Below, in pieces: positions 1 through 64,000 of a stretch of DNA of 64,000 bases. Origin of the DNA: a virus; the IMG/VR virus record IMGVR_UViG_3300037851_000102, positions 1 to 64,000 of that record, one strand, 5' to 3'. The translations under genes and the position numbers were made by a program. How positions within the stretch are numbered: position 1 is the stretch's first letter; each line of letters begins with the position of its first letter. The notes under the pieces were generated by a model. It was not told the DNA's origin. It did no database searches and was given only the letters and a program-made list of their open reading frames with translations.

Positions 1-294
1 GTTATTCGTTGGCCAGCGTTTGCGGTCGATGGACGAAAACTTGTGTTTGCCGCAGGTCAATTTTTGATTCCAGGCGAAACAGTTTATGTGTTGGTCGATC
101 AGTCAGAAGCTCAAGTTTTTGATAATTCTGACATGAACGCAAACTTATTAGCGAGCAACCATCTTGGTTCAACGGATGCGACGATTGATCGGTCACAGCC
201 AGGACGAGGCATCATTGTACAAAGGCCAGATGGGACAAAGAGAGAGATCACGCTCGACAATTTTGACAACATAGTTGTGTTGTCGGTGCCGTAA
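1..294 (+). CDS. 3' end of a virion/tail protein (truncated by window edge)
   Basis: Frame is open from base 1 to TAA at 292-294, followed by GGAGA RBS of the next gene. Confidence 0.6.
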   Translation, partial: VIRWPAFAVDGRKLVFAAGQFLIPGETVYVLVDQSEAQVFDNSDMNANLLASNHLGSTDATIDRSQPGRGIIVQRPDGTKREITLDNFDNIVVLSVP

Positions 295-304
295 GGAGAT
301 ATGA

Positions 305-1327
305 ATGGGTAGCCCAGTAGCAACGATTGGACAGTTTGAAAGAAAGAATCTCATCATAAACGGTGCCTTTGATTTTTCTCAAAGACGAGCGACTGGTTCC
401 ACCGCAATTACAAGCACTGGTGGTAACTATCTTGCTTCTGATAGGTGGCTTGTCGGTCACAGCGGCGTTGTGAGTCCGACAACTCAGAACACTGGCAACG
501 CGGTTGCGCTTGCTACAAAAAGCACAAGACAGGGGTCATGTAGTGGGACTATTACAGCAGGAGATTTCTTTGTATTTCGTCAAAGAATTATTGCAGACGC
601 CGTTCGTGATCTTGCTCTGGCCTTAAAATCCGTCAGCCTAAGTTTTATTGCCCAGTCAACAACTATGGAGAGAATACGGGTCGGACTGTCTTATCCAGTC
701 GCACTTAACGATTGGTCAAGCAGCACTGAGTTTTATACAACAAACTTGGTTCATAGCCTTGGCGGTTATGAGTTCTTTTCTCTAAACGACATCCCCCTGC
801 ACGCAAATTGTGTAAACGGCCTCAGACTAGACATTCAGTTCGAGAGTGTGGCCTACGCTGGTGGGGTAGACGTTCACTTGACTGAGGTAATGTTAAATGA
901 AGGTAGAGTTGTTGCCCCCTTTGAGAGGAGAGGAGTCACTCTTCTCGGTGAGGAGCTTCTTTGCTCTTACTATTACACAAAGAGCGGTCGATACCACAAC
1001 ACAAGTAACGAGTGGGTTCCTGGATCTTCTACTAAGGCCTCAAACGCAGCCATTCAGGCTCTAGGATTTAGAACAACGACAACAAGAGCGTCTATGAATG
1101 TTACGTTCCCTGTTCCGATGCGAGTTATCCCGACAATAACTTTCTATCCAGGTAGAAATGATGTTGCGAACACGGCGAACAACATTGCGGTTTACAACTC
1201 TGAAACTCTGGTGACTTTCTCGGACAGCGTTACGAGGAGTGTTTCTGGACTCTCTGGAGAATTTCAGAGTTTATCGACAGCCGCCGAAGCATATACGTTG
1301 CAGTACACGGCAGATGCAGAGCTATAA
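305..1327 (+). CDS. tail fibre/receptor-binding protein paralogue 1
   Basis: N-terminal NLIINGAFDFSQR, EELLCSYYY and FPVPMR motifs and a terminal ADAEL, shared with 4401 and 5453; typical of phage tail-fibre carbohydrate-binding modules. Confidence 0.7.
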   Translation: MGSPVATIGQFERKNLIINGAFDFSQRRATGSTAITSTGGNYLASDRWLVGHSGVVSPTTQNTGNAVALATKSTRQGSCSGTITAGDFFVFRQRIIADAVRDLALALKSVSLSFIAQSTTMERIRVGLSYPVALNDWSSSTEFYTTNLVHSLGGYEFFSLNDIPLHANCVNGLRLDIQFESVAYAGGVDVHLTEVMLNEGRVVAPFERRGVTLLGEELLCSYYYTKSGRYHNTSNEWVPGSSTKASNAAIQALGFRTTTTRASMNVTFPVPMRVIPTITFYPGRNDVANTANNIAVYNSETLVTFSDSVTRSVSGLSGEFQSLSTAAEAYTLQYTADAEL

Positions 1328-1336
1328 GGAGAGACG

Positions 1337-2176
1337 ATGGGACAAATAATTCAAGCAGATCAAATCTCAACACCAAGTCACTCCGCAGGGACGATCACTC
1401 TGCCGCCGAGTCTTCTGACTTTAGGTGGACGGCAGTATAGGACTTCGACACTGACTCGATTGATTTCGGCAGATGTGACGTTGGCGGCGAACACTCTTTA
1501 CTTTGTTTACGTTCAAATTGTTTCAGGTATTCCAGCGTTGAGAATCTCTGCCAGTGCGCCGAGTGTGTATAAGATTTCAAATCCGACAGCGGTTTTGGTG
1601 AGTGGATTTTATTCAAATGGACTATCTGCCTTTGGAACTTTTATTTATGATGTGTCCACAACGCCACGATCTGAGATGGTGCTGGGTGGTGCAAATGTTA
1701 TTGGGTCGCAATCAAGTGTTCCTACAAAGGGCAACGGCGGCTCCCCAGTAACAGACCTATTCAGGTGGGAAAGAAATGGTAAAATTATTCAAACTTACCA
1801 CGAGTATGCACACACCACAGCGGGCGCGGCAGGGGGGGCTGGTAACTATCTACTAGGCCTCCCATTCCCAATAAGCACAATTTATTCTCTGAATACTGAT
1901 TCTTATGCTGGAGCGGGTGGTTTTTACGATGCGAGAAGTCACATTGGCAAGGGTCATGTGACTGTCGGCGGCACTTCAGATGCCATGACTATTCTCCAGC
2001 CATACGCCTATAGTCCCGCTCAGGCCCGCGTGTGGTGTTTTCAGACTCAACCAAGTGTTGCTGGTGGCGGCTGGGGACAGAACTATTATGCGTTCAGTAA
2101 CGCGACAATGTATTGGTCTTACACAACTAGATACGAGGCTCAAGGATTGTCTGAGACTCCGCTGAAAGACTTGTGA
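1337..2176 (+). CDS. putative tail fibre-associated virion protein
   Basis: Gly/Ser/Thr-rich, beta-rich composition; RBS present; lies in the tail cluster. Confidence 0.55.
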   Translation: MGQIIQADQISTPSHSAGTITLPPSLLTLGGRQYRTSTLTRLISADVTLAANTLYFVYVQIVSGIPALRISASAPSVYKISNPTAVLVSGFYSNGLSAFGTFIYDVSTTPRSEMVLGGANVIGSQSSVPTKGNGGSPVTDLFRWERNGKIIQTYHEYAHTTAGAAGGAGNYLLGLPFPISTIYSLNTDSYAGAGGFYDARSHIGKGHVTVGGTSDAMTILQPYAYSPAQARVWCFQTQPSVAGGGWGQNYYAFSNATMYWSYTTRYEAQGLSETPLKDL

Positions 2177-2184
2177 GGTAATAA

Positions 2185-3456
2185 ATGAGCATAACTGGAC
2201 AAGAAGATATTAGTTATAGCAAGAAGGAGTTGAAGGAGAGTCGCGCTGGCTCGATCAACACCACGAAGACCTTGATCTTCAAGCACCAAGCAAGCGAAGG
2301 CGATCTTGTTATCGACACAACTGCGCTCGTAGCTCCAAGCGATGCTCTGGCAAACGGCTTTGTGCAGGACAATCCTTCGGCGGTAAACCTTCTCGTAAAT
2401 AAAAAGAATCTCAAAATTCACTCATCACGAGGCATCTGGCTTCAGTTGTATGAGGATTTCATTGTAACAGGTCAGAACACAATCCAGCTTATCGGCAACA
2501 TCGCTGACCTTGGCGGCGCACTTGAGAACGAGGTGTTCACGATCTACGCGGTGCCAGTTCAATCGAACGCCACGATCACGACTGACCATAAGAAACAGTA
2601 CCAAGAGTACATCCTCGCTGATGGTCAAACGGTTTTGAATTTAGGTCGTGAGTACGAGGTTGGCAGAAACATCACATCCCAGCTTGGCGCGATCAGGGTT
2701 TTCAGAAACGGTGTCGGGCCACAACTTAGAAACGTAGACAACGTAGCGGCTGACCCACTAGCTGACGGTAACTACCAAGAGATCGACGCTGGCAACGGGC
2801 TTGGCACTACGATTGAGTTTAACGTCGCGCCTTCTGGTCAAGACGATGTGATCGTTGTCGAGTTTGGACTTGAGTACGCTGGCGACTTTTCTTTAGTTGG
2901 TGACATCCAAGCCCTTTACGGCTCAGTCCTAAAGCTCGCAGAGGATGTGAAAGACCTCGGCCCTTACGACATCACTCGGTACTTGACTGCAAATCCAAGT
3001 GAAGTTGAGCGCAGAGCGTTTGGCGATCATGTACTTGATCTCCTGGGTAGAGAGTGGAATCAGGCAAATTATTGGGAGCAAATCAATGAGATGATAGCGA
3101 GTCCGTCTGTAACTTTAGGGACAGAAGTCTCCAACGTAATAAATTTGCGATTTTTTGGGGATAGGCGCGGCAAAACATATACTCTTGGTTTTTCGTTTAA
3201 CTTTGATATGGCGACTGGCAACAACTTCGACCTCTTCTCTCTTAATCTTACACAGTTCTCGTTTTTTAGTGGCAAAGAAATTGAATATATTGGCGGCACA
3301 TTTTGGACAAATATAAATAGTGGCGTGGCACCAGGCTCGATTGTTGCTGGCGGAGTGGATCATTCTGCGGGCCTAGTTAGGTTTAATTTTTCTGGACAAT
3401 TCTTGGCTCAAGCCAGTCGATTAGCACTTGGCTCTTTGGTTATAAGGGCACTATGA
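2185..3456 (+). CDS. putative virion structural (tail) protein
   Basis: 423 aa ORF with RBS in the tail cluster. Confidence 0.55.
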   Translation: MSITGQEDISYSKKELKESRAGSINTTKTLIFKHQASEGDLVIDTTALVAPSDALANGFVQDNPSAVNLLVNKKNLKIHSSRGIWLQLYEDFIVTGQNTIQLIGNIADLGGALENEVFTIYAVPVQSNATITTDHKKQYQEYILADGQTVLNLGREYEVGRNITSQLGAIRVFRNGVGPQLRNVDNVAADPLADGNYQEIDAGNGLGTTIEFNVAPSGQDDVIVVEFGLEYAGDFSLVGDIQALYGSVLKLAEDVKDLGPYDITRYLTANPSEVERRAFGDHVLDLLGREWNQANYWEQINEMIASPSVTLGTEVSNVINLRFFGDRRGKTYTLGFSFNFDMATGNNFDLFSLNLTQFSFFSGKEIEYIGGTFWTNINSGVAPGSIVAGGVDHSAGLVRFNFSGQFLAQASRLALGSLVIRAL

Positions 3457-3466
3457 GGAGTGAAAT

Positions 3467-4354
3467 ATGTTTTTAGTTAGAAATCCAATCGCACTGCTTG
3501 ATGAGAAGGTGAACGACTTTCAGTATCTCGATCACAAGTCGATCCGAGTGCCCTCGTCGAGAATCTTGATCGGGACTGCGAATACTCTCGAAGATGCGGC
3601 TCTATATTACTCGCTGACCGATCTCACGATGGACTTGACTCTCGGTGCTGTAAATCTCGGGCTCGACACTGGAGCGGAAGCACAGGATCAGTGGTACGCG
3701 GTCTACGCGGTGCCAGGATCAAACGGCTCTTACGGATTGCGGTTCTCTGCCAATGCCCCATACCAAGCGGGCGGCAGCGGCCCCGTCGGGTTTACAAAGT
3801 ATCGCTATCTTGGTCTGGTGAGGAATGGCGGCAACTTCTGGGATGCGACCAACAATTCCTACGGACGTGGAGACATTGTTCATTTTGTGAAACAGCAACG
3901 AGAAACTTACTTTCAAGCGTTCCATACAAACAACGGCGGTCTCTATCCTGTGGTTCCAGGCTTTCAACACATCATGCTTGGAGTATCTAATACATCCACC
4001 AACGGAGTCGTGTTTAATGTCACGATTGCGGGGAATGTTGGGTTCACAGGACTCTCTGCAAATGGTGCCGCGAAACTTCCTTACCGACACGTTCCATACC
4101 TGTTCGGATGTGGGGTGAACGCCAACTCCGTTGTTTCTATGATTTTTGAAGACGATAGCGGTAACTCAAGACACGCTATACTCTCTGGCTCAAATAGCGG
4201 AGCATCTTTATGGGGCTGCGAGGGGTGGCAGAACTTCTCGATCAATGACAACTGGGTGGCGGCTATTAGGCTCAACAATAACGCAAACTCTAACGTGTCC
4301 CGATTTATTGGGTTCCGAGCCATGCGAGATCCGTACATCCTGGGAGGTAAGTAA
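3467..4354 (+). CDS. putative tail fibre protein
   Basis: GLDTGAEAQDQWYAVYAV...P.GFTKYRYLG segment typical of phage tail-fibre modules. Confidence 0.6.
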   Translation: MFLVRNPIALLDEKVNDFQYLDHKSIRVPSSRILIGTANTLEDAALYYSLTDLTMDLTLGAVNLGLDTGAEAQDQWYAVYAVPGSNGSYGLRFSANAPYQAGGSGPVGFTKYRYLGLVRNGGNFWDATNNSYGRGDIVHFVKQQRETYFQAFHTNNGGLYPVVPGFQHIMLGVSNTSTNGVVFNVTIAGNVGFTGLSANGAAKLPYRHVPYLFGCGVNANSVVSMIFEDDSGNSRHAILSGSNSGASLWGCEGWQNFSINDNWVAAIRLNNNANSNVSRFIGFRAMRDPYILGGK

Positions 4355-4404
4355 TGGCAGCACCAAGGCTTGATAAGACTTTAAGATATGAGGAGGCAAC
4401 ATGA
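4354..4404 (+). pseudogene. 16-codon minigene/deletion scar MAAPRLDKTLRYEEAT
   Basis: N-terminus matches the next gene (MSAPRLDR); overlaps the upstream stop (TAATG) and the downstream start (ATGA). Confidence 0.5.
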
Positions 4405-5471
4405 GTGCGCCGCGCTTAGATCGTTTGGATAGAAACTTCATCATCAATGGTAATTTTGATTTCTGGCAGAGGGGTGTTGGTCCGACTCAAATCAGTTCTG
4501 TTCCCTATGTGGCTGATCGCTGGAGTCACACTGAAACTCTGGCAACAGGAGCGGCCACGATTGAGAGATCGACAGACGTTCCGAACTCTGCATCAAAATA
4601 CTCTGCCAAGATAACGGTAACGGCGGCACAAGCTCCTGCGGCGGGAGAGGTTTCATTTTTTCAACAAGTCATTGAGGGGAACATATTTCATCCAGCCAGA
4701 GGCAAAGACTTGACGCTAAGTTTTTATGTAAAAAGCTCTGTGACTGGTTCCTGGTATTTGTCTTTCAGAAATGGTGCTGTTGATAGAACACTGTTAAAGA
4801 TGTTCACAATCTCTGTCGCTAATACTTGGCAGAAAGTAATTATCAACTTCACTCATGATGAAACTGGCACATGGCTCTATGACTCGGGCGCAGGCTTGCG
4901 GGTCGCGGTAACTTTGGCGGCTGGCACAAATTGGCTATCAAGCACCGTAGATGCTTGGCAAAGCGGTCAGTATTATGGAGCCACTGGTCTTGCAAATCTC
5001 TTCGCCGTCAACGGCTCTACTCTATTTTTGTCGCAAATGAAACTTACTATTGGTGAAGCTGAAGATCACGAAGAGTTCTCAATGGCTGGTCGAGACTACG
5101 CCGAGGAGCTTCGTCTTTGTCAGAGGTACTGTTTTGTAACTGATATGGATACTGGCGGAACATCGAGTATTGGTGACGGTGGCGGGACAACTGCTGGGGC
5201 AGGATATTGTCATATAATTATGCCTGTTGATATGCGGGCCGCGCCCGTTCCCACCAAATTTGGGGACGTTACTGTTCACTTTCCAGGTGCGTATCAGGCC
5301 GCCTCAACATTTCGCACGAACCGAATAGATCAATTAGAAGAGTTCAATACTTTAATATATCTGGTGGCTGGGTTGTTACACATCGACCCTGCTCTATCGA
5401 GTCTGATAATGGCGGCTATTTTGTGTTCGATGCAGAGCTATAAGGAGAGAGTATGGCAAGAATACCTTTAA
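4401..5471 (+). CDS. tail fibre paralogue 2, probably frameshifted near 5310 (native stop likely 5441-5443)
   Basis: NFIINGNFDFWQRG and ELRLCQRY motifs; the -1 frame from about 5310 ends YFVFDAEL-stop, like paralogue 1. Confidence 0.7.
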   Translation: MSAPRLDRLDRNFIINGNFDFWQRGVGPTQISSVPYVADRWSHTETLATGAATIERSTDVPNSASKYSAKITVTAAQAPAAGEVSFFQQVIEGNIFHPARGKDLTLSFYVKSSVTGSWYLSFRNGAVDRTLLKMFTISVANTWQKVIINFTHDETGTWLYDSGAGLRVAVTLAAGTNWLSSTVDAWQSGQYYGATGLANLFAVNGSTLFLSQMKLTIGEAEDHEEFSMAGRDYAEELRLCQRYCFVTDMDTGGTSSIGDGGGTTAGAGYCHIIMPVDMRAAPVPTKFGDVTVHFPGAYQAASTFRTNRIDQLEEFNTLIYLVAGLLHIDPALSSLIMAAILCSMQSYKERVWQEYL

Positions 5472-6523
5472 GACAACCGAGCGACTCCCCATTCAAGAAT
5501 CATTTTATGAATGGTGGGTTTGATTTCTGGCAGAGAAACACAACCTTTACTTCTTTTGAAGGCAAGATTTGTGATCGCTTTGCTATTGGTTACGCCACTT
5601 CTCCAGGCCGAGCAACGTGGTCAAGAGAGGCTTCAATCATACCTCCGAATGGGTTGACCCCTTATTCTATGAAGGCACAGACCTCGATCATTGATGCGGC
5701 TCCAGCCGCAGGCGCACTTGGATTGCTTAGACATAGAGTTGAGGGCAATTATTTTCGAGCATTGAAGGGTAAAACCTTTTTCTTAAAAGGCAAGATTTAC
5801 ACAAATGTAACAGGTAACTGGACGATTGGATTTGCAAACTCAGGTGAAGGCAATCGCTGGCTCGATCAGATCAGTGTGCCTGTTGCAAATACTTGGACGG
5901 ATTTTATTCTGGATGTCACTCACAACCCAGCAATCGGAACATGGCTCTACGATGCGGGAGTTGGTCTAGTTATCGCGGTTCCTACTGTGGCGGGGACGAG
6001 CCATCAAACGTCGGCAGCGAATAAAAGAAATTGGAATACATCAACGGGCTGGGTAATAACAGGAAGCGCGAATCAAAACTTCCACTCAAGTTTGTCCAAT
6101 GTTCTTTATCTTGCACAGCTTCAGTTGGTGACTGATCCAGATGAACCATTCCAAAGGTTTGGTGGCAGCGTTAATGAAGAACTCAGGCTTTGCCAGAGGT
6201 ATTATACTCTTTCAATTCCGCAAGGCCCTGTTGTATCTGCGACTGGTGGACAGGGCTATGTAGGTAAGGCGACAGTTTCAACCGAGGTGTGGGGACAAAC
6301 TATGTTCCCTGTCCCAATGAGGACCGCTCCATCGGTGATTCCTTACGATAATTCAGGCAATGCAAACAGGATACATCGTGTAAATATAGGAGATCATCCA
6401 AATGCGGCGACGGCAAGTATTGTAGATAGCAATGGTTTTACTAGAATTGACTCCACTGGACTGACAACTGCTAACCCAACAAATGTTTATGTCTGTGGAT
6501 GGACTGCTGATGCAGATTACTAA
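5453..6523 (+). CDS. tail fibre paralogue 3
   Basis: NHFMNGGFDFWQR, ELRLCQRYY, FPVPMRTAP motifs; terminal WTADADY. Confidence 0.7.
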   Translation: MARIPLRQPSDSPFKNHFMNGGFDFWQRNTTFTSFEGKICDRFAIGYATSPGRATWSREASIIPPNGLTPYSMKAQTSIIDAAPAAGALGLLRHRVEGNYFRALKGKTFFLKGKIYTNVTGNWTIGFANSGEGNRWLDQISVPVANTWTDFILDVTHNPAIGTWLYDAGVGLVIAVPTVAGTSHQTSAANKRNWNTSTGWVITGSANQNFHSSLSNVLYLAQLQLVTDPDEPFQRFGGSVNEELRLCQRYYTLSIPQGPVVSATGGQGYVGKATVSTEVWGQTMFPVPMRTAPSVIPYDNSGNANRIHRVNIGDHPNAATASIVDSNGFTRIDSTGLTTANPTNVYVCGWTADADY

Positions 6524-6545
6524 ATTTAATTAAGGAGAGGTAACA

Positions 6546-7106
6546 ATGAAAATAGCACGAGTTTTTATTCAAGAATATCCAGGCCGACAAATCGGTGACA
6601 TCCATGATGTGTTCTCTCCAGAGAATCATCCAGGCTCAATTTTGAGTGGAACTATCAAAGAGGTTGAGGTTGCAGATGATTTCGACATGAGCATCATGCA
6701 GGGAGTGGTTGTCGATGGTGAGGTGACGTTTGAAGAATCACCAACGAAGGTTGCTGCGAAAGTGTCCGCAGATAAGGCGGCGCAGATCACTGAGCGGTAT
6801 AACGACATGAATACAGATGTTTATGCGTCTATGGCAGCAGTTTTCGGAACGAATAATCCTGACTCTGCTACGGCTTGGCATCAGACTTGGCAGTTGATGA
6901 AGACAAATCCTTCAGCTTATTTCAGTCTTGGGATGAAAGCTCATGTCTCGCATGGCTCTTTTCAAGTTGGCGATGCCTTGGATACAATTCAGAAGTGCGA
7001 AGATTATGCAGATGCGGCTCTTGCGGCTGTGGTAGCATACTCGGTGACTCGAATCACACGCATTAAGCAATTCCAAGATGAAAAGGCCGCTATCGAAGGA
7101 GCATGA
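6546..7106 (+). CDS. putative tail fibre assembly chaperone
   Basis: Position directly after the fibre genes, size, helical C-terminal half; AAGGAG RBS. Confidence 0.45.
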   Translation: MKIARVFIQEYPGRQIGDIHDVFSPENHPGSILSGTIKEVEVADDFDMSIMQGVVVDGEVTFEESPTKVAAKVSADKAAQITERYNDMNTDVYASMAAVFGTNNPDSATAWHQTWQLMKTNPSAYFSLGMKAHVSHGSFQVGDALDTIQKCEDYADAALAAVVAYSVTRITRIKQFQDEKAAIEGA

Positions 7107-7606
7107 TGAAGGTGCCAACAACAACACAAGAGATTGTTGCTTGGATCTTGATGAGTGCATTAGCCTTGTGTTTTGCAGGGCTAATTTTTTTCGTTCGCAG
7201 ATTTATTCAACACAATGATGACCATCACAAGAAGGTTGATGAGAAACTTGGATCTTTGAGCAGCAAGGCTGAAGAGAATGGCAGACAGGTCACTCAGGCG
7301 GTAAATCGTGTGAATGAGTCTGCCGTTAAGATCGAGCAATCGGCTCTTGAGTTCCAAAAAGAAATCAATAAAGAAATCCACGAAGTTCACAAGGCAACGA
7401 CACAGGTGAAAGCCGATGTCGCCACAATTCAAAATGCCGTTGTTGGTTTGCAAGACACAGTTATCAAGCACCAACACTCTCTTTCTCTTGGCGCAAAAGC
7501 GATGGTGAAAACCCGCGAAGAAGTCGATGGAATTAAAACCAAGATCACAAAGATCTCTGAGACTCTTGTGATTATTGGCACCAAGAAAAAGGGCGAAGGC
7601 GCGTGA
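7103..7606 (+). CDS. membrane-anchored coiled-coil protein (holin- or spanin-like)
   Basis: One N-terminal TM helix (IVAWILMSALALCFAGLIFFV) followed by coiled coil; lysis-cassette position. Confidence 0.45.
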   Translation: MMKVPTTTQEIVAWILMSALALCFAGLIFFVRRFIQHNDDHHKKVDEKLGSLSSKAEENGRQVTQAVNRVNESAVKIEQSALEFQKEINKEIHEVHKATTQVKADVATIQNAVVGLQDTVIKHQHSLSLGAKAMVKTREEVDGIKTKITKISETLVIIGTKKKGEGA

Positions 7607-7965
7607 ACAAAGATCAATACGCAGAGATGATAAAAGATGCGGCTCTTGATATTGGCAAGAAAGCTGTGATGCAGTTTCTTGTTTCAAAAGCATCATGGCT
7701 TGCGCTTTCTTGGGTGAACCCCTTTGTCGCATGGATCGTTGGTAAAGTTTTAGAGATCGCGATCAAGCAGACCGAGATGGGAATGTTCTTCATGTATATT
7801 GATCTAAGAACTTCCGCACAGGGAAGAGCTTTTCAAGAAGCTGCGATCAACAACCGCAACACTCAAGATAAACTTCGACACGGATTGATTTCAAAAGAAG
7901 AGGCCGCGAAAGCAGAGAAAGAGTTGATCGATTCTTTTAGGAGCTTCGTAAAATTCACAACATGA
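7603..7965 (+). CDS. hypothetical protein, lysis cassette
   Basis: Coupled ORF with a hydrophobic/amphipathic segment. Confidence 0.5.
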   Translation: MNKDQYAEMIKDAALDIGKKAVMQFLVSKASWLALSWVNPFVAWIVGKVLEIAIKQTEMGMFFMYIDLRTSAQGRAFQEAAINNRNTQDKLRHGLISKEEAAKAEKELIDSFRSFVKFTT

Positions 7966-8183
7966 TGGCAACAGTGCTTTGGTTTAATTCATGGGCTAAT
8001 TTTGGCTTTGTTCAAACTGAAGACGGCAAGAGCCACATGATTAGATCCAAAAGAGGCTTGAACAGAGATCAAGTTGTCAGAGTAAGGAGAGTGGGAGATG
8101 TCGTTGTTCCAACAGAAGAAATTGTGGTTGATACTTATCTTGAGCGGTTTTCTCTCAGCCTGCGCTACAAGTCCACCCGATAG
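7962..8183 (+). CDS. cold-shock-domain-like small protein
   Basis: ATVLWFNSWANFGFVQTEDG resembles the CSD RNP1 region (VKWFN..KGFGFI). Confidence 0.45.
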   Translation: MMATVLWFNSWANFGFVQTEDGKSHMIRSKRGLNRDQVVRVRRVGDVVVPTEEIVVDTYLERFSLSLRYKSTR

Positions 8184-8475
8184 CGAAGTTTGCACCGAGA
8201 TCCATCAATCAAAGGGATGGTGTACGATGACCATTTCAGATAAGGAATTTTACATCGATGATGAGAATCCTTATGATTGGGGAGATGGCAAGGGCAAGCA
8301 AACTTGGTGGGAGATCAGGCCGACGATGGTTCAGGTGCCTGCGCGAACGTGGGCAAAGATCAAGTCCTACATCATAAAAACTTGCAAAAAGTACGGGAAT
8401 TGCGATTCGGCGATAAGCGGCTGGGAGAGAAGAGCTGGCAGGATGGATGAGCAATTAGGCCAGAAAGGTCTTTGA
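8098..8475 (+). CDS. lipoprotein, possible outer-membrane spanin
   Basis: Signal peptide with lipobox LSAC; several Cys; lysis-cassette position. Confidence 0.55.
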   Translation: MSLFQQKKLWLILILSGFLSACATSPPDSEVCTEIHQSKGWCTMTISDKEFYIDDENPYDWGDGKGKQTWWEIRPTMVQVPARTWAKIKSYIIKTCKKYGNCDSAISGWERRAGRMDEQLGQKGL

Positions 8476-8561
8476 CACGCCGCTAATCAAGCCTCAAGAG
8501 GCGGAATAGGGCATTCCGAAGAGGGTTATGCGCAAACTTTAACAATGAAAAAGGAGTTACC

Positions 8562-9047
8562 ATGAAACTATTTATGATTTTGATCGCATTTTGTCTGTCA
8601 GCGTGTGGGATCGCATTTGCTCAAGAGGTCGTTGCACCTGTTCCGCCAGTTGTACCTGATTTGCCTGTTGCCTCTTTTTTAGAGCAAGTGTTCGCGGCAG
8701 TGAAGGATTTCGGGGGACTCAGTTGGGGTCTGAAGGTGATCGCTGTATGTACGCTTCTCATTGCCAGCATGAAGGTCAGCGTCCTCAAGCCGTTGTGGGA
8801 CAAACTTGGAGCCTTCAAGGTTCTCGCCGCTCCCGTTCTCGCTCTCGTTATGGGCGTGGTAAGTTTAAGCACAGGCGCGGTCGATGGTAAAATCACAGGA
8901 GCCGCTTTGATGGCTTGGGCGATGGCAGGCGGTGGAGCGATCATCCTTCACCAATTACTCGATGCAATAAAAGAATTGCCAATGGTCGGGCCGAAATATG
9001 ATGCGTGGATTGATCTTGCCAAAGGGTTCTTAGGCGGTAAAAAATAG
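8562..9047 (+). CDS. multi-pass membrane protein (holin-like)
   Basis: Signal-like N-terminus, about 3 hydrophobic helices, basic C-terminus. Confidence 0.5.
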   Translation: MKLFMILIAFCLSACGIAFAQEVVAPVPPVVPDLPVASFLEQVFAAVKDFGGLSWGLKVIAVCTLLIASMKVSVLKPLWDKLGAFKVLAAPVLALVMGVVSLSTGAVDGKITGAALMAWAMAGGGAIILHQLLDAIKELPMVGPKYDAWIDLAKGFLGGKK

Positions 9048-9086
9048 ATTCAAAGAAGTAGTTGCTTTCTTCTTTGCCATGTTGTC

Positions 9087-9115
9087 AGGGCAGGAGTCAA
9101 ATCCTGCCCTTTTTT
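9087..9115 (+). terminator. rho-independent terminator
   Basis: AGGGCAGGA-gtcaaa-TCCTGCCCT followed by a T-run, at the convergence of + and - modules. Confidence 0.85.
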
Positions 9116-9117
9116 AT

Positions 9118-9507
9118 TTAAGCCGCTTTCACAATTTCAAGAAGTTCATCAAAGAATTTGATGTTAAGACGTGTCTCGCTCGCAACGTGTTTGAGTGCGA
9201 TGGCGACCTGTGGGTTTGAAGTTTCAAAAGATCGTGCAGCGTTCTCGATAAGCTGCGCAGAAGCCTCAAGAGAGACCTGTGCGCGTTCAGCCAAGGTCAC
9301 GCATCCATCTTCATCGCTGGTCAATCCTGCGAGAGATTTGAAGTGTGGAAGCTCATTCATCCAACGAAACTGATCGAAGCTCGCAAGATACCGCTCAAGA
9401 ACAGTGCCTTTTGAAACTGCGCGAACAGCTTCAAGATCTGTGTGATCGATATCTGTGCGCTCAAAAATTTCTACCATGTCGAAAACGAGTTCTTTCATCG
9501 CGCCCAT
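9118..9507 (-). CDS. hypothetical early protein
   Basis: ORF coupled to 9507-9839. Confidence 0.55.
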   Translation of the reverse strand: MGAMKELVFDMVEIFERTDIDHTDLEAVRAVSKGTVLERYLASFDQFRWMNELPHFKSLAGLTSDEDGCVTLAERAQVSLEASAQLIENAARSFETSNPQVAIALKHVASETRLNIKFFDELLEIVKAA

Positions 9508-9839
9508 TATTGCACCTTCTTGATTGAAGTTTCGTTGCCAGTCTCGCGAGTGTATTTTGCAGCTTCAGCCTTCGCAGCTTCGAGCGTGTCGAACTCACCA
9601 AGAAACGTGTCGTTGTGATTGTAAAGCTCGAATGAAGCCTGATCGATCTCATCGGCATCGAAATCAGCCAAGGTCAAATTGCTTCGCTCAGTGATCGATT
9701 GAGGACAATCCATCAAGCGCATATCGCAGACCTGAACTAAAACGTAATTGCCGCCATTCTGATCGTCGATGATCTTCACACGCAAATTGCTGTGTGGCTG
9801 ACCTTTGACTCCGTTCATTAAGTAGTATTGTGTGCCCAT
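9507..9839 (-). CDS. hypothetical early protein
   Basis: Directly downstream of a copy of the repeated promoter/RBS. Confidence 0.65.
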   Translation of the reverse strand: MGTQYYLMNGVKGQPHSNLRVKIIDDQNGGNYVLVQVCDMRLMDCPQSITERSNLTLADFDADEIDQASFELYNHNDTFLGEFDTLEAAKAEAAKYTRETGNETSIKKVQ

Positions 9840-9845
9840 ATTTTT

Positions 9846-9899
9846 CTCCTTGTTTAGCCCTATGAATACAGTGTACTACAGTGTATTCTCAAATGCAAG
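9846..9899 (-). promoter_or_regulatory. repeated early promoter + leader, copy 1
   Basis: TTGCAT-17-TACACT plus GGGCTAAACAAGGAG leader; family consensus CTTGACTTTGAGAATACACTGTAGTACACTGTATTCAGGCTAACAAGGAG. Confidence 0.8.
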
Positions 9900-9974
9900 C
9901 GAAAAAGAATGGCGTACAATAAAGAGACAAATGATTTCAGGGTGTTACGAACTGAGACGTAGAAGATGTGTAAT

Positions 9975-10060
9975 AAAAAAGAACCCCTCTGGATCGCTCC
10001 AGAGGGGCTGGTGTGGGCTTAAAGACTCTTGGGCTAACAAGGAATTTTTGCCCGACACCA
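9975..10060 (-). ncRNA. candidate antisense sRNA-1 (targets GGCUAACAAGGA leaders), including its terminator
   Basis: TTGCAA-18-TATGAT promoter (10091-10062); stem TGGTGTcGGGC/GCCCACACCA; loop CAAAAATTCCTTGTTAGCCC; terminator CCCCTCTGGA/TCCAGAGGGG plus U-run. Confidence 0.55.
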
Positions 10061-10062
10061 AA

Positions 10063-10386
10063 TCATAACTTCGCTTTCTTAAATTTTGCAAGTGGCTTCG
10101 CATAGAAACGAATTCTTGGATTCTCAATCGCTTCCATCTTTTTGAAGTACGTTTGCTTATCCACTCCGAACGATGCCTTGAAGCACTTGCCTTCAAAGTC
10201 ACACGTTCCACAATTTGAATCTTCGTTCTCCCAAAAACCAAAACAGCTTTTGGTCTTGTCCTGTTTCACTTCAGTTTTGTGAAATGCCGCTCGGACTATT
10301 GCGGCATTCAGTTGTTCAACCGTTGCATCTTTGGGGACGGCTATCTTATTCGCTTCGCAGTATTGAAGGAGCTTCGTTCTATTCAT
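10063..10386 (-). CDS. small Cys-rich hypothetical protein
   Basis: CFG...CGTC....C putative metal site; coupled to the vWA gene. Confidence 0.6.
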   Translation of the reverse strand: MNRTKLLQYCEANKIAVPKDATVEQLNAAIVRAAFHKTEVKQDKTKSCFGFWENEDSNCGTCDFEGKCFKASFGVDKQTYFKKMEAIENPRIRFYAKPLAKFKKAKL

Positions 10387-10387
10387 A

Positions 10388-12184
10388 TCATCCTTGTTGA
10401 ATTAGTTTGGAGAGCTTTGCCAGTCCCGCTTTCGGAAGCTCATCCACGTCTCGCAGAATGACAAAATCAGGATAAAAATGTTTTACATGATCGGTCTCAA
10501 TTCCAACACCGATGATCTCAATGCCAGATTTTGAAATCAGCTCAATCTTTTTCTTCAGGTCTGTGCAGAGCTTCCGATGATCGCCGTCGCCTGTGGCTGG
10601 CTGTCCGTCTGACAAGACCATTAAGATCTTGCGCTTCTCTTTTCTTTCTGCAAGGCGCTTTGCTGCCCACGCAACACACTCGCCATCTGGATTCTGTGAA
10701 CCGTTCTTGATAGCCTCAAGGCCAAGAAGAGTGTGCGAATCAAAACGCTTGAACACATGAAGATCAAGACGCTCATGCTTGCGATTGAACCGAGTCGAAT
10801 CGGCAAGTGAAGCCGTGTACTCTGAAACTCTGCGATCAGGCTCAGAGCAAAAACCAGTTACTTCAAAAGGAATTTGCAAATCTTTGAGAGCTTCAGAAAT
10901 TGCAATCGCGCTCATCTTTGCGACTTGAATTCTGTGCCCTGCCATTGAACCAGAAAGATCGATCAAGAGTTCAACGGCAACATTGTTCGTTTCAGTGCGC
11001 GTGAATTCTTTGAATGGAGTTCGATATGATCGATCACTCGCAAGGCGAGAAAGATCTCGCGCATTCAGATTGCCACGCTCACGCTCAGTCTTCCACTTGG
11101 CGTTCTCGCGGACTTTGAGAACGCGCTCAAGCGCATTCTTGATTGGAGCGACCTTTGGTCTCACAGAATCTTTCAATCGCGCATAGGACTTGATATCGCC
11201 CTTGCCAGAATGATCGGTCACTTTGTCGAAGCGAGTTGTCGCAGGAATTGAAGTCGCAGTGCCGAACTCAGGAGTTGGATAGTGGCCTGATCCTGGTTTC
11301 ACTTTGCCGAGAGATTTTTTGTCCTCAGCAAGAGCCTTGTCCATCTTCTCTTTCATCATGTCGTGAATCGAAGTGGCGTGTTTGTCGAATTCAGATTTTT
11401 TATCGCCTTCTTTTTCTGTCAGCATCGAGTCGAATTTGGAATCAGCACCGCCAGCGCCAGAATCGTCCCCTTCGGAGTCGTCTTCACCTTCAGAATCTTC
11501 ACCTTCGGAGTCGCCTTCGCCGCCTTTGCCTTTGGCTTTGCTTTCGCTCGAATCACCTTCTTCGCCTTCTTCTTGCTCCCCATCGCCTGATTCCTTTCTT
11601 TCTTCTTCACGCTCTTCAATGATTTTTTTGACAATTTCTTCAGTCTTAACTCGAAGCTCTTCAGTTGATTTACAGTCGTTGAGTTCTACAGCCGCATCCT
11701 TCACAACGTCAACAAATCGCTCGATGTCTTCATCGATGCGTGGTGCGCGACCTTCCATGATATCTCGAACAGCAAGGATTGTACGAATCGGCCAAGGAAG
11801 TCTCGACCAATTCTCTTCGGCCATCACACGCGCTCGCATCTTGTCGTTAAGTGGACGCAAATGGAATGCCGTTCCTGGATACTCTTCTTGCATCAATCGC
11901 TCGATGCGAACATCCTCAACCGCATTCAGCATCTCTTTGTGAAAACGTGTTTTGATTTTTTTGAGAGTCTCGAAGCCAGTGAAGAGACAGTGAGCCGCTT
12001 CGTGGTCAAGATAGCCGTTCAAATCGGCCTTCATCTCTTCATCGATAGTTTGAAAAAACGGAAGCACGATGCGCTTGCCATCGGTGTACGCTTCGTTGCC
12101 TTCAAACAAAACTTCAAGATTGTATGATCGGCCAATGATACGACCGATCTTTTCGAGTGTTGATTCAAAATTAACACGACTCAT
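10388..12184 (-). CDS. CobT-like vWA domain protein (partner of MoxR AAA)
   Basis: N-terminal HEAAH and NAVEDVRIE, acidic linker, MIDAS DLSGSM, VLSDGQP, IIGVGI. Confidence 0.85.
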   Translation of the reverse strand: MSRVNFESTLEKIGRIIGRSYNLEVLFEGNEAYTDGKRIVLPFFQTIDEEMKADLNGYLDHEAAHCLFTGFETLKKIKTRFHKEMLNAVEDVRIERLMQEEYPGTAFHLRPLNDKMRARVMAEENWSRLPWPIRTILAVRDIMEGRAPRIDEDIERFVDVVKDAAVELNDCKSTEELRVKTEEIVKKIIEEREEERKESGDGEQEEGEEGDSSESKAKGKGGEGDSEGEDSEGEDDSEGDDSGAGGADSKFDSMLTEKEGDKKSEFDKHATSIHDMMKEKMDKALAEDKKSLGKVKPGSGHYPTPEFGTATSIPATTRFDKVTDHSGKGDIKSYARLKDSVRPKVAPIKNALERVLKVRENAKWKTERERGNLNARDLSRLASDRSYRTPFKEFTRTETNNVAVELLIDLSGSMAGHRIQVAKMSAIAISEALKDLQIPFEVTGFCSEPDRRVSEYTASLADSTRFNRKHERLDLHVFKRFDSHTLLGLEAIKNGSQNPDGECVAWAAKRLAERKEKRKILMVLSDGQPATGDGDHRKLCTDLKKKIELISKSGIEIIGVGIETDHVKHFYPDFVILRDVDELPKAGLAKLSKLIQQG

Positions 12185-12191
12185 TGATTCT

Positions 12192-12241
12192 CTCCTTGTT
12201 AGCCTGAATACAGTGTACTATGCCGTATTCTCAAAGTCAAG
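12192..12241 (-). promoter_or_regulatory. repeated early promoter + leader, copy 2
   Basis: TTGACT-17-TACACT; GGCTAACAAGGAG. Confidence 0.85.
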
Positions 12242-12247
12242 AGCGGA

Positions 12248-13357
12248 TTAACCGCTCTTCGTGGTCATGTTTCTCACAATGAGACCTTTGATAACTTCGG
12301 CATCTTCGGGAGAGACCTTCGAGAAGATTGATACCTCAGCCGCTTTGAGAGGGTCTTTGAATCGAATAAGATTCTCAGTCCAATCAATCATCCTGCGCAG
12401 AGAGAAAGTGCATTGAACTTCTTCTTTGCGGAAGGCTTCGCGAATCATGTTGCCGACCTTCACAACGGTCACAGCGACAGACTTTGAACCCGCAGGATTC
12501 GCAGCGAGTTTTGGAATTGAATTGATAACAACATTCACTTCTTCTTCAGGCGGAAGATAGTCAATGTAATAACAGCGCCAGCGATCAAGAAACGCTTCGT
12601 TCATGATGTTGGTGCCTTGATACAAGCCACGATATTGAGCCATGCGGCCAACGCCGTTGGCAGTGGCGAACAATCTGAAATTCGCATGAGGCGTTACAAT
12701 TTCATGGCCTTTTTCTTTGAGCATCAATTTGCCTTTTGGCTCAAGAACCGCATTCAACACAGAAAGAATTGCAGGCTCCGCGAAATCCAATTCGTCGATC
12801 ACAAGCCACAAGCCTTCGCGCATTGCCTTTGGAAGAACACCGTCAACCCATACGGTCTCGCCGCCCTTCACAGTCCACAAGCCAACGAAATCACCGATTG
12901 TCGTTTGACCGTTCATGTTCACGCGCAAAACACCTTGATCGATTCGCGCTGCCATCTGTTCAATCATTGAAGTCTTGCCCGAACCTGTGTGGCCGAGCAA
13001 AAGAACTCGACGATTCTCTTCGATATCCATCGCAATCCATTTTGCAGTATCGCTGAAGTGATATGCTGAATTCACAGAAGGCACGAAGTCGCCGCCTGCG
13101 CCCTTTGCGAGCGTCACACCATGAATTGAAAAACCCTTGTCTGTTGGCTTCGTTGCCATTGCTGTCCCCCTGCTTTTTTCTTTTGTATATTCTGGATGTA
13201 TCACGTCGTCCTGATCGAGTGAATACTTGACCATGTATGCCACAAGAGTTCCATCTGGACTCTGAAGCTCATCGGCATGATCGGTTTCAATGTGGTCAAT
13301 GAGGTTGTCTGAACGAAAACCGCAAATCTTACACGTTAAACGCTTTTTGTCTGACAT
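12248..13357 (-). CDS. MoxR/CobS/CbbQ-family AAA+ ATPase with N-terminal C2H2-like zinc finger
   Basis: Walker A GHTGSGKT, Walker B LVIDELD, FATAN, NEAFLDRW, FSLRRM; N-terminal CKIC...H...H. Confidence 0.9.
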   Translation of the reverse strand: MSDKKRLTCKICGFRSDNLIDHIETDHADELQSPDGTLVAYMVKYSLDQDDVIHPEYTKEKSRGTAMATKPTDKGFSIHGVTLAKGAGGDFVPSVNSAYHFSDTAKWIAMDIEENRRVLLLGHTGSGKTSMIEQMAARIDQGVLRVNMNGQTTIGDFVGLWTVKGGETVWVDGVLPKAMREGLWLVIDELDFAEPAILSVLNAVLEPKGKLMLKEKGHEIVTPHANFRLFATANGVGRMAQYRGLYQGTNIMNEAFLDRWRCYYIDYLPPEEEVNVVINSIPKLAANPAGSKSVAVTVVKVGNMIREAFRKEEVQCTFSLRRMIDWTENLIRFKDPLKAAEVSIFSKVSPEDAEVIKGLIVRNMTTKSG

Positions 13358-13363
13358 AAATTT

Positions 13364-13416
13364 CTCCTTGTTAGCCCTTTGAATACAGTATAGTACAATG
13401 TACTATGCGCGTCAAG
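13364..13416 (-). promoter_or_regulatory. repeated early promoter + leader, copy 3
   Basis: TTGACG-17-TATACT; GGGCTAACAAGGAG. Confidence 0.8.
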
Positions 13417-13669
13417 AAATCTTTTTCTTGGCTTTCTTTCGTGGATCTCCATACTTAGCCGAGAACGCTTCCATTCCCATCGCAAGAAGAACCTGAAGAG
13501 CTTCGGTCTTTGTTGGCTCCGCTGCGCCAAGCACAGGTCTCATCTCTGCAAGTTTCTCTTTCATGCTTTCAATAAAATTGTCTTCAAGCTCGTTCAATCG
13601 AAGAGTTGTCATCTTGTTGCGAACCGTCTTTGGATCTTTTAGGGTTTTCATCTTGTCTCCTTCACACAT
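13412..13669 (-). CDS. small ribbon-helix-helix-like DNA-binding protein
   Basis: TTLRLNELE beta-strand/helix followed by TKTEALQVLL helix; basic tail. Confidence 0.45.
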   Translation of the reverse strand: MCEGDKMKTLKDPKTVRNKMTTLRLNELEDNFIESMKEKLAEMRPVLGAAEPTKTEALQVLLAMGMEAFSAKYGDPRKKAKKKIS

Positions 13670-13709
13670 AAGATTCTATGGTATTACAGTGTATTTTTGC
13701 AAAAATCCA

Positions 13710-14759
13710 TCATTTTCTGTAGCTCGCATTGAACGAATCCATATCGTCCCAAATGCTGCCGAACTCGTCAGCGTGAACTTCTTGCTCTGAAATTCCGTGA
13801 AATTCATCGCTGTCTTGAACTTCATGATCGTGATCGTCTTCAATTTCATAGTGAGTACGCGCCACGCCATCGTCAATGTTGCAGTCTGCTCTTCGTGATT
13901 CAGGAATCAAACCGCAGGCGATTCCAGCTTCAATCAGAGTATTGTTGTGGATGTCGAGAACATTCTGAAACTCAGGAGCATAACCGCCAGCCAAGTTGAA
14001 TGCACAGCCAATTTTATTCTCGCGACAGAATTCAAAGACCATGCGATCACGCAATCGCAATTGCTTCTTGGTCAAACGTCCACCGAGCGGGTCGTTAATC
14101 CAAGGGTCAGCGCCAGCTTGATAAATCAAAACATCGACGCGAGAAAAATTCTCTTCAAGAATCTTGCGAAATTGTTTTTTAAAAAACTTCTTCGCGTTTG
14201 AACGATTCACGTTGCTTGAACCAAGAGTCCAATGCTTGATGTATTTAAGATCGAGTTTTTGAATGATGTTGTCGGTGCCGTTGCCATAGTGTTGATCCAT
14301 GTCGAGAATGCCAACAGCGCCGAAGTGCATTGGCGAATACAAGCGAATCATCTGCGCAGCGATCACAAGACCGTTGAACGTGCAGAAACCAGAGGCGCTC
14401 GAATAGCCTGCGTGGTGGAAGCCAGAAGTCAGCGAAGCGCAAATCTCTTTGGTCTTGAATGCGTGGATTGCAGCGGCAGCAAGCGAGCCAGTCGTGTAAC
14501 GCAAAGACTTTGCGACCGAAGGAAGCGTGTTACCGAAACCATTTGATCGACGGCAGGCCAAGATTGCTTCGACATGATCGATCTCATGAGCGAGAGCGAT
14601 GTGAGCGCGTGTGATTGGCTTAAAAGATTTTTGCTCGATTGGCACGTTGAGATTCTGCCAAGAGGCCAACACTTTTGCAGGCTTGCCAGCCGAAGGCGAA
14701 AAAGACGTGTTATCTGTTACCGTTTGCTCATCTCTGTAAAAAACTTTAATTGCTTTCAT
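13710..14759 (-). CDS. histone deacetylase (HDAC/AcuC) family Zn-dependent deacylase
   Basis: GFHHA, GFCTFN, LDMDQHYGNGT, YQAGAD..DPLG, AGGY catalytic motifs all present. Confidence 0.92.
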   Translation of the reverse strand: MKAIKVFYRDEQTVTDNTSFSPSAGKPAKVLASWQNLNVPIEQKSFKPITRAHIALAHEIDHVEAILACRRSNGFGNTLPSVAKSLRYTTGSLAAAAIHAFKTKEICASLTSGFHHAGYSSASGFCTFNGLVIAAQMIRLYSPMHFGAVGILDMDQHYGNGTDNIIQKLDLKYIKHWTLGSSNVNRSNAKKFFKKQFRKILEENFSRVDVLIYQAGADPWINDPLGGRLTKKQLRLRDRMVFEFCRENKIGCAFNLAGGYAPEFQNVLDIHNNTLIEAGIACGLIPESRRADCNIDDGVARTHYEIEDDHDHEVQDSDEFHGISEQEVHADEFGSIWDDMDSFNASYRK

Positions 14760-14765
14760 GCTTTA

Positions 14766-14807
14766 CCTCTTGAATACAGTGTACTACAGTGTATTCTCAA
14801 AGTCAAG
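14766..14807 (-). promoter_or_regulatory. repeated early promoter, copy 4
   Basis: TTGACT-17-TACACT; leader differs (AAGAGGT). Confidence 0.8.
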
Positions 14808-15147
14808 TCTTCCTTCGTGAAATCCATTTATTCTCAAAAACATCGTAATCACCGCTCTGAAGTCGAAGGATTGGCGGGGAGAGAACCTTATCTTGGATCG
14901 CCTTCTCATAAAGAGACAGAAGGGCCAGAAGTTCCATCGACTCCATCTCTCTTTGGTTTTCGGCATTCAACGATTCGTGAATTTTTAAAATTCCGTGCGC
15001 GATAAAACCACGGATTGAAATTTCATCGCCATCTTTCAATTTGATTCTGTAAAACCGAAATTGATCGCCATCATTCTTGATAAAGCGGATCGTGTGAATT
15101 CCGTTTTCGATTGGGATTTGAATTTCTGGAACCTTGGCTCTTCTCAT
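14803..15147 (-). CDS. hypothetical protein
   Basis: Coupled ORF. Confidence 0.55.
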   Translation of the reverse strand: MRRAKVPEIQIPIENGIHTIRFIKNDGDQFRFYRIKLKDGDEISIRGFIAHGILKIHESLNAENQREMESMELLALLSLYEKAIQDKVLSPPILRLQSGDYDVFENKWISRRKT

Positions 15148-15329
15148 AATTTCTCCAGTGCTTCTTTGAGTTCAACCATTTCAGGATTTGCCAAATAATC
15201 GTCGCCCTTGTCAGTAACATAGGGACGGCTTCGATCTCCAGCCGCAAGGCCGCGCTCAACGAGAACCCTTCGACTCACGCCGAAGGGATTAGCTCGTTTA
15301 ATTTTTTGAAGATCTTCTTTTATGTTCAT
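15144..15329 (-). CDS. small protein with C-terminal tag variant (LKEALEKL)
   Basis: Coupled ORF; terminal motif. Confidence 0.55.
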   Translation of the reverse strand: MNIKEDLQKIKRANPFGVSRRVLVERGLAAGDRSRPYVTDKGDDYLANPEMVELKEALEKL

Positions 15330-16195
15330 AGTGATTCCAAAGATTTCATGAAATCACTTGGCTCAACGATTCCGCGCTCAACACGATCTTGAACTTCGCG
15401 AAGTGTAGTCATCACGTTATGAAGTTTTGCGTTGATCGCTCCAGCGCGAGCGCGAAGGTTTTCGCTGTGAATTTTGTACTTCTCAACAATGTCGGCAGCG
15501 CGAGCCATGTCGCCTTCAAGTTGACGCTTGGTGATCGAGCCGTCTTTGAATCGCTTATCGATGTCGGCCACAAGCGAAGCAATGTCGCCAGCGATGTCTT
15601 CAGAGATCGCAGTTGAAAGAGCCTCATGCGTTCCAGCGTTGTCAAAAATTGGAACCCTGTGAAGAGTGGCGGAAGCCTGAAACGCCGTGAACAGTGATTG
15701 CAATCGCTCAAGCATTTTGTCAAAACGCGCATCCACGAAATAGATTCCACCGCCATCGCGCATGGCGACTCCCCATCCTTCTTGGCGAACAATGCGAAGA
15801 ACCAATTGACGAAACTGATTTGAATCGATGGTCTTGGCCGCACGTCTGAACTCTTCTTGGATCAGCGCGTACAATCTTGAATCTGTGTCTTCTGCTCGCA
15901 CAGGAGAAATCACGCCGCTCTTCTTGTTGAGAACAAGGCCAAGCTCGCGATCAAGATTAAGCTCATCGCCTGAAACAACTTCGTTGAACACGGCAAATTT
16001 CACTTCATCGCCAGCGTCACCGAAGCGACGATACAATTTATCATCGCCGCGTGTGATCTTCTTGATTGCCTTGATGAGCGCAGACTTGTAATCGTTGCGC
16101 GGGACAAAGCGATCAAAGCCAAGATCGATGAGCGCATCTTTTGTTGTTTCGAGTTCGTTGATTGACCAGAAAATTAAATCACCTTTGCGTTGCAT
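15326..16195 (-). CDS. conserved phage protein (DUF6744-like, tentative) with C-terminal tag (FMKSLESL)
   Basis: GDLIFWSI start and GGIYFV motif; GGGCTAACAAGGAG leader at 16201-16214. Confidence 0.6.
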   Translation of the reverse strand: MQRKGDLIFWSINELETTKDALIDLGFDRFVPRNDYKSALIKAIKKITRGDDKLYRRFGDAGDEVKFAVFNEVVSGDELNLDRELGLVLNKKSGVISPVRAEDTDSRLYALIQEEFRRAAKTIDSNQFRQLVLRIVRQEGWGVAMRDGGGIYFVDARFDKMLERLQSLFTAFQASATLHRVPIFDNAGTHEALSTAISEDIAGDIASLVADIDKRFKDGSITKRQLEGDMARAADIVEKYKIHSENLRARAGAINAKLHNVMTTLREVQDRVERGIVEPSDFMKSLESL

Positions 16196-16214
16196 ATTTT
16201 CTCCTTGTTAGCCC

Positions 16215-16376
16215 TTAGTTCATCCACTTGGCGAAGCCGAGCTTCACCATTTGTGCATCTGTTAAAATTAAACCTCTGCCATCTGCAAGCCTCACAAGAT
16301 GAACCGTTTGGATTCCCTCTGTGACGCTCGTTCTAATCTTCCCATAGTTCCAACAAATATATTGAACCTTATTCAT
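16215..16376 (-). CDS. 53-aa hypothetical protein (not in ORF track)
   Basis: MNKVQYICW...AKWMN-stop fills the gap and overlaps the upstream stop. Confidence 0.5.
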   Translation of the reverse strand: MNKVQYICWNYGKIRTSVTEGIQTVHLVRLADGRGLILTDAQMVKLGFAKWMN

Positions 16377-16842
16377 TTGAACCGCCTACAGTCGGATGCT
16401 CATGAAAGTATGAACCATTGCCAGCGGGTTTTTGAATCGATGCAGGCGCTCTGAAGTCTGAACCAGTTGAACCGCCGCCAACATTGAAGATCGGATTCAC
16501 GTTGATCGATGGATTGACTGTGACTGTGTTGGTATTGGAAGCGCCGCCATTTTTGGAAGCCTCACGCTCAACTTGCGCCTTGTAATCGGCTGGACGGCCA
16601 GAGAAAACAACTTCGTTGTCTTCAAAAACGATCAAGCGTGGCTTTTGAGTTCCATCGAAATCGACAGCGTACTCGTAAAGCTCGCGATTGCCTTCAAACT
16701 TCTTCTCAGTTGGTTCGCCGAGAATGTCGATCACTTGTTCTTTGCTCATGCCTGCGTCGATCTTATTAAGATCTTTCAACTTCGGCATTGAAGAACACGC
16801 GCTTAGTGCCAGACCTAAAACTATTAAAATTAACTTGTTCAT
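16369..16842 (-). CDS. lipoprotein with SmpA/BamE-like domain
   Basis: Lipobox LSAC; GMSKEQVIDILGEP motif. Confidence 0.75.
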   Translation of the reverse strand: MNKLILIVLGLALSACSSMPKLKDLNKIDAGMSKEQVIDILGEPTEKKFEGNRELYEYAVDFDGTQKPRLIVFEDNEVVFSGRPADYKAQVEREASKNGGASNTNTVTVNPSINVNPIFNVGGGSTGSDFRAPASIQKPAGNGSYFHEHPTVGGSNE

Positions 16843-16848
16843 AATACA

Positions 16849-16897
16849 CTCCTTGTTAGCCTGAATACAGTGTATTCTAATGTACTATGAAAGTCAA
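16849..16897 (-). promoter_or_regulatory. repeated early promoter + leader, copy 5
   Basis: TTGACT-17-TACACT; GGCTAACAAGGAG. Confidence 0.8.
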
Positions 16898-16901
16898 CAG
16901 A

Positions 16902-17348
16902 TTATTTTTGTGTCTTATTTTGATACCCTGTGAAGCTCTTCCACAAATCAACCATTGTCCATCCAACGGGGACGGTGACAGCCATTTGGATCGGCCATCC
17001 CTTTTTTAAGCGATCACTTACTGTGTGGCGATTGCCGCCAATGCGATCTCCCCACTGAGAAAGCGTCAATCTCTCTCCGCCAAACTCGACGAACGTGTTC
17101 GATCTTCTATTGTTTGAATTTTCTTTTGGCGTTGCCCAACGACAATTTGATGGCTCGTAATCTCCATCGTTATTGATTCTATCAAGCTGATAATTTGGTG
17201 AAGGCTTCCTTCCCATGTCTGCAAGAAAGTTCTCAAACTTATTCCAACGCTTGCAAACCTTAATGCCTCTTTCTGAGTAGTATCCTTTCGATTTTACTCT
17301 CTGATTCATGCACATCCATGTGATGCGCTCTGGAGTGTTTTTATTCAT
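16902..17348 (-). CDS. HNH-type homing endonuclease-like protein
   Basis: RGIKVCKRW..FENFLADMG...LDRINNDGDYEPSNCRWAT..N..N. Confidence 0.8.
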   Translation of the reverse strand: MNKNTPERITWMCMNQRVKSKGYYSERGIKVCKRWNKFENFLADMGRKPSPNYQLDRINNDGDYEPSNCRWATPKENSNNRRSNTFVEFGGERLTLSQWGDRIGGNRHTVSDRLKKGWPIQMAVTVPVGWTMVDLWKSFTGYQNKTQK

Positions 17349-18324
17349 CTCTTCTCTTTCTGCTATTTCTTACTTTTGCCGCTCTCAGGTCGCTCCACAA
17401 TTTTTCAGAAGTACAATCCTTAGCATTAAGATCGTCTCGGAATCTATAAAAAGTTGGATGACGCAGCCTTCCCACGATATTGTCAGCCGATCTTTTTGAA
17501 TCTTGGATCTCTTGTGCAAAAATATCCACCACGCGCCCGATGTACTTCTTTGGATTTTTCGCGATATCGTGGCGAATTTTATCATCGAAACCAGATGCGA
17601 ATCCAATCTCGATCAATCGGCCTTCGTGATAAACAGAGAGAGCGATTGAACCGATTGAACCTTTATACTTGCCATCGCCCTCTTTAAAACCAGAAATCAC
17701 ACACGAAACATCATACGACTTCTTCCACTTGCTCCATCCAACGCCGTATGCCTGTCTGATATCTTTGACGATGATTCCTTCGCCGCCTGCGTTCACAATT
17801 TTATTGAAGAACCCTTCGAGATTCACAGTCACTTGTTCGATCACTGTGATATGTGGATTGTTCATGCGCGAAACGACTTCGATCAAAACTTTTCTGCGCT
17901 TCTCAAGTGGTAGCTTGCGGATGTCTTTGCCACGAAACGCTTTGATATCAAAAACGCGATACTTCAAAAGTCCTGAAGATTTTTGCTTGCGAACAGCTTC
18001 CGCAGGCGAAGAGTTCATCACAGAATTCGTGCCCAAGAAATTCTCGGCCACAATTTCGCCATCAAGAACAGTTCCATCAAGACCTTCGTACTCGATGCCT
18101 GTGATATGTGGGACGTTATCAGTGCGATCAACGTGTTTCAAATCAACAGTCGAAACTCTGCGCGAGAGAAGAGTGTTGCCACTTCTGCGCTCATAAGGAT
18201 CGCAAGCGATGTAAAGCACATATCTTGAGCCATCGATTTTTTCTTCAGCGACGTAGTACGGCTTATCAACAATGTCAGGAAGTTTGGCCGTGCATCTTGA
18301 AGGTGCGTACAATTCTGTTTTCAT
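17341..18324 (-). CDS. ATP-dependent DNA ligase
   Basis: KIDGSR adenylation motif, LDGEI, VFDI, EGIIVK, C-terminal OB domain with LRHPTFYRFRDD. Confidence 0.9.
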   Translation of the reverse strand: MKTELYAPSRCTAKLPDIVDKPYYVAEEKIDGSRYVLYIACDPYERRSGNTLLSRRVSTVDLKHVDRTDNVPHITGIEYEGLDGTVLDGEIVAENFLGTNSVMNSSPAEAVRKQKSSGLLKYRVFDIKAFRGKDIRKLPLEKRRKVLIEVVSRMNNPHITVIEQVTVNLEGFFNKIVNAGGEGIIVKDIRQAYGVGWSKWKKSYDVSCVISGFKEGDGKYKGSIGSIALSVYHEGRLIEIGFASGFDDKIRHDIAKNPKKYIGRVVDIFAQEIQDSKRSADNIVGRLRHPTFYRFRDDLNAKDCTSEKLWSDLRAAKVRNSRKRRDE

Positions 18325-18767
18325 AACTTCTTCAGTGCTTTGAGAAATTCTTGCTTCTCATCAAGCTCTGCCTTTCTGACTTCGCGTTTGATATCCATTC
18401 GAGCCGCTGCGCTAATACGCGCATCACGCTCAGGAATTCCAAAAGATTTCTCACGCGCAACGATGAACCCATCCTCAACTGAAATAATTGGCTCGCTCGC
18501 TCGACGATAGCCCTTGGCAAGTTTCTCTCTCACTCTCTTGATCGCTTCGTACTTGTCGAGACGTTGCTCGCCTTGTGGCGGTCTTCCGTTGCGTCCCCAA
18601 GTGACAACGTGTTCGCCTGTCTTGGTATCAATGCGAAGCTCATAAAACTTGTCAGAGCCGCCTTCGCTGTACTCGTAACGGCCAACAGTGGCCGCCGAGT
18701 CTGCATCGATTTCGAGCGCGTATGCTGCATCATGAATGTCTTCAAATCGCTTCTTTTTGATCGCCAT
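18321..18767 (-). CDS. WGR-domain protein with C-terminal tag (FLKALKKL)
   Basis: SDKFYEL...VTWGRNG...KLAKGYR. Confidence 0.8.
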   Translation of the reverse strand: MAIKKKRFEDIHDAAYALEIDADSAATVGRYEYSEGGSDKFYELRIDTKTGEHVVTWGRNGRPPQGEQRLDKYEAIKRVREKLAKGYRRASEPIISVEDGFIVAREKSFGIPERDARISAAARMDIKREVRKAELDEKQEFLKALKKL

Positions 18768-18768
18768 T

Positions 18769-19440
18769 TTACTCTCCTAAGATTGCATCCAAGTCGTCGT
18801 CAGCACTTTTTGATTTTGCAGATTTCGCCTTCGCTTTCGCAGCGGCAGCTTTCGCTTTCAAGAGTTTTGCCTCAACAACGCCTTGAGCATCCGAAGTCGT
18901 GAGCCCTTCTTTTTCGAGCTTGCGAATTTCTTTCTCTTCTTTGGCAATTGCAGATTTTTTTGGAGCCGCTTTTGGCTTTGGCGCAGATTCAGAGAAATTC
19001 TCTTCACACTTCGCTTTGAAATCGCCAGTCGCTTTGAAAGTGAAAGTCTGAGATGCAGATTTTTCTGCAACGCTATTGAAGACCGTGGTCGATAAAGTCT
19101 TCTCAAGCTCTTCAGCTTTGAACGTCGAAACGCACTGAAGAAGTTGATCGACTGTGATCGTGCCATCGTTCACAAGCTCCGCAAGTTTGTCCTTGTCGTA
19201 CTTGTAATTCGAGCGCGAAGAAAGAATGATCGAACCGTACTCGGTCTTGAACCCTTCGCCTTCAGTGATTTCGATGTCGTCACTCTTCTCAATGTAACCA
19301 AGAACTTCGGCCTTGCTCTCTTTGAAAAGATCATCGTACTTCGCAGAAAGAAACTGCTCAGTGAATGCCTTCAAAACCAGAGAATCAAACTCCGCTGGTA
19401 ACTCGACCGATTGCTTATCTGTTTTCTTCTTAATTGCCAT
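18769..19440 (-). CDS. hypothetical protein with Lys/Ala-rich tail
   Basis: RBS; KAKAAAAKAKAKSAKSK segment. Confidence 0.65.
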   Translation of the reverse strand: MAIKKKTDKQSVELPAEFDSLVLKAFTEQFLSAKYDDLFKESKAEVLGYIEKSDDIEITEGEGFKTEYGSIILSSRSNYKYDKDKLAELVNDGTITVDQLLQCVSTFKAEELEKTLSTTVFNSVAEKSASQTFTFKATGDFKAKCEENFSESAPKPKAAPKKSAIAKEEKEIRKLEKEGLTTSDAQGVVEAKLLKAKAAAAKAKAKSAKSKSADDDLDAILGE

Positions 19441-19603
19441 AAATGCTCCCTTCGTCTTCTAATTTTTGTAAACCCATTTCGATTGCTTCCAAGTGAGCAT
19501 CGGCATCTGCGGAAGCCTCAACGGATTCAAGCCAAGCCAAATAATCTGACTTGCATGATTCGCAGAGATCATCACACGAATGAACTTCTTTACATTTGCA
19601 CAT
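19430..19603 (-). CDS. 57-aa Cys-rich protein (not in ORF track)
   Basis: MCKCKEVHSCDDLCESC... starts directly after promoter copy 6 and its RBS. Confidence 0.55.
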   Translation of the reverse strand: MCKCKEVHSCDDLCESCKSDYLAWLESVEASADADAHLEAIEMGLQKLEDEGSIYGN

Positions 19604-19608
19604 TTGAA

Positions 19609-19658
19609 CTCCCTTGTTAGCCTGAATACAGTATAGTACAGCGTACTATCAAAGTCCA
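19609..19658 (-). promoter_or_regulatory. repeated early promoter + leader, copy 6
   Basis: TGGACT-17-TATACT; GGCTAACAAGGGAG. Confidence 0.75.
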
Positions 19659-19991
19659 CTAAAAACTTAAAGTCCATTTACCTCTGTAAAATTCGAGCTT
19701 TCGCGGAACCAAATTGAGACAGATCTGATCTGAGACATCGGTGTGTATTTCTTTCAAAAGAACCGTGACCGTCTTGGTCTCAAAGTCGTCGCGCTCATCA
19801 AGCTCAATTTCAAAAGTGATTTCTTGCTCAGGCACCGTGATGATGCAGGACTTGATTCCCCACTCGCGCATTTCAAATTCAACGCTCCACTTGAGCGTTA
19901 CCTTTTGTCGATAACAGCTTGAAGACTCTGACATCTCAGGAAGTCGGTCGATCAAATCAAGTTCAATGTTTGGTGTTGTGAATTCGTACAT
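19659..19991 (-). CDS. hypothetical protein
   Basis: RBS GGAG; coupled ORF. Confidence 0.6.
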   Translation of the reverse strand: MYEFTTPNIELDLIDRLPEMSESSSCYRQKVTLKWSVEFEMREWGIKSCIITVPEQEITFEIELDERDDFETKTVTVLLKEIHTDVSDQICLNLVPRKLEFYRGKWTLSF

Positions 19992-19992
19992 A

Positions 19993-20322
19993 TTATTCTC
20001 CTTCTTCCATCATGCGATCCTTCCAAGCATCGTAGGCAGCGTCAGCCGCACCTTCACAATAATCTTGATAAGCATCGTAGGCTCGTTCATGCGCAAGTTC
20101 TTCGGCTCGCTTTTCAATCTTTGCTTGCTCTTCTTTTGGGAAGTCTTCGAGCTTGCGCTCGCAATTGGCCGTGTTGTCGAAGATCGATTCGATCTCCCAA
20201 TTGTAATCATCTTCGCAATACGCAGTGACATCGACAGAGACTTCAATCTCGTTGCAAAGATCGTCAGTTGAAAAATGATCTGAATCGAATTTGAATTCGT
20301 ATGTTGACATATTATTCTCCAA
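19993..20322 (-). CDS. acidic hypothetical protein
   Basis: Very D/E-rich ORF with RBS. Confidence 0.6.
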   Translation of the reverse strand: MENNMSTYEFKFDSDHFSTDDLCNEIEVSVDVTAYCEDDYNWEIESIFDNTANCERKLEDFPKEEQAKIEKRAEELAHERAYDAYQDYCEGAADAAYDAWKDRMMEEGE

Positions 20323-20860
20323 TCGCTTTCAGAGCTTCAGAGAAACTCTTTGGTTGTTCGACTTCGCGGCCATAGACTTTTGCTATGGCCTTTTCAATCA
20401 CCGATTTTGGTGCAGGAGTTTGATCTGAATCATATTCAAGAGCGTCCGAAGCCTCATTGCGTGGAACGCCTTGAGCCTTGAGATCAGTAAAAATGCGAAC
20501 GAGATTGTGCCAGTGTTCGCGAGAAACACGCTCTTCAGCCGCAGGAGCAGGACGCTCAGATCGACAGCCATGATAAGAGCCATCGACGTTCAACAACTGC
20601 CAACGACCGCCTTCGCGTGTCCACTTCACTGATTCAGAGCCACAGTATTTACAAGTCGCCTTTTTGCGTGTGCCTGACTTCGACGTAGAAGTTGAAGCCA
20701 CAAAAGCAGGACGCGCTGGACGTGAAGAAGGATAGACAAGATCGGCCAATTGTTCAGCCGTGATCTCGCCATCGAAGCCTTCGTTGACTTCATAAGTATG
20801 CTCGATCTTCTCTTGAATTCGAGCGATACAGATTGCAAGTGCTTGGGTTTTCACTGACAT
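20312..20860 (-). CDS. zinc-ribbon protein with C-terminal tag variant (FSEALKAIGE)
   Basis: CKYCG...W...H.C; follows promoter copy 7. Confidence 0.65.
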   Translation of the reverse strand: MSVKTQALAICIARIQEKIEHTYEVNEGFDGEITAEQLADLVYPSSRPARPAFVASTSTSKSGTRKKATCKYCGSESVKWTREGGRWQLLNVDGSYHGCRSERPAPAAEERVSREHWHNLVRIFTDLKAQGVPRNEASDALEYDSDQTPAPKSVIEKAIAKVYGREVEQPKSFSEALKAIGE

Positions 20861-20866
20861 AGTATT

Positions 20867-20916
20867 CTCCTTGTTAGCCTGAATACAGTGTATTACAGTG
20901 TATTCTCAAAGTCAAG
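20867..20916 (-). promoter_or_regulatory. repeated early promoter + leader, copy 7
   Basis: TTGACT-17-TACACT; GGCTAACAAGGAG. Confidence 0.85.
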
Positions 20917-20932
20917 GAGAAATGAAATTGTC

Positions 20933-21931
20933 TTAAAGCGGGATGGCCGAATCGATAAGTGCGCGAAGTTTCTTGGACTTGTATTGATATGAGCCAGGGT
21001 CTTTTTCATCTGGCAGCTTAACGCCTTTGACCTTGAACCCTGCGGCCTTCAAAAGATCGGCAGCTTGAACCACGCTCGGCGGAGTCTTCTTGCCTCTGCG
21101 AACTCTTGCATCTGTCCACGCATCGCGATCCCAAAGCATCACAATGGTCTTGGCCTTTGTCTTTGTCAGCCACTCCACTTGTTGACCGTGAAGCCTCTTG
21201 CCGTTTGTTGCGACGGCATCTGCGCCGACCTTGGCGCAATCCATGAATCCTTCCGTGATGATGATTGTTTCAAATTCTTTTGCAGAATCATAATTGTAAA
21301 GAATCGGACGGTTTGAAACGCCTTTTGGATTGAGAACCTTTTTAAAATCCTTGTTCTCAGGCTCGTCCCATGTGGCTCGCGCTTGCCAGAATACCAGCCG
21401 CCCGTTCATGAATGTTGGAACAATGATGCGATCCTTCGTGAATCCTGCATCTGAAACTCCCCAATCATGTTTGGCGGCGTACTGCCAAGGAATTCCGCGC
21501 TTCTCAAGATACGGGTGAGGACTTTCAATTGGATTGAATCCATAAGGAAGCTCAACGTCCACCAAGAGATGCTCATCATCATCGTGTGGGTCAGGTTCAT
21601 CGATAACCAGCCGAAGATTCAAGTGCTGGAGCGGATCCAGTGCTTTGCCCTTTAAGAGCTTCACGGCATCTTCAAAAGAAGATTTTGCAAGAGTCTGCAC
21701 CAATCGAATTGTCGATCCAGACCAATCGCAACGGTAACAAATAAACGCTCCCTCTTTAAGATTCAGCCACAGTTTTTTGTGCGTATCTTCAGAGGGCTCA
21801 CCGCGCCTGTGGCACATTGGACAGTTCATGGCGTATTCAATATGATCGACGGCATCGTGAACCTTAAACTGCACGTCGCAATCACCTAAAAACTTATCAA
21901 GATCAAAATTAGGGAATCGATCCAAGCTCAT
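20933..21931 (-). CDS. DNA primase (zinc-binding domain + TOPRIM)
   Basis: CPMC...CYRC, YLEKRGI, IITEGFMD, WDRD, KDPG. Confidence 0.88.
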   Translation of the reverse strand: MSLDRFPNFDLDKFLGDCDVQFKVHDAVDHIEYAMNCPMCHRRGEPSEDTHKKLWLNLKEGAFICYRCDWSGSTIRLVQTLAKSSFEDAVKLLKGKALDPLQHLNLRLVIDEPDPHDDDEHLLVDVELPYGFNPIESPHPYLEKRGIPWQYAAKHDWGVSDAGFTKDRIIVPTFMNGRLVFWQARATWDEPENKDFKKVLNPKGVSNRPILYNYDSAKEFETIIITEGFMDCAKVGADAVATNGKRLHGQQVEWLTKTKAKTIVMLWDRDAWTDARVRRGKKTPPSVVQAADLLKAAGFKVKGVKLPDEKDPGSYQYKSKKLRALIDSAIPL

Positions 21932-23289
21932 AATCTTTTTTTCTTATCCATCCACTCAAAGTGATCGTGCTTCCAATCTTTCTCGCCATACAGAGGAGAG
22001 TAAAAAATCATTCGCTCGTAGTTTGTAATCAGAGTCATCGTTTGATCGGTATCGTTTGATCGATAAATATCAACGTGAAATCTCAAAATGCCGTTCGCCT
22101 TCTCCGCTGGAGTTTGGTTCAGCGTTGCAACGAGATCCGCGATTCTGACTTTTTCATAAGATTCAGAAATATCTTTCGCACGAAGAAGATAAGTATCATC
22201 TGGTTCTTTCGATGGTCGTTGCGCCTGCGAAGCTGTCCAGATGGCGTAATTGCCCATCACTGCGAGCTTCTTCACATTCCTGTAAACTTCCGTTTGATCG
22301 TGTCGCTTCTCCAGATTTGAATCGCCAGATTTCAAAAGATCCGCGTAGTCAATCACCACAAGATCAGGATTGCGGCCAACAGCCTTGAGTTCTTTGATTT
22401 TGGATTCGATATCAAACACCGTGTAGTTCCAGTGCTTGTTCATTGGAATGAGATCCAAGCGATCTTTCATCTTCTTGGTCATCCTGTTGATCTTCTCCTG
22501 CTCCTCTTTTGTGATCTCATCTTTTTCAAGTCGAGCGTATTCAATGTTGGTGAGCCTTGAAAGATAACGAAGAACAGTCTGCTCGGTCGTGCCCTCAAGA
22601 ACGAAGTGAGCAATGCGGCCAAAGCCAGAAGTGAGAGCAGAGGCTCCCATGTGGATCAGACCAATAGATTTACCCTTCTTGGGCTCGGCTAATAAAATTC
22701 CAAGCTCGCCCTTTGTGATTCCACCGCGCAGAATTTTATCAAGCGTTGGAATTAAAGTTGGAATCTGAATCGAGTGCTTCATTGAATCTGCAACAAAGGT
22801 CTGACGGATCTCTTCAAAATTCTGAACTGGAATGATGGCATCATCTTCAAAAGAAATTGTGTAAAGCTCGTTTATGCCTTCCATCGCACACTCGTAGGCT
22901 TTGCCATGTTGTTTGGCGTTCCAGAATGTTTGAGCCGTCATGAAAACATCAACGAACGCACATTTCTTGGCGTACTCGGTAAGTTTCTCTTTCATGAAAT
23001 CTGGATTCTCAACACGAAGCTCAGAAACTTTCTTGGCGTAGGCTTTAATCAGGCGACGCTTGGATCGATCAACCGTCTTCAGGCGATCTTCAATTTCAAC
23101 AAACGTGAGAAGCTCGTTCTTTTTCAGATTCTCTTTGATTTGCTCAAAGACATATTTGTGAGCTTCTGAATAAAGTCGTTCAACTGGAATGTAATCTGAA
23201 ACTTTTTTAGCAAAAGAAAAATCTCGCAGCATAAGCGAGATCATTTGATCTTGGAACTCCTGCCCAAATGAAAACTCTATCTTGCTCAT
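21928..23289 (-). CDS. replicative SF4 helicase (DnaB/T4 gp41-like)
   Basis: AEPKKGKS Walker A, LEG, VVIDYADLL, WTASQ, ISESYEK. Confidence 0.88.
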   Translation of the reverse strand: MSKIEFSFGQEFQDQMISLMLRDFSFAKKVSDYIPVERLYSEAHKYVFEQIKENLKKNELLTFVEIEDRLKTVDRSKRRLIKAYAKKVSELRVENPDFMKEKLTEYAKKCAFVDVFMTAQTFWNAKQHGKAYECAMEGINELYTISFEDDAIIPVQNFEEIRQTFVADSMKHSIQIPTLIPTLDKILRGGITKGELGILLAEPKKGKSIGLIHMGASALTSGFGRIAHFVLEGTTEQTVLRYLSRLTNIEYARLEKDEITKEEQEKINRMTKKMKDRLDLIPMNKHWNYTVFDIESKIKELKAVGRNPDLVVIDYADLLKSGDSNLEKRHDQTEVYRNVKKLAVMGNYAIWTASQAQRPSKEPDDTYLLRAKDISESYEKVRIADLVATLNQTPAEKANGILRFHVDIYRSNDTDQTMTLITNYERMIFYSPLYGEKDWKHDHFEWMDKKKRL

Positions 23290-23819
23290 TCTCTTCTCCG
23301 CATCGCCGCTTGTTCTTCATACTCTTCGCGGTCAAGATCAGAGAGAACGGCATCATGAAAGTGATCATAGGCATCTTCTCCATAAAGAATGATTGCGTTG
23401 TAGCCTGGACGAACCCTGCGCTTCTCGTACATTTTATGAATGCAACCAATTAAGATGTAGAGCTTGAGCCCCAATTCTTGAGCAAAGATGATTGAATTCT
23501 CGATCATGGTTAATTGGCCTTTGTTCTTCGGCCAAATTGGATCAAGGTTTAAATATCTCAATCGATGCTCGTTCCAGAATTCCATAAACTTTCTGACACC
23601 CTTCATGCGCTCATCTTTTTCGATGGCTTCACGAATTTTGTCTTCAGCCTTGGCCTTCTTTTTTGGATCAACTGGAGCATTGATTAAAGATTGCGAGACA
23701 ATTTTTTCTGCTATTCGTGCGAACTTTCGAGCCACTTGTGCCGAAGCTGCATCTGCGTTAAATTCCTTGTCAGGTTCTCTTCGAGTGATAAGTATTTCTG
23801 ACAGATGTGGTGCAAACAT
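23286..23819 (-). CDS. hypothetical replication-associated protein
   Basis: Coupled to the helicase gene. Confidence 0.55.
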   Translation of the reverse strand: MFAPHLSEILITRREPDKEFNADAASAQVARKFARIAEKIVSQSLINAPVDPKKKAKAEDKIREAIEKDERMKGVRKFMEFWNEHRLRYLNLDPIWPKNKGQLTMIENSIIFAQELGLKLYILIGCIHKMYEKRRVRPGYNAIILYGEDAYDHFHDAVLSDLDREEYEEQAAMRRRE

Positions 23820-24301
23820 GATTCAACCCCTCTGCGAGTCAGACCCAAGGATTTCTGAATCTCGCCCAAACTAAAATCTTGAACAAAGCGCATATCAAAA
23901 ACTGCAAACTCTTCGTCCGTTAAAACTGCCTTCATTGAGAGCAGGAATTCTAAATCGTGAATTTCTTGGGACTCCGCTATCGGAGCATCTTCTTCACAAT
24001 CAGTGAGTTCGGACAGGACACCGCGCTTGTTCGCCGAAGATTTGTCGTAAAGATGTCCAAGGTGCCATTTTACCGAACTCGTAATCCAAGTTGATAATTT
24101 GACCTTGCGATCTTCATCGAAATCTCCAATAGCCTTCCACGCAGCAATTCGCGCTTCGTTTAAAAGATCATCGCGTTGATCGTTGAGCTTGCCTTCAAAA
24201 GAATGATTCTTTAGAAACTCCCCAACAAGATACTGCAATAATGTGTTGAAATCGTCGATGTTGCTTGTCACTGTCCCCTCACAGAACGACAAGCCTTGCA
24301 A
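23711..24301 (-). CDS. phage RNA polymerase sigma factor (sigma70 family; start possibly 24271)
   Basis: Region 2 DDLLNEARIAAWKAIGDFD...LSTWI and region 4 LTDEEFAVF.MRF...SLGEI...LGLTR. Confidence 0.78.
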   Translation of the reverse strand: MQGLSFCEGTVTSNIDDFNTLLQYLVGEFLKNHSFEGKLNDQRDDLLNEARIAAWKAIGDFDEDRKVKLSTWITSSVKWHLGHLYDKSSANKRGVLSELTDCEEDAPIAESQEIHDLEFLLSMKAVLTDEEFAVFDMRFVQDFSLGEIQKSLGLTRRGVESCLHHICQKYLSLEENLTRNLTQMQLRHKWLESSHE

Positions 24302-24336
24302 AAAAAATACAATGTTTCAAGGATCAAATTCCAAGT

Positions 24337-25707
24337 TTAGAACTTGGCTCGGCGCACCTGGATTTTGAAAGCACTCTCGCGGCGATAGGTGTTAAGACGC
24401 TCAACGCTATGATCCTCAAGGTTTTTGTGGCCGACAAAAAAGAAATCAAACACTTCTGCTTTATCCTTGCCTTCGGTCTTTCGCAGTGCGCGACCAATGC
24501 CCTGAAAGGTTTGAATTTCAGTTTTTTGAAATCTGGCGTTTATTAAGGCATCGATGGATGGAATGTCTTGGCCTTCACCAAAAATGTTTGTTGCGATAAT
24601 GCACTTCACTTTTCTTTGGATGAACGCTCGCTTCACTTTCTCGCGATGATCTCTTCCGTCTGAACCGCTCAAATAATAGGCATCTGGAATCAATCGGTGA
24701 AGAAGCTCGCCGTGTTCTTTGAGTCTGACAAGAACGAGCGTTTGCTTGCCTTCTTTGATTTTTTGATTGGCGATGGCCGCGATCCCTGTGTTGATTTTTG
24801 CATCAATGGTGCAGAATTTGTACGCATCTTGATATCGCATACGCATTCTTTTGCCAGCATTGGATTCCCTGAGATCGTAATGAAAGATCGTGATGTAGGG
24901 ACGAACAAGATAACCTTCTTCGATCAATTCGCTCGTTGATTTCTTAAACAGCACGTTTGAAAGAACGCCCAGCATCTCCATGTCAGATCCATCGGGACGA
25001 ACGAAGGTGCCCGTAAATCCATACCTGTAGTATGCGTTTGAGCAATTGTTGTTGATGTCTTTGTATGTGTCGGCAGCGGCATGATGAAATTCATCGATCA
25101 TGAGCATTTCAAATCGCTTGAAATCTTCTTTGGGCTTTTTCTGAATCGCTTGAATGTTGCTGATAATGATCGGGCAATCGTCTGTAAGTTTATTACCGAT
25201 TTTGCGATGGCCGAACCAATTTCTGTAATCTTCTGTCAATTGTTCGCGAAGTCCTGTGTCTGGAACCACGATCAAAGTCGGAACCTGTTTTAGCTCAACG
25301 ATTAACGCACTCGTCAAACTTTTGCCCGCTCCAGTGCCCATCACAAAAACGCCACGCGGAAGCTCTTCGGCCTTTGATCTTGCTGTGAGTTGGTAATTTC
25401 GTGGTGCCCATCCATGCGGGAGAGTCAGTTTAAGGCTCAAGGATGGCTTTGGAACGTATCTTTGGTCTTCAAGGGTCATCTTCATACCCTTGGCATCGAG
25501 AAACGTCTTTAAATGCCCTATAAGCCCTGTTGGGAAGAACCCTTCCCGATTCATCAACTTGATCGTTCCGTCCCAATACGGGCTCGCTGCGGTGGCAAAT
25601 TCAGCCCCTTTAACCTTGTAGCTCATGTGAGCGCGAGCTTCTTGCAAAAGTTCATACCCGCACTCAAGCTGTGAACGCGCATTGTTAGAAATAACTTTGA
25701 CCATCAT
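24337..25707 (-). CDS. superfamily 2 helicase (UvsW-like)
   Basis: GTGAGKS, IDEFHH, GFTGT, GEGQDIP, QGIGRALR. Confidence 0.9.
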   Translation of the reverse strand: MMVKVISNNARSQLECGYELLQEARAHMSYKVKGAEFATAASPYWDGTIKLMNREGFFPTGLIGHLKTFLDAKGMKMTLEDQRYVPKPSLSLKLTLPHGWAPRNYQLTARSKAEELPRGVFVMGTGAGKSLTSALIVELKQVPTLIVVPDTGLREQLTEDYRNWFGHRKIGNKLTDDCPIIISNIQAIQKKPKEDFKRFEMLMIDEFHHAAADTYKDINNNCSNAYYRYGFTGTFVRPDGSDMEMLGVLSNVLFKKSTSELIEEGYLVRPYITIFHYDLRESNAGKRMRMRYQDAYKFCTIDAKINTGIAAIANQKIKEGKQTLVLVRLKEHGELLHRLIPDAYYLSGSDGRDHREKVKRAFIQRKVKCIIATNIFGEGQDIPSIDALINARFQKTEIQTFQGIGRALRKTEGKDKAEVFDFFFVGHKNLEDHSVERLNTYRRESAFKIQVRRAKF

Positions 25708-25904
25708 ACCGATTCAATCCTCACCCTAATGCACTGATCTGTTAAAACCAGATCGAACGTCGCCATCTTCGGATCGTGGACATTGGTCTCTTCGTTTGAG
25801 CGAAGTTCATACGACGCACCCTTGGATACGGCCTCATTGCACAGAAGGTTCGCAACATCTTTGCCCAATTGTTTGATGTCGAGCTTGAATGGATCTTCGC
25901 TCAC
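25704..25904 (-). CDS. hypothetical protein
   Basis: Coupled ORF. Confidence 0.5.
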   Translation of the reverse strand: MSEDPFKLDIKQLGKDVANLLCNEAVSKGASYELRSNEETNVHDPKMATFDLVLTDQCIRVRIESV

Positions 25905-26119
25905 TGAGCTTTGCCTTTGTAAATTACGCGATAAGCGGTCTTCTCATCGTTGTGTGAAAACTCGAACATTTCAGTGTTTTCAAAATCTGATTCTTGGAAC
26001 TCAAGATTGTGACGTGCTTTGAACCTTGCTTGAAGAAACTGGAAGGGTCTCCATCCGTTCTTGCTTGCGATGTCTGCTTCTGTGTCTGTGACGATGATTT
26101 CGATAGGTTCTTGATTCAT
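25901..26119 (-). CDS. hypothetical protein
   Basis: GGGGACAGC leader directly before the ATG. Confidence 0.6.
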   Translation of the reverse strand: MNQEPIEIIVTDTEADIASKNGWRPFQFLQARFKARHNLEFQESDFENTEMFEFSHNDEKTAYRVIYKGKAQ

Positions 26120-26918
26120 GCTGTCCCCTTGTAACTTCGACGTAGAAGTTCTCGTATGCGTTGGATCTTGTCAATGTTTCAGCGTGTGTTCTCGTATTCT
26201 GTTGTGTTGCTGTGTATTATTGAGTTGATTTTTACTGTGTTTCTTATTTTTGAGCGTAGGAAGCCCTTCTCCACACACCCTCATAGAGCCGCACGTGGCA
26301 GCGTGAGAACGCATCGAGCTTCCGCATTTATGAAACATCCATAAGAGTTACTTATGAAAGAATCATTCATGAAGAACTAGAGAACACAAAGCAAGATTGA
26401 GTAGCATTCAACACCCATCTGCGAGAGTCACCAACAGCGAATCCATGCTGCTCAACCCTCTCGCTCCCTAAGCCTAAGATGGCTTTGTTCATAGGGATAG
26501 TCCTCATGGTTCACATGAGGCGGGTCTTATCTTGAAGCAAATTGAAAAAGTACAAGCAGATCACTTCTTGGGTCTCATCCCAATCATGTCCTAACAGCGT
26601 GTTTGCTTTCTCTACTCTTGCGTTTTCTATCAGGGAGATTTTTTTAAGATCATAAACAAGGCTCAACGCACGGCTATGGCTTTTACTTTCAATTTCACTC
26701 GCCTGAGTCTGAGTCACTTGCTCCCCTTGCACCGTGGGGCGGATTAGGCGATTGATTCAGCAATCTATTCCTGTGTTCACTGTCCCCAAGTATTTGCTCA
26801 CGGATTCTGAGCTATTCCCGATTTTTAAGAGCTTACGAGAAATCCTCTTTGTTTAGGATTGGAACCGTATGCCTTTTGGTTTTGTTTGACAAGAGGGTTT
26901 GATGGATCAAGGCAGCAA

Positions 26919-26959
26919 TGTGGATATGTGGATAACTTTGTGGATAACTTTGTGGATAA
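26919..26959. repeat. tandem DnaA boxes (candidate replication origin)
   Basis: TGTGGATAA (reverse complement of TTATCCACA) at 26927, 26939 and 26951, plus a 1-mismatch copy at 26919, at the strand-switch point. Confidence 0.75.
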
Positions 26960-27064
26960 CTCATGAAACTGGTGCGTAGAGTACGACAGCGGCACTTCAA
27001 CCCCCAAATTTAAAGGTGACAATGTGGTAAAAAGATGCGATTTCGTAAACTTCAGGGGACAGTG

Positions 27065-27610
27065 ATGCGTGTACTTAAAATTTATACAGATGGTTCTTGC
27101 TTCCCAAATCCAGGCAGAGGTGGATGGGCTTTTGTTGTTGTTGAGAACGATCAAAAGATCTCTCAACACGTTGGCGGAGAATCACACACAACAAATAATC
27201 GCATGGAGTACATGGCGCTCATTCAAGCCATTGAACTCTATGCAGATCACGGAAGACTTATCATTCACACGGATTCAATGCTTCTTGTGAATACCTACAA
27301 CCGATGGATTGGAGCGTGGGCGAATCGTGATTGGATGCGAAGAGAAGATGGCGAACTTGTAGAAATCAAAAATGTGGATCTTGTGAAACGCATTTATGAA
27401 CTTAAAAAACTTCACAAATCCAAAATCGCCGTTCACTGGATTAAGGGACACGCGGGCAATAAGTGGAATGAAATGGCTGACGTGATGGCTGTGAACGCTA
27501 AAAATGCTCAACCCTATGTCTATCGCCCAAAACCTGAGAAGCCAAAACCAGAATTTAAACCCGTCGTAAAACTTCGACGTAGAAGTTCCCATGTCGAAAA
27601 CAATTCCTGA
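27065..27610 (+). CDS. rnhA: ribonuclease HI
   Basis: IYTDGSC..NPG.GGW, TTNNRME, TDS, KNVDL, WIKGHAG..NE.AD. Confidence 0.92.
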   Translation: MRVLKIYTDGSCFPNPGRGGWAFVVVENDQKISQHVGGESHTTNNRMEYMALIQAIELYADHGRLIIHTDSMLLVNTYNRWIGAWANRDWMRREDGELVEIKNVDLVKRIYELKKLHKSKIAVHWIKGHAGNKWNEMADVMAVNAKNAQPYVYRPKPEKPKPEFKPVVKLRRRSSHVENNS

Positions 27611-28193
27611 GTTTGCAAAAGAACTCGCTAAAAAATTAGAACTCGAAATGATCGGCAAAGATCCAAAGCACAAAGATGCAACGATGCGATCTCTTTCAGA
27701 TATCGTTTCACGATCTGCAAAATCAGATTCAGATCTCACAGATGCCCTTGGTTACATCGCAGGAATGGATAACGATCTTTACTGGAAGCTCGATGATGAT
27801 TTCAAACCTGTCAGAGCCAAAAGAGATGAAGGCATCGCTGCACTTGAAGGCGATCAGCGAATCATGGCGAAAACAATTTGGAAGCAAGGCGTTACAGTTT
27901 CATCTGTTTTTTTGGCAATCGATCACTCGTTCAAAAAGGGCTCAGAGCCCATACTTTTTGAGACCATGATCTTTGATGATATGGGAATTCTTGGTGATGA
28001 ATTCAAAGATTGGCAAGAACGAAATTCAAGCCATGAAGGACTTATAAGCACACACTTCAAAGCTGTGAATCTCATTCGGCACAAGCTCGGCGAAGAGGCG
28101 ATGGAGCATTTTCTGAGAGAGAAGCCGAACGCGATCAATGCAGAGCAAATCGCCAGTGCCAAAGCATTTGCGACGGCGCTTAAAAACTTGTGA
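27591..28193 (+). CDS. conserved phage protein with C-terminal tag (FATALKNL)
   Basis: VSSVFLAIDHSF...PILFETMIF motif; terminal tag. Confidence 0.7.
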   Translation: MSKTIPEFAKELAKKLELEMIGKDPKHKDATMRSLSDIVSRSAKSDSDLTDALGYIAGMDNDLYWKLDDDFKPVRAKRDEGIAALEGDQRIMAKTIWKQGVTVSSVFLAIDHSFKKGSEPILFETMIFDDMGILGDEFKDWQERNSSHEGLISTHFKAVNLIRHKLGEEAMEHFLREKPNAINAEQIASAKAFATALKNL

Positions 28194-28236
28194 TTTTATT
28201 CTTGCGATGTTGGATCTCTTCTGCCATTCTTGTTTT

Positions 28237-28340
28237 CGTTCTTCTCCTGCCAAAAAATTAAGTCGCTGTCCCACAGTAAATTTAGTTCAATAACAGGAGA
28301 GTTCTTAAAGCCAACCCTAAAAAGTTGGCTTTAATTTTTT
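28237..28340 (+). ncRNA. candidate antisense sRNA-2 (targets GGGACAGC leaders), including its terminator
   Basis: TTGCGA-17-CATTCT promoter (28202-28230) with extended -10 TG; stem TCTCCTG/CAGGAGA; loop CAAAAAATTaagTCGCTGTCCC; terminator TTAAAGCCAAC/GTTGGCTTTAA plus T-run. Confidence 0.55.
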
Positions 28341-28376
28341 CTTGCGCCTGTAAATCTTTCATGCTCATATTACAAC

Positions 28377-28580
28377 GTCATCTCGGAGATCACACCCGCA
28401 TCTCAGAGTTCTACGCGAAAGCGTGTGAGCATAGCCATGCGGGAGTAGAGATCGCTGGCGGAATAGATCTCCAAACCGATCCAGCCCTCGGCTGCATGAG
28501 AGTACAATCAGGATGGCCTTATCCGATTGGATGCAGTTAAACAGGTATAATTAGGCTCCCCTAAAAACGGAGCCTTTTTA
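28377..28580 (+). ncRNA. candidate structured ncRNA (about 200 nt)
   Basis: TTGCGC-18-CATATT promoter; several helices including a GAAA tetraloop; terminator AGGCTCC/GGAGCCT plus T-run. Confidence 0.5.
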
Positions 28581-28698
28581 TTTCGCCCCTTCCCGCCGCA
28601 AGTCGCTAAACACGGCTTGCGTTTTTCTTTTGACATAATTTCAAAGCCTGTAATACAACTGCCTACACTGAATTTAGAAATAGTGTGGGGACAGCATT

Positions 28699-29085
28699 TT
28701 GGAAGTAATAAAAATTCATCCAGAGCTTCAGAAGAGAAGCAATCACGATATCAATTTTGAAGGACAGATTTTGCGCTTCGATCTTGAGCCATGCTCAAAC
28801 GGAGTGGTCGGTGTTTATTACACAGAGATCCCTCTTAAAGAGGTTTTGAAGAAAAAAGGTGTTCCAGAATTTCTTCTTGATCGCGCAGATGGAATTGAAG
28901 ATCGCACTCATAAAGAAGTTGTTGTGAGAGATCACATTCATCGTAAATGGCATCACAAATTATTTGGAATTTCTATTGAACGATTAGTGCTTCGATGGAT
29001 TCGCAAACAGAAAGAAGAGTTTGCGGAGATTGAAGCGAGATCCAAGGCCACAGGAATTATCAAAAAACTTATCGAAGGAGAATGA
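28699..29085 (+). CDS. hypothetical protein
   Basis: GGGGACAGC leader before the TTG start. Confidence 0.6.
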   Translation: MEVIKIHPELQKRSNHDINFEGQILRFDLEPCSNGVVGVYYTEIPLKEVLKKKGVPEFLLDRADGIEDRTHKEVVVRDHIHRKWHHKLFGISIERLVLRWIRKQKEEFAEIEARSKATGIIKKLIEGE

Positions 29086-29088
29086 GAA

Positions 29089-29367
29089 GTGAATTTACAG
29101 CAAATGGTCGAACAGGTTTCTCAGAGGGCAAAGGCAAAACCAGCATACGTTGAAATCATCTTGAAAGAATCAATCAATGTGATGAAGCAGGCAATTAAAG
29201 AAGGCGAAGCAGTGAAACTTTACGAGCTTGGGACTTTGCAAAAGAAAAGATCCAAGGCGAAGAACGCAAGGAATCCAAGAACGGGTAAATCCATCAAGGT
29301 TCCACCTTCGTACAGAGTGAAGTTTCAAGTTTCACGAAAGTTCAAAGAGCTAATCAATGCGGGTTAA
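29089..29367 (+). CDS. hup: HU/IHF-family DNA-binding protein
   Basis: LGTL....KAKNARNPRTGKSIKVP..RVKF.VSRKFK. Confidence 0.9.
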   Translation: MNLQQMVEQVSQRAKAKPAYVEIILKESINVMKQAIKEGEAVKLYELGTLQKKRSKAKNARNPRTGKSIKVPPSYRVKFQVSRKFKELINAG

Positions 29368-29921
29368 AATCAGGCCATACGATTACAGTGGCAACGATGA
29401 AGATGCGAGCATCGATGAGCAACGCTCATACGGCTATCTTCCAAGGAAGGGTGATATGTTCACCTATGAGGACAAGAAAAGCCGCATTCTCACTGGAAGA
29501 GTTGATGATGTTCATTTTGATTATGCGAGAGAACAAGTAACGATCACAGTTGATCTTTCAGGAATGCACTGTGAGCAAGAAACGTAAAAGGAGAAAGCGC
29601 GTGGGCGATTGCAAGGATAATATGAAAACGACCGATCTGACCAAGAAGGATTCCAAGGATTCTGTGCTTGGCAAACTTCTTCCAAAGCGAAGGCGTGAAG
29701 AGCCAGAAGAGAAGGCGAAAACTTTCGCAGATCATGTCGTTGCGGCTGAGAACAAACTTTCTGAACTCATCGTTAAAAAAGAAGCCGAGCTTTCAACTGA
29801 AAAAGGCAGAGAAGAGTACAACAGAAAAGCTCTTTCATATTTAAAGTCGATGGCTTTTCACATTGATGAAATTTGCAATCTTGCATCTGAGTATTCTGAA
29901 CTAAAATAAGAGGGGAATAAA

Positions 29922-30389
29922 ATGCACAACGATAAAGGCTACAAACGCACACGCAGAGATCACGTTCCAGATGATTACGGCAACAGATACGAAGAGCCGC
30001 GCAGAGAAAGACCTGCACGAAGAGATGATGGTTTTACGATGGGTGAATTCTGGAGCGATGTGAAAGATCATCGTCGTGAGCGCAAAGAGTTTCACCAAAA
30101 GAATACAACACCAAAAGATCTTGATCTTTTAAAAACTCTTCCAAATGTGAACTACACGGTTGGGACAGACGGTTCAGGTGGAGAGAAATACACGATCAGT
30201 TTCACAACGGATCGCGGACAGCGTGAAGTGCATTGGTGGACTTCGACAGGTTTATGGAAGGCTTGCAATGGCCGTGGCGGATACGGCAAGGGCGAAGGTC
30301 GCGGGCTTTATTCAATGGCTCGCTACTTTCAGCTAATTAAGAGAGAGGGAGCAAATGGTGGAGATCAAAATAGACCTACAGTTGGTTAA
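29922..30389 (+). CDS. hypothetical protein
   Basis: RBS GAGGGG; 155 aa. Confidence 0.55.
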   Translation: MHNDKGYKRTRRDHVPDDYGNRYEEPRRERPARRDDGFTMGEFWSDVKDHRRERKEFHQKNTTPKDLDLLKTLPNVNYTVGTDGSGGEKYTISFTTDRGQREVHWWTSTGLWKACNGRGGYGKGEGRGLYSMARYFQLIKREGANGGDQNRPTVG

Positions 30390-30551
30390 GTTTTTGATCG
30401 TTTGCTTTTGTGTATGCGTGATCTCTCTCGCAGGAGTGGCGGCATTTTATATTTATCTCGATTACAAAAGAGACTCTGATCGAGTGAATACGGTGATTCA
30501 AATGAATGAAAAAGCTCTTGAACAACAGGAGCAAGCAAGCAGGAGAAAAAA

Positions 30552-30776
30552 ATGAGTGATGAAAATTTGTTTAAGTTTCATAAGTTGACAGAAGAAGGGC
30601 AGCAAAAGGCGCAGATGATTGCGACTGATTTTAGAACGCTTCTTCAACAGATCAAATGCCACGTCCCAGAGGGGCGAGAGCTTTCAATTGTGAAAACAAA
30701 ACTTGAAGAGGCTTGTTTCTTCGCGAAGAAGGGCATGGCAATTCACAATGTCGAGAAGCTGAATGAGCCGACGTGA
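30552..30776 (+). CDS. Acb2/Tad1-like anti-defence nucleotide-sponge protein
   Basis: P.GRELSIVKTKLEEACFFAKKGMA helical-hairpin motif. Confidence 0.65.
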   Translation: MSDENLFKFHKLTEEGQQKAQMIATDFRTLLQQIKCHVPEGRELSIVKTKLEEACFFAKKGMAIHNVEKLNEPT

Positions 30777-31065
30777 AGAAGAGTTTTACTGCGATAAGTC
30801 TGGCGGTGGATGCGGCAAGTATTTCAAGACTTGGCTTCGTGAATCTATGTTCGGCAATTACACAATGGAATGTCCGAATTGCGGCCATCATCACTTCCGA
30901 GTTATCAAAGAAGGACTGGTCACGGCAGATCGTCACAATGAAAGAATGGGCAAGGCAGAAATTATTCTCGCGCTCAAATCAACGATCAGAGATACGCCTT
31001 GGCATGATGATCCAGAATTCCGCAGAAGAAGTTTAAGAGTCTATAACGGTGGAGCAACAGCATGA
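30763..31065 (+). CDS. zinc-ribbon protein
   Basis: C......C and CPNCGHHH. Confidence 0.6.
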   Translation: MSRREEEFYCDKSGGGCGKYFKTWLRESMFGNYTMECPNCGHHHFRVIKEGLVTADRHNERMGKAEIILALKSTIRDTPWHDDPEFRRRSLRVYNGGATA

Positions 31066-31610
31066 ATTCAAACGCAATGAGAATCGAGTGGGACGAATCT
31101 TCATTGAAGGAGATCGAAGAAGCGAAAGATCTTTATCGCAAGGCCAAATCAGAAGGCCGTTTGATCGAAACGCTTGATGGACAGCCAGTGGAATCTTTCA
31201 GACCGTGGCTCAAAGGAATTGTGATCCGCGAAGTTCAACTTCAGCCAACAGAATTTGCTGTGCGAATCCTTGATGAGACTGGAGATCGCAGGCTGATCTG
31301 GAATGCGGCTGATCCAGAGCAAGTGAAAGAAGCCTCAGACATCTTCAAGAAATATCTGGAGAAGGGCTGGAAGGCGTACATGATCGATCATTCTGGCAAG
31401 CGTGGACGCAGAATCTATGGATTCGATTCTGAAACTCAGGAAGTTTTCTTCGATGAAAAATCGGCTCTTGAAAAGCTCACAAGTTTCGCCACAAAAATCA
31501 AAAGCGAAGCGCCAGCAAAGAAAACAGAAAAATCGAATTCAGCAAAGCTCGCTGATTTCGTAAAAACATTTAAGAATGTGGCTCTTCTGCCAAAGACGTA
31601 TCCTGGATGA
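31062..31610 (+). CDS. tandem-domain phage protein ending in PG (possible ubiquitin-like modifier)
   Basis: Two copies of a W...E..EA...K....G module; terminal LLPKTYPG. Confidence 0.55.
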   Translation: MNSNAMRIEWDESSLKEIEEAKDLYRKAKSEGRLIETLDGQPVESFRPWLKGIVIREVQLQPTEFAVRILDETGDRRLIWNAADPEQVKEASDIFKKYLEKGWKAYMIDHSGKRGRRIYGFDSETQEVFFDEKSALEKLTSFATKIKSEAPAKKTEKSNSAKLADFVKTFKNVALLPKTYPG

Positions 31611-31807
31611 TTAAGTGGATGGGCGTTCAACAGATTGCCGTTCATCTTGGCGTGAGCAAGGAGAGCGTTTACAGATGGCTGGAAGCCAAAAAGATTCCAG
31701 CGCACAGAGTTGGCAAATTATGGAAGTTCGATCCAGTTGAGGTCGATCAAGCGGTTATGAAGGGAGATTTAAAATGGTCGCAGCGCCAGCGCAAAACTTC
31801 GACGTAG
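31607..31807 (+). CDS. excisionase-like helix-turn-helix protein
   Basis: QIAVHLGVSKESVYRWL...KIPAHRVGKLWKF. Confidence 0.85.
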   Translation: MIKWMGVQQIAVHLGVSKESVYRWLEAKKIPAHRVGKLWKFDPVEVDQAVMKGDLKWSQRQRKTST

Positions 31808-32817
31808 AAGTTCAGCCAGAAATAACAAGCTATGGCAACGGCATCGTTGGCGCAAAGTTGGGAGAGAAATCTCTTTACGTTTCTCCAAAGCCAGCCACGA
31901 TCCAAATCACAAAGCCAACAGAAGCGACATGGTTTTCGGCTGATTCTCTTCCATCGATTACAGAGGCGACGACTGATTACGTTCGCACAGATCGCGTTTA
32001 CACCTATCGAACAAACTTCGCACAAGGCGCGGCCACAACAGCGGCGACCAATTGGAATTTAAACATCGTTCGAGACAATTTCGCTCGAACAATTTCGACA
32101 GATTATGGAATTAGCTATGGAGACGCAACGACGACCATTTCAGGTGATTCGATATCTGTGGGCACATGGGGGACAAGTGCAGGGACAACAAACGAATACA
32201 GAATCTACGTTACAGCCACGGACGCTACCACGTTCACGATCTCAGGATCTTCAATCGTTAGTGGGGCAATCGATCTTGCCGATTCGATCAAAGAGATTAT
32301 CAGATCGAATCTCCTCATTAAAACAGGAAGAAGCCGATCTCATCTTCCTACACAAGTTTCAGGACAAGAACTTAAAGCAAGAGATACTCTCAGAGATATG
32401 CTTACTGAAGCAGAGTGGAGAAGATACGTTACGAATGGATTCATCATGGTCAAAGGAAGAGCAGGATTTACTTCTCCGAAGTTTGGCGTTGGGATCTCTC
32501 AAAAGATGTCAGGAAGTTCTCTCTGGTATCAGATCTTCAATGATCGCAGAAGAGTCAAAGTCTTCCAAGACGGCAAAGAGTTCGCGCAAATCTGCATCCA
32601 TACGGTAAACGAGTGCCCGCCTTCAGATCACGTTATCAACATGAAGGTTCTCGTTGAGCTTGATGAGGATATGATCTGGCAGGGCGGCAATCCTCACTTC
32701 CAAAACGATCTGAGTGCGTCTCTCTCATCTGGCAGTCTTTCGTTTGATTCTGGAGAGGGTTCTCTTTCAGAGCGCGTGAAAAGATTGCGTGAGAATTTTG
32801 GGTTGGCGATAGCATGA
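31774..32817 (+). CDS. Thr-rich N-terminus plus conserved C-terminal domain (CIH..PPSD)
   Basis: KARDTLRDML...GFIMVKG...YQI...CIH...PPSD...DE motif. Confidence 0.6.
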   Translation: MVAAPAQNFDVEVQPEITSYGNGIVGAKLGEKSLYVSPKPATIQITKPTEATWFSADSLPSITEATTDYVRTDRVYTYRTNFAQGAATTAATNWNLNIVRDNFARTISTDYGISYGDATTTISGDSISVGTWGTSAGTTNEYRIYVTATDATTFTISGSSIVSGAIDLADSIKEIIRSNLLIKTGRSRSHLPTQVSGQELKARDTLRDMLTEAEWRRYVTNGFIMVKGRAGFTSPKFGVGISQKMSGSSLWYQIFNDRRRVKVFQDGKEFAQICIHTVNECPPSDHVINMKVLVELDEDMIWQGGNPHFQNDLSASLSSGSLSFDSGEGSLSERVKRLRENFGLAIA

Positions 32818-33155
32818 TGTCAGATGAAATCCATTTGCCGCCAGAGGTTCTCAAAGATTTTGAGGACATGATTGGCAGGGTCACTGCCGACACATACGTT
32901 GTCACCAAAATGGATCGTGTTAAATCCAGATTCCCAAAGGCTCTCGGCGAAATTAAAGAGGGCACGGTTCTTTATATGTTGGTCGAAGCCCTTGTGACCG
33001 AGATGGTGGAATCTGAGCGTGAATTTGTTAAAGAATTCGAGAAGTTCATAAAGCCATTGCCACAGAAGTTGGTTGATTCGATCTCGAAGCATCTCAAAGA
33101 AAAATCAGTTGAAGAGAAGGCAGAATTCGTCAAGGCGCTTGAAGCTCTCCGATAA
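32814..33155 (+). CDS. hypothetical protein with C-terminal tag (FVKALEALR)
   Basis: Coupled ORF; terminal motif. Confidence 0.6.
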   Translation: MMSDEIHLPPEVLKDFEDMIGRVTADTYVVTKMDRVKSRFPKALGEIKEGTVLYMLVEALVTEMVESEREFVKEFEKFIKPLPQKLVDSISKHLKEKSVEEKAEFVKALEALR

Positions 33156-33185
33156 GATAGGCTTGAAACCTATTAAGGAGAACAA

Positions 33186-34082
33186 ATGGACAAGCAGAAG
33201 TTATACACCCTGCGCTGGTATGCAATGCAAATTGCACGGGTCTCTCAAGATCCAAAGGTTGATGCCCTCGCATTAGATCAAATCGAAATTCTTTCTCAGC
33301 TTTTGGGCGAACCTGTGCCCGAAGAGTTCGCACCGCCTGAGCCAGATCGACCAAGCAAAGGCGAAGAGCCACAGGAGTCTTCATCAAAAAAGGTCTATCC
33401 AGTTGGTGAGAAAAAATTGTGGTATCCAGAGGCGGTTGTTCGCACAGATATCAAGCGCCAAGCGAAGGGCGAATATCCAAAGGGCTATCCTTATGGAGCC
33501 ATTGTCCACTTCACGGCTGGTCAGTATTCAAAAGGCGTTCAGAATGCGATTGATTCGATCAAGGATTCTCCATATTTCTTTTTGTGCCTTGGGACAGATG
33601 GGAAGATGGTTCAGGCCAATCCTTTGAATCAGTGGGGTTATCACGCTGGAGAGAGCGCGTGGGAGATCGCTGGAGCCAAGCGAAACGGCGTATCCAACTA
33701 TCTTGTTGGAATTGAGATCAACAATCCTGGAAGGCTGACAGAAAAAGACGGGAAGTATTTCACTTATTGGGACACGAAGTTCACCAAGCCAATCGATCCA
33801 AGCGAAGTTCGCGTGATTGAAAAGAACACGGACAACATTTTGGCTGGAGCTTATTTGCCATACACGAAGGCACAGGAAGATTCTCTGATCGAATTCTTGT
33901 TGTGGGCGAAGGCGAACAATCCAAGTGTTTTCAGTTTCGATTATGTTCTTGGTCACGATGAAGTGGCAGGCCCGAAAGGTATCGGTCGCTGGAGAAAGAA
34001 CGATCCAGGCGGCGCACTCAGCATGACGATGACGGAATTTAGGCAGCTTTTGAAAGATGAATACAAAAAAAGATACGGATAA
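33186..34082 (+). CDS. N-acetylmuramoyl-L-alanine amidase (endolysin, Amidase_2)
   Basis: IVHFTAG, YHAGES, GIEINN, GHDEV...RKNDPG. Confidence 0.88.
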   Translation: MDKQKLYTLRWYAMQIARVSQDPKVDALALDQIEILSQLLGEPVPEEFAPPEPDRPSKGEEPQESSSKKVYPVGEKKLWYPEAVVRTDIKRQAKGEYPKGYPYGAIVHFTAGQYSKGVQNAIDSIKDSPYFFLCLGTDGKMVQANPLNQWGYHAGESAWEIAGAKRNGVSNYLVGIEINNPGRLTEKDGKYFTYWDTKFTKPIDPSEVRVIEKNTDNILAGAYLPYTKAQEDSLIEFLLWAKANNPSVFSFDYVLGHDEVAGPKGIGRWRKNDPGGALSMTMTEFRQLLKDEYKKRYG

Positions 34083-34100
34083 TTCACTTTTTTTGGCTTC

Positions 34101-34136
34101 GCTGACATTTGTGTTGCGTCAATTCGTATAATCTAA
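34101..34136 (+). promoter_or_regulatory. 36-bp duplicated promoter, copy A
   Basis: GCTGACATTTGTGTTGCGTCAATTCGTATAATCTAA identical to 38612-38647; TATAAT lies 6 nt before the ATG. Confidence 0.75.
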
Positions 34137-34138
34137 GT

Positions 34139-34741
34139 ATGTGGATAGTAGTTTGTGGCCCGACTGGTTCGGGCAAGCATTTTGTGGTTGAGGCTCTTCA
34201 GAAGGAAGGATACGAGTTCTTAAATGAGCCCGTTGTCCCCGATCCTGCGGAGCCTCTTGAAACCGAAATCAAGTTCATGCTCAGTCGAGCAAAAACCCAA
34301 ATACAGGCATCAAAAGTTCGCAATCGCAAAGATGTGATTACAATGCGGACTTTCTTTGAATCGCGGGACATTTACATTCCACGATCTCATGAGTTGACCT
34401 ATCTGAACGAAAAAGACATGAAGCTCTTGAATCTCATGTCTGGAGTTTTTGCTGACGATGTTTTCGATCCACCGCACGTTCTAATCACGATGAAGACTCC
34501 AATGTGGAGCGCACTTGATCGTGCAAAGCTGCGTGGAATTCCGTTGAGCGATCAAGAATTCAAATATCAAGAAGCCGCATACAACAAGTGGCTTGAGAAT
34601 GTGAGAGTTCCAATCGTCGAGATCGACGCTTCAAAACGCGCAGATCTTATTCTTAAAGATATTGAATTTAACATTGCATCCATCAAAGCCGCAGAGCTTG
34701 GCGGAAGCTCTGTTTGGCAAAAAACATTTTTCAGGGGTTAA
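34139..34741 (+). CDS. P-loop nucleoside/nucleotide kinase-like protein
   Basis: IVVCGPTGSGK, EPV, R...RG lid-like motif, IDAS. Confidence 0.7.
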   Translation: MWIVVCGPTGSGKHFVVEALQKEGYEFLNEPVVPDPAEPLETEIKFMLSRAKTQIQASKVRNRKDVITMRTFFESRDIYIPRSHELTYLNEKDMKLLNLMSGVFADDVFDPPHVLITMKTPMWSALDRAKLRGIPLSDQEFKYQEAAYNKWLENVRVPIVEIDASKRADLILKDIEFNIASIKAAELGGSSVWQKTFFRG

Positions 34742-35209
34742 TATATGTTTGGTTTTGCATGGAACACCAAGAAGGTGAAAACGATTGTCTCCTCTCCAGA
34801 GGGGCGAGTTCAAGTTGAAGTCACGGCTGGCGACGTTGTTCGTACTCCAAATCGGCATCAAATAGAAACAATCATCTCTTCACTCTGTACTTGTGTTTCA
34901 GAGCTTATGAGCATTCAAGAAGCGCAAGCAAAGAGGATCGCAGATCTTCAGGGGCAGCTTGCGAAAAAAGAAGAGGGGACAACGAATGAGGCAGTACAAA
35001 TTTAGATTCGATTATTCGAGAAAAATCAGCGATGAGCTAATCATCAAGGCAGAGAACGAAGATCAGGCGTGGGACAATTTTAAAATTCTCACAGAGAAGA
35101 CTCATCCAAATCATCATTTCACAATTGAAGTTGAAGACGTGGAAGATCTTGGTGAAATCGTTGAGCCAGATCCAAATCAATTGACGTTTGATTTCATACA
35201 GGCGGCACA

Positions 35210-35407
35210 ATGAAGGACTGCTCGAATTGCGGAGAAGAAATTCCAGAGAAGCGCGTGAAGGCAATGCCCAACACGGAGCTTTGTGTTTTCTGCCAAGAGA
35301 AACTTGAGAAGGCTGGCAAATTTCAAAGACACGTTATGGATGTTCAGCCAGTTATGAAGGCGGGAGAAGTCGATGAAATAAATTCGACAATAGTGAGGGC
35401 AAATTGA
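35210..35407 (+). CDS. DksA/TraR C4 zinc-finger protein
   Basis: CSNCGEEIPEKR.KAMP.TELCVFCQ. Confidence 0.85.
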   Translation: MKDCSNCGEEIPEKRVKAMPNTELCVFCQEKLEKAGKFQRHVMDVQPVMKAGEVDEINSTIVRAN

Positions 35408-38400
35408 AATTTACACATCTGCACAGTCACACAGAGGCATCCATCGCAGACGGCTTATTCGGCCCGAAGGCGTGGGTTGGCGCTCTCAAAGATAAAGGAT
35501 TCAAATCACACGCGATCACAGATCATGGAGTGATGACTTCTTTGCTTCCATTTTATTCTCTCATGAAGCAAGAGAAGATGATGCCAATTCTCGGCGTGGA
35601 ATTCTATTACAATGAAGATCCAACGAAGAAGGATAAAGACAACAGAAAGAATTCGCATCTGATTCTGCTTGCGAAAGATTATGATGGTTATCAAAATCTC
35701 TGCAAATTATCGAAGCTCTCTTTCACAGAGGGTTATTACTACAAAAACAGAATTGGACTTGAGTGGCTGAAGCAATACAAGGATGGACTCATCTGTTTAA
35801 CGGCTTGTATGGGCGGAGTTCTTTCGCAGGAAGTTTGGAAGGAGTCTCGCGGAGAAGATTCGGATCTTGAAGGAAGATTCGATCAGTTCTCAGAAATCTT
35901 TGGCGACGATTTTTACGTCGAATTCCAAGGCCACAATGTTATTTCAAGCCTTCCAAGCGGAGAGTTATTCAATTCGCAGGCGCTAATCAATCAGGAATTT
36001 TACGATAGGCTTCGTACACGCAAGGGCTTCAAGCAAGTTGTCACCAACGATTGCCATTATATTTTGCCCGAACACGCCATGATCCAAGCAACACTTAAAG
36101 ATATGTCTTGGAAGGGCGGAGCGAAAGATGGCGCTGGAGACTCTGCAACAGTATCAAAAGAATCGAAGTGTGATTCTCTTTGGCTCAAAAAGCCAATCGA
36201 TATTGCGAAATCATTCAAGGAGCATCACGAATATCTGCCAATGAAGTTCGTTGCGGATGGAATGCTTGCGACTCAAGAAATACTTGAGAAGTGTTCAAAG
36301 TTCGCGCTCCCAACAGGCAAGCGGTATCTTCCAACTTTTAAAAAAGACAAGCCATCGAAAGATCTTTTCAAATTGCTGGCAACAAAGAAGCTGAAATCAT
36401 TTTTAGATTCTGAAGATCTTCGCGCCACTCGAAAAGAGTACATCTCTCGCTTCAAAGAAGAGTACAGGGTTATATCCACTTATGGTCTTGAAGATTATTT
36501 CTTGATCGTGTGGGACATCGTTCGTTACGCGGAGACCAAGGGAATCTATGTGGGACTTGGCCGTGGCTCTGCGGCTGGATGCTTGATCTCGTATCTTCTT
36601 GGAATCGTAAAGATCGATCCACTTGAATATGGATTATTGTTCGAGCGTTTCTTGAATGAGAATCGATGCGTGTCTGGAGAGCTTCCAGATATTGACTTGG
36701 ACTTTGAATCTGATCGACGTGGCGAAATCAAAAAGTACATCTTTGAAAAGTACGGTTCAGATTACGTTTGCGAAATTGGAACTTATGGTCGCATGAAGCT
36801 CAAAACATCTTTGATCGACTTTGGTAAAGCACTTGGCGTGGCAACGCAGAAGGAGCTTCATGCGATCACCACAAATCTCGATCTCGACAAGGAAGATGTT
36901 GACGATCTCGATGCGGCCATTGAATCCGATCCAAGATTGAAGAAGCTGGTTGATTCCAGCGAAGAGTATGGATTTATTGTTCGCGAAATCATTGGACAGA
37001 TCAAATCTCAAGGAGTTCATCCTGCGGGACTTGTAATTTGCTCTGAGAAGATTGCAGACATTACGCCAGTAAAAACACAGAAGAAAACTTTAAAGACCGA
37101 AGAGCGTGTGGATGGTGAGCCGAAGGACAAGCGAATCATCACAACGCAATCAGAAGACAAGTACATTATCGCCAATGGCATGATGAAGATGGATATCTTG
37201 GGTCTTAAAGAATACGACGTTATCAAATATGTGATTGAGAACGCTGGCACTCCTTTCACATTTGAAAACTACAAACAAGAGATCCAAAAACAAGAAAGAA
37301 TTAAGCCAAACAAAAAGGTTTGGCAAATGTTCCAAAAAGGTAAAACAGAAGGCGTGTTTCAGTTCGCATCTGACGGCATGAAGGAGCTTCTCATTCAGAT
37401 GAGACCTGATTCAATCAATGATTTAATCGCGGCGAATGCTCTCTTCCGTCCTGGCTGTCTTGAGAACGGCTGGCACACGCAGTATTGCAGGAGAAAGCAT
37501 GGAGAAGAAGAAGTCGAATATGTTCACCCAGATGTTGAGGCAGCGTTGGGAGAAACTTATGGTGTCATTGTTTATCAAGAACAGTTCATGGCGGTCATTC
37601 ATAGATTGGGTGGAATCAGTCTCGTCGATTCGGATACGATACGTTCCGCACTCGGCAAGAAGGACAAGGCAAAGCTGGACAAGTTCAGAGAGCAATTCGT
37701 TAAAGGTGCCAGTGAAAGAATTGGTACAAGCGCAGCGGAAGGATTATGGTCACAGATCGAGAAGGCGGCAGGATATACGTTCAACAAATCGCACTCAGCG
37801 GCCTACTCAGTCCTCGCATACACATCACAGTATTTAAAGGTTCATTACCCTGCGCACTTTTGGGCAGCACAGCTTGATTGGGACATCCGCAAGGGCAAGA
37901 CCGACGATATGCTCGTCAACAGGCGGGCAGCTTCAGAAATGGGGATAGCTTTTGTCCTGCCCAACGTGAACCGATCCAAAACCAACTTCTACGTCGAAGA
38001 TAAGGATGTTGTTTGGCCGATCAGCGCGGTCAAAGGTTGTGGCCCGAAAGCGGCGGAAGAGATCGTTGCAAAACAGCCATTCACAAGTTTTGAGGACTTC
38101 CATAAGCGGATAAACAAGGCCAAGGTGAAAGTGAATGTTATTGAGGCTTTGATCTGCTCTGGAGCGATGGACGAGTTTGGCGACCGCAAAGACCTGCTTA
38201 AACAGCTATCAGATCACGGCAAGAAGCGTTTCAAACCATTAACAGACGACGACATCGTTCAGCGGTTCTTTGATTCAATGGGCTTCTTTGAGCGCAAAAT
38301 CAAGGACGTTCGAGAAACTTTCAGCGATGTTTGCATCACTGAAGCAGAATTGCGTGAATATGAGCCTGGAGAACACGTCAGGGTCGGCGGCATGATCGTG

Positions 38401-38616
38401 AACGTCAGAGCCACAAAAACCAAGCGCGGCGATGCGATGGGGTTTGCGACTCTTATGGATCTCGATGAAATGATCGATCTTACTTTCTTCCCTGAAACAT
38501 GGGCAGAAAACAGAGAATTGATACGAGATGGCTCAATCGTTGAGGTTGGCGGCAGAAAATCATCATGGGGGAACAAAGAAAATGCGATTGAAGTCGAAAA
38601 AATTCACTCATGCTGA
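35404..38616 (+). CDS. dnaE: DNA polymerase III alpha subunit
   Basis: PHP HLHSHT..S..DG, GRGSAAG, PDIDLDF, HPAG, KMDILGL, FNKSHSAAY, C-terminal OB fold. Confidence 0.95.
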   Translation: MKFTHLHSHTEASIADGLFGPKAWVGALKDKGFKSHAITDHGVMTSLLPFYSLMKQEKMMPILGVEFYYNEDPTKKDKDNRKNSHLILLAKDYDGYQNLCKLSKLSFTEGYYYKNRIGLEWLKQYKDGLICLTACMGGVLSQEVWKESRGEDSDLEGRFDQFSEIFGDDFYVEFQGHNVISSLPSGELFNSQALINQEFYDRLRTRKGFKQVVTNDCHYILPEHAMIQATLKDMSWKGGAKDGAGDSATVSKESKCDSLWLKKPIDIAKSFKEHHEYLPMKFVADGMLATQEILEKCSKFALPTGKRYLPTFKKDKPSKDLFKLLATKKLKSFLDSEDLRATRKEYISRFKEEYRVISTYGLEDYFLIVWDIVRYAETKGIYVGLGRGSAAGCLISYLLGIVKIDPLEYGLLFERFLNENRCVSGELPDIDLDFESDRRGEIKKYIFEKYGSDYVCEIGTYGRMKLKTSLIDFGKALGVATQKELHAITTNLDLDKEDVDDLDAAIESDPRLKKLVDSSEEYGFIVREIIGQIKSQGVHPAGLVICSEKIADITPVKTQKKTLKTEERVDGEPKDKRIITTQSEDKYIIANGMMKMDILGLKEYDVIKYVIENAGTPFTFENYKQEIQKQERIKPNKKVWQMFQKGKTEGVFQFASDGMKELLIQMRPDSINDLIAANALFRPGCLENGWHTQYCRRKHGEEEVEYVHPDVEAALGETYGVIVYQEQFMAVIHRLGGISLVDSDTIRSALGKKDKAKLDKFREQFVKGASERIGTSAAEGLWSQIEKAAGYTFNKSHSAAYSVLAYTSQYLKVHYPAHFWAAQLDWDIRKGKTDDMLVNRRAASEMGIAFVLPNVNRSKTNFYVEDKDVVWPISAVKGCGPKAAEEIVAKQPFTSFEDFHKRINKAKVKVNVIEALICSGAMDEFGDRKDLLKQLSDHGKKRFKPLTDDDIVQRFFDSMGFFERKIKDVRETFSDVCITEAELREYEPGEHVRVGGMIVNVRATKTKRGDAMGFATLMDLDEMIDLTFFPETWAENRELIRDGSIVEVGGRKSSWGNKENAIEVEKIHSC

Positions 38617-38647
38617 CATTTGTGTTGCGTCAATTCGTATAATCTAA
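38612..38647 (+). promoter_or_regulatory. 36-bp duplicated promoter, copy B
   Basis: Identical to 34101-34136; TATAAT lies 6 nt before ATG 38650. Confidence 0.75.
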
Positions 38648-38649
38648 AT

Positions 38650-39084
38650 ATGAGCAGAGATTTAGTTTACGAAGTGAAGGGGCTCCTTCCAGAAAGCGTT
38701 GTTGTCTCGATCCAGAAAGATCTTCGGATATCTGAAGACCTTGATACTGAAGTTGATCGGGCGGCATCACACTATGGCTTTTATGCCGTGCTATCTGAAA
38801 AGGCAGAGACTCGCTATCAAAAGATGAAGTTCGCGTTTGAGCAATGGAAGGCTGAGATTGAATCTCGGCAGATCATGTTGCGAGCGCGTGAAAACAAAAA
38901 GGCGTTCACAGAGGCTCAAATGCGAGCCCACGTTCAATCACAACCAAAGTATCGAGCATATCAGGTGAGACTTATTCAGTACGATGAGCATCGTCGTATT
39001 TTGAAGATCATTGCCCGTGCGTTCGAGCTTAAAAAAGACCTCGTACAAACAAAAGCCGCGAATCGGCGGAAGGAGACACGATGA
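38650..39084 (+). CDS. UvsY-like recombination mediator (tentative)
   Basis: Helical protein with TEAQMRAHV...P.Y pattern, upstream of SSB and RecA. Confidence 0.5.
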   Translation: MSRDLVYEVKGLLPESVVVSIQKDLRISEDLDTEVDRAASHYGFYAVLSEKAETRYQKMKFAFEQWKAEIESRQIMLRARENKKAFTEAQMRAHVQSQPKYRAYQVRLIQYDEHRRILKIIARAFELKKDLVQTKAANRRKETR

Positions 39085-39917
39085 GCAAAGAAGTGGAGAA
39101 GGTAAAAAAGAAAGCGGTGGATGATGCCCATTCGCTGATTGACGAAGCTCGAAAGTGCTTTGGCAATATGCAGAGATCATGGTGGGAGTTCGCAAAGTCG
39201 ATCCATCGAATCAGAAAGGAAGATGCGTGGAGCAAGGATTCTCTTGGCAAAGAGGACGGCTTCGATTCTTTCAAAGACTTCTGCTCGGCTGAATACCCTT
39301 CTGTTGACGTGAACACTATTTACAAATTCTGCGCGGTTGTTGATGAGTGGCACGATGTTTTGGAATCGAGAATCAAAAAAGATCCAGAGTTCAGACTTCC
39401 AGCGTATGAGGCTTGTTATCGCCTTGTGACTGCGAAAACAGAGGTTGCAAAGGAAGAGATCTCTCGACTTCGCAAGTCTTTGATGGATGCAAAAATTAGC
39501 TATCGTGGCCTGAAAGATCAGCTTCAGACGTTGATCGTAAAAACGAAGCGCGATTCTGCAAAGACAGTGGAAGAGGCGGAAGAAACCGTTCGCCAGCTTG
39601 AAGAGGATCTCGCAAAGGATTTGAGCGACGACGAAATGAACTTTGATGATTCGTTGTTCGATTCTGAAGTGGAAGAGGATGCTGACGCTGAAGAGCCAGA
39701 CTTCGATGATGAAGAGCTTGAAGAAGATGCGGACTCATCTGCGGCATCTTGCAAGGCAAGAGTTGAATACTTGCTTGAGAATCTTCCCATCGTTGAGCTT
39801 TCAATGAAGAAGGGCAAGATCCACAACGATATCGTTGAACTAATGACTTCGCTCGAAAAACTCGGCGACGTTGCAAACAATTTCATGAACAAATTTGAAG
39901 AAATTAACAAAAAATAA
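39081..39917 (+). CDS. hypothetical protein with acidic linker
   Basis: 278 aa; GFDSFKDFC motif. Confidence 0.65.
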   Translation: MSKEVEKVKKKAVDDAHSLIDEARKCFGNMQRSWWEFAKSIHRIRKEDAWSKDSLGKEDGFDSFKDFCSAEYPSVDVNTIYKFCAVVDEWHDVLESRIKKDPEFRLPAYEACYRLVTAKTEVAKEEISRLRKSLMDAKISYRGLKDQLQTLIVKTKRDSAKTVEEAEETVRQLEEDLAKDLSDDEMNFDDSLFDSEVEEDADAEEPDFDDEELEEDADSSAASCKARVEYLLENLPIVELSMKKGKIHNDIVELMTSLEKLGDVANNFMNKFEEINKK

Positions 39918-39926
39918 GGAGACACA

Positions 39927-40880
39927 ATGAGTAAGCTAATTGAAAAAATGAAAAAAGAGGCCGAGCGTTTAAAGAAGAAAGAAGCCGAGCGCGGTGAGTA
40001 CGGCCCAAAGGTTGAATGGTATCAACCACAGGTCGGCGAACACATGATTCGTATTCTGCCAAATTTAAAAAACGACGAAGAACTTCCTTACAAACAGGTT
40101 CGAGTTCACTTCATCAATGTGAAAAAGAAAGATGGATCTTTCGCTAAAATTCCAGTTCGTTGTCTTGAGGATTTTGAAGAACAGTGTCCTCTTTGTCAGG
40201 AACATGAGAAGTTGAGAAAGACTGACAATGAAGCCGCCAAAGATCTTCGCGCAACAGAGAGATACATTTATATGATTATCGATTACGCGACGAAGACAGT
40301 TAAGCCTTGGCAGGCTGGAATCAGAGTTCATACAAGTATCGTTGAGTTCTTTGGAGACCTGGCAGACACGGCATTAAAGCGTGATTGGAAGCTGACAAAG
40401 AAGCAAAATGGCAAATCTAAAATGGCGATTGATTACACGATCCGTCCATCAATGAAAGAGACAGACATTCCTGCAAAACTTGAGGCTCTCGTTGAAGAAG
40501 CGGTGGACATCGACACGCTTTTCGCAACAAACGAAAAGAAGAAGATGCTTGAGTTCTTGGGTGCGGATGTGGACGAAGATACTGACGTGGATCACGACGA
40601 AGAAGATGATCGCGCAGCAAAAGCTAAAGCGGCAGCGGCAAAGGCCAAGGCAGCAAAAGCTAAAGCGGCAGCGGTTGAAGAAGACGAAGACGATGATCGT
40701 TCAGGTGGATTTGAAGACGAAGAAGATCACTTCCCTGAAGACAAGCCAGCAAAAAAGGCGGCAGCAAAGCCAGCGGCGAAGCCAGTAAAAAAGAAAGTCG
40801 AAGAAGAAGATGAAGATCTTGATATCGACGCTGAGGACGAAGATCTCGAAGAAGAGCTTCGATCACTTGGAGTTGAATGA
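39927..40880 (+). CDS. single-stranded DNA-binding protein (T4 gp32-like)
   Basis: IRILP...HF...C.....CPLC; very acidic tail; next to recA. Confidence 0.75.
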   Translation: MSKLIEKMKKEAERLKKKEAERGEYGPKVEWYQPQVGEHMIRILPNLKNDEELPYKQVRVHFINVKKKDGSFAKIPVRCLEDFEEQCPLCQEHEKLRKTDNEAAKDLRATERYIYMIIDYATKTVKPWQAGIRVHTSIVEFFGDLADTALKRDWKLTKKQNGKSKMAIDYTIRPSMKETDIPAKLEALVEEAVDIDTLFATNEKKKMLEFLGADVDEDTDVDHDEEDDRAAKAKAAAAKAKAAKAKAAAVEEDEDDDRSGGFEDEEDHFPEDKPAKKAAAKPAAKPVKKKVEEEDEDLDIDAEDEDLEEELRSLGVE

Positions 40881-41054
40881 TGCCAGAATTAGATAGAGTA
40901 AATTACAGTTTTGGTCACAAGGTAAATCTTGGGAATTATGAATCAGCCGACTTTCACATTAGCTATTCGAGCGATGTTAAGGAAGACGAAACGCCTGAAG
41001 AAGCACTTGAACGAGTTCGCAAATTCGTTGAAGGACAGGCAGAGGAGAAATTAG

Positions 41055-42065
41055 ATGAGCTTAGATCGGTCGCAAAAGCAGGAAGGTAAAAAGCGTTTTG
41101 GCAAGAAGGCTCCACCAAAAGTGGAGCCCGAAGTTATCGACGCTTCAGAGGATATTGATGATGGATTCTTTGATAGGTTTATCGAAACAGCGAAGGGCTC
41201 TGGAGACAAATCGTTCATCGTCCCAATCGACGAAAACGAGCCGTTATTGCAAGTGCAGCGTTATGTCCCGATGCCAACACCTATCGCCGAAGTTATCGGC
41301 GCACCTGGAATTCCGTGCGGCCTCATCACAGAGGTTTACGGACATCCAGATTCAGGGAAGACGACATTCTGTAACGAGATCCTCAAGAACACGCAAACAA
41401 TTGGCGGGATACCGATTCTGCTTTTGACGGAGCTAAAATACGATCTTCCACGCGCTCAGGATATGGGCTTAAACGTGAAGCGTATGATGATTCGTCGGCC
41501 AAAAACTATCGAAGATGTTCGCGCACAATTGCACGACATTATTACTCTGATCCAAAAAACAAAGGGTCAGGATAAGCCTGTGACAATCGTGTGGGACTCG
41601 ATGGCGGCTACACCTTGCGAGAAAGAGCTTAACGAAAAACGCGGTGACTTCGCAGCGGACAACGCTGCGGCGCTGACGGTTTTGTTGAGAAAGACTCAGG
41701 CAATGATCCGCGATTACAGCATCGCATTTGTGATGATTAACCAGATCAGCACGAAGATCGGCGTATCGTTTGGCAAGAAGACGCAGGCTAAAGGCGGATT
41801 CGCACCAAAGTTTTATTCTGCTTTGAGAATCGAATTTCAAAAAGTTGGAAGGCTTCGTGCAGCTACCGATGCAAAAGACTCTGATTTCAGTGCGATAAAA
41901 ACAGTGATGGAAGTTGAGAAAAATCATCTTGGAACTCCATTTAAAACTGGAGAGTTCGCGATTGATTATAAGGGGTTTGTCTTCGACAGACAGGTGGAGA
42001 GAAAAGGTGGAAGTAAGAAAGTACATTCAACAAAGAAAAGCCGAGATACTGAAGAGGGCGAATGA
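41055..42065 (+). CDS. recA: RecA/UvsX recombinase
   Basis: GIPCG.ITEVYGHPDSGKTT, IVWDSMAA, MINQ, GG.APKFYSALRI, KN. Confidence 0.9.
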   Translation: MSLDRSQKQEGKKRFGKKAPPKVEPEVIDASEDIDDGFFDRFIETAKGSGDKSFIVPIDENEPLLQVQRYVPMPTPIAEVIGAPGIPCGLITEVYGHPDSGKTTFCNEILKNTQTIGGIPILLLTELKYDLPRAQDMGLNVKRMMIRRPKTIEDVRAQLHDIITLIQKTKGQDKPVTIVWDSMAATPCEKELNEKRGDFAADNAAALTVLLRKTQAMIRDYSIAFVMINQISTKIGVSFGKKTQAKGGFAPKFYSALRIEFQKVGRLRAATDAKDSDFSAIKTVMEVEKNHLGTPFKTGEFAIDYKGFVFDRQVERKGGSKKVHSTKKSRDTEEGE

Positions 42066-42281
42066 TAACGCGGTTAAGCCTCTCATCACGGTCGGTTGGA
42101 CTTTTATCGAAGATCGGATCGCAGAGAGGTTTACTTCGATCACGCCAGAAGTGGCTCGCAAGGTTGAACTCCTTGAGGTTTTGCTCGCGTCCTTCATTGA
42201 ACACGGGCTCAATCTTGAGAAGTTAAACGAGATTGAAGAACAGATACAGGATTTAAGAAGAGTGACAGGGAGATCGGTGCA

Positions 42282-43316
42282 GTGAATTTTTTGATGTATT
42301 CAGATTTGCATTTAAGAGAAGAGCGCAAGGAAGATTGCGGTAAAGTTCTTGATAAGGTTTTGGATATCGCTTTGCGAATTCAGGATAAGATCAAGCAAGA
42401 GGTTGTTGTTTTGAACGGTGGAGACACATTCAACACTCGCGGCCTGATCCGAACTTCTTGCTTTGATCTTTTCTATTCTAAATGTCAATTGATGCACGAA
42501 AAAGGATTGAAGAAGATCATCCTTGTTGGCAATCACGATCAAGAGGACAAGGCTGGCGAGATCCACCCTATGCGAGTTTTCTCCAAGTGGAGCGGCTGGT
42601 ATGTGGTGGATAAGCCAATGGTGATTCCAGAATTCAAAAGAACAATCTTCTTCCCGTACATGAGTCCAACGCAAGTGAACGCATGGCTTGATACAGATGA
42701 GTCTGGAGCCAAGTTCAAGGACTATGATGCTTTTGTTCATTGGGGCATTCGTGGAGCGAAGAGAAACGATCACAACACAGACAATGATGGCGTTCCCGTA
42801 GAGTGGCTCGGTGGATTCAGAAATGTTTTTTCAGGCCACTATCATTACAGGAGCGTTTATAAAAACGTCCAGTACATCGGCTCGCCCATCCAACAAAACT
42901 TCGGAGAGATGGGTCAAGAGAAGGGCTTGATGTTCTATTCACAGAAGAGCGGTAAAAAGCAATTCATTGAGCTTAAAGGATTCCCGATCCATCGAGAGAT
43001 CGAATTGGATTCCGCACAACTTGATGACACAGAATTTAAGAATGACATGACCAACGACTTCCTTCGCGTCATTGTGAAGGGAGATGCGGAGTCATGCGCA
43101 AGAGTCACGCAGGGCTGGATCTCTGAAAAGATCAACGCTCGCGATATCAAAATAGAAAGAAAGGTAAGCGAGAAGCATTATTCTCGTTTGAATTTGAAAT
43201 CGACAGATGTTCTTAACCAAGAGCAGATCATGTCGAAGTATGTGGACTTCATCGAAACGAAACTTGATCGCAAGCGTTTGATGGATGTCGGCAGAGAGCT
43301 TGCGGGGTTATCATGA
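42282..43316 (+). CDS. Mre11/SbcD-like metallophosphoesterase nuclease
   Basis: SDLH, GGDTF, GNHD, SGHYH, YIGSP.Q..FGE. Confidence 0.88.
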   Translation: MNFLMYSDLHLREERKEDCGKVLDKVLDIALRIQDKIKQEVVVLNGGDTFNTRGLIRTSCFDLFYSKCQLMHEKGLKKIILVGNHDQEDKAGEIHPMRVFSKWSGWYVVDKPMVIPEFKRTIFFPYMSPTQVNAWLDTDESGAKFKDYDAFVHWGIRGAKRNDHNTDNDGVPVEWLGGFRNVFSGHYHYRSVYKNVQYIGSPIQQNFGEMGQEKGLMFYSQKSGKKQFIELKGFPIHREIELDSAQLDDTEFKNDMTNDFLRVIVKGDAESCARVTQGWISEKINARDIKIERKVSEKHYSRLNLKSTDVLNQEQIMSKYVDFIETKLDRKRLMDVGRELAGLS

Positions 43317-43687
43317 GCTATACAGTAAAATCAGTTGGCGCAGCTTCCTTCAAAACTATCGATTTGCAGTGCCCGAAATGTCAGTACGAAGAAGAGCGTT
43401 CAATCGACCTAAGAGGTTGTGACACCGACGAAGAGCGAGAGCAAAGAATGAGCGCCGAACTCAAGTGCCCTAATTGTGAAGAGGCAGAGATGGAGCGCGT
43501 TTGGCGACACGCACCTTCAGTCGGCACAAAGTCTGGTTCAGATGAATATGTCGCTAAGATGAAGAAATCGTTCAAAGAGCGATTCATCAAAAAAGAATTA
43601 GACCAGGTTCGCCACAAGCACGGAAGGCTTTACGACGATGCGGTGAGATCCGCAGCGGCCACTCGAATCAAGAAGGGTGAGGCATGA
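43313..43687 (+). CDS. FmdB-like zinc-ribbon protein
   Basis: CPKC...CPNC..MERVW..AP. Confidence 0.6.
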   Translation: MSYTVKSVGAASFKTIDLQCPKCQYEEERSIDLRGCDTDEEREQRMSAELKCPNCEEAEMERVWRHAPSVGTKSGSDEYVAKMKKSFKERFIKKELDQVRHKHGRLYDDAVRSAAATRIKKGEA

Positions 43688-44000
43688 TGGCGTGGCTTCA
43701 TAAGAAGATTCAAGAACAGATGGCCGACAATTCTCAGGTCGTGCCTGAATGTAAATGGTCAGAGCGTGATCGCGCATTCTATATCAATTCGGTCGCAGGG
43801 CTCATCAAATACAAGCCCAAGGACGTGAAGGATTTAAACAGGTTTAGAGACAGATGGGTGAACTTGTTTGAGCAGTACAGATCCACTGCGCTCAATAACA
43901 AAGATCTTGAAAGCATGATGTTTGGGTTCACCAACATGATTCGCAAAGAAGAGCGCGTGAAGTACACGGCGAATATAAGAACAAGACTAAAGGGGACAGC

Positions 44001-45767
44001 GTGGACTTTAAGAGTTTAAAGCTCAGAAATTTTATGTCGTATCAGTCACAGGACTTTGATGATCTCTCAGATCCAGAGTTGACACTGATCGAAGGGCCGA
44101 ATGGTTCAGGCAAGTCTTCCATTTGGGATGGAATATCGTGGATACTATTTGGACAGACAGTTCGCGGAGTCAAGAACGACGACGTGATAAATAGAAAGTT
44201 CAAAAAGGATTGCGAAGTTGAATTATCAATACAGCTCAGAGGCGATGAACTCAGAATCAAGCGTTACCGCAAGCATTCTCGTTTTGGTGATCGTCTTTTC
44301 TTTACATATCGTGGAGCTACAACAGAACTCGGCACACTCGCGGATACTCAAAAATCGCTTCTTGAGCTTCTACAAATCGATTTTGAATTATTCCGTTGTT
44401 CAATTTTGTTTGCTCAAGGAGAGACTTTCAATTTTGTCAACGCTGGTAACAAGGCTCAAAAAGAAATTCTATCGAAAGTGATGAGAGTTGATTACTCGAA
44501 TGGTCTCGATGAAGCCAAGAGAATAATCAAGAAGTTCGACAACGAAGCCGCAGAGAATGAGCGCAAGCTCGCAGTATTGAATTCGCACCTTGAAGCGCAA
44601 GTCGATTGGGAATCTGAAATCAAAGAGTTTGAAGATGCGAGACAGGCAGCCATTGATTCGATACAAGAAGACATCGACGCAATCACTTCTGAAATAAAAA
44701 CTGCAAGCGCAAAATTGAAATCATCGACTGAAGACTCAGACTCACAGATGAAGGACTTGAACTTCGCCAAAGAAAAGCTCGAAAAATCCGCAGAGTCCAT
44801 CAAGAACAAATACTTCCAGATACGCTCAAAGGTTGAGGCGCTGAAAGACCAAAACAAAGAGCTTAAAGATCTTTCAGGTGAATGCCCTACTTGTTATCAA
44901 GATATCGACGAAGAGCAGAAGGCCGACATGATTGCGGCCAACGACAAAGAGATCCAGAAGTTGAGCGACGAATTGAAAAGCGTCACCGAATTAGAAAAGA
45001 TCGCGCTCGAAAAAAGAAAAGAGAACTCAGAAAAGATCGAAGCTCTGCGCAACAGATTGGCGGCCAACAAAGCCGTGGTTGAAAAGATCCGTGGACTGAA
45101 TGCTCGCAAGAAAGACTACGAAGCTCGGCTGAAAGAGAAGCAGGATGAAGAGAATCCCGCACTCGCTCGCAAAGAGAAAGATGAAGAGCGCAAGAAGGAG
45201 ATCGCGGCCAAGATCAAGCAGATCGAGAAGAAGCAGATCGAGATCCAGAATCTTCAGCCTTACTACGATTTTTGGGTCAACGCATTTGGTGATTCAGGCA
45301 TCAAGTCTTTCATCTTTGATTTGATATGTTCCAGCCTTACAAATAAGTCGAACAAATATCTCAACATTCTTACAGATGGGGCGATCACAATCTCGTTCGA
45401 CACACAGAAGAAGCTGAAGACTGGAGAGCTTCGAGAGAAGTTTGATTGCGAGATACTAAAGGACGGGGAGCGCGTCGAATACGAATCATATTCAGGCGGA
45501 GAGAAGCGCAGGATATCGCTCGCAGTGGACATGGCATTGAGTGAGATCATGTCAGAGTATTACGGCCAGAAGTTTAGCATGGTCGTGTTCGATGAGCAGA
45601 CAGGTTACATGGACGAAGGCGGAAGAGTTGGATTCATGAATTTGCTGCGTGAAATCGCCAGAGAGAAGCGCGTGTTCGTGGTGGATCATGATGCTGAGTT
45701 CAAGGCGATGTTTGATATGGTTTGGACAGTTCAAAAGAAATCAGGAATTTCAAGGGTTATAGCATGA
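44001..45767 (+). CDS. Rad50/SbcC-like ATPase
   Basis: GPNGSGKSS, zinc hook CPTC, YSGGEKRR, VFDE, VDH. Confidence 0.92.
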   Translation: MDFKSLKLRNFMSYQSQDFDDLSDPELTLIEGPNGSGKSSIWDGISWILFGQTVRGVKNDDVINRKFKKDCEVELSIQLRGDELRIKRYRKHSRFGDRLFFTYRGATTELGTLADTQKSLLELLQIDFELFRCSILFAQGETFNFVNAGNKAQKEILSKVMRVDYSNGLDEAKRIIKKFDNEAAENERKLAVLNSHLEAQVDWESEIKEFEDARQAAIDSIQEDIDAITSEIKTASAKLKSSTEDSDSQMKDLNFAKEKLEKSAESIKNKYFQIRSKVEALKDQNKELKDLSGECPTCYQDIDEEQKADMIAANDKEIQKLSDELKSVTELEKIALEKRKENSEKIEALRNRLAANKAVVEKIRGLNARKKDYEARLKEKQDEENPALARKEKDEERKKEIAAKIKQIEKKQIEIQNLQPYYDFWVNAFGDSGIKSFIFDLICSSLTNKSNKYLNILTDGAITISFDTQKKLKTGELREKFDCEILKDGERVEYESYSGGEKRRISLAVDMALSEIMSEYYGQKFSMVVFDEQTGYMDEGGRVGFMNLLREIAREKRVFVVDHDAEFKAMFDMVWTVQKKSGISRVIA

Positions 45768-46003
45768 GTTTAAGAGGGACATACATTGAAAAGTGTAAAC
45801 ACATTTTAAATTGGGCAGATGAGCATCCAGAGTTCGACGAAGGATTTATTAAGAGCGTTCTTTCGCAGATGGAGCATGGCAATCGTGAGCCCACAGATAA
45901 ACAGGCAAACGCAATCGACAACATTATTGGGCGATTCAAGATTGATCTTCCAGATCCAGAGATGGATGCGCGAAGATTTGAAATGGATTTGGAAGAGTTA
46001 TGA
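45764..46003 (+). CDS. small protein with C-terminal tag variant (FEMDLEEL)
   Basis: Coupled start (ATGA overlap). Confidence 0.6.
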   Translation: MSLRGTYIEKCKHILNWADEHPEFDEGFIKSVLSQMEHGNREPTDKQANAIDNIIGRFKIDLPDPEMDARRFEMDLEEL

Positions 46004-46307
46004 GTGTCATCGAAGATTTAAAAACAGTGGAGAACAGGGTTAAAGTTATTCTCATCAAATATCCAGAGACTCGAAACAACGATAAGAAATTGTGGCTCGC
46101 ATACAATCTTTTGCACAACGATTTAAAGCCAGTTGTTAAGACGGGAGATTGGGAGACGTTCAGGGTTTGGATTATGAGCAAAAAGACACCAATGTTTGAA
46201 TCATTGAGTCGCGCTCGCAGAAAGATCCAAGAAGATCATCCAGTCCTGGCTGGAGCAAAGAAGAAGCGTTTGAAGATCGCTGAAGAAGTGAAAGAGTGGT
46301 CGCGCAC

Positions 46308-46796
46308 ATGAGAGAAACTAATTTCAACACCGAAGTTATGAACAGCCTGAAGAAGTTTGGAGCGTGGGCGTACAAGATCGCAGACTCACCGACATCATGG
46401 ACTATGGCGGCCACAAGGTTCACGCCAGAAAAGCCGTGCGATATTATTGCTTGTTACGATGGGAAGTTTCTCGCAATTGAAGGCAAGCAGATTAAGAAGT
46501 TCAAGGCGTTCGGCATGAGCGACATGAGACCAGCACAGATCAAAAACTTAACTGAAGTGATAGAGAGAGGCGGCAGGGCATTCATCTTTCTGAATGTCAG
46601 GATACCAGCAATCAAGGGTAAGCAGAAGCGTGAGAACCGTCTTCTGATTTTTGATTGGGCAATGTGGAAGGATCGCTTAGAGCGCGAATCGATCAAAAAG
46701 GGGGAGCTTGAGATCTCTCCATACTACTCGACGATCAAGATCGGGGACGACAGGTATTATGATCTCAGAGTTTTTATAAAGAAGTTGAGGGAATAG
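46308..46796 (+). CDS. Holliday junction resolvase (RecU/Hjc-like PD-(D/E)xK nuclease)
   Basis: E..F, KPCDIIACYDGKFLAIEGK, Q...L. Confidence 0.75.
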   Translation: MRETNFNTEVMNSLKKFGAWAYKIADSPTSWTMAATRFTPEKPCDIIACYDGKFLAIEGKQIKKFKAFGMSDMRPAQIKNLTEVIERGGRAFIFLNVRIPAIKGKQKRENRLLIFDWAMWKDRLERESIKKGELEISPYYSTIKIGDDRYYDLRVFIKKLRE

Positions 46797-47315
46797 ATGA
46801 GTGACCAATTGCGAGATCAGCTTAATAACCTGACCAGCGGCATAGCAACTTCGATGGATATGAGCGAAATGCTTTCGTATTCAATTTGGGGAGCGGCGGT
46901 CACGACAACAAGAGCCTTTGAGAAAGTGACTCTCAGGGTGGACACCAACAGCAACAGGATATTCGTATCAGTTAAGCTGCGTTGGTGGGCGACGTTTGAA
47001 AAGTTTAAGAGGCTTCAGGATGCGTGGCTTTCACGGTGCGAGGATCGCGTGAAGGAGCATATTCCTGAAGGTTGGAAGGTTTTGGTTTATTACGAAAGGA
47101 GCAAGAAATGAAAGAGCAAATTCAGGCGATTGCAGAAGCAGTGGCGGCCTCAGAGGGCACACTCGATGTGAAATCAACGATCACAATGATGCTTGATGTG
47201 ATGGCGCTTCAAGCATCAAAGATTGAGGATCTTGAAAAAGGCCAACAAAGGATGCGAGAAGCGTTCTCAACAATCTCAAGTGGCGGCAAGATTCCAACAC
47301 AAATGGGTGGTAGCA

Positions 47316-47711
47316 ATGGCGGCTTCAGCATCGGGTAGGTTCGTTAGAAACGAAGAGTCCAAGAGAGTTTTCAAGAAGTGGATGAACCTAATCGACAATG
47401 GGGAGAAATACTACTTTGCCAAAGCTGCGGATCTCTTCAGTGATCTTCCAGCGCGTCATCAATCAGCATTCATAAAATACTTTGCTGATAAGGTGAACGT
47501 GAAGTTTTGGCTGGACAATTGGCACGATAGTACGCAGTATCGTGATGTATTACGTTCGATTCTGTTTTATTATTCTGGTCGCGAAAAAGCGAAAGATCCG
47601 AATAAGAAAGAGTTCAGAAATGAGCTTATGGAATTCATGAGGAGTGATGAGTTCAAATCTGGCGTAAAACATGAGGCAAAAGAATTTAAAGAAGGATTGG
47701 AAAGCTTATGA
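47316..47711 (+). CDS. hypothetical protein with C-terminal tag (FKEGLESL)
   Basis: Terminal motif; coupled to the next gene. Confidence 0.6.
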   Translation: MAASASGRFVRNEESKRVFKKWMNLIDNGEKYYFAKAADLFSDLPARHQSAFIKYFADKVNVKFWLDNWHDSTQYRDVLRSILFYYSGREKAKDPNKKEFRNELMEFMRSDEFKSGVKHEAKEFKEGLESL

Positions 47712-48712
47712 ACACAGAAGTACAACAACAGAAAGCGCCAGTGGCGAAAACTGCATATCAGATGGAGAAGGACATGAAGCACACTCACTATCTTGAATGC
47801 AAAAAAGAAATCGAAAAACTCAAGGCAAAGACCGATTCGCAACACCGATTGCTTCAATCGATCCACGTTTTGATGAAGAACTATCTTGCCAAGCAAGAGG
47901 CAATCTCAGATGCGCTAATCGGCGCTGGAGTGATCTCTGAACAAGATCTCAACGCGAAGATCGATGCAAATTTGGGTCTTCGAGAGTTGTTTGGTGATGA
48001 TGAAATCAAGATTGGTGACGTTGTTTGGGTGAAGTACACGGCAACAGTATCAGGAAGTGATCGCAAGTTTGAAGATGGCAATCTTCCCGTTCGAGTTGGC
48101 GCAAACGCAGTTGTGTTTGAACCAGCACTTGTCGGCAAGAAGGTCGGCATGAAGGGCGTTCATTTTACTGCAACACTAAAATCAGGCGAGTTCGCAGGCC
48201 AAGATATGATCTTTGATATCGAAATCTTGAAGGCAAAAACAAAACTCGCGCTCGCGACAGAAGGAGTTACGAATGGAGAACAATCAGGAGAACAACAGCA
48301 ATCTGGATCTCAAGGGGGAGACGAATCTTCTTCTCACGCTGAAGGACAAGGACACGGAGAATCAGGTGCAAGTGGACATAGCACTGTTTCAGAAGCAGGA
48401 CTCAGTGTCGTTGGTGAAGGAAGCAACGGAAGCGGTGAAAACGGCGCTGATCCGAATGGGGTTGGTGCAGGAGAGCGAAGTGAAGCTGGAGACACAGGTT
48501 CACACGATAGCGTACAGAGTGAACAATTAAACGAAGGAGCAGATATGAACGGCGAAGAGAAAAAACCAGAGCAGCAAGAACAAGATCTTACACACCACAA
48601 GACAGAAACCACAGATGTTCTTGTGAAAGCTGAACGTCCCGCTGAGGATTTTATGAGCCAACACGACTTGGACAAAGAGACTCACGGTAAAAAAGAAGAA
48701 GAAAAACAATAG
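47708..48712 (+). CDS. protein with trigger-factor-like FKBP domain
   Basis: GDVVWVKYTAT..G..FEDG...VG....FEPALVGKKVG...AGQ...FDIEILK. Confidence 0.7.
   Translation: MNTEVQQQKAPVAKTAYQMEKDMKHTHYLECKKEIEKLKAKTDSQHRLLQSIHVLMKNYLAKQEAISDALIGAGVISEQDLNAKIDANLGLRELFGDDEIKIGDVVWVKYTATVSGSDRKFEDGNLPVRVGANAVVFEPALVGKKVGMKGVHFTATLKSGEFAGQDMIFDIEILKAKTKLALATEGVTNGEQSGEQQQSGSQGGDESSSHAEGQGHGESGASGHSTVSEAGLSVVGEGSNGSGENGADPNGVGAGERSEAGDTGSHDSVQSEQLNEGADMNGEEKKPEQQEQDLTHHKTETTDVLVKAERPAEDFMSQHDLDKETHGKKEEEKQ
48273..48530 (+). CDS. nested ORF overlapping the FKBP-like gene
   Basis: Own GAAGGAG RBS; globular-looking sequence while the host frame reads as low-complexity G/S/E. Confidence 0.55.
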   Translation: MENNQENNSNLDLKGETNLLLTLKDKDTENQVQVDIALFQKQDSVSLVKEATEAVKTALIRMGLVQESEVKLETQVHTIAYRVNN

Positions 48713-48984
48713 TTTACAAACTGAGACGTAGAAGTTGATATGAAGAAGGTTGTCTATAAGTCAGATTTAAAGGGAGTTGAGGCTCGCGCAAAGGCGGCCA
48801 AAAACTCTCTCATCGTGATGGGAAGATCCAAAAAGAAATTGTGGGTCAAGAACTTGGAACTCGAAGGAGTGGAACTCAAGTTCGATCCCGAAACCGAAAT
48901 GGTCACGATGAGCTTCCCTTTGCGGCAGGGTGAATTCCTTGCAATCCAAGACGAGCAGGCAATGGCTGAACAGAAGGAGCTTGG

Positions 48985-49887
48985 ATGAGCAACGTGATTG
49001 AGGTCTGCAAAGTAAACTCATACGCAGACATATCGAAACTGAAATTCCATCCTAAAAACCCGCGCACGATCAAGGTTGATCGCCTCGAGCAATTGAAGGA
49101 TTCGATCATCAAGAAGGGCTTTTATCAGCCAATTCTTGTTTGGAAGAAGGGCGGGATCGTTCTTGCAGGCAATCACAGACTTCTTGCGGCTCAAGAGTTG
49201 GTTAAGGAAGGTTGGACGTTCAAATCGCCAGAGGGCAAGGAGAACGTGCTTCCTATCGTGATGGAAGATGTGAGCGATGAGGTCGCAGAGCAGATTCTTT
49301 TTGAAACCAACAACACCTATGCTGAATGGGTGGAAGATAAGCTGAGAGATGCGATCCAGAGCGCAGAGCAGAAGGGTCGTTCGATATCTTCATTTGGATT
49401 CACGACGGACTATGTGGACAACCTTTTGGCTTCGGCAATTGACGACGCTGAGAAGGCCACGAAGAAGATCCGTGATTCTATGGATGAAGAGGGCTCAGAT
49501 GATCTTGATAAGCTCATGGCTGAAACGGCAGATGAAGAGGAGTTTGAGTCCTTAATTCTGCCAAAATCGGTTTACACCAAGCTCACAGCACTTTTGGCCG
49601 ACATATCAGAGGCGTTGGTTCCAGAGTGGCATGAGGGTGATGGTTATAAAGAGGCGGTTCTTGCGCTTTTGCAGGCCGCTGACGAGACCGAGATCACGGA
49701 GCATATCAAGAGCAGGCTTGCGAGCGAAGAGCTTGCTGACGCGCCTGTTATTGACGTTGAAACGGAATCAGACTCCATTGGGGAGCCTGAAGAAAACGAA
49801 GGAGAAGAAGATATGGCAAAAACTACAAAAGCCAAAACTAAGAAGACGGCTACAAAGAAAAACAAGAAGACAAAAGCAAAAGCATAA
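48985..49887 (+). CDS. ParB/Srx N-terminal domain protein
   Basis: LKFHPKNPR...L..SI.KKGFYQPILV....VLAGNHRLLAA. Confidence 0.85.
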   Translation: MSNVIEVCKVNSYADISKLKFHPKNPRTIKVDRLEQLKDSIIKKGFYQPILVWKKGGIVLAGNHRLLAAQELVKEGWTFKSPEGKENVLPIVMEDVSDEVAEQILFETNNTYAEWVEDKLRDAIQSAEQKGRSISSFGFTTDYVDNLLASAIDDAEKATKKIRDSMDEEGSDDLDKLMAETADEEEFESLILPKSVYTKLTALLADISEALVPEWHEGDGYKEAVLALLQAADETEITEHIKSRLASEELADAPVIDVETESDSIGEPEENEGEEDMAKTTKAKTKKTATKKNKKTKAKA

Positions 49888-49918
49888 TTTACATTATGCG
49901 GCAGACTGTGGGGCAGCT

Positions 49919-50230
49919 ATGGAATCCAAAATAAACGACGATAAGAGAAAACGACTCATGCGAGTGATGTTCGGGCCGATTGAGGTGCCCGCATGGGTCA
50001 TTAAACAGGTCTTCGAGAAACTTCCTGAAGATGCGGTCATGATTACGCATATTCACGATCCACAAAGATTGCAATGGGGATGGATTATTGCATCGATGGA
50101 ATTCCCAGTTGTGGAAGAGGGAGCAGTGTTACCGCCAGCGGTTGTATCGGTGGACGGAGTGAAGAAGACGGTTGAAATTACGAGACCAGTGACAGTGGAC
50201 TCATTTGAAGACGCATTGAAGGCACTATGA
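49919..50230 (+). CDS. tagged protein (FEDALKAL)
   Basis: Terminal motif. Confidence 0.6.
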   Translation: MESKINDDKRKRLMRVMFGPIEVPAWVIKQVFEKLPEDAVMITHIHDPQRLQWGWIIASMEFPVVEEGAVLPPAVVSVDGVKKTVEITRPVTVDSFEDALKAL

Positions 50231-50449
50231 GTGAGAATGAAACTGAAACAATAAAATTTCTGCGCGAGAAACTGGCTGAAGCGCAGGTTCAAAACGACAA
50301 ACTTCAAGCGGCACTTGAATCGGCGAAATCTGATATTAAAAACGCTACAAATCTAATTATCGACTTCATTGCGGAGTATTCCACGCCGAACAATTCACTG
50401 AAGACAGAGGACGCATTGGGCGGTCTCAAGAACTTCATAAGAGAGCGGT

Positions 50450-50725
50450 GTGATAGTGGATCCGAAAAACAAGCTGCGCCAAACGCTTGAACACGCGATA
50501 GAGCAAATCAACAGAGATCCGCATCTGGTTCGTTCACACACAGTTGATGCACTTGCAGAGCAAGTTGGGCTCAAACGACGACAAGGGGAGCCTGACAATG
50601 TTCTTTGGGCTCGAATTGAGGGCTCAGGTCGGCTTGATGATTTACGCAAAGAGCTTATGGATAAAATGAATTCGCTTGGCAATGATGAGGTACGAGACTT
50701 TGAATCAGCACTGAAAAACTTGTGA
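50450..50725 (+). CDS. tagged protein (FESALKNL)
   Basis: Terminal motif. Confidence 0.65.
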   Translation: MIVDPKNKLRQTLEHAIEQINRDPHLVRSHTVDALAEQVGLKRRQGEPDNVLWARIEGSGRLDDLRKELMDKMNSLGNDEVRDFESALKNL

Positions 50726-50731
50726 GGATGT

Positions 50732-51049
50732 ATGAAGCTGAGGGCGAGAAGCAAATTAGAGGATTCAAAAGAGGTTGAACTTTCAATGGAATCACTCGGC
50801 AAATTGTTGGCGGATGGTCTGAATGGAGTCTTCGAGAAGATCCACACAGATGATTGGAAGAAGTTTTCGTTGAAACTTGAATTCTATGCCAAAACAGATA
50901 GCAACGGCGTGTCAATTGCAAATCTTACATTATCTGAAACGACAAGTGGAGAGAAACCCGCTAACATTAAAAAAGCAGGGAAGCGGGTTGAGGGCTCCAC
51001 GGACGGGGCCGCTATTGTTGATTTTCTTGAGGGCTTGAAAAAGCTATGA
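50732..51049 (+). CDS. tagged protein (FLEGLKKL)
   Basis: Terminal motif; RBS GAGG. Confidence 0.65.
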   Translation: MKLRARSKLEDSKEVELSMESLGKLLADGLNGVFEKIHTDDWKKFSLKLEFYAKTDSNGVSIANLTLSETTSGEKPANIKKAGKRVEGSTDGAAIVDFLEGLKKL

Positions 51050-51450
51050 GTGAATCGGTGAAGCGGCCTTTGTTGATGGTTAAGCCCGAACTCGTTGCAA
51101 TGATCGACGATTGGGAGCGCATACGCGGCTCGAAGAGCGATGTAGAGCGCAGAAGACGGGAGCAAGAAGAGATTGCGAAGCTGCCCGTTTTAGATAGGCT
51201 CAAGCGCGAAATTTCAATTGGTGACAGAATAAAATTCGTCACAGCACAGAAGAACCGCAAAGCCGCGCTCGACAAGGAGTATGAGGTCTTATCAAAGCGG
51301 CGATACTGCACGAATCATGATGGTGGAGAGGTTGCGATCCTTTGTGATGATGGGAAGATTCGCGGATACTCGACCAGAAAAGTTGAAGTTATCAATCCAC
51401 AAAAACTCAGCGAAATAGAGCAGTTTTCAAACGCATTGGAGCTTTTATGA
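51046..51450 (+). CDS. tagged protein (FSNALELL)
   Basis: Terminal motif; coupled. Confidence 0.65.
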   Translation: MSESVKRPLLMVKPELVAMIDDWERIRGSKSDVERRRREQEEIAKLPVLDRLKREISIGDRIKFVTAQKNRKAALDKEYEVLSKRRYCTNHDGGEVAILCDDGKIRGYSTRKVEVINPQKLSEIEQFSNALELL

Positions 51451-51794
51451 GCGAAACCATGCGGATGTTCACGCTTTATGTGGTGGAGAAGGAGACTGGA
51501 GAGCGGATTGCGATCCGTCCAGGTCTCATTTTTGAAGAAGAGCCAACAGCGGGAATCGCAAATCGTTTCACGATCAAGGCACTGAACACAGAGAAGCGCG
51601 AAGTGATTATTGAAGCACACGCATTCAAATCAGAGGTCACAGAATCGTGGGACAAGTTCGTTAAAATGGTCGCAGATGGCGAGTTAAAGCTCGTTAATTC
51701 AGAGAATGTGATCCGCGAGATGCGAGAGGCAAGAGAGCAGGGCAAGAGCGAGCAATCGGCCAAGGATTTTGAGGATGCGCTTAAAAATTTATAG
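51447..51794 (+). CDS. tagged protein (FEDALKNL)
   Basis: Terminal motif; coupled. Confidence 0.65.
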   Translation: MSETMRMFTLYVVEKETGERIAIRPGLIFEEEPTAGIANRFTIKALNTEKREVIIEAHAFKSEVTESWDKFVKMVADGELKLVNSENVIREMREAREQGKSEQSAKDFEDALKNL

Positions 51795-51803
51795 GGGACA
51801 GCG

Positions 51804-52280
51804 ATGTTTGATGAGTACAAGACAAGAGTGATGGGCAAGTTTGAAGAGCCAGAGATATCACACAGAGATATTGACAGGCTTGCAGAGTATTTCATACGTC
51901 GATCATTAAGATACTACGCAGGCGGTGGAGCCAGACACGTTGGCGGTGCGAGAATGCCAATGGAGTTCTACCGAGATCTTGCAAAGCAGGTGATTGAGCT
52001 TGCCTATAAATTTCACGGCGACAAATCGCATTCACTCAAGTCACTCGTTGCAATCATAATCGGGCCCGAAATCGAAAAGATCTTTTCACCCGATCCAAGA
52101 GAGGCGCGTCCACCTCAAGCAATCCTTGATGAGACCGATGAGAAGTTTTGGAAGATGATGGAAGAGCCAATGCTCACGAAAAAAGACATAGAATCCTTTA
52201 CAGAGAATGATTTTAAGCCAAAGAAGCCAAGGCCAAAGACAGAGATAGAAGAGTTCAACAAGGCACTTAAAAAGCTATGA
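51804..52280 (+). CDS. tagged protein (FNKALKKL)
   Basis: Terminal motif; GGGGACAGC leader. Confidence 0.65.
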   Translation: MFDEYKTRVMGKFEEPEISHRDIDRLAEYFIRRSLRYYAGGGARHVGGARMPMEFYRDLAKQVIELAYKFHGDKSHSLKSLVAIIIGPEIEKIFSPDPREARPPQAILDETDEKFWKMMEEPMLTKKDIESFTENDFKPKKPRPKTEIEEFNKALKKL

Positions 52281-52579
52281 GCAAGCTCCCAAAGACCCGA
52301 TCAATTTACGATGTCGATAGGCTCACTTCAAGCTCAGAGATAAAGCTCGACGGCAGGACAATCGGCACAATCACAGATATCAGAATCGAAGACGGCACAG
52401 CCCACGTCGAAGCGACAATCACACCGCCAAAGCCCATTGAATCAATCACCTTTGAAGGCACAATCACAGGCTTTGAATCCATTGAAGAGATCCCAAAACC
52501 GAAATCCAAACGCCTCAGACACACACCAAAAGAGAAATCAGAAATTGAAGCATTTGAAGAGGCACTCAAAAACCTATGA
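52277..52579 (+). CDS. tagged protein (FEEALKNL)
   Basis: Terminal motif; coupled. Confidence 0.65.
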   Translation: MSKLPKTRSIYDVDRLTSSSEIKLDGRTIGTITDIRIEDGTAHVEATITPPKPIESITFEGTITGFESIEEIPKPKSKRLRHTPKEKSEIEAFEEALKNL

Positions 52580-52902
52580 AGCCAGAAGGAATCACAATCA
52601 CACAGTATATGCTTCCCGAAGGCCCAATACACTTTGATACGGCCTCAGCCGAACAGCTCGATAGAATCGGAGAGCTACACGCAATCAGAAGAGACGACGG
52701 AGAGCCAGACGCAAGTTACAGATCCAAGCTATTAAAGGCACTTCATTCAAGAACGTCATACATGACCACAGATGAAGTGAAACAGTTCTTCGATCCCGAC
52801 ACAGGCAAAGAGTTCGTACAGATAGACCCAAACGAAATTCAAGCCAAAATCCAACACACGCAACAAGTCCAAGACTTTTTGACGGCGCTCGACAAGCTCT
52901 AA
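52576..52902 (+). CDS. tagged protein (FLTALDKL)
   Basis: Terminal motif; LDRIG...R..GEPD.SYR segment. Confidence 0.65.
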   Translation: MKPEGITITQYMLPEGPIHFDTASAEQLDRIGELHAIRRDDGEPDASYRSKLLKALHSRTSYMTTDEVKQFFDPDTGKEFVQIDPNEIQAKIQHTQQVQDFLTALDKL

Positions 52903-53003
52903 AACAAACGCTCGACCAACATACTACAATGTAATACATTCAATTCCGTAGTCAGGGAGAATCTAATGTATTCGCCGATACAGACACCATTGGAGTAACA
53001 ACA

Positions 53004-53834
53004 GTGAGTAAATGGAAGCCCAGAAGAGATTTTAAAGCAGTAACAGATAAGCGCACTTCAAAGAAGTCGGCTTCAAAACAATCAGATCCAACACCACAAG
53101 AGTTCCAAAGAGACCTCGAAGATTTAGACGTGCCAGATTTATTTGAAAAGGGCACAAGAATCTTGAAGCGTGACATGGGTGGAGCAGACAAGCTCAAGCA
53201 CGATGGTCACATTCTTATGATGGAGTGGGCGATTAAGTATTCAGACATGATACCGCGCAAATTCTTAATGGAGCGCAGAGGTTATTCACACGCACAAGCA
53301 GACGTGATTTTAGCGGTCACAGGTTCAACGTCAGAATGGGCGAATGCGCGAGAGCGCGTACTTGATTCAATGAGTGAATCAGTTATCAAGCGGCACATTG
53401 ATAAGCTCGTTGAAGTGAACGATCAGCACATAGCGGCCTCAAAGCTCACGATGGCAAAAGCGATTGAGATGCTCACGAAATTGCCCGTGGATGTGGAATT
53501 AGATCCAAAGACAGGCAAATCAAAGAAGCGCACTATGAGATCAATTGATCTTGTGAATTGCGCAAACGCGATTGAGAAGGCGCAATCGATCTATCGAAAG
53601 GCGATGGGCTTGCCAAACGAAGAGTCAGGTCTTGCGCAGATCTTGGAGAAGGTCGCGCAATTAAACGTGCAACAAAATGTTCAGATCAACAACACGGTTG
53701 TCCAGCAACAGCCTGAGAAGAGTGAGCAACAGAAGAAGATAGAGGCATTAAGCTATGATGACATTATGGAGTTCGTTGAATTTAGAAGAGAGCAGAAGAG
53801 ACTCGCGCAACAGCCAAAGGACACTGGATCTTGA
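53004..53834 (+). CDS. possible terminase small subunit
   Basis: HTH-like region then long helices and a Q/N-rich beta tail; located upstream of terL. Confidence 0.4.
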   Translation: MSKWKPRRDFKAVTDKRTSKKSASKQSDPTPQEFQRDLEDLDVPDLFEKGTRILKRDMGGADKLKHDGHILMMEWAIKYSDMIPRKFLMERRGYSHAQADVILAVTGSTSEWANARERVLDSMSESVIKRHIDKLVEVNDQHIAASKLTMAKAIEMLTKLPVDVELDPKTGKSKKRTMRSIDLVNCANAIEKAQSIYRKAMGLPNEESGLAQILEKVAQLNVQQNVQINNTVVQQQPEKSEQQKKIEALSYDDIMEFVEFRREQKRLAQQPKDTGS

Positions 53835-53872
53835 GCGATTGTATGCGTATGGGGCAGAGGGTGAGGTTTTAG

Positions 53873-54112
53873 ATGTCACACATGATGGGTCAACAGAAGG
53901 CTCGGATGAGGGAAGAGAACAGGAATTGGCAGGAGAGAGATCGGGAGAACTTGAGCGGGAGAGCTTTGCGTAGGGAGCAGGAGCGCAAGGTCGCTGCATG
54001 GAATAGAGAGCAGGCGCGACTACGATCCGAAGAAGAGATTAGAGAACGGGCGCGGGAGCGAGAGCGATTGGTTTCGATTGAACGGTTCCAAGACGCGCTG
54101 GAGAACTTATGA
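53873..54112 (+). CDS. R/E-rich tagged protein (FQDALENL)
   Basis: Terminal motif; RBS GAGG. Confidence 0.6.
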   Translation: MSHMMGQQKARMREENRNWQERDRENLSGRALRREQERKVAAWNREQARLRSEEEIRERARERERLVSIERFQDALENL

Positions 54113-54454
54113 AGGATTTAATCAATTTTACGTTCGCGCTTATCGCATTTGTCGCACTATTCCTTGTGCTTCCATTCGTGGTCTATAGCATCAACAAGTA
54201 TGTTCACCATGATCGCATCGAACAGATGATTGAATCAAAGGTAAAGGCGGAGTGTTTACGATGAGTGAGCTTTTAGGATTCGCAGAGAGAAACCCAATAC
54301 TCGCAGTGATCTTGGCTTATATCATCGTGCAGGGCTTGGTTTATATGATCCAAGCGATTAGGAGATGAGCGATTGGGAGTGGATACTTTTGATCGCGATG
54401 CCATTGATTGTAATGATCGCGATGAGTTTAGTTTTATGTAATTATTTTTGTTAG
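54109..54454 (+). CDS. three coupled small single-TM peptides (54109-54264, 54261-54368, 54365-54454)
   Basis: ATGA overlaps; each has one hydrophobic helix; below the ORF-track cutoff. Confidence 0.55.
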
Positions 54455-56452
54455 GAGATGAAGTGAAGCCAGAGCAAGTTTCAAACGATGTACTTGAGTT
54501 TTTAAAAAATAAATATGGCGATGAGATCAACATTGAATCATTGAGGCTTGGTCTTGGTCTCACAGTTTCAGCGATTCATGCAACGCTGATTCATTCGGCC
54601 AAAACAGATGATGAACGACAAGGGGCAGTTCACACAGCGATGGACACGGTGGAGCGCATGATTGGTTCGATCCAAAAAGATTGCGAAATTTGTGGAATGC
54701 CTGGAATTGAATTCGTTAAGGGTATTGTGGATGAGAACGGCAACATGGTTGAAACTAAACAGGGGGAGAACGATGAAGGTCGGGTTCATTGATTTAGCAG
54801 AGAACGCATTCAAGATTGAAAAACAGATTGAACACGCGCTTAGAGATCGTTGGCTGGATGGAGACACAGCACACGAATTCAAAAACGAAATGTATAAGCG
54901 CAGAAAACAAAAGGGTGGATTGAAAGCCCTACTGAAAGAGATCAACACAGAGATTGAATTCAGAAAGAAAACATTCGGGGGGATGGATGAGACAATTAAA
55001 CAAAAGGCAAATAGAGTTAATACTGCCGTCTGATATCACACTTGATATGCTCTATTCAGCGATGCACGAGGGGTTTTTGAATCACACACTCAAGACCAGC
55101 ATCGATGGCAAACCTTTTCATTTGGGAATTGAAATGGTCAGTGGGAATTCAGAGATCCAAACGATTTTGGTCACGAAGATTCCAGCGCACCACAAACAAG
55201 GAGCAAACAATGAAACAGGGGAGCAATAATATGGGGACATTCGCATTTTTAATGTTTTGCGCAGCGATATTCGCAGCGATGGGCATTTGGCATTATTCAC
55301 AATCAGAGGACACGGCCTTTCACAAGACGCTCGGCCTATGTCGATCATGTGAAGCAGATGTAAAGCGCCACGAAGAGAAGTTAAAGAAGTATGATGAGGA
55401 TTTTAAAGCGTTGAATGCGCGATTGGATGCAGCGGAAGCGGAAGTAAAGAAATTCACTGAACAGCTTGATATATTCCGCGATCAGGTCTCAGACACACGC
55501 GAGAAGCAGATCCAACTCAAGGATGATTTATCGAATAAGACTCAGCGATTGGTGATGCCAAAGGGCCCGATTCCAGTTGAGATCTATGTAGCACCAACGG
55601 TCAGAGCCACAGCACCGAAACAGCAAGCACCGCCTAAGATTCCAAAAGAGACACCACAGCAAACCATGAAGAAGATCAAAAAGCAGATCGATGGGTTATC
55701 GAAATGAAGATCCAAAGAATGCTCGAATACTTGAAGACGCTTGCGAAGATGAAGCGAAATTTCTTTGGTGAGCTTGCAGATGAAGCGAAATCAGAAATTG
55801 ATAAGGCGAGACTTCAGGGCATGGCAGATGCCCACGCCGAACAGACAAACGAGCTTGAGCAGATCAGTGCGGCCATGATCGAAACGCCAGATCAGATGCC
55901 ACAGCAAACCGAGAGCGCACCGATAGGAGTAACACTACAATGAAGCAAGACGTGAATACGCAAAAGGCGAAATTCAATAAATTGTATAAAGAGATGGCCG
56001 AGATCGTTAATACTTTCGATGGGCACAACAGAGATCTTGCTATGCAGGGTCTCAGTAGTTGTGACTTGTGGGCAAATTCGTATTTTACAAAAGAAGGAGC
56101 GAACGATGGAACGAGAGAAGAGACTATTCAACGGTCAGCCGATTGAACTTGGACAGCAACGAGAGAAGCCAGCGGGGTTGATTCTGCCCGATCAGGATTT
56201 AAAGAAGCTGCATGAAGATCAACTCAAGGCAGAAGCAGAGAAGCGAGCGGCAGAAGAGAAGCGCGTATTCGATCAGATGGTTGAGAGCCCACAGGCGATG
56301 CGGGGAGTGATCCAAGAGTGCATCAATCGTGGCAAGGTCAGATTGAGTATGGATTTGGATTTACTTGATGATGAACAGGTGAAAAAGACTTTCATTCATT
56401 TGTGGGGTCAAGCGGGAGCAGGCAAGCCGAGCGTTACCGAAATCAGTATTTA

Positions 56453-56722
56453 ATGGGATGCTCATCTTGCGGTGGGGGAATTAAGAAGCCCACGAAGTTC
56501 CAACAGGTGAGATCCTTCGCATTAAGTCTTGCCAACGTGATTGAACACGCGATATCCACAGGACAGATCGTTGCAGATCGTGGGACAGTGGATAAGCGCA
56601 TTCAGATATGTACTCAATGCAAATACAGAGAGCCCATTAGAAACCGCTGCAAGGCTTGTGGTTGTTTCTTGGCAGCTAAGAGTGGCCTTGCCAGCGAAAC
56701 GTGCCCACAGGGGTATTGGTGA
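56453..56722 (+). CDS. Cys-rich protein (DUF6171-like)
   Basis: R..IC..C......C..CGCFL..K......CP.G.W. Confidence 0.65.
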   Translation: MGCSSCGGGIKKPTKFQQVRSFALSLANVIEHAISTGQIVADRGTVDKRIQICTQCKYREPIRNRCKACGCFLAAKSGLASETCPQGYW

Positions 56723-56728
56723 GGTTAT

Positions 56729-57055
56729 ATGGGGCATTTACCAACATTAGAGAGTGACGCAAGCGGGAGAGTGAGAATCACATGGCCTGATGGACGCAGG
56801 TCAGAGGGACATATCACCAAAATGAATGTTCAGATGGGGAGAGGTTCGCTTGGTGAGCATACTCAAACGCTGGACTTCACTTTGACGTGCTTTGAGCCCA
56901 TGCTATCCGAAGAAGCCAGCACAATGAAGGCGGCAGCGGATGAAGCGAACAAAAGAGTCAGAGAAAATAAAGCCAAAAAAGAAGGCGTTAAAAAGATGGA
57001 AGAAGACCGTCTCAAGCCAGTCAGAGACTTCATCAAAGGCCTCGAACAGTTTTAG
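56729..57055 (+). CDS. tagged protein variant (FIKGLEQF)
   Basis: Terminal motif; RBS GAGG. Confidence 0.6.
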   Translation: MGHLPTLESDASGRVRITWPDGRRSEGHITKMNVQMGRGSLGEHTQTLDFTLTCFEPMLSEEASTMKAAADEANKRVRENKAKKEGVKKMEEDRLKPVRDFIKGLEQF

Positions 57056-57494
57056 CGACGAAGAGCGCCAGTATCAGATCAAAAGGTTCTTAAAAGATTC
57101 AAAGGGTGCGAAAGTATGGAAGTCGTAGTCTGCGGCTTTCATTTTAATTTAATCACGATTCGTTGCCACAACAAGAAGTGCAAGAACAAGTTCAAAGTTC
57201 TTGAGAGTTCAAAGCAGAAGTTTTGCTCATCTCACTGCGCAGGCATTGAATTGCCATTGCCCAACTACAACTACACTCAGCGAGTCCAGAAGATGAAAAC
57301 GATGAAAGAGACGATCATCGACTTCTACAAGGATTCCGAAGACGACTACGGCGCGTAGTTTAAAACAAATAAAATAGCTCATTGATTCAAGACTCCAACG
57401 TGTTCAAGATGGGACTGCAATGGTTCTATCCGATTAAGGTCTTGCAACGAGAAGATGCGGGACGTGACCGCCGCGCCGCCTGAAGAGGAGATTT

Positions 57495-57767
57495 ATGGCT
57501 CGATCCAAGAAAAAAGAATTACGCGCAGAAAGTTCTCAAGACCTGGCGACACCTGGGCCCGAAATCGCGAACGTGGATTTTTCTAAACCGTGGACTTTGG
57601 ATCGCCAAGCCTATGACAAAGTGGCGTTTGCCGAGCTGGTCATGAAGCTCAAAACTTCTACGTCGAAGCTGGAATATCATCCAGACGGGAAGGTGACATT
57701 CCATTGGAAGGGAATGGCTAAATCCGCAGAATCACAGAGCTTTTCAAAAGCATTGGAGAATTTATGA
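57495..57767 (+). CDS. tagged protein (FSKALENL)
   Basis: Terminal motif; RBS GAGGAG. Confidence 0.65.
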   Translation: MARSKKKELRAESSQDLATPGPEIANVDFSKPWTLDRQAYDKVAFAELVMKLKTSTSKLEYHPDGKVTFHWKGMAKSAESQSFSKALENL

Positions 57768-58303
57768 TGCCTTATCCAGTTATTATTGGGGCGATAATCG
57801 GAGCCGTTATTGGCGGCCTGATTGGGGCTTACATTGCCAGACGCAGGGTTCAGCCGAAGCTCGATTTATTGGCTCAGAAGAACAGCCAGCTCGAAGCCAG
57901 CCTGAACCAGATGATCTACAAGAAGCCAGGTCGCAGGGCTGAACCCAGCCGCAAACCAGGTGAGTTCGATCCAACTAAGCATAACAGTTTGCAGCCAGCC
58001 AACAGAAAGCCTCTTCCAGTTGAGTTCCAACAGGTGAAAGAGGGTGATGGAGAATTCAAAATTGAGTCTGCAAGTTTCGCGAAACAGATGCCCAAGGGCG
58101 ACTACACATACAGATTTTTCGGTTCACAGCTATCGTTGGGTGAGAATGTTTTGATCTCAGGACTTCAGCGAAAGATGCACCAACTCGAAATCACAAAGGA
58201 CGACCAAGTTTACATTGGTGGAGTCGAGTACAGAATCAATCCAAGTGATGTCGAACAACTCAAAAGGGTAATCGCGAAAGCAGAGAAAACCGCAGAGGTG
58301 TAA
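57764..58303 (+). CDS. membrane-anchored hypothetical protein
   Basis: N-terminal glycine-zipper TM helix. Confidence 0.6.
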   Translation: MMPYPVIIGAIIGAVIGGLIGAYIARRRVQPKLDLLAQKNSQLEASLNQMIYKKPGRRAEPSRKPGEFDPTKHNSLQPANRKPLPVEFQQVKEGDGEFKIESASFAKQMPKGDYTYRFFGSQLSLGENVLISGLQRKMHQLEITKDDQVYIGGVEYRINPSDVEQLKRVIAKAEKTAEV

Positions 58304-58306
58304 TCG

Positions 58307-58831
58307 ATGGCGGTCAATTTCTCGACTCTGTTTGAGGATTTAGTTCGCAACGAGTCGCACAGATATGAATATGATCGCCTTTTGTCAGAGGCAATCCAAG
58401 TCCTCGCCCAAGGCGGCGGTGGAATTCAATGGATTGACGGTGTTCCCTATATTCCAGACCCAGGTCGCGCCAAAAACATATCGCTCAATCGTCCAGTTTT
58501 TACGGCAGGGTATTATGGTCAGAATCAATCGAGCCGATACCTGAGAGTGGACGGTGTGACCACTTCGAGTGATTCGGGCATTTTGCTCCCAAGAGATGCA
58601 GTGATAACGAGCTTGTGGGGGAAGAGTCGTTCAAACAACAATTGGTCAATAGAAATAAGACGAAATGGCAATCCGATAACGCTTGTGTCAGTGAATGTGG
58701 TTGGTTCGGTTGGCAGTGATCCAGAACTTGATATCGATTTGGACGCTGGGGATTTTATTCAATTTTACATGGTCGGCAGTGGGGTCGATCATCCAATCGC
58801 AGGCGTAGAAATCGCTTGGCGAGCCAATTAA
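58307..58831 (+). CDS. virion protein, paralogous to the C-terminus of 58841-60355
   Basis: Shared W...IRRNG...LDIDLDAGD.I..Y..G.GVD.P domain. Confidence 0.65.
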   Translation: MAVNFSTLFEDLVRNESHRYEYDRLLSEAIQVLAQGGGGIQWIDGVPYIPDPGRAKNISLNRPVFTAGYYGQNQSSRYLRVDGVTTSSDSGILLPRDAVITSLWGKSRSNNNWSIEIRRNGNPITLVSVNVVGSVGSDPELDIDLDAGDFIQFYMVGSGVDHPIAGVEIAWRAN

Positions 58832-58840
58832 GGGGGGCAA

Positions 58841-60355
58841 ATGAGTTTTTTCAGAGTAACAGAACCGAATTCAGTCGCAGTTCCAATTGATGATTTAGGT
58901 ATAGTGATCGCGGCGGATGCGGCAAACGTCGTTTTATCAAACCAGTTCTCAGTTCATGATTTGTATCTTTCAGCGGATCTCGAAGCTGCAATCATCAACG
59001 GGGACTTAGATGTAGAGATCAACTACGGCACGGGCTTCGCGGCAGTGGCGGCAGTGGATTATACAAACCGAGATGCACTTGCGGCATTTTTGAACGTATT
59101 TGAAATCACCAACGAAAACTCAAACGAGCGTTTGGTGAACAATACGGACGCTTCTTCGGGTTCACAGCTTCACCATCATGATACGCGATACTTCACCAAG
59201 ACAGAGCTTCAATCGACGGCCAATGGATCTTCGGGCGGCACCTTAATTGGTCTGAACGATGATGCGTGGGACACAGAGTATCCTTTCACATTCACGACCT
59301 TGCAGGGCTTTGTTGATGGTCTTTACACGATTTTAACAACGGGTTTTGACCTTGACCAAGTTTACGACAACGATGCAGACGGCATTTTAAATGTCGATGG
59401 CACAACGAAGCCTTTGGACTTCAGATCAGACAACGTGAACGACATTATTATCAGTCGTTTCTCAACGCCAGATCTTCAGCAAGCATTGATTTTTGATGTC
59501 AGCGCAGATGAGTTGATTCTTGGATCTCTTGCGGTTGGTGGACTCAACGACATCAATGTGAGAGTTCGATCAGATCTTATCGTTGATGGGGACATCGTAT
59601 TTACAGGGACTATCACAGATACCACAGTCAACGAATTGAACGTGACCAACGCCAACATTCGCTTGCGTGATGGGGCGACAGCGGTTCCAGGCGCAGATGC
59701 TTACATTGAAGTTGAGCGCGGAACTTCGGGCAACGATGCAAGACTTCTTTGGAACGAGACTTCGGATCGTTGGCAGGCAGGCATTGTCGGCACACTTGGC
59801 ACCATTGCACTCCTTGAGTTCGATGAGATTGTAACAGGCGTTTGGGAATTCCAAGGCGGAGCGGCCACAGAGCCTTCGATGTACTTGACCGACAAGGCAT
59901 CGGCACCGACCACAAACCTTGGGACTGCAACACAGATCCCAATTTCAATGATTAACAACACTCCTGCGTACTACGACAAATCGAATTCAAGAAATAAGTT
60001 CTTGTCGATGTATCGAATGCACCAAGCGTTCTCAGGTCGTGATAACGCCAACAACTCGAACGAATATCTTCGTGCGGGAGAGTTTACGTCAAATCAGTCG
60101 AGCTATCGCTTGATTAAAAACATGACTCTGATTGGAATCTCAGCACAGACAAACGGAGCGGAGACTTGGACAGCGCGTGTGAGAAAGAATGGAGTAGTGA
60201 CCAACTTGGCCTCTCTCGCTCTTTCAGCGGTCGCTGGAGCCCAAGATGCAACGCTAAACGTGGACTTCAATGCTGGAGATAAGATCGAAGTTTATTGCGA
60301 TGGCACAGGCGTTGACAGACCTTTTGTGATGCTTGAGTTCGCTGAAAGGTTCTAA
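58841..60355 (+). CDS. virion fibre/structural protein
   Basis: HHHDTRYFTK motif and IEVERGT...LLWNETSDRW fibre motif. Confidence 0.7.
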   Translation: MSFFRVTEPNSVAVPIDDLGIVIAADAANVVLSNQFSVHDLYLSADLEAAIINGDLDVEINYGTGFAAVAAVDYTNRDALAAFLNVFEITNENSNERLVNNTDASSGSQLHHHDTRYFTKTELQSTANGSSGGTLIGLNDDAWDTEYPFTFTTLQGFVDGLYTILTTGFDLDQVYDNDADGILNVDGTTKPLDFRSDNVNDIIISRFSTPDLQQALIFDVSADELILGSLAVGGLNDINVRVRSDLIVDGDIVFTGTITDTTVNELNVTNANIRLRDGATAVPGADAYIEVERGTSGNDARLLWNETSDRWQAGIVGTLGTIALLEFDEIVTGVWEFQGGAATEPSMYLTDKASAPTTNLGTATQIPISMINNTPAYYDKSNSRNKFLSMYRMHQAFSGRDNANNSNEYLRAGEFTSNQSSYRLIKNMTLIGISAQTNGAETWTARVRKNGVVTNLASLALSAVAGAQDATLNVDFNAGDKIEVYCDGTGVDRPFVMLEFAERF

Positions 60356-61338
60356 TGCCTAAGCTGTTTCTATCCACAACTGGAGCAGATGTCGTGATCC
60401 CCGAATTGGGGATCTCGATTATTCATCCAGCAACGGATTATGAAATAGACGCGCAATTCTCTGCGGAAGATCTTGCGCTTGCATCGAGCTTAACGACAGC
60501 AATCAATAATGGTTCACTTGTATGGAAGAAGACTGCGGGCGGTTCAGCACAGCCGCCAACAGATTACGATCCAGATTATTTGGAAGCAGAAGAACTCTCA
60601 GGCGGTTCAGGCAATCTGAATCAACAGCTTGTCAAATCTCTTGGGAGTTCAATTCTAAGCCTCAAGGCGCAAGTTCAGGCGACAGTGGCGGGGACATTGG
60701 TTCTCACACGCGGGACTTCGACAGTTTTGATTTTTACAGGCACGACAGCGGGTCAGATCATTCAGCTACCAGGTGCGACGACACTGGATAACGGCCATTA
60801 TTTTGAAGTTTGGAACGTCAGCACAGAATCAATCGTTGTTAAGAATGCAGGCGGCGGGACACTCTTCACGATAGGTCAGACATCGACGGCGTATATTAAA
60901 TTGCAAGACAACACGACATCGAATGGGTTGTGGGTGTACTGGCAGGTTTTCGTTTCAGCACTTGCAGCGGGAATTCTAAACTACACGCTCACTTCGGGCG
61001 TGAACTTCATAACAGCATCGACATCGGACACGATCATCACTGGATTTACAGTGACACCACAAGCGGGCTTGTATGCAGCGTGGTTCTCTTGTGATGTGAC
61101 GATTGCGACCAACAACAGGCTTATGGACTCGGTTCTTTACATTGGCGGAGTCGAGAACGCCAACACGCGAAGGACAGTCCAAGGGGTCTCTTCAAACTTT
61201 AGAGCAACATCATCAGTCATCGGTCTTGCCAACGTGAACGGATCGCAAGCGGTGGATGTATGGGTGAAGAGTTCGGGCGGTAACATCACCGTTGGTCAGC
61301 GTTCGCTCGTTCTAATTAGATTGGGGACAAACGTATGA
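60355..61338 (+). CDS. virion structural protein
   Basis: Thr/Gly-rich, beta-rich; N-terminus resembles that of 58841. Confidence 0.6.
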   Translation: MPKLFLSTTGADVVIPELGISIIHPATDYEIDAQFSAEDLALASSLTTAINNGSLVWKKTAGGSAQPPTDYDPDYLEAEELSGGSGNLNQQLVKSLGSSILSLKAQVQATVAGTLVLTRGTSTVLIFTGTTAGQIIQLPGATTLDNGHYFEVWNVSTESIVVKNAGGGTLFTIGQTSTAYIKLQDNTTSNGLWVYWQVFVSALAAGILNYTLTSGVNFITASTSDTIITGFTVTPQAGLYAAWFSCDVTIATNNRLMDSVLYIGGVENANTRRTVQGVSSNFRATSSVIGLANVNGSQAVDVWVKSSGGNITVGQRSLVLIRLGTNV

Positions 61339-62039
61339 TGGTATTTAATTTTACGAAATCACCGTGCAATCCTGCGCGATTAAAACTTGAGATCGAAGCA
61401 TCTTCAATCACAGTGGCACTTGCATCGGTCTCTCTATTGGGTGCAGATGCGTTGACCGTTTCTTTTAAGGCAGATCTTTCTGCGGGCGAAGAGACGACTC
61501 TTAACGGTCTTGTGACCGCACACACGGGCGAAGATCTTCCAGATGATTATGTGGCGACAGTACAGCTTGAAGCACTTCCAGAGCCAGAGCCCTTTGCAAA
61601 GCCGAGCTTTAGAACAAAGCGAAACAAGACGGCAGCGTGGCAGACGATCACCGAAGGTCAGACAGTGGATCTCGATTTTCTTTTGACAGAAGAGCGATAC
61701 GTTTCAGGTGGAGAGATCATTTACAAGGGAGCAAAAGAGGGCGACTACGTTAAAGCCTCAGTGATGGACGTATTCAATGGGGGAGTGATACCAGCACCAT
61801 ATCGTCCAGCCAACGTCGGCATTTGCGAGAATTGGCCCCTTGTGAATGAGTATATTAACGGCGAGTGGATTGTTCCGAACAACACGAATGAAGAGTACAA
61901 GAGCAAGATTATCAACACATATCCTTTGAACGCGAAGATCACTCCATATTTGGTTTTGCGAGTGACCTACACAGCATCGGCAGAAGCGGGTGAGAGACAC
62001 GTCGCCGTGAACTATCATCTCACGAAAAAATTGTTATGA
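61335..62039 (+). CDS. virion-associated hypothetical protein
   Basis: Coupled ORF in the structural block. Confidence 0.6.
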   Translation: MMVFNFTKSPCNPARLKLEIEASSITVALASVSLLGADALTVSFKADLSAGEETTLNGLVTAHTGEDLPDDYVATVQLEALPEPEPFAKPSFRTKRNKTAAWQTITEGQTVDLDFLLTEERYVSGGEIIYKGAKEGDYVKASVMDVFNGGVIPAPYRPANVGICENWPLVNEYINGEWIVPNNTNEEYKSKIINTYPLNAKITPYLVLRVTYTASAEAGERHVAVNYHLTKKLL

Positions 62040-62229
62040 TTATTTGTTGGCGTTTGGTCTCTCGAAACATCGGCGGATTCACAGTGGAGTTTTGGCCTGA
62101 AGATGATGAGAGCCAAAGACGCAAAGAGGATTTTGTTATTTTAGAAGAGCAGAGATTAAAGTTTAGATTCCAAAATGTTTTCAAGGCCAAAGAGATTCGC
62201 TTGAAAAAAGTGGAATCAAGGAAGAGCAG

Positions 62230-62787
62230 ATGGGATTGAAGATTGGTTTTTCTAAATCGCGCAAGAAAGTTAAGTTGTTCAGTGATCTTATTATTTTTTG
62301 GGATCGCGTTCGCCACGGTTCAAATCTTCCGATTTCTCATTGCTATGGTCGTTTCACTTCTGCTTCTTGGGAGCGTGATTTTATTTATCAGGCTTCAGGC
62401 CACGCGACGAACTTCATGGGCGAGAAGAACTTTGCAAACAGGCATGAGGTGATTGAGGAGTACACGCTTTCAATTCCACGCGATGTCGTTGAGAGAATTG
62501 GACGAGTCTGCGTTGATCGTGAGGGCAAGCCCTATGCAATCAAGCAGACAATTGGCATTGCGATATCAGCAATTATTTGGATCATTACGTTTGGCAAAAT
62601 AGAAATTAAAAATCCATTTGCAGATGGCGACGCTGAAACAAACTGCATTGAAGAGTGGGGGAGAATTCTCGCACAGGAGCTTAATGTAGAGCCGCCACAG
62701 TATTTGGATGGAATTTCTGTAAAGCCATTCCGAGATTGGATTGCAGGCTTGCCGATGGCAAGATTGACAGATGTAAAGTTAGATTGA
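62230..62787 (+). CDS. permuted papain-like (NlpC/P60, YiiX-type) protein
   Basis: SHC early, GKPY, late NCIE catalytic Cys. Confidence 0.55.
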   Translation: MGLKIGFSKSRKKVKLFSDLIIFWDRVRHGSNLPISHCYGRFTSASWERDFIYQASGHATNFMGEKNFANRHEVIEEYTLSIPRDVVERIGRVCVDREGKPYAIKQTIGIAISAIIWIITFGKIEIKNPFADGDAETNCIEEWGRILAQELNVEPPQYLDGISVKPFRDWIAGLPMARLTDVKLD

Positions 62788-62802
62788 AAGTTAGGTTGAT
62801 AG

Positions 62803-64000
62803 ATGATGAGTTCGGTTGAAGATGAAAGATTGAAGTTCATAGCGTATTCTGCGCTTGATGAAGAGACGCTTCTAAGGACGGATCTCGCCTATTTTGCGGA
62901 AGAGATTCTTAACATGGAGATCTCAGATCACCACAAGTCTTGGTCAAGGCTTGTAGCAAAACACAAAAAACTTGCAATCGAAGCACCTCGAGATCACGGG
63001 AAGAGCTTCATGTTCTCATTCGCTTATGCGATATGGAGAGCGTACTTCAATTGGATTCCAAGCTCGCTTGCGGTCTCTTCAGATTTCAAATCGATTCCAA
63101 GAGTGAGTATTGGTTACATATTCTCGAACACTCAAGATCAGTCCATCAAACTTCTCGAACTCGTAAAGAGAGAGATTGAAGATAATCCAAAGCTCGAACA
63201 CCTGATTCCAGCGGACAAAGACGTGTGGTCAAAGACAGAGATCAGGCTATCAAACGGAGCGGCCATTCGAGCAAGAGGTTGGGGTCAATCAGTACGGGGA
63301 GCCCATCCAGTTTGGATCGTGGCGGATGACTGTTTGAACGATGAAACGATTTATTCTGAACTCACACGAAACAAGCAGATTGATTACTTCTTCTCAGCGG
63401 TGACACCGATGCTTGTGCCAGGTGGACAGTTGATTGTTGTGGGCACTCCATTCCACAGAGAAGATCTTTATCAAAGGCTTTCAGAAAACCCTGCGTATCA
63501 CTTCCACAGAAGCCCTGCGCTTGATGCGGGCGGGGCACCACTATGGCCGACACGTTACACGAAAGAAATGCTCGTACAGCGAAAGCAAGAGGTTGGTTCG
63601 GTTCGATTCTCAAGAGAGTATTTGTGCCTTCCAATTTCTGACGAATCGTCTCTCTTCCCTGAAAAGATTCTCGAACAGTGTTATGAGCCAGAGTTTGAAA
63701 TGCCAACACAGGTCGAGCCAGAGTGGAGAAAAGAGCTTCGCATTTACACTGGAGTCGATTTCGCCATGTCTTCCACAGTTGGAGCCGATTACACGGTTCT
63801 CACAACGATTGGCGTGGACAAGTATCAGAATCGCTGGATTCTGGACATACGTCGTAAAAAGGGTCTTTCATTTGGCGAACAGCTTAGAGAGATCCAAGAT
63901 GTGGCAAGACAGTATAAGCCGCTTAAAATTCTGTGCGAGAACAACGGATTTCAAAAGATTTTCTCAGATACACTTGTCAGACACACGGATCTTCCAGTTG
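62803..64000 (+). CDS. terL: terminase large subunit (runs off the window; absent from ORF track)
   Basis: Manual translation: APRDHGKS Walker A, VRGAHP..IVADD Walker B, VVGTP, YTGVDFA...ADYT nuclease motif. Confidence 0.92.
   Translation, partial: MMSSVEDERLKFIAYSALDEETLLRTDLAYFAEEILNMEISDHHKSWSRLVAKHKKLAIEAPRDHGKSFMFSFAYAIWRAYFNWIPSSLAVSSDFKSIPRVSIGYIFSNTQDQSIKLLELVKREIEDNPKLEHLIPADKDVWSKTEIRLSNGAAIRARGWGQSVRGAHPVWIVADDCLNDETIYSELTRNKQIDYFFSAVTPMLVPGGQLIVVGTPFHREDLYQRLSENPAYHFHRSPALDAGGAPLWPTRYTKEMLVQRKQEVGSVRFSREYLCLPISDESSLFPEKILEQCYEPEFEMPTQVEPEWRKELRIYTGVDFAMSSTVGADYTVLTTIGVDKYQNRWILDIRRKKGLSFGEQLREIQDVARQYKPLKILCENNGFQKIFSDTLVRHTDLPV

Follow-up and report, generated by a model that had tools for sequence, protein, structure and literature searches.

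The window analysed here covers the opening 64 kb of an IMG/VR virus record that is 110,388 bp long and rated complete; the phage is uncultured, and the DNA runs that match the window come from freshwater metagenomes. The minus strand carries the genes located at approximately 9.5–25.7 kb, including an operon that reads, in minus-strand order, cobS-like AAA+ gene (13357-12248), cobT-like vWA gene (12184-10388) and gp107, followed after 2 nt by a hairpin (hairpin 1) and then by a terminator. The cobT-like protein gives Pfam matches to CobT and CobT_C. The last gene of the operon, gp107 (10063-10386, minus strand; stop codon TGA at 10065-10063), encodes 107 amino acids and has six to seven homologues at 51–61% identity, with four invariant cysteines (CFGFW...CxTC...C) and a basic tail; it has no match in Pfam or PHROG, and the protein atlas gave no usable lead. 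No sign of lysogeny was seen in the region studied. The early block also encodes a protein with a BamE-like domain (16369-16842, minus strand), which suggests a Gram-negative host.

Hairpin 1 begins 2 nt past the gp107 stop codon. Its 5′ arm, UGGUGUCGGGC, occupies 10050-10060 and its 3′ arm, GCCCACACCA, 10009-10018 (both minus strand), forming the stem TGGTGTCGGGC/GCCCACACCA (10060-10050 / 10018-10009) around a 31-nt loop (10019-10049, minus strand), within which a weak inner stem leaves UUAGCC as an apical hexaloop. The 5′ side of this loop carries UUCCUUGUUAGCCC (10031-10044, minus strand), the sole antisense copy in the genome of a leader found in front of early genes, hereafter the anti-leader. 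An intrinsic terminator (9975-10008, minus strand) follows hairpin 1 with no spacer and consists of an 11-12 bp GC-rich hairpin (10008-9983) and then UCUUUUUU; a terminator scan counted 12 pairs, seven of them GC, and the tail CTTTTTTATT, that is, the GC-rich stem-loop and U-run of an intrinsic terminator. Compared with shuffles, the whole element folds with a z-score of −6.3 and hairpin 1, taken by itself, with one of −4.3. After the terminator comes the next stereotyped promoter, at 9898-9863, which makes the element the 3′ untranslated end of an early operon.

The leader itself is a short tag, GGCTAACAAGGA(G), that heads five minus-strand genes exactly and two more as variants. Exact copies of GGCTAACAAGGA lie on the minus strand at 12193, 13365, 16202, 16850 and 20868, a copy with one mismatch lies at 19611 (minus strand), and the variant at 9846 has one extra A; 0.2 matches are expected by chance, and seven were reached in 0 of 100 shuffles. 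ATG starts 5–8 nt past the end of each minus-strand copy. The tagged leaders, all on the minus strand, are GGCUAACAAGGAG for the cobT-like gene (12192-12204; 598 aa), which comes after a stereotyped promoter (12205-12240) and lies at the 5′ end of the transcript ending in the hairpin; GGGCUAACAAGGAG for the cobS-like AAA+ gene (13364-13377; 369 aa); GGGCUAACAAGGAG again for a DUF6744 gene (16201-16214; 289 aa), here as an internal ribosome-binding site with no promoter; the leaders of a 157-aa gene with the BamE-like domain (16849-16861) and of a 182-aa gene (20867-20879); the variant GGCUAACAAGGGAG for a 57-aa ORF (19609-19622); and the variant with one extra A, GGGCUAAACAAGGAG, for a 110-aa gene just downstream of the terminator (9846-9860).

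Seven minus-strand genes are preceded by a stereotyped sigma-70-like promoter, TTGACTTTGAGAATAC...TACACTGTATTCA (TTGACT-17-TACACT), at 9863-9898, 12205-12240, 13380-13415, 14771-14806, 16862-16897, 19623-19658 and 20880-20915. The distance from its −10 hexamer TACACT to the tag is 7 nt in five of the seven promoter-linked copies and 10 nt in the other two; judged from this spacing alone, the tag would lie at, or within approximately 10 nt of, the mRNA 5′ end. Each of the two also occurs without the other: the tag stands without a promoter at 16201, behind a stop codon, and the promoter stands without the tag at 14771-14806, where it has a different leader and drives a histone-deacetylase-family gene (13710-14759, minus strand). 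In the stereotyped promoter, the spacer and −10 region make up a near-palindrome that has a direct repeat of TACACTGTA and resembles a built-in operator.

On the plus strand, GGCTAACAAGGA occurs once, at 10032-10043 (10031-10044 with the G), and no further copies were found in either orientation in the whole 110,388-bp genome. Read as minus-strand RNA, the anti-leader is complementary to the GGGC-type leaders (13364 and 16201) over 13 Watson–Crick pairs plus one G-U and to the aGGC-type leaders over 12 Watson–Crick pairs plus one G-U. Much of what had been claimed in an earlier, sequence-only reading of this DNA thus holds: the leader shared by seven early genes (five exact, two variants), its single opposite-orientation copy, now confirmed across the 110-kb genome, the placement of that copy in the loop of a stem with a terminator immediately behind, the complementarity of the minus-strand RNA to the leaders, and the independence of leader from promoter at 16201, for which 14771-14806 supplies the converse. 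A reading of the plus-strand copy as the actual leader of a plus-strand gene was rejected: no plus-strand promoter lies upstream, the sole nearby start is a TTG opening a 6-codon frame, and the relatives have no ORF at that spot. A search of 9000-22000 on both strands with Rfam cmscan (E ≤ 1) returned no family.

The sequence-only reading had further proposed that the RNA is an independent transcript of approximately 80 nt with its own promoter, TTGCAA-18-TATGAT, and this part is not supported. The sequence is present, as a sigma-70-like match at 10091-10062 (minus strand) that would start transcription just before the hairpin, but it is a 9/12 match with an 18-nt spacer, a grade no commoner than in shuffles (2 found in the region versus 1.4 expected). 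It is made of codons for the conserved gp107 C-terminus PLAKFKKAKL, with the −10 hexamer overlapping the stop codon, it bears no likeness to the seven stereotyped early promoters of the phage, and the same scan found no promoter-like site at that spot in five relatives. The site is probably incidental, and we regard an independently transcribed sRNA gene driven by it as quite improbable. A chance-level promoter, its absence from relatives and a hairpin 0–8 nt past the preceding stop codon point instead to an RNA that is most simply the 3′ end of the cobT–gp107 mRNA, possibly released by processing. RNase E prefers RNWUU sites, and such a motif lies 2–4 nt before the hairpin in four of six lineages (background, 0.023 per position); as a lead found post hoc, it hints at the release of a 3′ fragment of approximately 85 nt.

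Related loci were fetched from IMG/VR and JGI metagenomes via alignments of gp107 and the CobT-like protein, revealing five further distinct lineages with the element: G002 (L126 and identical copies, 108 kb), G001 (L127, 104 kb), G003 (L154, a 50-kb fragment) and the short contigs L128 and L132. Megablast of the window against the GenBank phage collection found no close relative, tblastn of gp107 found no match there, and CobT-like matches reached at most approximately 34% identity. An IMG/VR scan with the CobT-like protein as sole query found nothing, a scan for the exact 14-mer leader gave only scattered, chance-like single matches, and searches for the promoter-plus-leader pattern gave nothing or G003 alone. 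Contigs from four DNA runs were short and near-identical, with no informative variation in the element.

The gene order cobS–cobT–gp107 is conserved in the relatives, and all five have, 0–8 nt past the stop codon of the gp107 homologue, a hairpin and then a terminator hairpin. In G003 the hairpin overlaps the stop codon, with the gp107 frame (L154:5545-5865) running into the hairpin and stopping inside the loop, an arrangement in which gp107 translation and hairpin folding could be coupled. Across the six lineages, the stem has 8–11 bp and the loop 23–33 nt, the anti-leader is on the 5′ side of the loop, and the terminator hairpin lies 0–2 nt past the hairpin, with z-scores of −3.2 to −6.3. 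The six stems share no sequence, yet when they are compared by anchoring on the loop-closing pair, every one of the eight positions compared is paired in each of the six, and two to four pair types occur per position. A MAFFT alignment of the six elements breaks the structure, the stems and loop lengths being unrelated, and was set aside in favour of this anchoring.

The motif on the 5′ side of the loop reads UUCCUUGUUAGCCC in this window, CUCUCCGUUUAGCC in G002, UUCCGUUUAGCC in L128, CGUUUUAGCC in both L132 and G003, and CCUUUGUUUUGGC in G001, with a conserved seed core, (G)UU(U)(U)AGCC, except for the compensated UUUUGGC of G001. A sixth relative, L133, has neither a hairpin after gp107 nor a GGCUAA-type leader on its syntenic early genes. 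On the short contig L132 (L132:2140-2166), the 5′ arm and anti-leader, taken as their reverse complement, resemble a complete leader with Shine–Dalgarno sequence and ATG (GGCTAAAACGTGAGAGAGGCAAAGATG); complementarity to the leader of that phage, which lies beyond the contig, may therefore extend through the Shine–Dalgarno sequence into the stem.

Covariation between loop and leader was scored in four genomes: this window's phage, G001, G002 and G003. Their leaders (GGCUAACAAGGAG in this phage, GGCUAAACGGGGAG in G002, GGCUAAAACG in G003 and GCCAAAACAAAGG in G001) differ by substitutions and in the length of the A-run. Against the cobS leader of its own genome, each loop has a longest run of 13, 10, 10 and 13 Watson–Crick pairs, respectively (14, 14, 10 and 13 with G-U), while cross-genome combinations of loop and cobS leader reach longest complementary runs of 4–7. 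Each loop tracks the leader of its own genome in four of the four scorable genomes, so the check that had been proposed for the original idea, covariation of loop and leaders in related phages, came out positive (10–14 nt own versus 4–7 cross). Among 20,000 shuffled loops, the observed run was reached by none for this window, none for G002, 13 for G001 and 323 for G003, the last figure being weak because the 10-mer is A/U-rich.

In each of the four genomes, the antisense leader copy is unique and occupies the same syntenic spot, the hairpin loop just after the gp107 homologue. The 104 kb of G001 contain three exact copies of GCCAAAACAAAGG, one in front of cobS, one in front of a divergent early gene with a different promoter, and one antisense in the loop. 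In G003, GGCUAAAACG stands, behind TACACT promoters, in front of cobS, cobT and two other genes, and it appears once antisense in the loop; the −10 hexamer and its 7-nt distance to the tag are the same there as in this window. In G002, the complementarity of the cobS leader GGCUAAACGGGGAG to the loop extends over 14 nt, one G-U included, and no other leader matches the loop there. The number of leaders matching the loop is seven in this phage, four in G003 and two in G001. The 10-nt complementarity of G003 ends just short of the Shine–Dalgarno sequence, so direct occlusion is not universal.

Double hairpins are common at operon ends, and many hairpins contain pyrimidine-rich strings resembling an anti-Shine–Dalgarno sequence, which would be in keeping with an ordinary 3′ stabilizing hairpin and terminator whose loop match is accidental or a relic of an inverted promoter/leader cassette. 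However, going by 4^13 and the genome length, a given 13-mer is expected only approximately 0.002–0.003 times in a genome as large as this one, three further genomes have the match at the same position but in different sequences, and the flanks are unlike the promoter cassette; we therefore give this explanation almost no credence.

The recurrence could also reflect DNA rather than RNA, with the 13-bp tag acting in either orientation as an operator or recombination site for a phage protein and the inverted pair flanking cobS/cobT–gp107 serving looping, a roadblock or inversion. The tag does sit at approximately +1 to +13 of early promoters, a typical operator position, and a protein and its sites can also co-evolve. 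Such a site would nevertheless leave unexplained the tag at the promoter-less ribosome-binding site 16201, and it does not account for an inverted copy that is always in an RNA hairpin loop with covarying stems, between stop codon and terminator. Moreover, G-U pairs bridge the differences between leader and loop in G002 and in this window, and tolerance of G-U pairs is a property of RNA. We rate a DNA-level site as very unlikely. Overall, neither a DNA-level site nor a free-standing sRNA gene nor coincidence is as likely as an RNA–RNA interaction.

The unique, syntenic antisense copy, the stem kept despite sequence turnover, the compensatory changes, the use of G-U pairs and the joint absence of hairpin and leader in L133 all point to an RNA–RNA interaction. 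A pairing of this kind would explain both the compensatory substitutions and the matched A-run lengths, and since it explains these features, we read the element as a 3′UTR-borne antisense regulator.

Predicted energies are consistent with such pairing. When the loop was scanned as a duplex against every 30-nt window of the 110-kb genome, the tagged leaders came out on top, the self-complement aside, at −23 to −27 kcal/mol against a background of −8.5 ± 3.3. The whole element paired with each 36-nt leader at −21.7 to −28.7 kcal/mol. Within the 20-kb locus of G002 (L126), the cobS leader ranks first; in G001 (L127), the leader of the divergent unit does. Under cofolding, in which hairpin 1 must be opened, the duplex still forms with most leaders; the net gain is 6–17 kcal/mol in six of the nine tested and approximately 3 kcal/mol for the G001 cobS leader. 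The cobT leader gains only 3.6 kcal/mol and forms no duplex in the minimum-energy structure, and a tag-less control leader with the stereotyped promoter gains 2.5 kcal/mol via unrelated contacts.

From the observed anatomy, conservation and covariation, we consider it reasonably probable that the 3′UTR-borne antisense RNA represses translation of its own operon and, in this phage, of six more early genes by pairing with their leaders and ribosome-binding sites. A narrower version would confine the pairing to cis: the 3′UTR anti-leader would meet only the 5′ leader of its own cobS/cobT–gp107 mRNA, limiting translation or setting the lifetime of the message, and the likeness of the other leader copies would have some unrelated cause, for instance a promoter/leader cassette held in common or demands of translation efficiency. 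There are bacterial precedents for this. In the icaR mRNA of Staphylococcus aureus, an anti-Shine–Dalgarno motif in the 3′UTR pairs with the message's own Shine–Dalgarno region and controls translation and decay (PMC3868564), and the hbs mRNA of B. subtilis provides a precedent for 5′–3′ UTR interaction (PMC5737220). Here too, a 3′UTR motif is complementary to the Shine–Dalgarno region of its own mRNA, with the operon's own leader matching in four of four genomes, always at the head of the hairpin-terminated operon; G002 has no match beyond it, and a distant cobT–cobS phage (L157) has a 3′UTR with an 8-nt complement of its operon leader.

Against a switch acting only in cis, the two ends are 2.2–3.3 kb apart, such that ribosomes would load on the leader long before the 3′UTR is synthesized, and it gives no reason for identical tags on two to seven other units, including the promoter-less site 16201 and the divergent unit of G001 with its different promoter, which is what a trans-acting RNA predicts. 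The element also departs from icaR and hbs, which are bacterial, single-gene and cis-acting, in that the complementarity reaches 8–9 nt 5′ of the Shine–Dalgarno sequence into a private tag, the display is in a hairpin loop, and the tag is on several transcription units. We hold the cis-only version to be unlikely, though a serious contender. The single match in G002 indicates that the conserved core target is the element's own operon and that a multi-gene regulon is not a conserved feature. Control of a whole gene class by one RNA in trans, as originally proposed, would fit this phage (seven leaders), G003 (four) and G001 (two).

For the 3′UTR-borne antisense regulator, the following course can be envisaged. 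The hairpin loop in the 3′ end of the cobT-like/gp107 mRNA would display the 14-nt anti-leader, which would pair with the leader tag GGCUAA... and the adjoining Shine–Dalgarno sequence. Pairing would probably start between the apical UUAGCC and the GGCUAA at the beginning of the leader and then spread over the ribosome-binding site. The resulting duplex would block 30S binding and might also be a site for a double-strand RNase; in G003, it would lie directly beside the Shine–Dalgarno sequence instead of occluding it. We infer that the RNA accumulates, whether within the mRNA or after processing to a 3′ fragment; its effect would most likely be repression rather than stabilization, and it may reach leaders on other transcripts. 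Because the RNA is made within the early transcript, the outcome would be delayed negative feedback on early protein synthesis.

A second hairpin and terminator of the same build lie at 28243-28335 on the plus strand, with the stem TCTCCTG/CAGGAGA and a 44-nt loop containing TCGCTGTCCC. The complement of TCGCTGTCCC, GGGACAGC, has seven copies in the 110-kb genome, one of them antisense in this loop and five directly before start codons (26120 on the minus strand, 43993, 51795 and 28688 on the plus strand, and 13161 on the minus strand, internal to cobS). Together, the 28243-28335 hairpin and GGGACAGC may constitute a second leader/anti-leader pair; G001, G002 and G003 lack a homologue of the gene upstream of this hairpin. 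In the distant phage L157, GTCTCCTC lies in a single-stranded linker between a stop-codon hairpin and a terminator (L157:6955-7015) and is the exact complement of that phage's cobT leader, GAGGAGAC; its CobT is 28% identical and its gene order is cobT–cobS, and L157 may represent a separate, independent occurrence of this principle on the same two genes. L158 carries a shorter CFGF protein after cobT. More speculatively, the early programme as a whole could be timed by RNA, with a stable 3′ fragment silencing all messages that bear the private 5′ tag and the second, orthogonal hairpin at 28243-28335 doing so for the second tag, GGGACAGC, in a multi-channel ‘address code’ for translation that works by base pairing; we put this forward tentatively, as an idea that could well be wrong.

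The nearest phage precedents are the c4 RNA (Rfam RF01695), an antisense RNA reportedly described by Citron and Schuster in 1990, and the related P4 CI RNA. In P1 and P7, c4 is co-transcribed with its target and has loops antisense to the ribosome-binding site, in pairs that differ between the sister phages (PMC12197685). The present element likewise has a loop complementary to the ribosome-binding-site region of a co-transcribed gene, with a pair that differs between related phages. Unlike c4, which lies upstream of its target and is cut from the leader by RNase P, it is a 3′ end beside a terminator; c4 controls one antirepressor operon in lysogenic immunity, whereas the tag here is common to seven early genes, and the RF01695 covariance model gives no match here.

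CpxQ, SroC and DapZ are 3′UTR-derived base-pairing sRNAs of enterobacteria. Like RNAs of this type, the element lies at an mRNA 3′ end and shares the intrinsic terminator of its parent, it has a conserved seed upstream of the terminator, with leaders of its own genome as the top-ranked partners, and there is a possible RNase E-type site at its 5′ border. Virulent Pseudomonas phages have 3′UTR-derived ncRNAs as well (PAK_P3 ncRNA1/2), with no assigned targets (PMC10914365); there, the RNA was seen and its targets are unassigned, whereas here the targets are readable from the sequence and the RNA is predicted. Class-wide early shut-off via ribosome-binding sites is known from T4, where it is exerted by the RegA repressor and the RegB endoribonuclease (PMC3014915). 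Those effectors are proteins, whereas the one proposed here would be an RNA recognizing a private leader tag by base pairing. A limited literature search found no published phage RNA that pairs with a leader common to a class of the phage's own early genes. To our knowledge, post-transcriptional control in lytic phages is known almost only via proteins (RegA and RegB) or single-target immunity RNAs (c4, sar and OOP).

What sets this system apart is that the partners are legible in the sequence and that evolution has already run the compensatory-mutation experiment in four lineages. If the proposed pairing is true, phages can mark a class of messages by means of a private leader and control it through one RNA, and the four lineages would provide four natural, orthogonal leader/anti-leader pairs usable as translational switches. 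It would also yield a search rule for uncultured phages that needs nothing but sequence, namely to inspect operon ends for a hairpin that contains a repeated leader in antisense. Should the early programme indeed be timed by RNA, this would be an RNA counterpart of RegA and RegB of T4.

Follow-up and report, generated by a model that had tools for sequence, protein, structure and literature searches.

The DNA analysed was a window of 64,000 nucleotides (positions 1 to 64,000 of the IMG/VR record IMGVR_UViG_3300037851_000102) from the 110,388-bp genome of an uncultured freshwater phage. About twenty unrelated, mostly small proteins of this phage end in the C-terminal motif F-x-x-[AG]-L-[KED]-x-L or a near match, referred to below as the tag. 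No near-identical phage was found among cultured phages, and the closest cultured phages share about 30% protein identity. No RNA holder was listed among the sequencing runs.

On the minus strand, the tag carriers are as follows: a WGR-domain protein ending F-L-K-A-L-K-K-L (18321-18767, exact tag), a DUF6744 protein ending D-F-M-K-S-L-E-S-L (15326-16195, near tag), a 61-aa protein ending L-K-E-A-L-E-K-L (15144-15329, near tag, Leu in place of Phe) and a 182-aa protein ending F-S-E-A-L-K-A-I-G-E (20312-20860, tag plus two residues), whose orthologue in the related genome G001 ends F-S-E-A-L-R-K-I. The same arm carries a CobS-like MoxR AAA+ ATPase (12248-13357, Pfam AAA_5 and CbbQ_C) and a CobT-like protein (10388-12184) with an N domain containing HExxH...E, an acidic linker and a vWA domain with an invariant D-x-S-x-S motif. 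Seven copies of one sigma-70-like early promoter were found between 9863 and 20892 (minus strand), before g9839, CobT, CobS, the deacetylase, the BamE-like operon (which holds DUF6744 and the 61-aa carrier), g19603 and the carrier at 20312-20860. Five of these sites, and the DUF6744 gene (which has no promoter copy of its own), also carry the exact leader GGCTAACAAGGAG.

On the plus strand, exact tags end a 200-aa protein after the RNase H gene (27591-28193, F-A-T-A-L-K-N-L), a protein with an uncertain start codon (47223-47711, F-K-E-G-L-E-S-L), a 79-aa Arg/Glu-rich protein (53873-54112, F-Q-D-A-L-E-N-L) and a 90-aa protein (57495-57767, F-S-K-A-L-E-N-L). A cassette of eight small genes (49919-52902), abutting the late region, carries exact tags throughout: 49919-50230, 50450-50725, 50732-51049, 51046-51450, 51447-51794, 51804-52280, 52277-52579 and 52576-52902, most of them joined by ATGA overlaps. 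Near tags end a 113-aa protein (32814-33155, F-V-K-A-L-E-A-L-R, tag plus one residue), a 108-aa protein (56729-57055, F-I-K-G-L-E-Q-F) and a possible 93-aa ORF (45722-46003, F-E-M-D-L-E-E-L), whose gene call is uncertain because it overlaps neighbouring ORFs. One further carrier lies outside the window, at genome positions 66251-66529 (F-L-A-A-L-N-K-L). All carriers but one lie in the replication arms, interleaved with primase, helicase, ligase, RNase H, SSB, RecA and SbcCD genes.

The tag had first been noticed in a sequence-only reading, which listed 13 exact carriers and six near matches, and this observation was confirmed and proved larger than first described. In the six-frame translation of the whole genome, the motif had 15 hits, 13 of them exactly before a stop codon. 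Amino acid composition predicts 0.0014 C-terminal hits in 160 ORFs, and 2000 within-protein shuffles gave at most 1. The carrier bodies showed no BLASTP similarity to each other (all E>0.2) or to any other protein of the phage (E<=0.01), so the idea that tagged proteins are fragments of virion proteins has no BLASTP support. Codons at the fixed positions vary: L5 is CTG/CTT/TTG/CTC, L8 is TTA/TTG/CTA/CTC and A4 is GCA/GCG. A homologue search with the carrier at 27591-28193 returned only itself, and Foldseek comparison of the DUF6744 model with the PDB found no match. In that model, the tail is a separate, low-confidence helix (residues 279-287, pLDDT 54-63) after a loop.

All 15 orthologues of the DUF6744 carrier, down to 36% identity, end at the same residue in D-F-x-x-L-x-x-[LI]-COOH, with F282 and L286 invariant. 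Four related phage genomes or fragments and one metagenome locus (L078) carry genome-specific variants of the tag, on orthologues and on unrelated cassette genes alike: F-x-x-x-L-[RK]-x-[IL] in G001, [FI]-[ILM]-x-E-L-x-x-[LI] on 11 ORFs in G004, F-x-[DE]-x-[LI]-K-D-L on about 9 in G010, and three in L078. G010 has a cassette of about 9 tagged genes at the same place, just before the late genes. A distant cultured relative, Rhizobium phage RHEph10, has a different shared tail (N-P-x-F-G-R-F-COOH) on seven proteins. The WGR orthologues in G001, G004 and RHEph10 carry each lineage's own tag. In G007, H-E-S tails looked like a second example, but the four carriers are weakly related to each other (E 8e-6 and 5e-4) and may be paralogues. 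In a de novo tail screen of 40 metagenome loci around cobS, tags were found only in low-GC phage-like loci (L078, perhaps L052), and the high-GC loci, taken to be bacterial, had none.

The sequence-only reading had stated that core enzymes and virion proteins lack the tag, and this requires one correction, which is also a new finding. The gp32-like SSB (39927-40880, plus strand; Pfam gp32) has a hypervariable linker of about 90 residues followed by a tail reading L-E-E-E-L-R-S-L-G-V-E, that is, the tag core plus G-V-E. The tail, Φ-x-x-E-L-[RK]-x-L-G-Φ, is conserved in four lineages (E310, L311, L314 and G315 invariant), although these lineages are related and count as roughly one observation. 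The core Φ-x-x-x-L-x-x-L is shared with the tags, but the SSB adds a G-Φ-(E) extension that the exact tags lack, and its first position is Leu in three of the four lineages. Among near-terminal matches to a tag PSSM, the SSB tail ranked first in G004, second of 68 in G010 and fourth of 139 in genome G000, behind two tag variants, with modest scores (2.0 to 5.9 bits). The RHEph10 SSB ends exactly in V-L-A-D-L-D-S-I, the best exact-terminal match among 803 ORFs. An AF2 model of the SSB made with four sequences (linker 214-303 disordered, tail helix 303-313) was too poor, at pLDDT 53, to show any docking of the tail on the core. An acidic 278-aa protein between the polymerase and SSB genes (39081-39917, plus strand) ends in a weak near tag, F-M-N-K-F-E-E-I-N-K-K, and the protein at the same position in G009 ends exactly in N-F-L-T-S-L-E-K-L.

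The interpretation first offered, in which a terminal helix docks many proteins onto one hub (a capsid-loading signal, a tail for an AAA+ protease, or a recognition signal for the MoxR AAA+/vWA pair), was partly supported. Protein-level selection for a terminal helix used as a common docking signal is well supported; capsid loading has no support, the MoxR/vWA pair remains a candidate, and the SSB tail, which had been missed, points instead to the receptor of that tail. The tag is therefore read, tentatively, as a short amphipathic C-terminal helix with hydrophobic positions 1, 5 and 8 and usually a small residue at 4, which would hang on a flexible linker and act as a docking peptide of the same kind as the SSB tail. 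In this view, the SSB tail and the tagged proteins would bind the same phage-encoded receptor surface in the replication and recombination machinery, either the SSB core itself or enzymes that read the SSB tail, and about 20 fast-evolving small proteins (a WGR nick sensor, DUF6744, zinc-ribbon and orphan proteins) would thereby be brought to replication forks or SSB-coated DNA. What the analysis demonstrates is the enrichment, the selection at the protein level, the conservation in orthologues, the genome-specific variants and the core shared with the SSB tail, whereas docking itself, the receptor and the site of action are inferences. Besides the differences from the SSB tail given above, the tags are not strongly acidic, unlike classical SSB tails, and in RHEph10 the main shared tail differs from that phage's SSB tail, so that tag and SSB tail are not coupled everywhere.

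The main rival, which is possible but less likely, is that the reader is the phage's own CobS/CobT-like machine: the tag would plug into the MoxR AAA+ ring or into the adaptor with its zincin-like N domain and vWA/MIDAS domain, so that tagged proteins would be remodelled, assembled or processed as one client set. CobS, CobT, the neighbouring deacetylase and operons holding three carriers each have a copy of the early promoter, and the gene order DUF6744 - deacetylase - CobS - CobT is kept in G000, G001 and G004, although this holds only for the minus-strand arm and the plus-strand cassette has a different promoter. The MIDAS D-x-S-x-S (D409, S411 and S413 invariant) and the HExxH...E motif are conserved in 61 homologues. 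The C-terminal helix of RHEph10 CobT is the top near-terminal match to the tag PSSM. Viral cobST has no demonstrated function (PMC8651126). Conversely, three CobS/CobT-bearing phages (G005, G006 and G008) showed no shared tail in a crude screen, the presence of HExxH in CobT does not track tags, and this model does not explain why the SSB tail carries the same core. A broader and doubtful reading, which is not excluded, is that a whole family of DnaE/cobST-type phages, including RHEph10, runs an evolvable address-label system, in which one phage-encoded reader, possibly CobS/CobT, would recognise a lineage-specific C-terminal peptide on 5-15% of the proteome, SSB included, and would recruit, remodel or process these proteins as one set. 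This would give viral cobST genes a protein-handling function instead of a role in vitamin B12 synthesis.

A C-terminal degron or tethering tail for a host AAA+ protease (ClpXP, ClpAP, Lon or FtsH), giving early proteins a common, timed turnover, is unlikely. The tag lies strictly at the C-terminus and ends in a non-polar residue, the carriers are early or middle accessory proteins, A-L-[KR]-x-[LV] is loosely similar to the SspB tail that binds ClpX, and in RHEph10, 21 of 151 proteins end in A-A, the ssrA-like ending. However, host degron readers are highly conserved, yet the tag differs between close relatives (G000, G004 and G010), which fits a co-evolving phage-encoded reader better. The tags end [KED]-x-L, none ends in A-A, and they match neither the L-A-A nor the L-R-V-V-K-like SspB consensus. 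SSB, which is needed throughout replication, carries the same core.

Loading of cargo into the capsid for ejection into the next host, as scaffold-like or encapsulin-like terminal peptides do, is very unlikely. Terminal helices are used for docking to capsids in other systems and the plus-strand cassette abuts the late region, but 19 of 20 carriers lie in the replication arms, several behind the early promoter, no virion protein scanned carries the tag, and the SSB carries the core. A membrane-targeting amphipathic helix of the MinD or FtsA type is still less likely, because the tag, although amphipathic and at the extreme C-terminus, has only three or four hydrophobic residues, and many tags are neutral or acidic, often with an acidic residue before the Phe, which is unfavourable on anionic bacterial membranes. 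An origin as a by-product of gene ends (translational coupling, purine-rich ribosome-binding sites inside the last codons, or recent duplication of a DNA segment) is in substance refuted: 10 of 13 exact tags end in xTA-TGA, which holds the next gene's ATG, and positions 6 and 7 use purine-rich codons, but this does not explain Phe1, Ala4 and Leu5, Leu codons vary, untagged coupled genes end differently, orthologues at 36% identity keep the residues, and tags also occur where no gene overlaps.

If one reader exists, its identification would assign a cellular address, and so a first functional clue, to dozens of otherwise unannotatable phage genes at once, would offer a portable tag for sending proteins to phage replication sites, and may bear on what viral cobST genes do. 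RHEph10 and its host Rhizobium etli CFN42 are cultured, so that an analogous shared tail is accessible at the bench.

No description of this tag was found in the papers searched, but related systems are known. In MoxR AAA+/vWA pairs, a partner's hydrophobic C-terminus or last helices make the key contact: the last residues of NorD are essential for binding NorQ (PMC13036017), and the last two helices of CobN lie next to the CobT MIDAS (bioRxiv 10.64898/2026.07.21.739949). There, the contact belongs to one fixed partner, not to a set of about 20 putative clients, and no cobN or cobalamin gene context was seen here. In the C-terminal tails of single-stranded-DNA-binding proteins (E. coli SSB-Ct, T7 gp2.5, T4 gp32 A-domain), a conserved terminal peptide follows a long disordered linker, recruits many partners, and is recognised in part through its free C-terminus. 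In those systems one tail meets many readers, whereas here many proteins carry the tail, and the tags end in Leu or Ile rather than Phe.

In phage T4, gp43, gp33 and gp55 share a short hydrophobic, partly acidic peptide at the extreme C-terminus, joined by a variable flexible linker, interchangeable between proteins and read by one hub, the sliding clamp (PMC2988020). The tag resembles this arrangement in being a short hydrophobic/acidic peptide at the extreme C-terminus, behind a variable linker, on unrelated proteins. It has no Gln and a different spacing from the known clamp-binding consensus sequences (Q-L-[SD]-L-F, PIP box, T4 type), being helical in prediction with spacing 1-5-8. No clamp (gp45, beta or PCNA type) or loader family appeared in Pfam or PHROGs scans of about 70 proteins, and phmmer searches of three unknown proteins against the PDB found nothing, although a very divergent clamp or use of the host clamp is not excluded. 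Shared terminal docking peptides are known in phages for two or three proteins (T4 clamp binders, T7 acidic tails); here, about one gene in eight (roughly 12%) carries the label, mostly orphan accessory genes arranged in exchangeable cassettes, and its sequence drifts between related phages on all carriers together.

The window is the first 64 kb of a single virus record of 110,388 bp from a freshwater metagenome. The genome has two divergent replication arms. The minus-strand arm (9-26 kb) encodes a CobT-like vWA protein, a CobS-like MoxR AAA+ ATPase, a deacetylase-like protein, DNA ligase, primase, a DnaB-like helicase, a sigma factor and a UvsW-like helicase. The plus-strand arm (27-58 kb) encodes RNase H, a DnaE-type polymerase (35404-38616, +), a gp32-like SSB, RecA, SbcCD, RecU and a ParB-like protein, and is followed by the terminase, the portal and a myovirus-type virion module. 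No sliding-clamp, clamp-loader or tau subunit gene was detected in the genome, and the same holds for the annotation of Rhizobium phage RHEph10. The nearest cultured phages share only about 30% protein identity.

The shared C-terminal motif described in the sequence-only reading was confirmed. For the whole genome, F-x-x-[AG]-L-[KED]-x-L was found 15 times in all six frames, and 13 of these occurrences were immediately followed by a stop codon. Composition predicts 0.0014 such endings among 160 ORFs, and 2000 within-protein shuffles never gave more than one. A position-specific score matrix built from the 13 exact tags recovered the near matches listed in the sequence-only reading and identified one further carrier outside the window (genome 66251-66529), bringing the total to about 20 carriers. 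When the last 12 residues were removed, no two carriers were similar by BLASTP (best E 0.2) and none was similar to any other protein of the phage, virion proteins included. Only two carriers have Pfam domains (WGR and DUF6744). Codons at the fixed residues vary freely. In the region 49919-57767, 10 of the 13 exact tags end in xTA-TGA, so that the last Leu codon and the stop contain the ATG of the next gene, and 11 of the 13 stops are TGA. Translational coupling may therefore favour the last codon, but it cannot account for Phe1, Ala4 and Leu5.

Selection keeps the tag, and the tag drifts by lineage. For the DUF6744 carrier, 15 orthologues (down to 36% identity) were compared: all stop at the same residue, the Phe and the first Leu are invariant, and the last residue is Leu in 14 and Ile in one. 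In the AlphaFold model of this family (pLDDT 87), the tag was predicted as a separate nine-residue helix after a loop (pLDDT 54-63), as expected of a peptide that waits for a partner.

Related virus records carry their own versions of the tag: F-x-x-x-L-[RK]-x-[IL] on at least seven proteins of G001 (polymerase 62% identical), [FI]-[ILM]-x-E-L-x-x-[LI] on eleven proteins of G004 (complete, 115 kb), and F-x-[DE]-x-[LI]-K-D-L on about nine genes of G010, in a cassette at the same place as the 49.9-57.8 kb cassette of the present genome, just before the late genes. Three tags were found in the metagenome locus L078, in which the CobS-like ATPase is the C-terminal part of a 662-aa ORF (8255-10243) that may be a fusion with the upstream gene. 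The orthologous carriers (WGR, DUF6744 and the 182-aa protein) keep the tag in the dialect of each lineage, whereas the cassette genes are not homologous between genomes and yet carry the local tag. The DUF6744 and CobS hits point to roughly 15 related contigs (up to 119 kb). Such joint change in many unrelated proteins points to one co-evolving reader, and the speed of the drift argues, by inference, for a phage-encoded reader rather than a conserved host hub. The interpretation given in the sequence-only reading, that a terminal helix docks many proteins onto one hub, was supported in part.

Rhizobium phage RHEph10 (NC_034248), a distant relative cultured on R. etli CFN42, has the same module order (helicase-primase-WGR-ligase, and CobT-CobS-sigma-DnaE-SSB-RecA-SbcCD) and the same logic with another tag. 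Seven of its mostly unrelated proteins, including the WGR orthologue, end in [NH]-P-x-[FY]-G-[RM]-F-COOH; seven of the eight six-frame occurrences of the last four residues are terminal, and only one pair of carriers is weakly related. In addition, 21 of 151 annotated RHEph10 proteins end in A-A, against about 1.5 expected at 10% Ala. These include the ligase, sigma factor, RecA, the SbcC-like exonuclease, dUTPase, rIIA, ParA, ParB and the UvsW-like helicase, but none of the 19 virion-module proteins. This phage also encodes an HslV-like peptidase.

The gp32-like SSB of the present genome carries the core of the tag and ends in L-E-E-E-L-R-S-L-G-V-E. Its relatives end in L-N-A-E-L-K-A-L-G-I-E (G004), L-E-D-E-L-R-R-L-G-V (G009, a further related genome) and F-E-K-E-L-R-E-L-G-M (G010), and these tails follow a linker of about 90 residues that cannot be aligned. 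The SSBs were scored with the tag matrix of their own genome, allowing one to four extra residues: the SSB was the best non-exact match among all ORFs in G004, second of 68 in G010 and fourth of 139 in the present genome, behind two obvious tag variants. The RHEph10 SSB ends exactly in V-L-A-D-L-D-S-I, the best exact-terminal match of 803 ORFs to the family matrix. Because the lineages are related, these results amount to about one observation, with a chance probability of the order of 1 in 100.

A second class of tail may exist: six proteins end in G-E (0.8 expected), namely those at window 18769-19440 (-), 19993-20322 (-), 20312-20860 (-), 28699-29085 (+) and 41055-42065 (+) and at genome 66784-67158, with RecA among them, and the SSB ends in G-V-E. 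The protein at 18769-19440 (-) has 223 aa, a Lys/Ala-rich linker and the acidic tail D-D-D-L-D-A-I-L-G-E, and gave no family match. Proteins with matching tails ([DE]-L-[DES]-x-I-L plus 2-3 residues) lie in G001, where a BLAST-confirmed orthologue was found, and in the loci L052, L066, L078 and L102, where they were assigned by tail and position only.

In E. coli, T7 and T4, the SSB tail is the handle by which replication, recombination and repair proteins are recruited. Phage T4 shows that several proteins can share one terminal peptide for one hub (PMC2988020). A reading is therefore tentatively favoured in which the tag and the SSB tail would use the same receptor in the replication and recombination machinery, the SSB core itself being one possible receptor. 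The terminal enrichment, the conservation in orthologues, the lineage-specific variants and the core shared with the SSB tail were observed in the sequences, whereas docking, the identity of the receptor and its encoding by the phage are inferred.

The main rival reader, a possible but less favoured one, is the CobS/CobT-like pair. CobS, CobT, the deacetylase gene and three operons that contain carriers each have a copy of one early promoter (TTGACT ... TACACTGTATTCA), which has an internal palindrome and occurs in seven copies on the minus strand of window 9863-20892. Five of these sites, and the DUF6744 gene (which has no promoter copy), also carry the exact leader GGCTAACAAGGAG; a sixth site has a copy with two mismatches, and one reversed near-copy of the leader lies at 10032-10044. 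The order DUF6744 - deacetylase - CobS - CobT is conserved in three genomes. The CobT-like adaptor (window 10388-12184, -) keeps an intact MIDAS and, in its N domain, which resembles an M48 peptidase, an HExxH...E motif: H61-E62-x-x-H65 and E90/D91/E95 are at least 90% conserved in 61 homologues, and the solved CobT aligns only from residue 85 onward. Recent structures show that in this family the hydrophobic C-terminus or last helices of a partner make the decisive contact (PMC13036017; bioRxiv 10.64898/2026.07.21.739949). Hijacking of host CobN has been put forward for viral cobST as a hypothesis (PMC8651126). Against this rival, three other cobST phages showed no shared tail in a crude screen, the presence of HExxH does not track tags, and the model does not explain the SSB tail. 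In G007 (IMGVR_UViG_3300020034_000036), four adjacent small proteins near a CobS/vWA pair (5068-7266) end in [KRV]-H-E-S, but they are weakly related to each other and may be paralogues. A 167-aa protein next to CobS in the same record (2324-2827) shares a 50-residue stretch (36% identity, E 3e-8) with the tagged protein at window 27591-28193, but has no tag. A degron for a host protease, capsid loading, membrane targeting and a gene-end artefact are each less likely.

Full-text literature searches returned no description of this tag, and the cultured relative makes the system testable. The principle of a shared terminal peptide for one hub is known. Four aspects are new here: the scale (about 12% of genes), the cassette organisation on orphan genes, the lineage-specific drift across a phage family, and the core shared with the SSB tail.

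Follow-up and report, generated by a model that had tools for sequence, protein, structure and literature searches.

To our knowledge, post-transcriptional control in virulent phages is almost unexplored. Small RNAs of the Hfq type can derive from 3'UTRs, as CpxQ and SroC do, and these have a U-tailed intrinsic terminator, a conserved seed, and an upstream processing site.

The c4 antisense RNA (immI) of phages P1 and P7 comes from the region of its targets. Its loops pair around the ribosome-binding site and block translation, and the loop and target sequences vary between related phages (PMC12197685). In Staphylococcus aureus, the 3'UTR of the icaR mRNA contains UCCCCUG, which prevents initiation by pairing with the Shine-Dalgarno region of its own mRNA (PMC3868564). 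In Cluster K mycobacteriophages, an asymmetric tag known as SAS, which includes the Shine-Dalgarno sequence, precedes the starts of many non-structural genes by a few bases (PMC3203893). Four of the six phages also have a single copy in the opposite orientation; the authors left open whether the binder is an RNA or a protein, and they drew no link from the reversed copy to an RNA hairpin or terminator (PMC3203893). Finally, the virulent Pseudomonas phages PAK_P3 (ncRNA1/2) and phiKZ have non-coding RNAs that derive from 3'UTRs and have no known targets; for the PAK_P3 RNAs, no match to ribosome-binding sites was found (PMC4933390).

Here we analyze a hairpin and terminator in an uncultured phage, along with a tag that precedes several start codons of the same phage. 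As with c4, a phage RNA would come from the region of its targets and would pair around ribosome-binding sites, and loops and targets vary between related phages. Unlike c4, which has an Rfam family to itself and controls a single operon (icd/ant) of a temperate phage, the element matches no Rfam family, lies at the 3' end of an operon, and would reach about eight dispersed genes via a shared tag. As in icaR, a C-rich stretch (here CUGUCCC, 70-80 nt past the stop codon) could pair with a leader on the same transcript, that of the operon's first gene. But icaR is a single bacterial gene, regulated in cis or between copies of one mRNA, while here the match includes the private spacer of several unrelated phage genes. 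The tag resembles SAS in that it is asymmetric, has one orientation, includes the Shine-Dalgarno sequence, lies 0-3 nt from starts, is enriched, and is kept at orthologous genes of a related phage. The sequences differ (GGGATAGGAGCCC for SAS and GGGGACAGC here), as do the host and the phage group, so the tag is an analogue of SAS and not a member. The element is most likely a variant of antisense control like that of c4 or icaR.

The locus and its genome

The window covers positions 1 to 64,000 of a genome of 110,388 bp from a freshwater metagenome. A leftward early module (about 9-26 kb) encodes CobT, a CobS-like protein, a sigma factor, and a UvsW-like helicase. Next comes a control region with DnaA boxes (about 26.1-27.0 kb), and rightward genes run from 27 kb on. 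The element is in a 505-bp gap between the ORF at 27591-28193, which follows the gene for RNase H (27065-27610), and the ORF at 28699-29085. The stop codon of the upstream gene ends at 28193, and the element lies about 50 nt 3' of it.

We compared the locus with two related phages and with a strain that is about 96% identical. The nearer phage, G001 (IMGVR_UViG_3300032770_000029; 50 kb, 46% complete), was found by a search with DnaE (62% identical). It is syntenic with our phage, with protein identities of 40-70%. The other, G002, is a complete genome of 104 kb and is more distant than G001.

Near and distant searches of a phage collection found no DNA relatives of the locus. The flanking proteins (27591-28193 and 28699-29085) have no relatives in IMG/VR or in the JGI metagenomes, and a large protein database gave just a distant fragment. 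An exact 24-mer of the loop was not found in the JGI metagenomes, and 14-mer scans of IMG/VR gave chance-level matches plus one unrelated match to a methyltransferase.

Several other features of this genome are worth recording. An early protein (16369-16842, minus strand) has the domain of BamE, an outer-membrane assembly factor, which points to a Gram-negative host. The ends of the genome record repeat each other (1-60 and 110133-110192) and contain the same terminator-like hairpin (18-60 and 110150-110192); the repeat would fit a circularly permuted genome or terminal repeats. An array that resembles DnaA boxes, at 26919-26965, has four repeats (TGTGGATAA), one of them degenerate, and contigs from unrelated organisms stack there. 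Outside the window, a cold-shock-domain protein (genome 66573-66878, plus strand; PF00313, E = 1e-17) is the sole candidate RNA chaperone that we saw, with no tie to the hairpins described below.

A hairpin and an intrinsic terminator on the plus strand

A sequence-only reading of this DNA had proposed a small RNA (sRNA-2) with its own promoter, a stem, an antisense loop, and a terminator, as well as a similar RNA (sRNA-1) elsewhere in the window. The promoter-like boxes, the stem arms, the start of the loop, the anti-leader, and the terminator are all at the positions that it gave. The features are:

28202-28207 and 28225-28230, plus strand: promoter-like boxes, TTGCGA-17-CATTCT, weak and of doubtful function, with no listed change in the ~96% identical strain
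28242-28301, plus strand: hairpin 1, with the outer stem (U)CUCCUG/CAGGAG(A), an inner stem, and the apical mini-hairpin GCUGU-CCC-ACAGU
28251-28259, plus strand: CAAAAAATT motif at the start of the loop, 5' of the anti-leader (the sRNA-1 counterpart is CAAAAATT); absent from the elements of the relatives
28263-28272, plus strand: anti-leader UCGCUGUCCC (DNA TCGCTGTCCC), with CCC (28270-28272) as the open apical loop and GCUGU as the 5' arm of the apical stem
28298-28312, plus strand: AGAGTTCTTAAAGCC motif (the sRNA-1 version is AGAGTCTTTAAGCC, at 10029 on the minus strand)
28305-28340, plus strand: intrinsic terminator, with an 11-bp stem (28305-28334), an 8-nt loop, and T6 up to 28340

The 114-nt RNA from 28232 to 28345 has a predicted folding energy of -32.1 kcal/mol (z = -6.2), and none of 200 shuffles folds as well. 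In the outer stem of hairpin 1, TCTCCTG (28243-28249) faces CAGGAGA (28294-28300), and the pairing runs over 28242-28249/28294-28301. The CCC loop has an unpaired probability of 1.0 in the predicted fold, and the remaining bases of the anti-leader are in the 5-bp stem and the inner stem. The minus strand of the same stretch has z = -4.3 and no T-run behind the terminator stem; the terminator at 28305-28340 is predicted to work on the plus strand only. In Rfam, no family reached the gathering score in the window. Nothing scored below E = 0.89 in 28150-28720, and the weak hits all miss the hairpin.

Two further terminators (28554-28580 and 28597-28630) lie within 300 nt of the first one. Between the first and the second is a structured stretch that includes a 59-codon ORF with no Shine-Dalgarno sequence. 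The loop of the third terminator starts with AAGTCGCT, which is also the 8-mer that leads into the anti-leader (28260-28267).

The proposed promoter is questionable. Its -10 box matches at 3 of 6 positions, and a scan for sigma-70 promoters did not report it. We also found no promoter family around TTCTTGCG and no common late-promoter motif. Since the promoter is weak and the element follows so closely on a stop codon, an origin as a 3'UTR is at least as likely. Of the features of Hfq-type small RNAs from 3'UTRs, we see a terminator with U6, a seed with no listed change in the strain, and a seed that is kept in a relative.

A tag that abuts start codons

The anti-leader faces a family of leaders that share the tag GGGGACAG. 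The leaders and the one copy in the control region are:

27055-27064, plus strand: GGGGACAGTG, before the start of RNase H (27065), which opens the operon with the hairpin at its end; 10 bp of pairing with one G.U
28687-28695, plus strand: GGGGACAGC, before the TTG start at 28699
43992-44000, plus strand: GGGGACAGC, abutting the GTG start (44001) of an SbcC-like gene
51794-51802, plus strand: GGGGACAGC(GA), just ahead of the ATG at 51804; with 10 nt, it is the best match
26120-26128, minus strand: GGGGACAGC, abutting the ATG at 26119 of the first leftward gene
24272-24278, minus strand: GGGGACA(GTG), before the sigma-factor gene (23711-24271); the G001 orthologue has GGGGGACAGCGTTG
13161-13169, minus strand: GGGGACAGC, before the ATG at 13159, an internal in-frame start of the gene for the CobS-like AAA protein
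26780-26787, minus strand: ninth copy of GGGGACAG, in the control region; the tag and a 7-codon mini-ORF on the minus strand, CACUGUCCCCAAG on the plus strand

The core of the tag, GGGACAGC, occurs 6 times in the window, with 1.25 copies expected, and none of 100 shuffles reached 6. The 110-kb genome has seven copies: five abut starts (the start codons at 13159, 26119, 28699, 44001, and 51804), one is inverted in the hairpin, and one is within a coding region, at 78306. The wider form, GGGGACAG, has nine copies in the genome, of which seven are just before starts, one is before the mini-ORF (26787), and one is intracoding. With its following base, as GGGGACAG(C), the tag lies 0-3 nt from seven start codons. 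The tagged genes are those for the sigma factor, RNase H, SbcC, and a short form of the CobS-like protein, along with three unknown genes. Partial leader matches had also been reported at 24271, 27065, 34986, and 61335, and these are real.

Other leaders of this phage have ordinary Shine-Dalgarno sequences (AAGGAG, GGAG, or GGGG). This implies that the tag consists of a GGGG(A) Shine-Dalgarno sequence and a fixed spacer, ACAG(C/U). For the fixed spacer, ribosome binding is not a sufficient explanation. From its counts and its placement, we consider GGGGACAG to be a genuine leader element.

Three of the tagged sites have further features. The sigma-factor gene (23711-24271, minus strand) encodes the Pfam domains Sigma70_r2 and r4; its start is tagged with GGGGACAG, and the tag is kept in G001. 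The CobS-like AAA gene (12248-13357, minus strand) has two in-frame starts: the upstream start comes with the early leader and lengthens the N-terminus by a Cys/His-rich stretch of about 65 residues, and the internal start at 13159 has GGGGACAGC. Both starts and both types of leader are kept in G001 (24871-25059, minus strand). This pattern suggests two isoforms that would be under separate translational control. Also in G001 (25060-25110, minus strand), the 5'UTR of the CobS-like gene has CCACCUUUCGG about 30 nt upstream of AAAGGUGG; these would form a local hairpin that hides the gene's own Shine-Dalgarno sequence. The tag copy at 26780-26787 and its mini-ORF sit upstream of the gene at 26511-26717. 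Read on the plus strand, this site (CACUGUCCCCAAGUAUU) resembles CACUUUUCCCCAAGAUU of G002 (~70790, minus strand), which directly precedes the strong terminator that closes the first rightward gene. A second anti-leader and a regulatory upstream ORF are both possible readings of the 26780-26787 site.

Complementarity between the loop and the leaders

The anti-leader is perfectly complementary to seven leaders over 7-10 nt. The core match is just 8 nt for most targets, and 5 of the 10 complementary bases are paired within the hairpin. Hybrid energies between the anti-leader and the leaders range from -17 to -23 kcal/mol, and opening costs 6-9 kcal/mol. After opening costs are counted, the predicted net energy is -7 to -10 kcal/mol at the leaders of 13159, 26119, 44001, and 51804. 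The leaders at 24271 and 28699 are strongly structured (10-11 kcal/mol to open), and their net energies are weak. The leader of RNase H, GGGACAGUGA, pairs over 10 bp with one G.U. As in icaR, the C-rich motif (28263-28272) is between the stop codon (28193) and the terminator (28305-28340), presumably on the same transcript as that leader.

How easily could such a match arise by chance? Among 5000 dinucleotide shuffles of the loop, 29 had an 8-nt complement to at least five translation-initiation regions (p ~0.006 for one loop). We estimate p ~0.05-0.1 after allowing for about 10 comparable hairpins. By chance, each genome should have about two copies of GGGACAGC outside leaders, and two are seen. 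Similarly, a 152-nt query has dozens of chance matches of 10-11 nt in the genome. Taken alone, the loop match is suggestive, and it becomes convincing only together with the comparative evidence.

Conservation in a strain and in a related phage

The ~96% identical strain is represented by low-depth contigs from two runs of another study, with 76 substitutions in about 1990 aligned bases (~4%). A single contig of 504 nt covers the locus (28080-28583) and has 22 differences, namely 21 substitutions and 1 deletion. (Three of these differences are not listed; the smallest listed distance to a contig end is 32 nt, so they are probably near the ends.) There are ten changes in 28113-28175, at the end of the upstream gene, and half or more of them are at third codon positions. 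No change is listed from 28176 to 28301. On the 3' side, the substitutions 28302 T>A, 28306 T>G, and 28333 A>T are followed by a deleted T at 28335 and, as far as 28552, by five further changes. With an even spread of the 22 differences, the probability that this pre-specified window of 126 nt would be free of differences is, by our calculation, 0.75^22 or ~0.002.

Together, 28306 T>G and 28333 A>T replace a U-A pair in the terminator with G.U if the plus strand is read; read from the minus strand, the two positions would form an A-C mismatch. This pair-keeping change, along with the lack of listed changes at 28176-28301, suggests that the terminator is conserved as a structure and hairpin 1 as a sequence. 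Beside the target at 28687-28695, the strain has 28696 A>G, which extends the complementarity from 8 to 9 nt.

In G001, a 17-kb piece around the control region has 4 copies of GGGACAGC, with 0.37 expected. The tag is present at orthologous starts, namely those of the sigma factor (GGGGGACAGCGTTG) and the in-frame internal start of the CobS-like gene (GGGGGACAGCGTG). At the latter, the nine bases of the tag encode R-G-T-A in our phage and G-D-S in G001, in different reading frames, which implies selection on the nucleotides or the RNA rather than on the protein.

G001 also has one inverted copy, GAAGCUGUCCCCAG, on the plus strand. It is at the apex of a hairpin (loop CCCA, 5' arm GAAGCUGUC with GCUGUC) that lies 45 nt 3' of the stop codon of a 69-codon gene, which has its own Shine-Dalgarno sequence. 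A terminator follows 11 nt beyond the hairpin, with 10 bp and then U5, and it is functional on the plus strand only. Judging from these features, G001 shares the layout in which the first rightward unit ends in a hairpin that mirrors the tag, followed by a terminator. The fold of the G001 hairpin is moderately unusual (z = -2.5), and nhmmer found no homology link between the G001 element and the 28242-28340 element. A caveat is that, by position, the G001 element could match the site at 26780-26787 equally as well as the one at 28265. G002 has no GGGGACAG leaders and therefore provides no test of sRNA-2.

The sister element

The match of two elements to two leader families stands: sRNA-1 is a sister with the same layout and its own leaders. 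It and its homologues are:

9975-10060, minus strand: sRNA-1, a hairpin with UUCCUUGUUAGCCC and a terminator, 3' of the CobT operon
G001 21440-21540, minus strand: homologue of sRNA-1, a hairpin with CGUUUUAGCC; the variant early leader is GGCTAAAACGAAAGGTGG, in four copies
G002 86318-86440, plus strand: homologue of sRNA-1, a hairpin with CCUUUGUUUUGGC inside a 10-bp stem; the leader is AGCCAAAACAAAGGAG

sRNA-1 has the promoter-like boxes TTGCAA-18-TATGAT, and it matches five early leaders over 12-13 nt, far beyond chance. In the three phages, the sRNA-1 mirrors are at a syntenic site after the CobT operon, and each mirror matches the leaders of its own phage over 10-13 nt but those of the others over at most 7 nt. 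This covariation is our best reason to think that mirror hairpins of this kind have a function in this lineage, and it raises the prior for sRNA-2.

The sequence-only reading went further and proposed a single guide-like scaffold for both RNAs, and this part is not supported by the comparison. Two motifs, CAAAAA(A)TT and AGAGT(T)CTT(T)AA(A)GCC, recur in both elements of this phage but are missing from the elements of the two relatives. Within the phage, the shared motifs have the same order in both elements, and the gapped AGAGT(T)CTT(T)AA(A)GCC pattern is found at only these two sites in the genome. The chained local alignment is of marginal significance (p ~0.01-0.04), and for the AGAGTTCTTAAAGCC motif the local alignment gives p ~0.02-0.04. 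The two elements share no alignable stems, and searches of the genome with patterns, fuzzy patterns, and nhmmer turned up no third copy of the scaffold. As for a protein cofactor on the A-rich motif, nothing that we found points to one, and the motif is missing in the relatives.

A proposed mechanism

We propose that the element, as a 3'UTR or as a small RNA, represses the translation of the tagged genes by base pairing, and we give this a probability of about 0.55. Of the original idea of antisense control, the guide scaffold finds no support; what remains is a structured plus-strand RNA element that mirrors a genuine leader family, with a loop that is kept in the strain and an analogue in G001. 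The structure, strand, complementarity, tag enrichment, and conservation in the strain and a relative come directly from our computations, and from them we infer accumulation of the RNA, its pairing, and a repressive effect.

In this model, the transcript of the RNase H operon would have the element as its 3' end. Processing might also free a small RNA of about 100 nt, or the weak promoter of the element might produce one. Hairpin 1 would display CCC in its 3-nt apical loop, with the GCUGU stem arm adjoining it. First contact would be between the CCC of the loop and the GGG of the tag, GGGGACAG(C/U). Pairing could then spread over the spacer toward the start codon, to 8-10 bp, and the duplex would mask the ribosome-binding site and lower translation. 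Both the spacer and the 3' portion of the Shine-Dalgarno sequence would be covered by the pairing, as would the first bases of the AUG at 51804, which argues for repression. Besides acting in trans on the other tagged genes, the element might exert feedback on RNase H in cis. This is possible because the first gene of the operon has the matching tag (RNase H here, CobT for sRNA-1, and likewise in the relatives). With the sigma factor among the tagged genes, the element may take part in the timing of the infection programme.

Alternative explanations

Hairpin 1 could instead be a passive structure that ends the transcript of the RNase H operon and protects it from exonucleases, with a coincidental complementarity to the leaders. 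We consider this unlikely but worth taking seriously. The run of three tandem terminators (28305-28630) points to insulation, and a skeptic could cite all of the chance statistics above: the two non-leader copies of GGGACAGC per genome that chance predicts, a p-value of 0.006 that weakens to ~0.05-0.1 after multiple testing, and the dozens of 10-11-nt matches for a 152-nt query. But a passive structure should tolerate changes in its loop, and in the strain it is the terminator that changed, at four positions and with its pairing kept, while the loop and stem have no listed change. Coincidence would also have to place the same 9-mer at the apex of a hairpin before a terminator in a related phage, and it does not explain why the sister element covaries with its leaders in three phages. 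If the complementarity is instead a property of the DNA or of the other strand, then GGGACAGC might be a duplex site for a phage DNA-binding protein, or 28265-28272 might be a tenth leader, that of a minus-strand ORF. There is an 82-codon ORF on the minus strand (28026-28274) whose GTG start overlaps the motif, and many copies of the tag cluster around the control region (24-29 kb). However, the motif lacks the start-codon spacing of the true leaders, and the ORF is antisense to the end of a gene whose differences in the strain fall mostly on third codon positions. Operators would not be expected 0-3 nt from starts, including at coupled junctions within operons (43992 and 51794); this placement suits an RNA. 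The change in the terminator also keeps its pairing only if the RNA is from the plus strand. We rate both versions of this explanation as highly improbable.

Alternatively, the pairing might be real but have another outcome. It could activate or stabilize its targets, by opening the hairpins at 24271 and 28699 or by making or blocking an RNase site, or it could act only in cis, on the mRNA of RNase H. The leaders at 24271 and 28699 are indeed buried, at a cost of 10-11 kcal/mol to open. Action in cis has a precedent in icaR (PMC3868564); the leader that pairs over 10 bp belongs to the first gene of the same operon, and sRNA-1 and the CobT operon have the same arrangement in three phages. Yet the duplex would include the GGG of the Shine-Dalgarno sequence, so pairing cannot free the Shine-Dalgarno sequence for activation, and a role in cis only would leave seven other tagged sites, on other transcripts, unexplained. 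These outcomes seem improbable to us, and repression of the tagged genes by base pairing is the reading that we prefer.

Significance

The function of tags of the SAS type at ribosome-binding sites has been open since 2011. Here, a tag, its mirror, the context of a hairpin and terminator, and the covariation of tags and mirrors over three phages are visible together. This gives a directly testable hypothesis, which is that a phage RNA represses a whole set of tagged genes, including the phage's own sigma factor.

More speculatively, the lineage might run a system of addressable translational control. Tags fused to the Shine-Dalgarno sequence would define an early regulon (GGCTAACAAGGAG) and a second regulon (GGGGACAGC, including the sigma factor). 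For each regulon, a mirror RNA would close an operon that begins with a gene bearing the same tag, and tags and mirrors would co-evolve as lock and key between related phages. We advance this broader scheme tentatively and would bet against it as a whole. If it is true, then the system would time gene expression, and it might blind co-infecting relatives to each other's control. Repression by the mirror RNA, if confirmed, would give a reason for the stereotyped leaders of phages and would be a source of small orthogonal translation switches.
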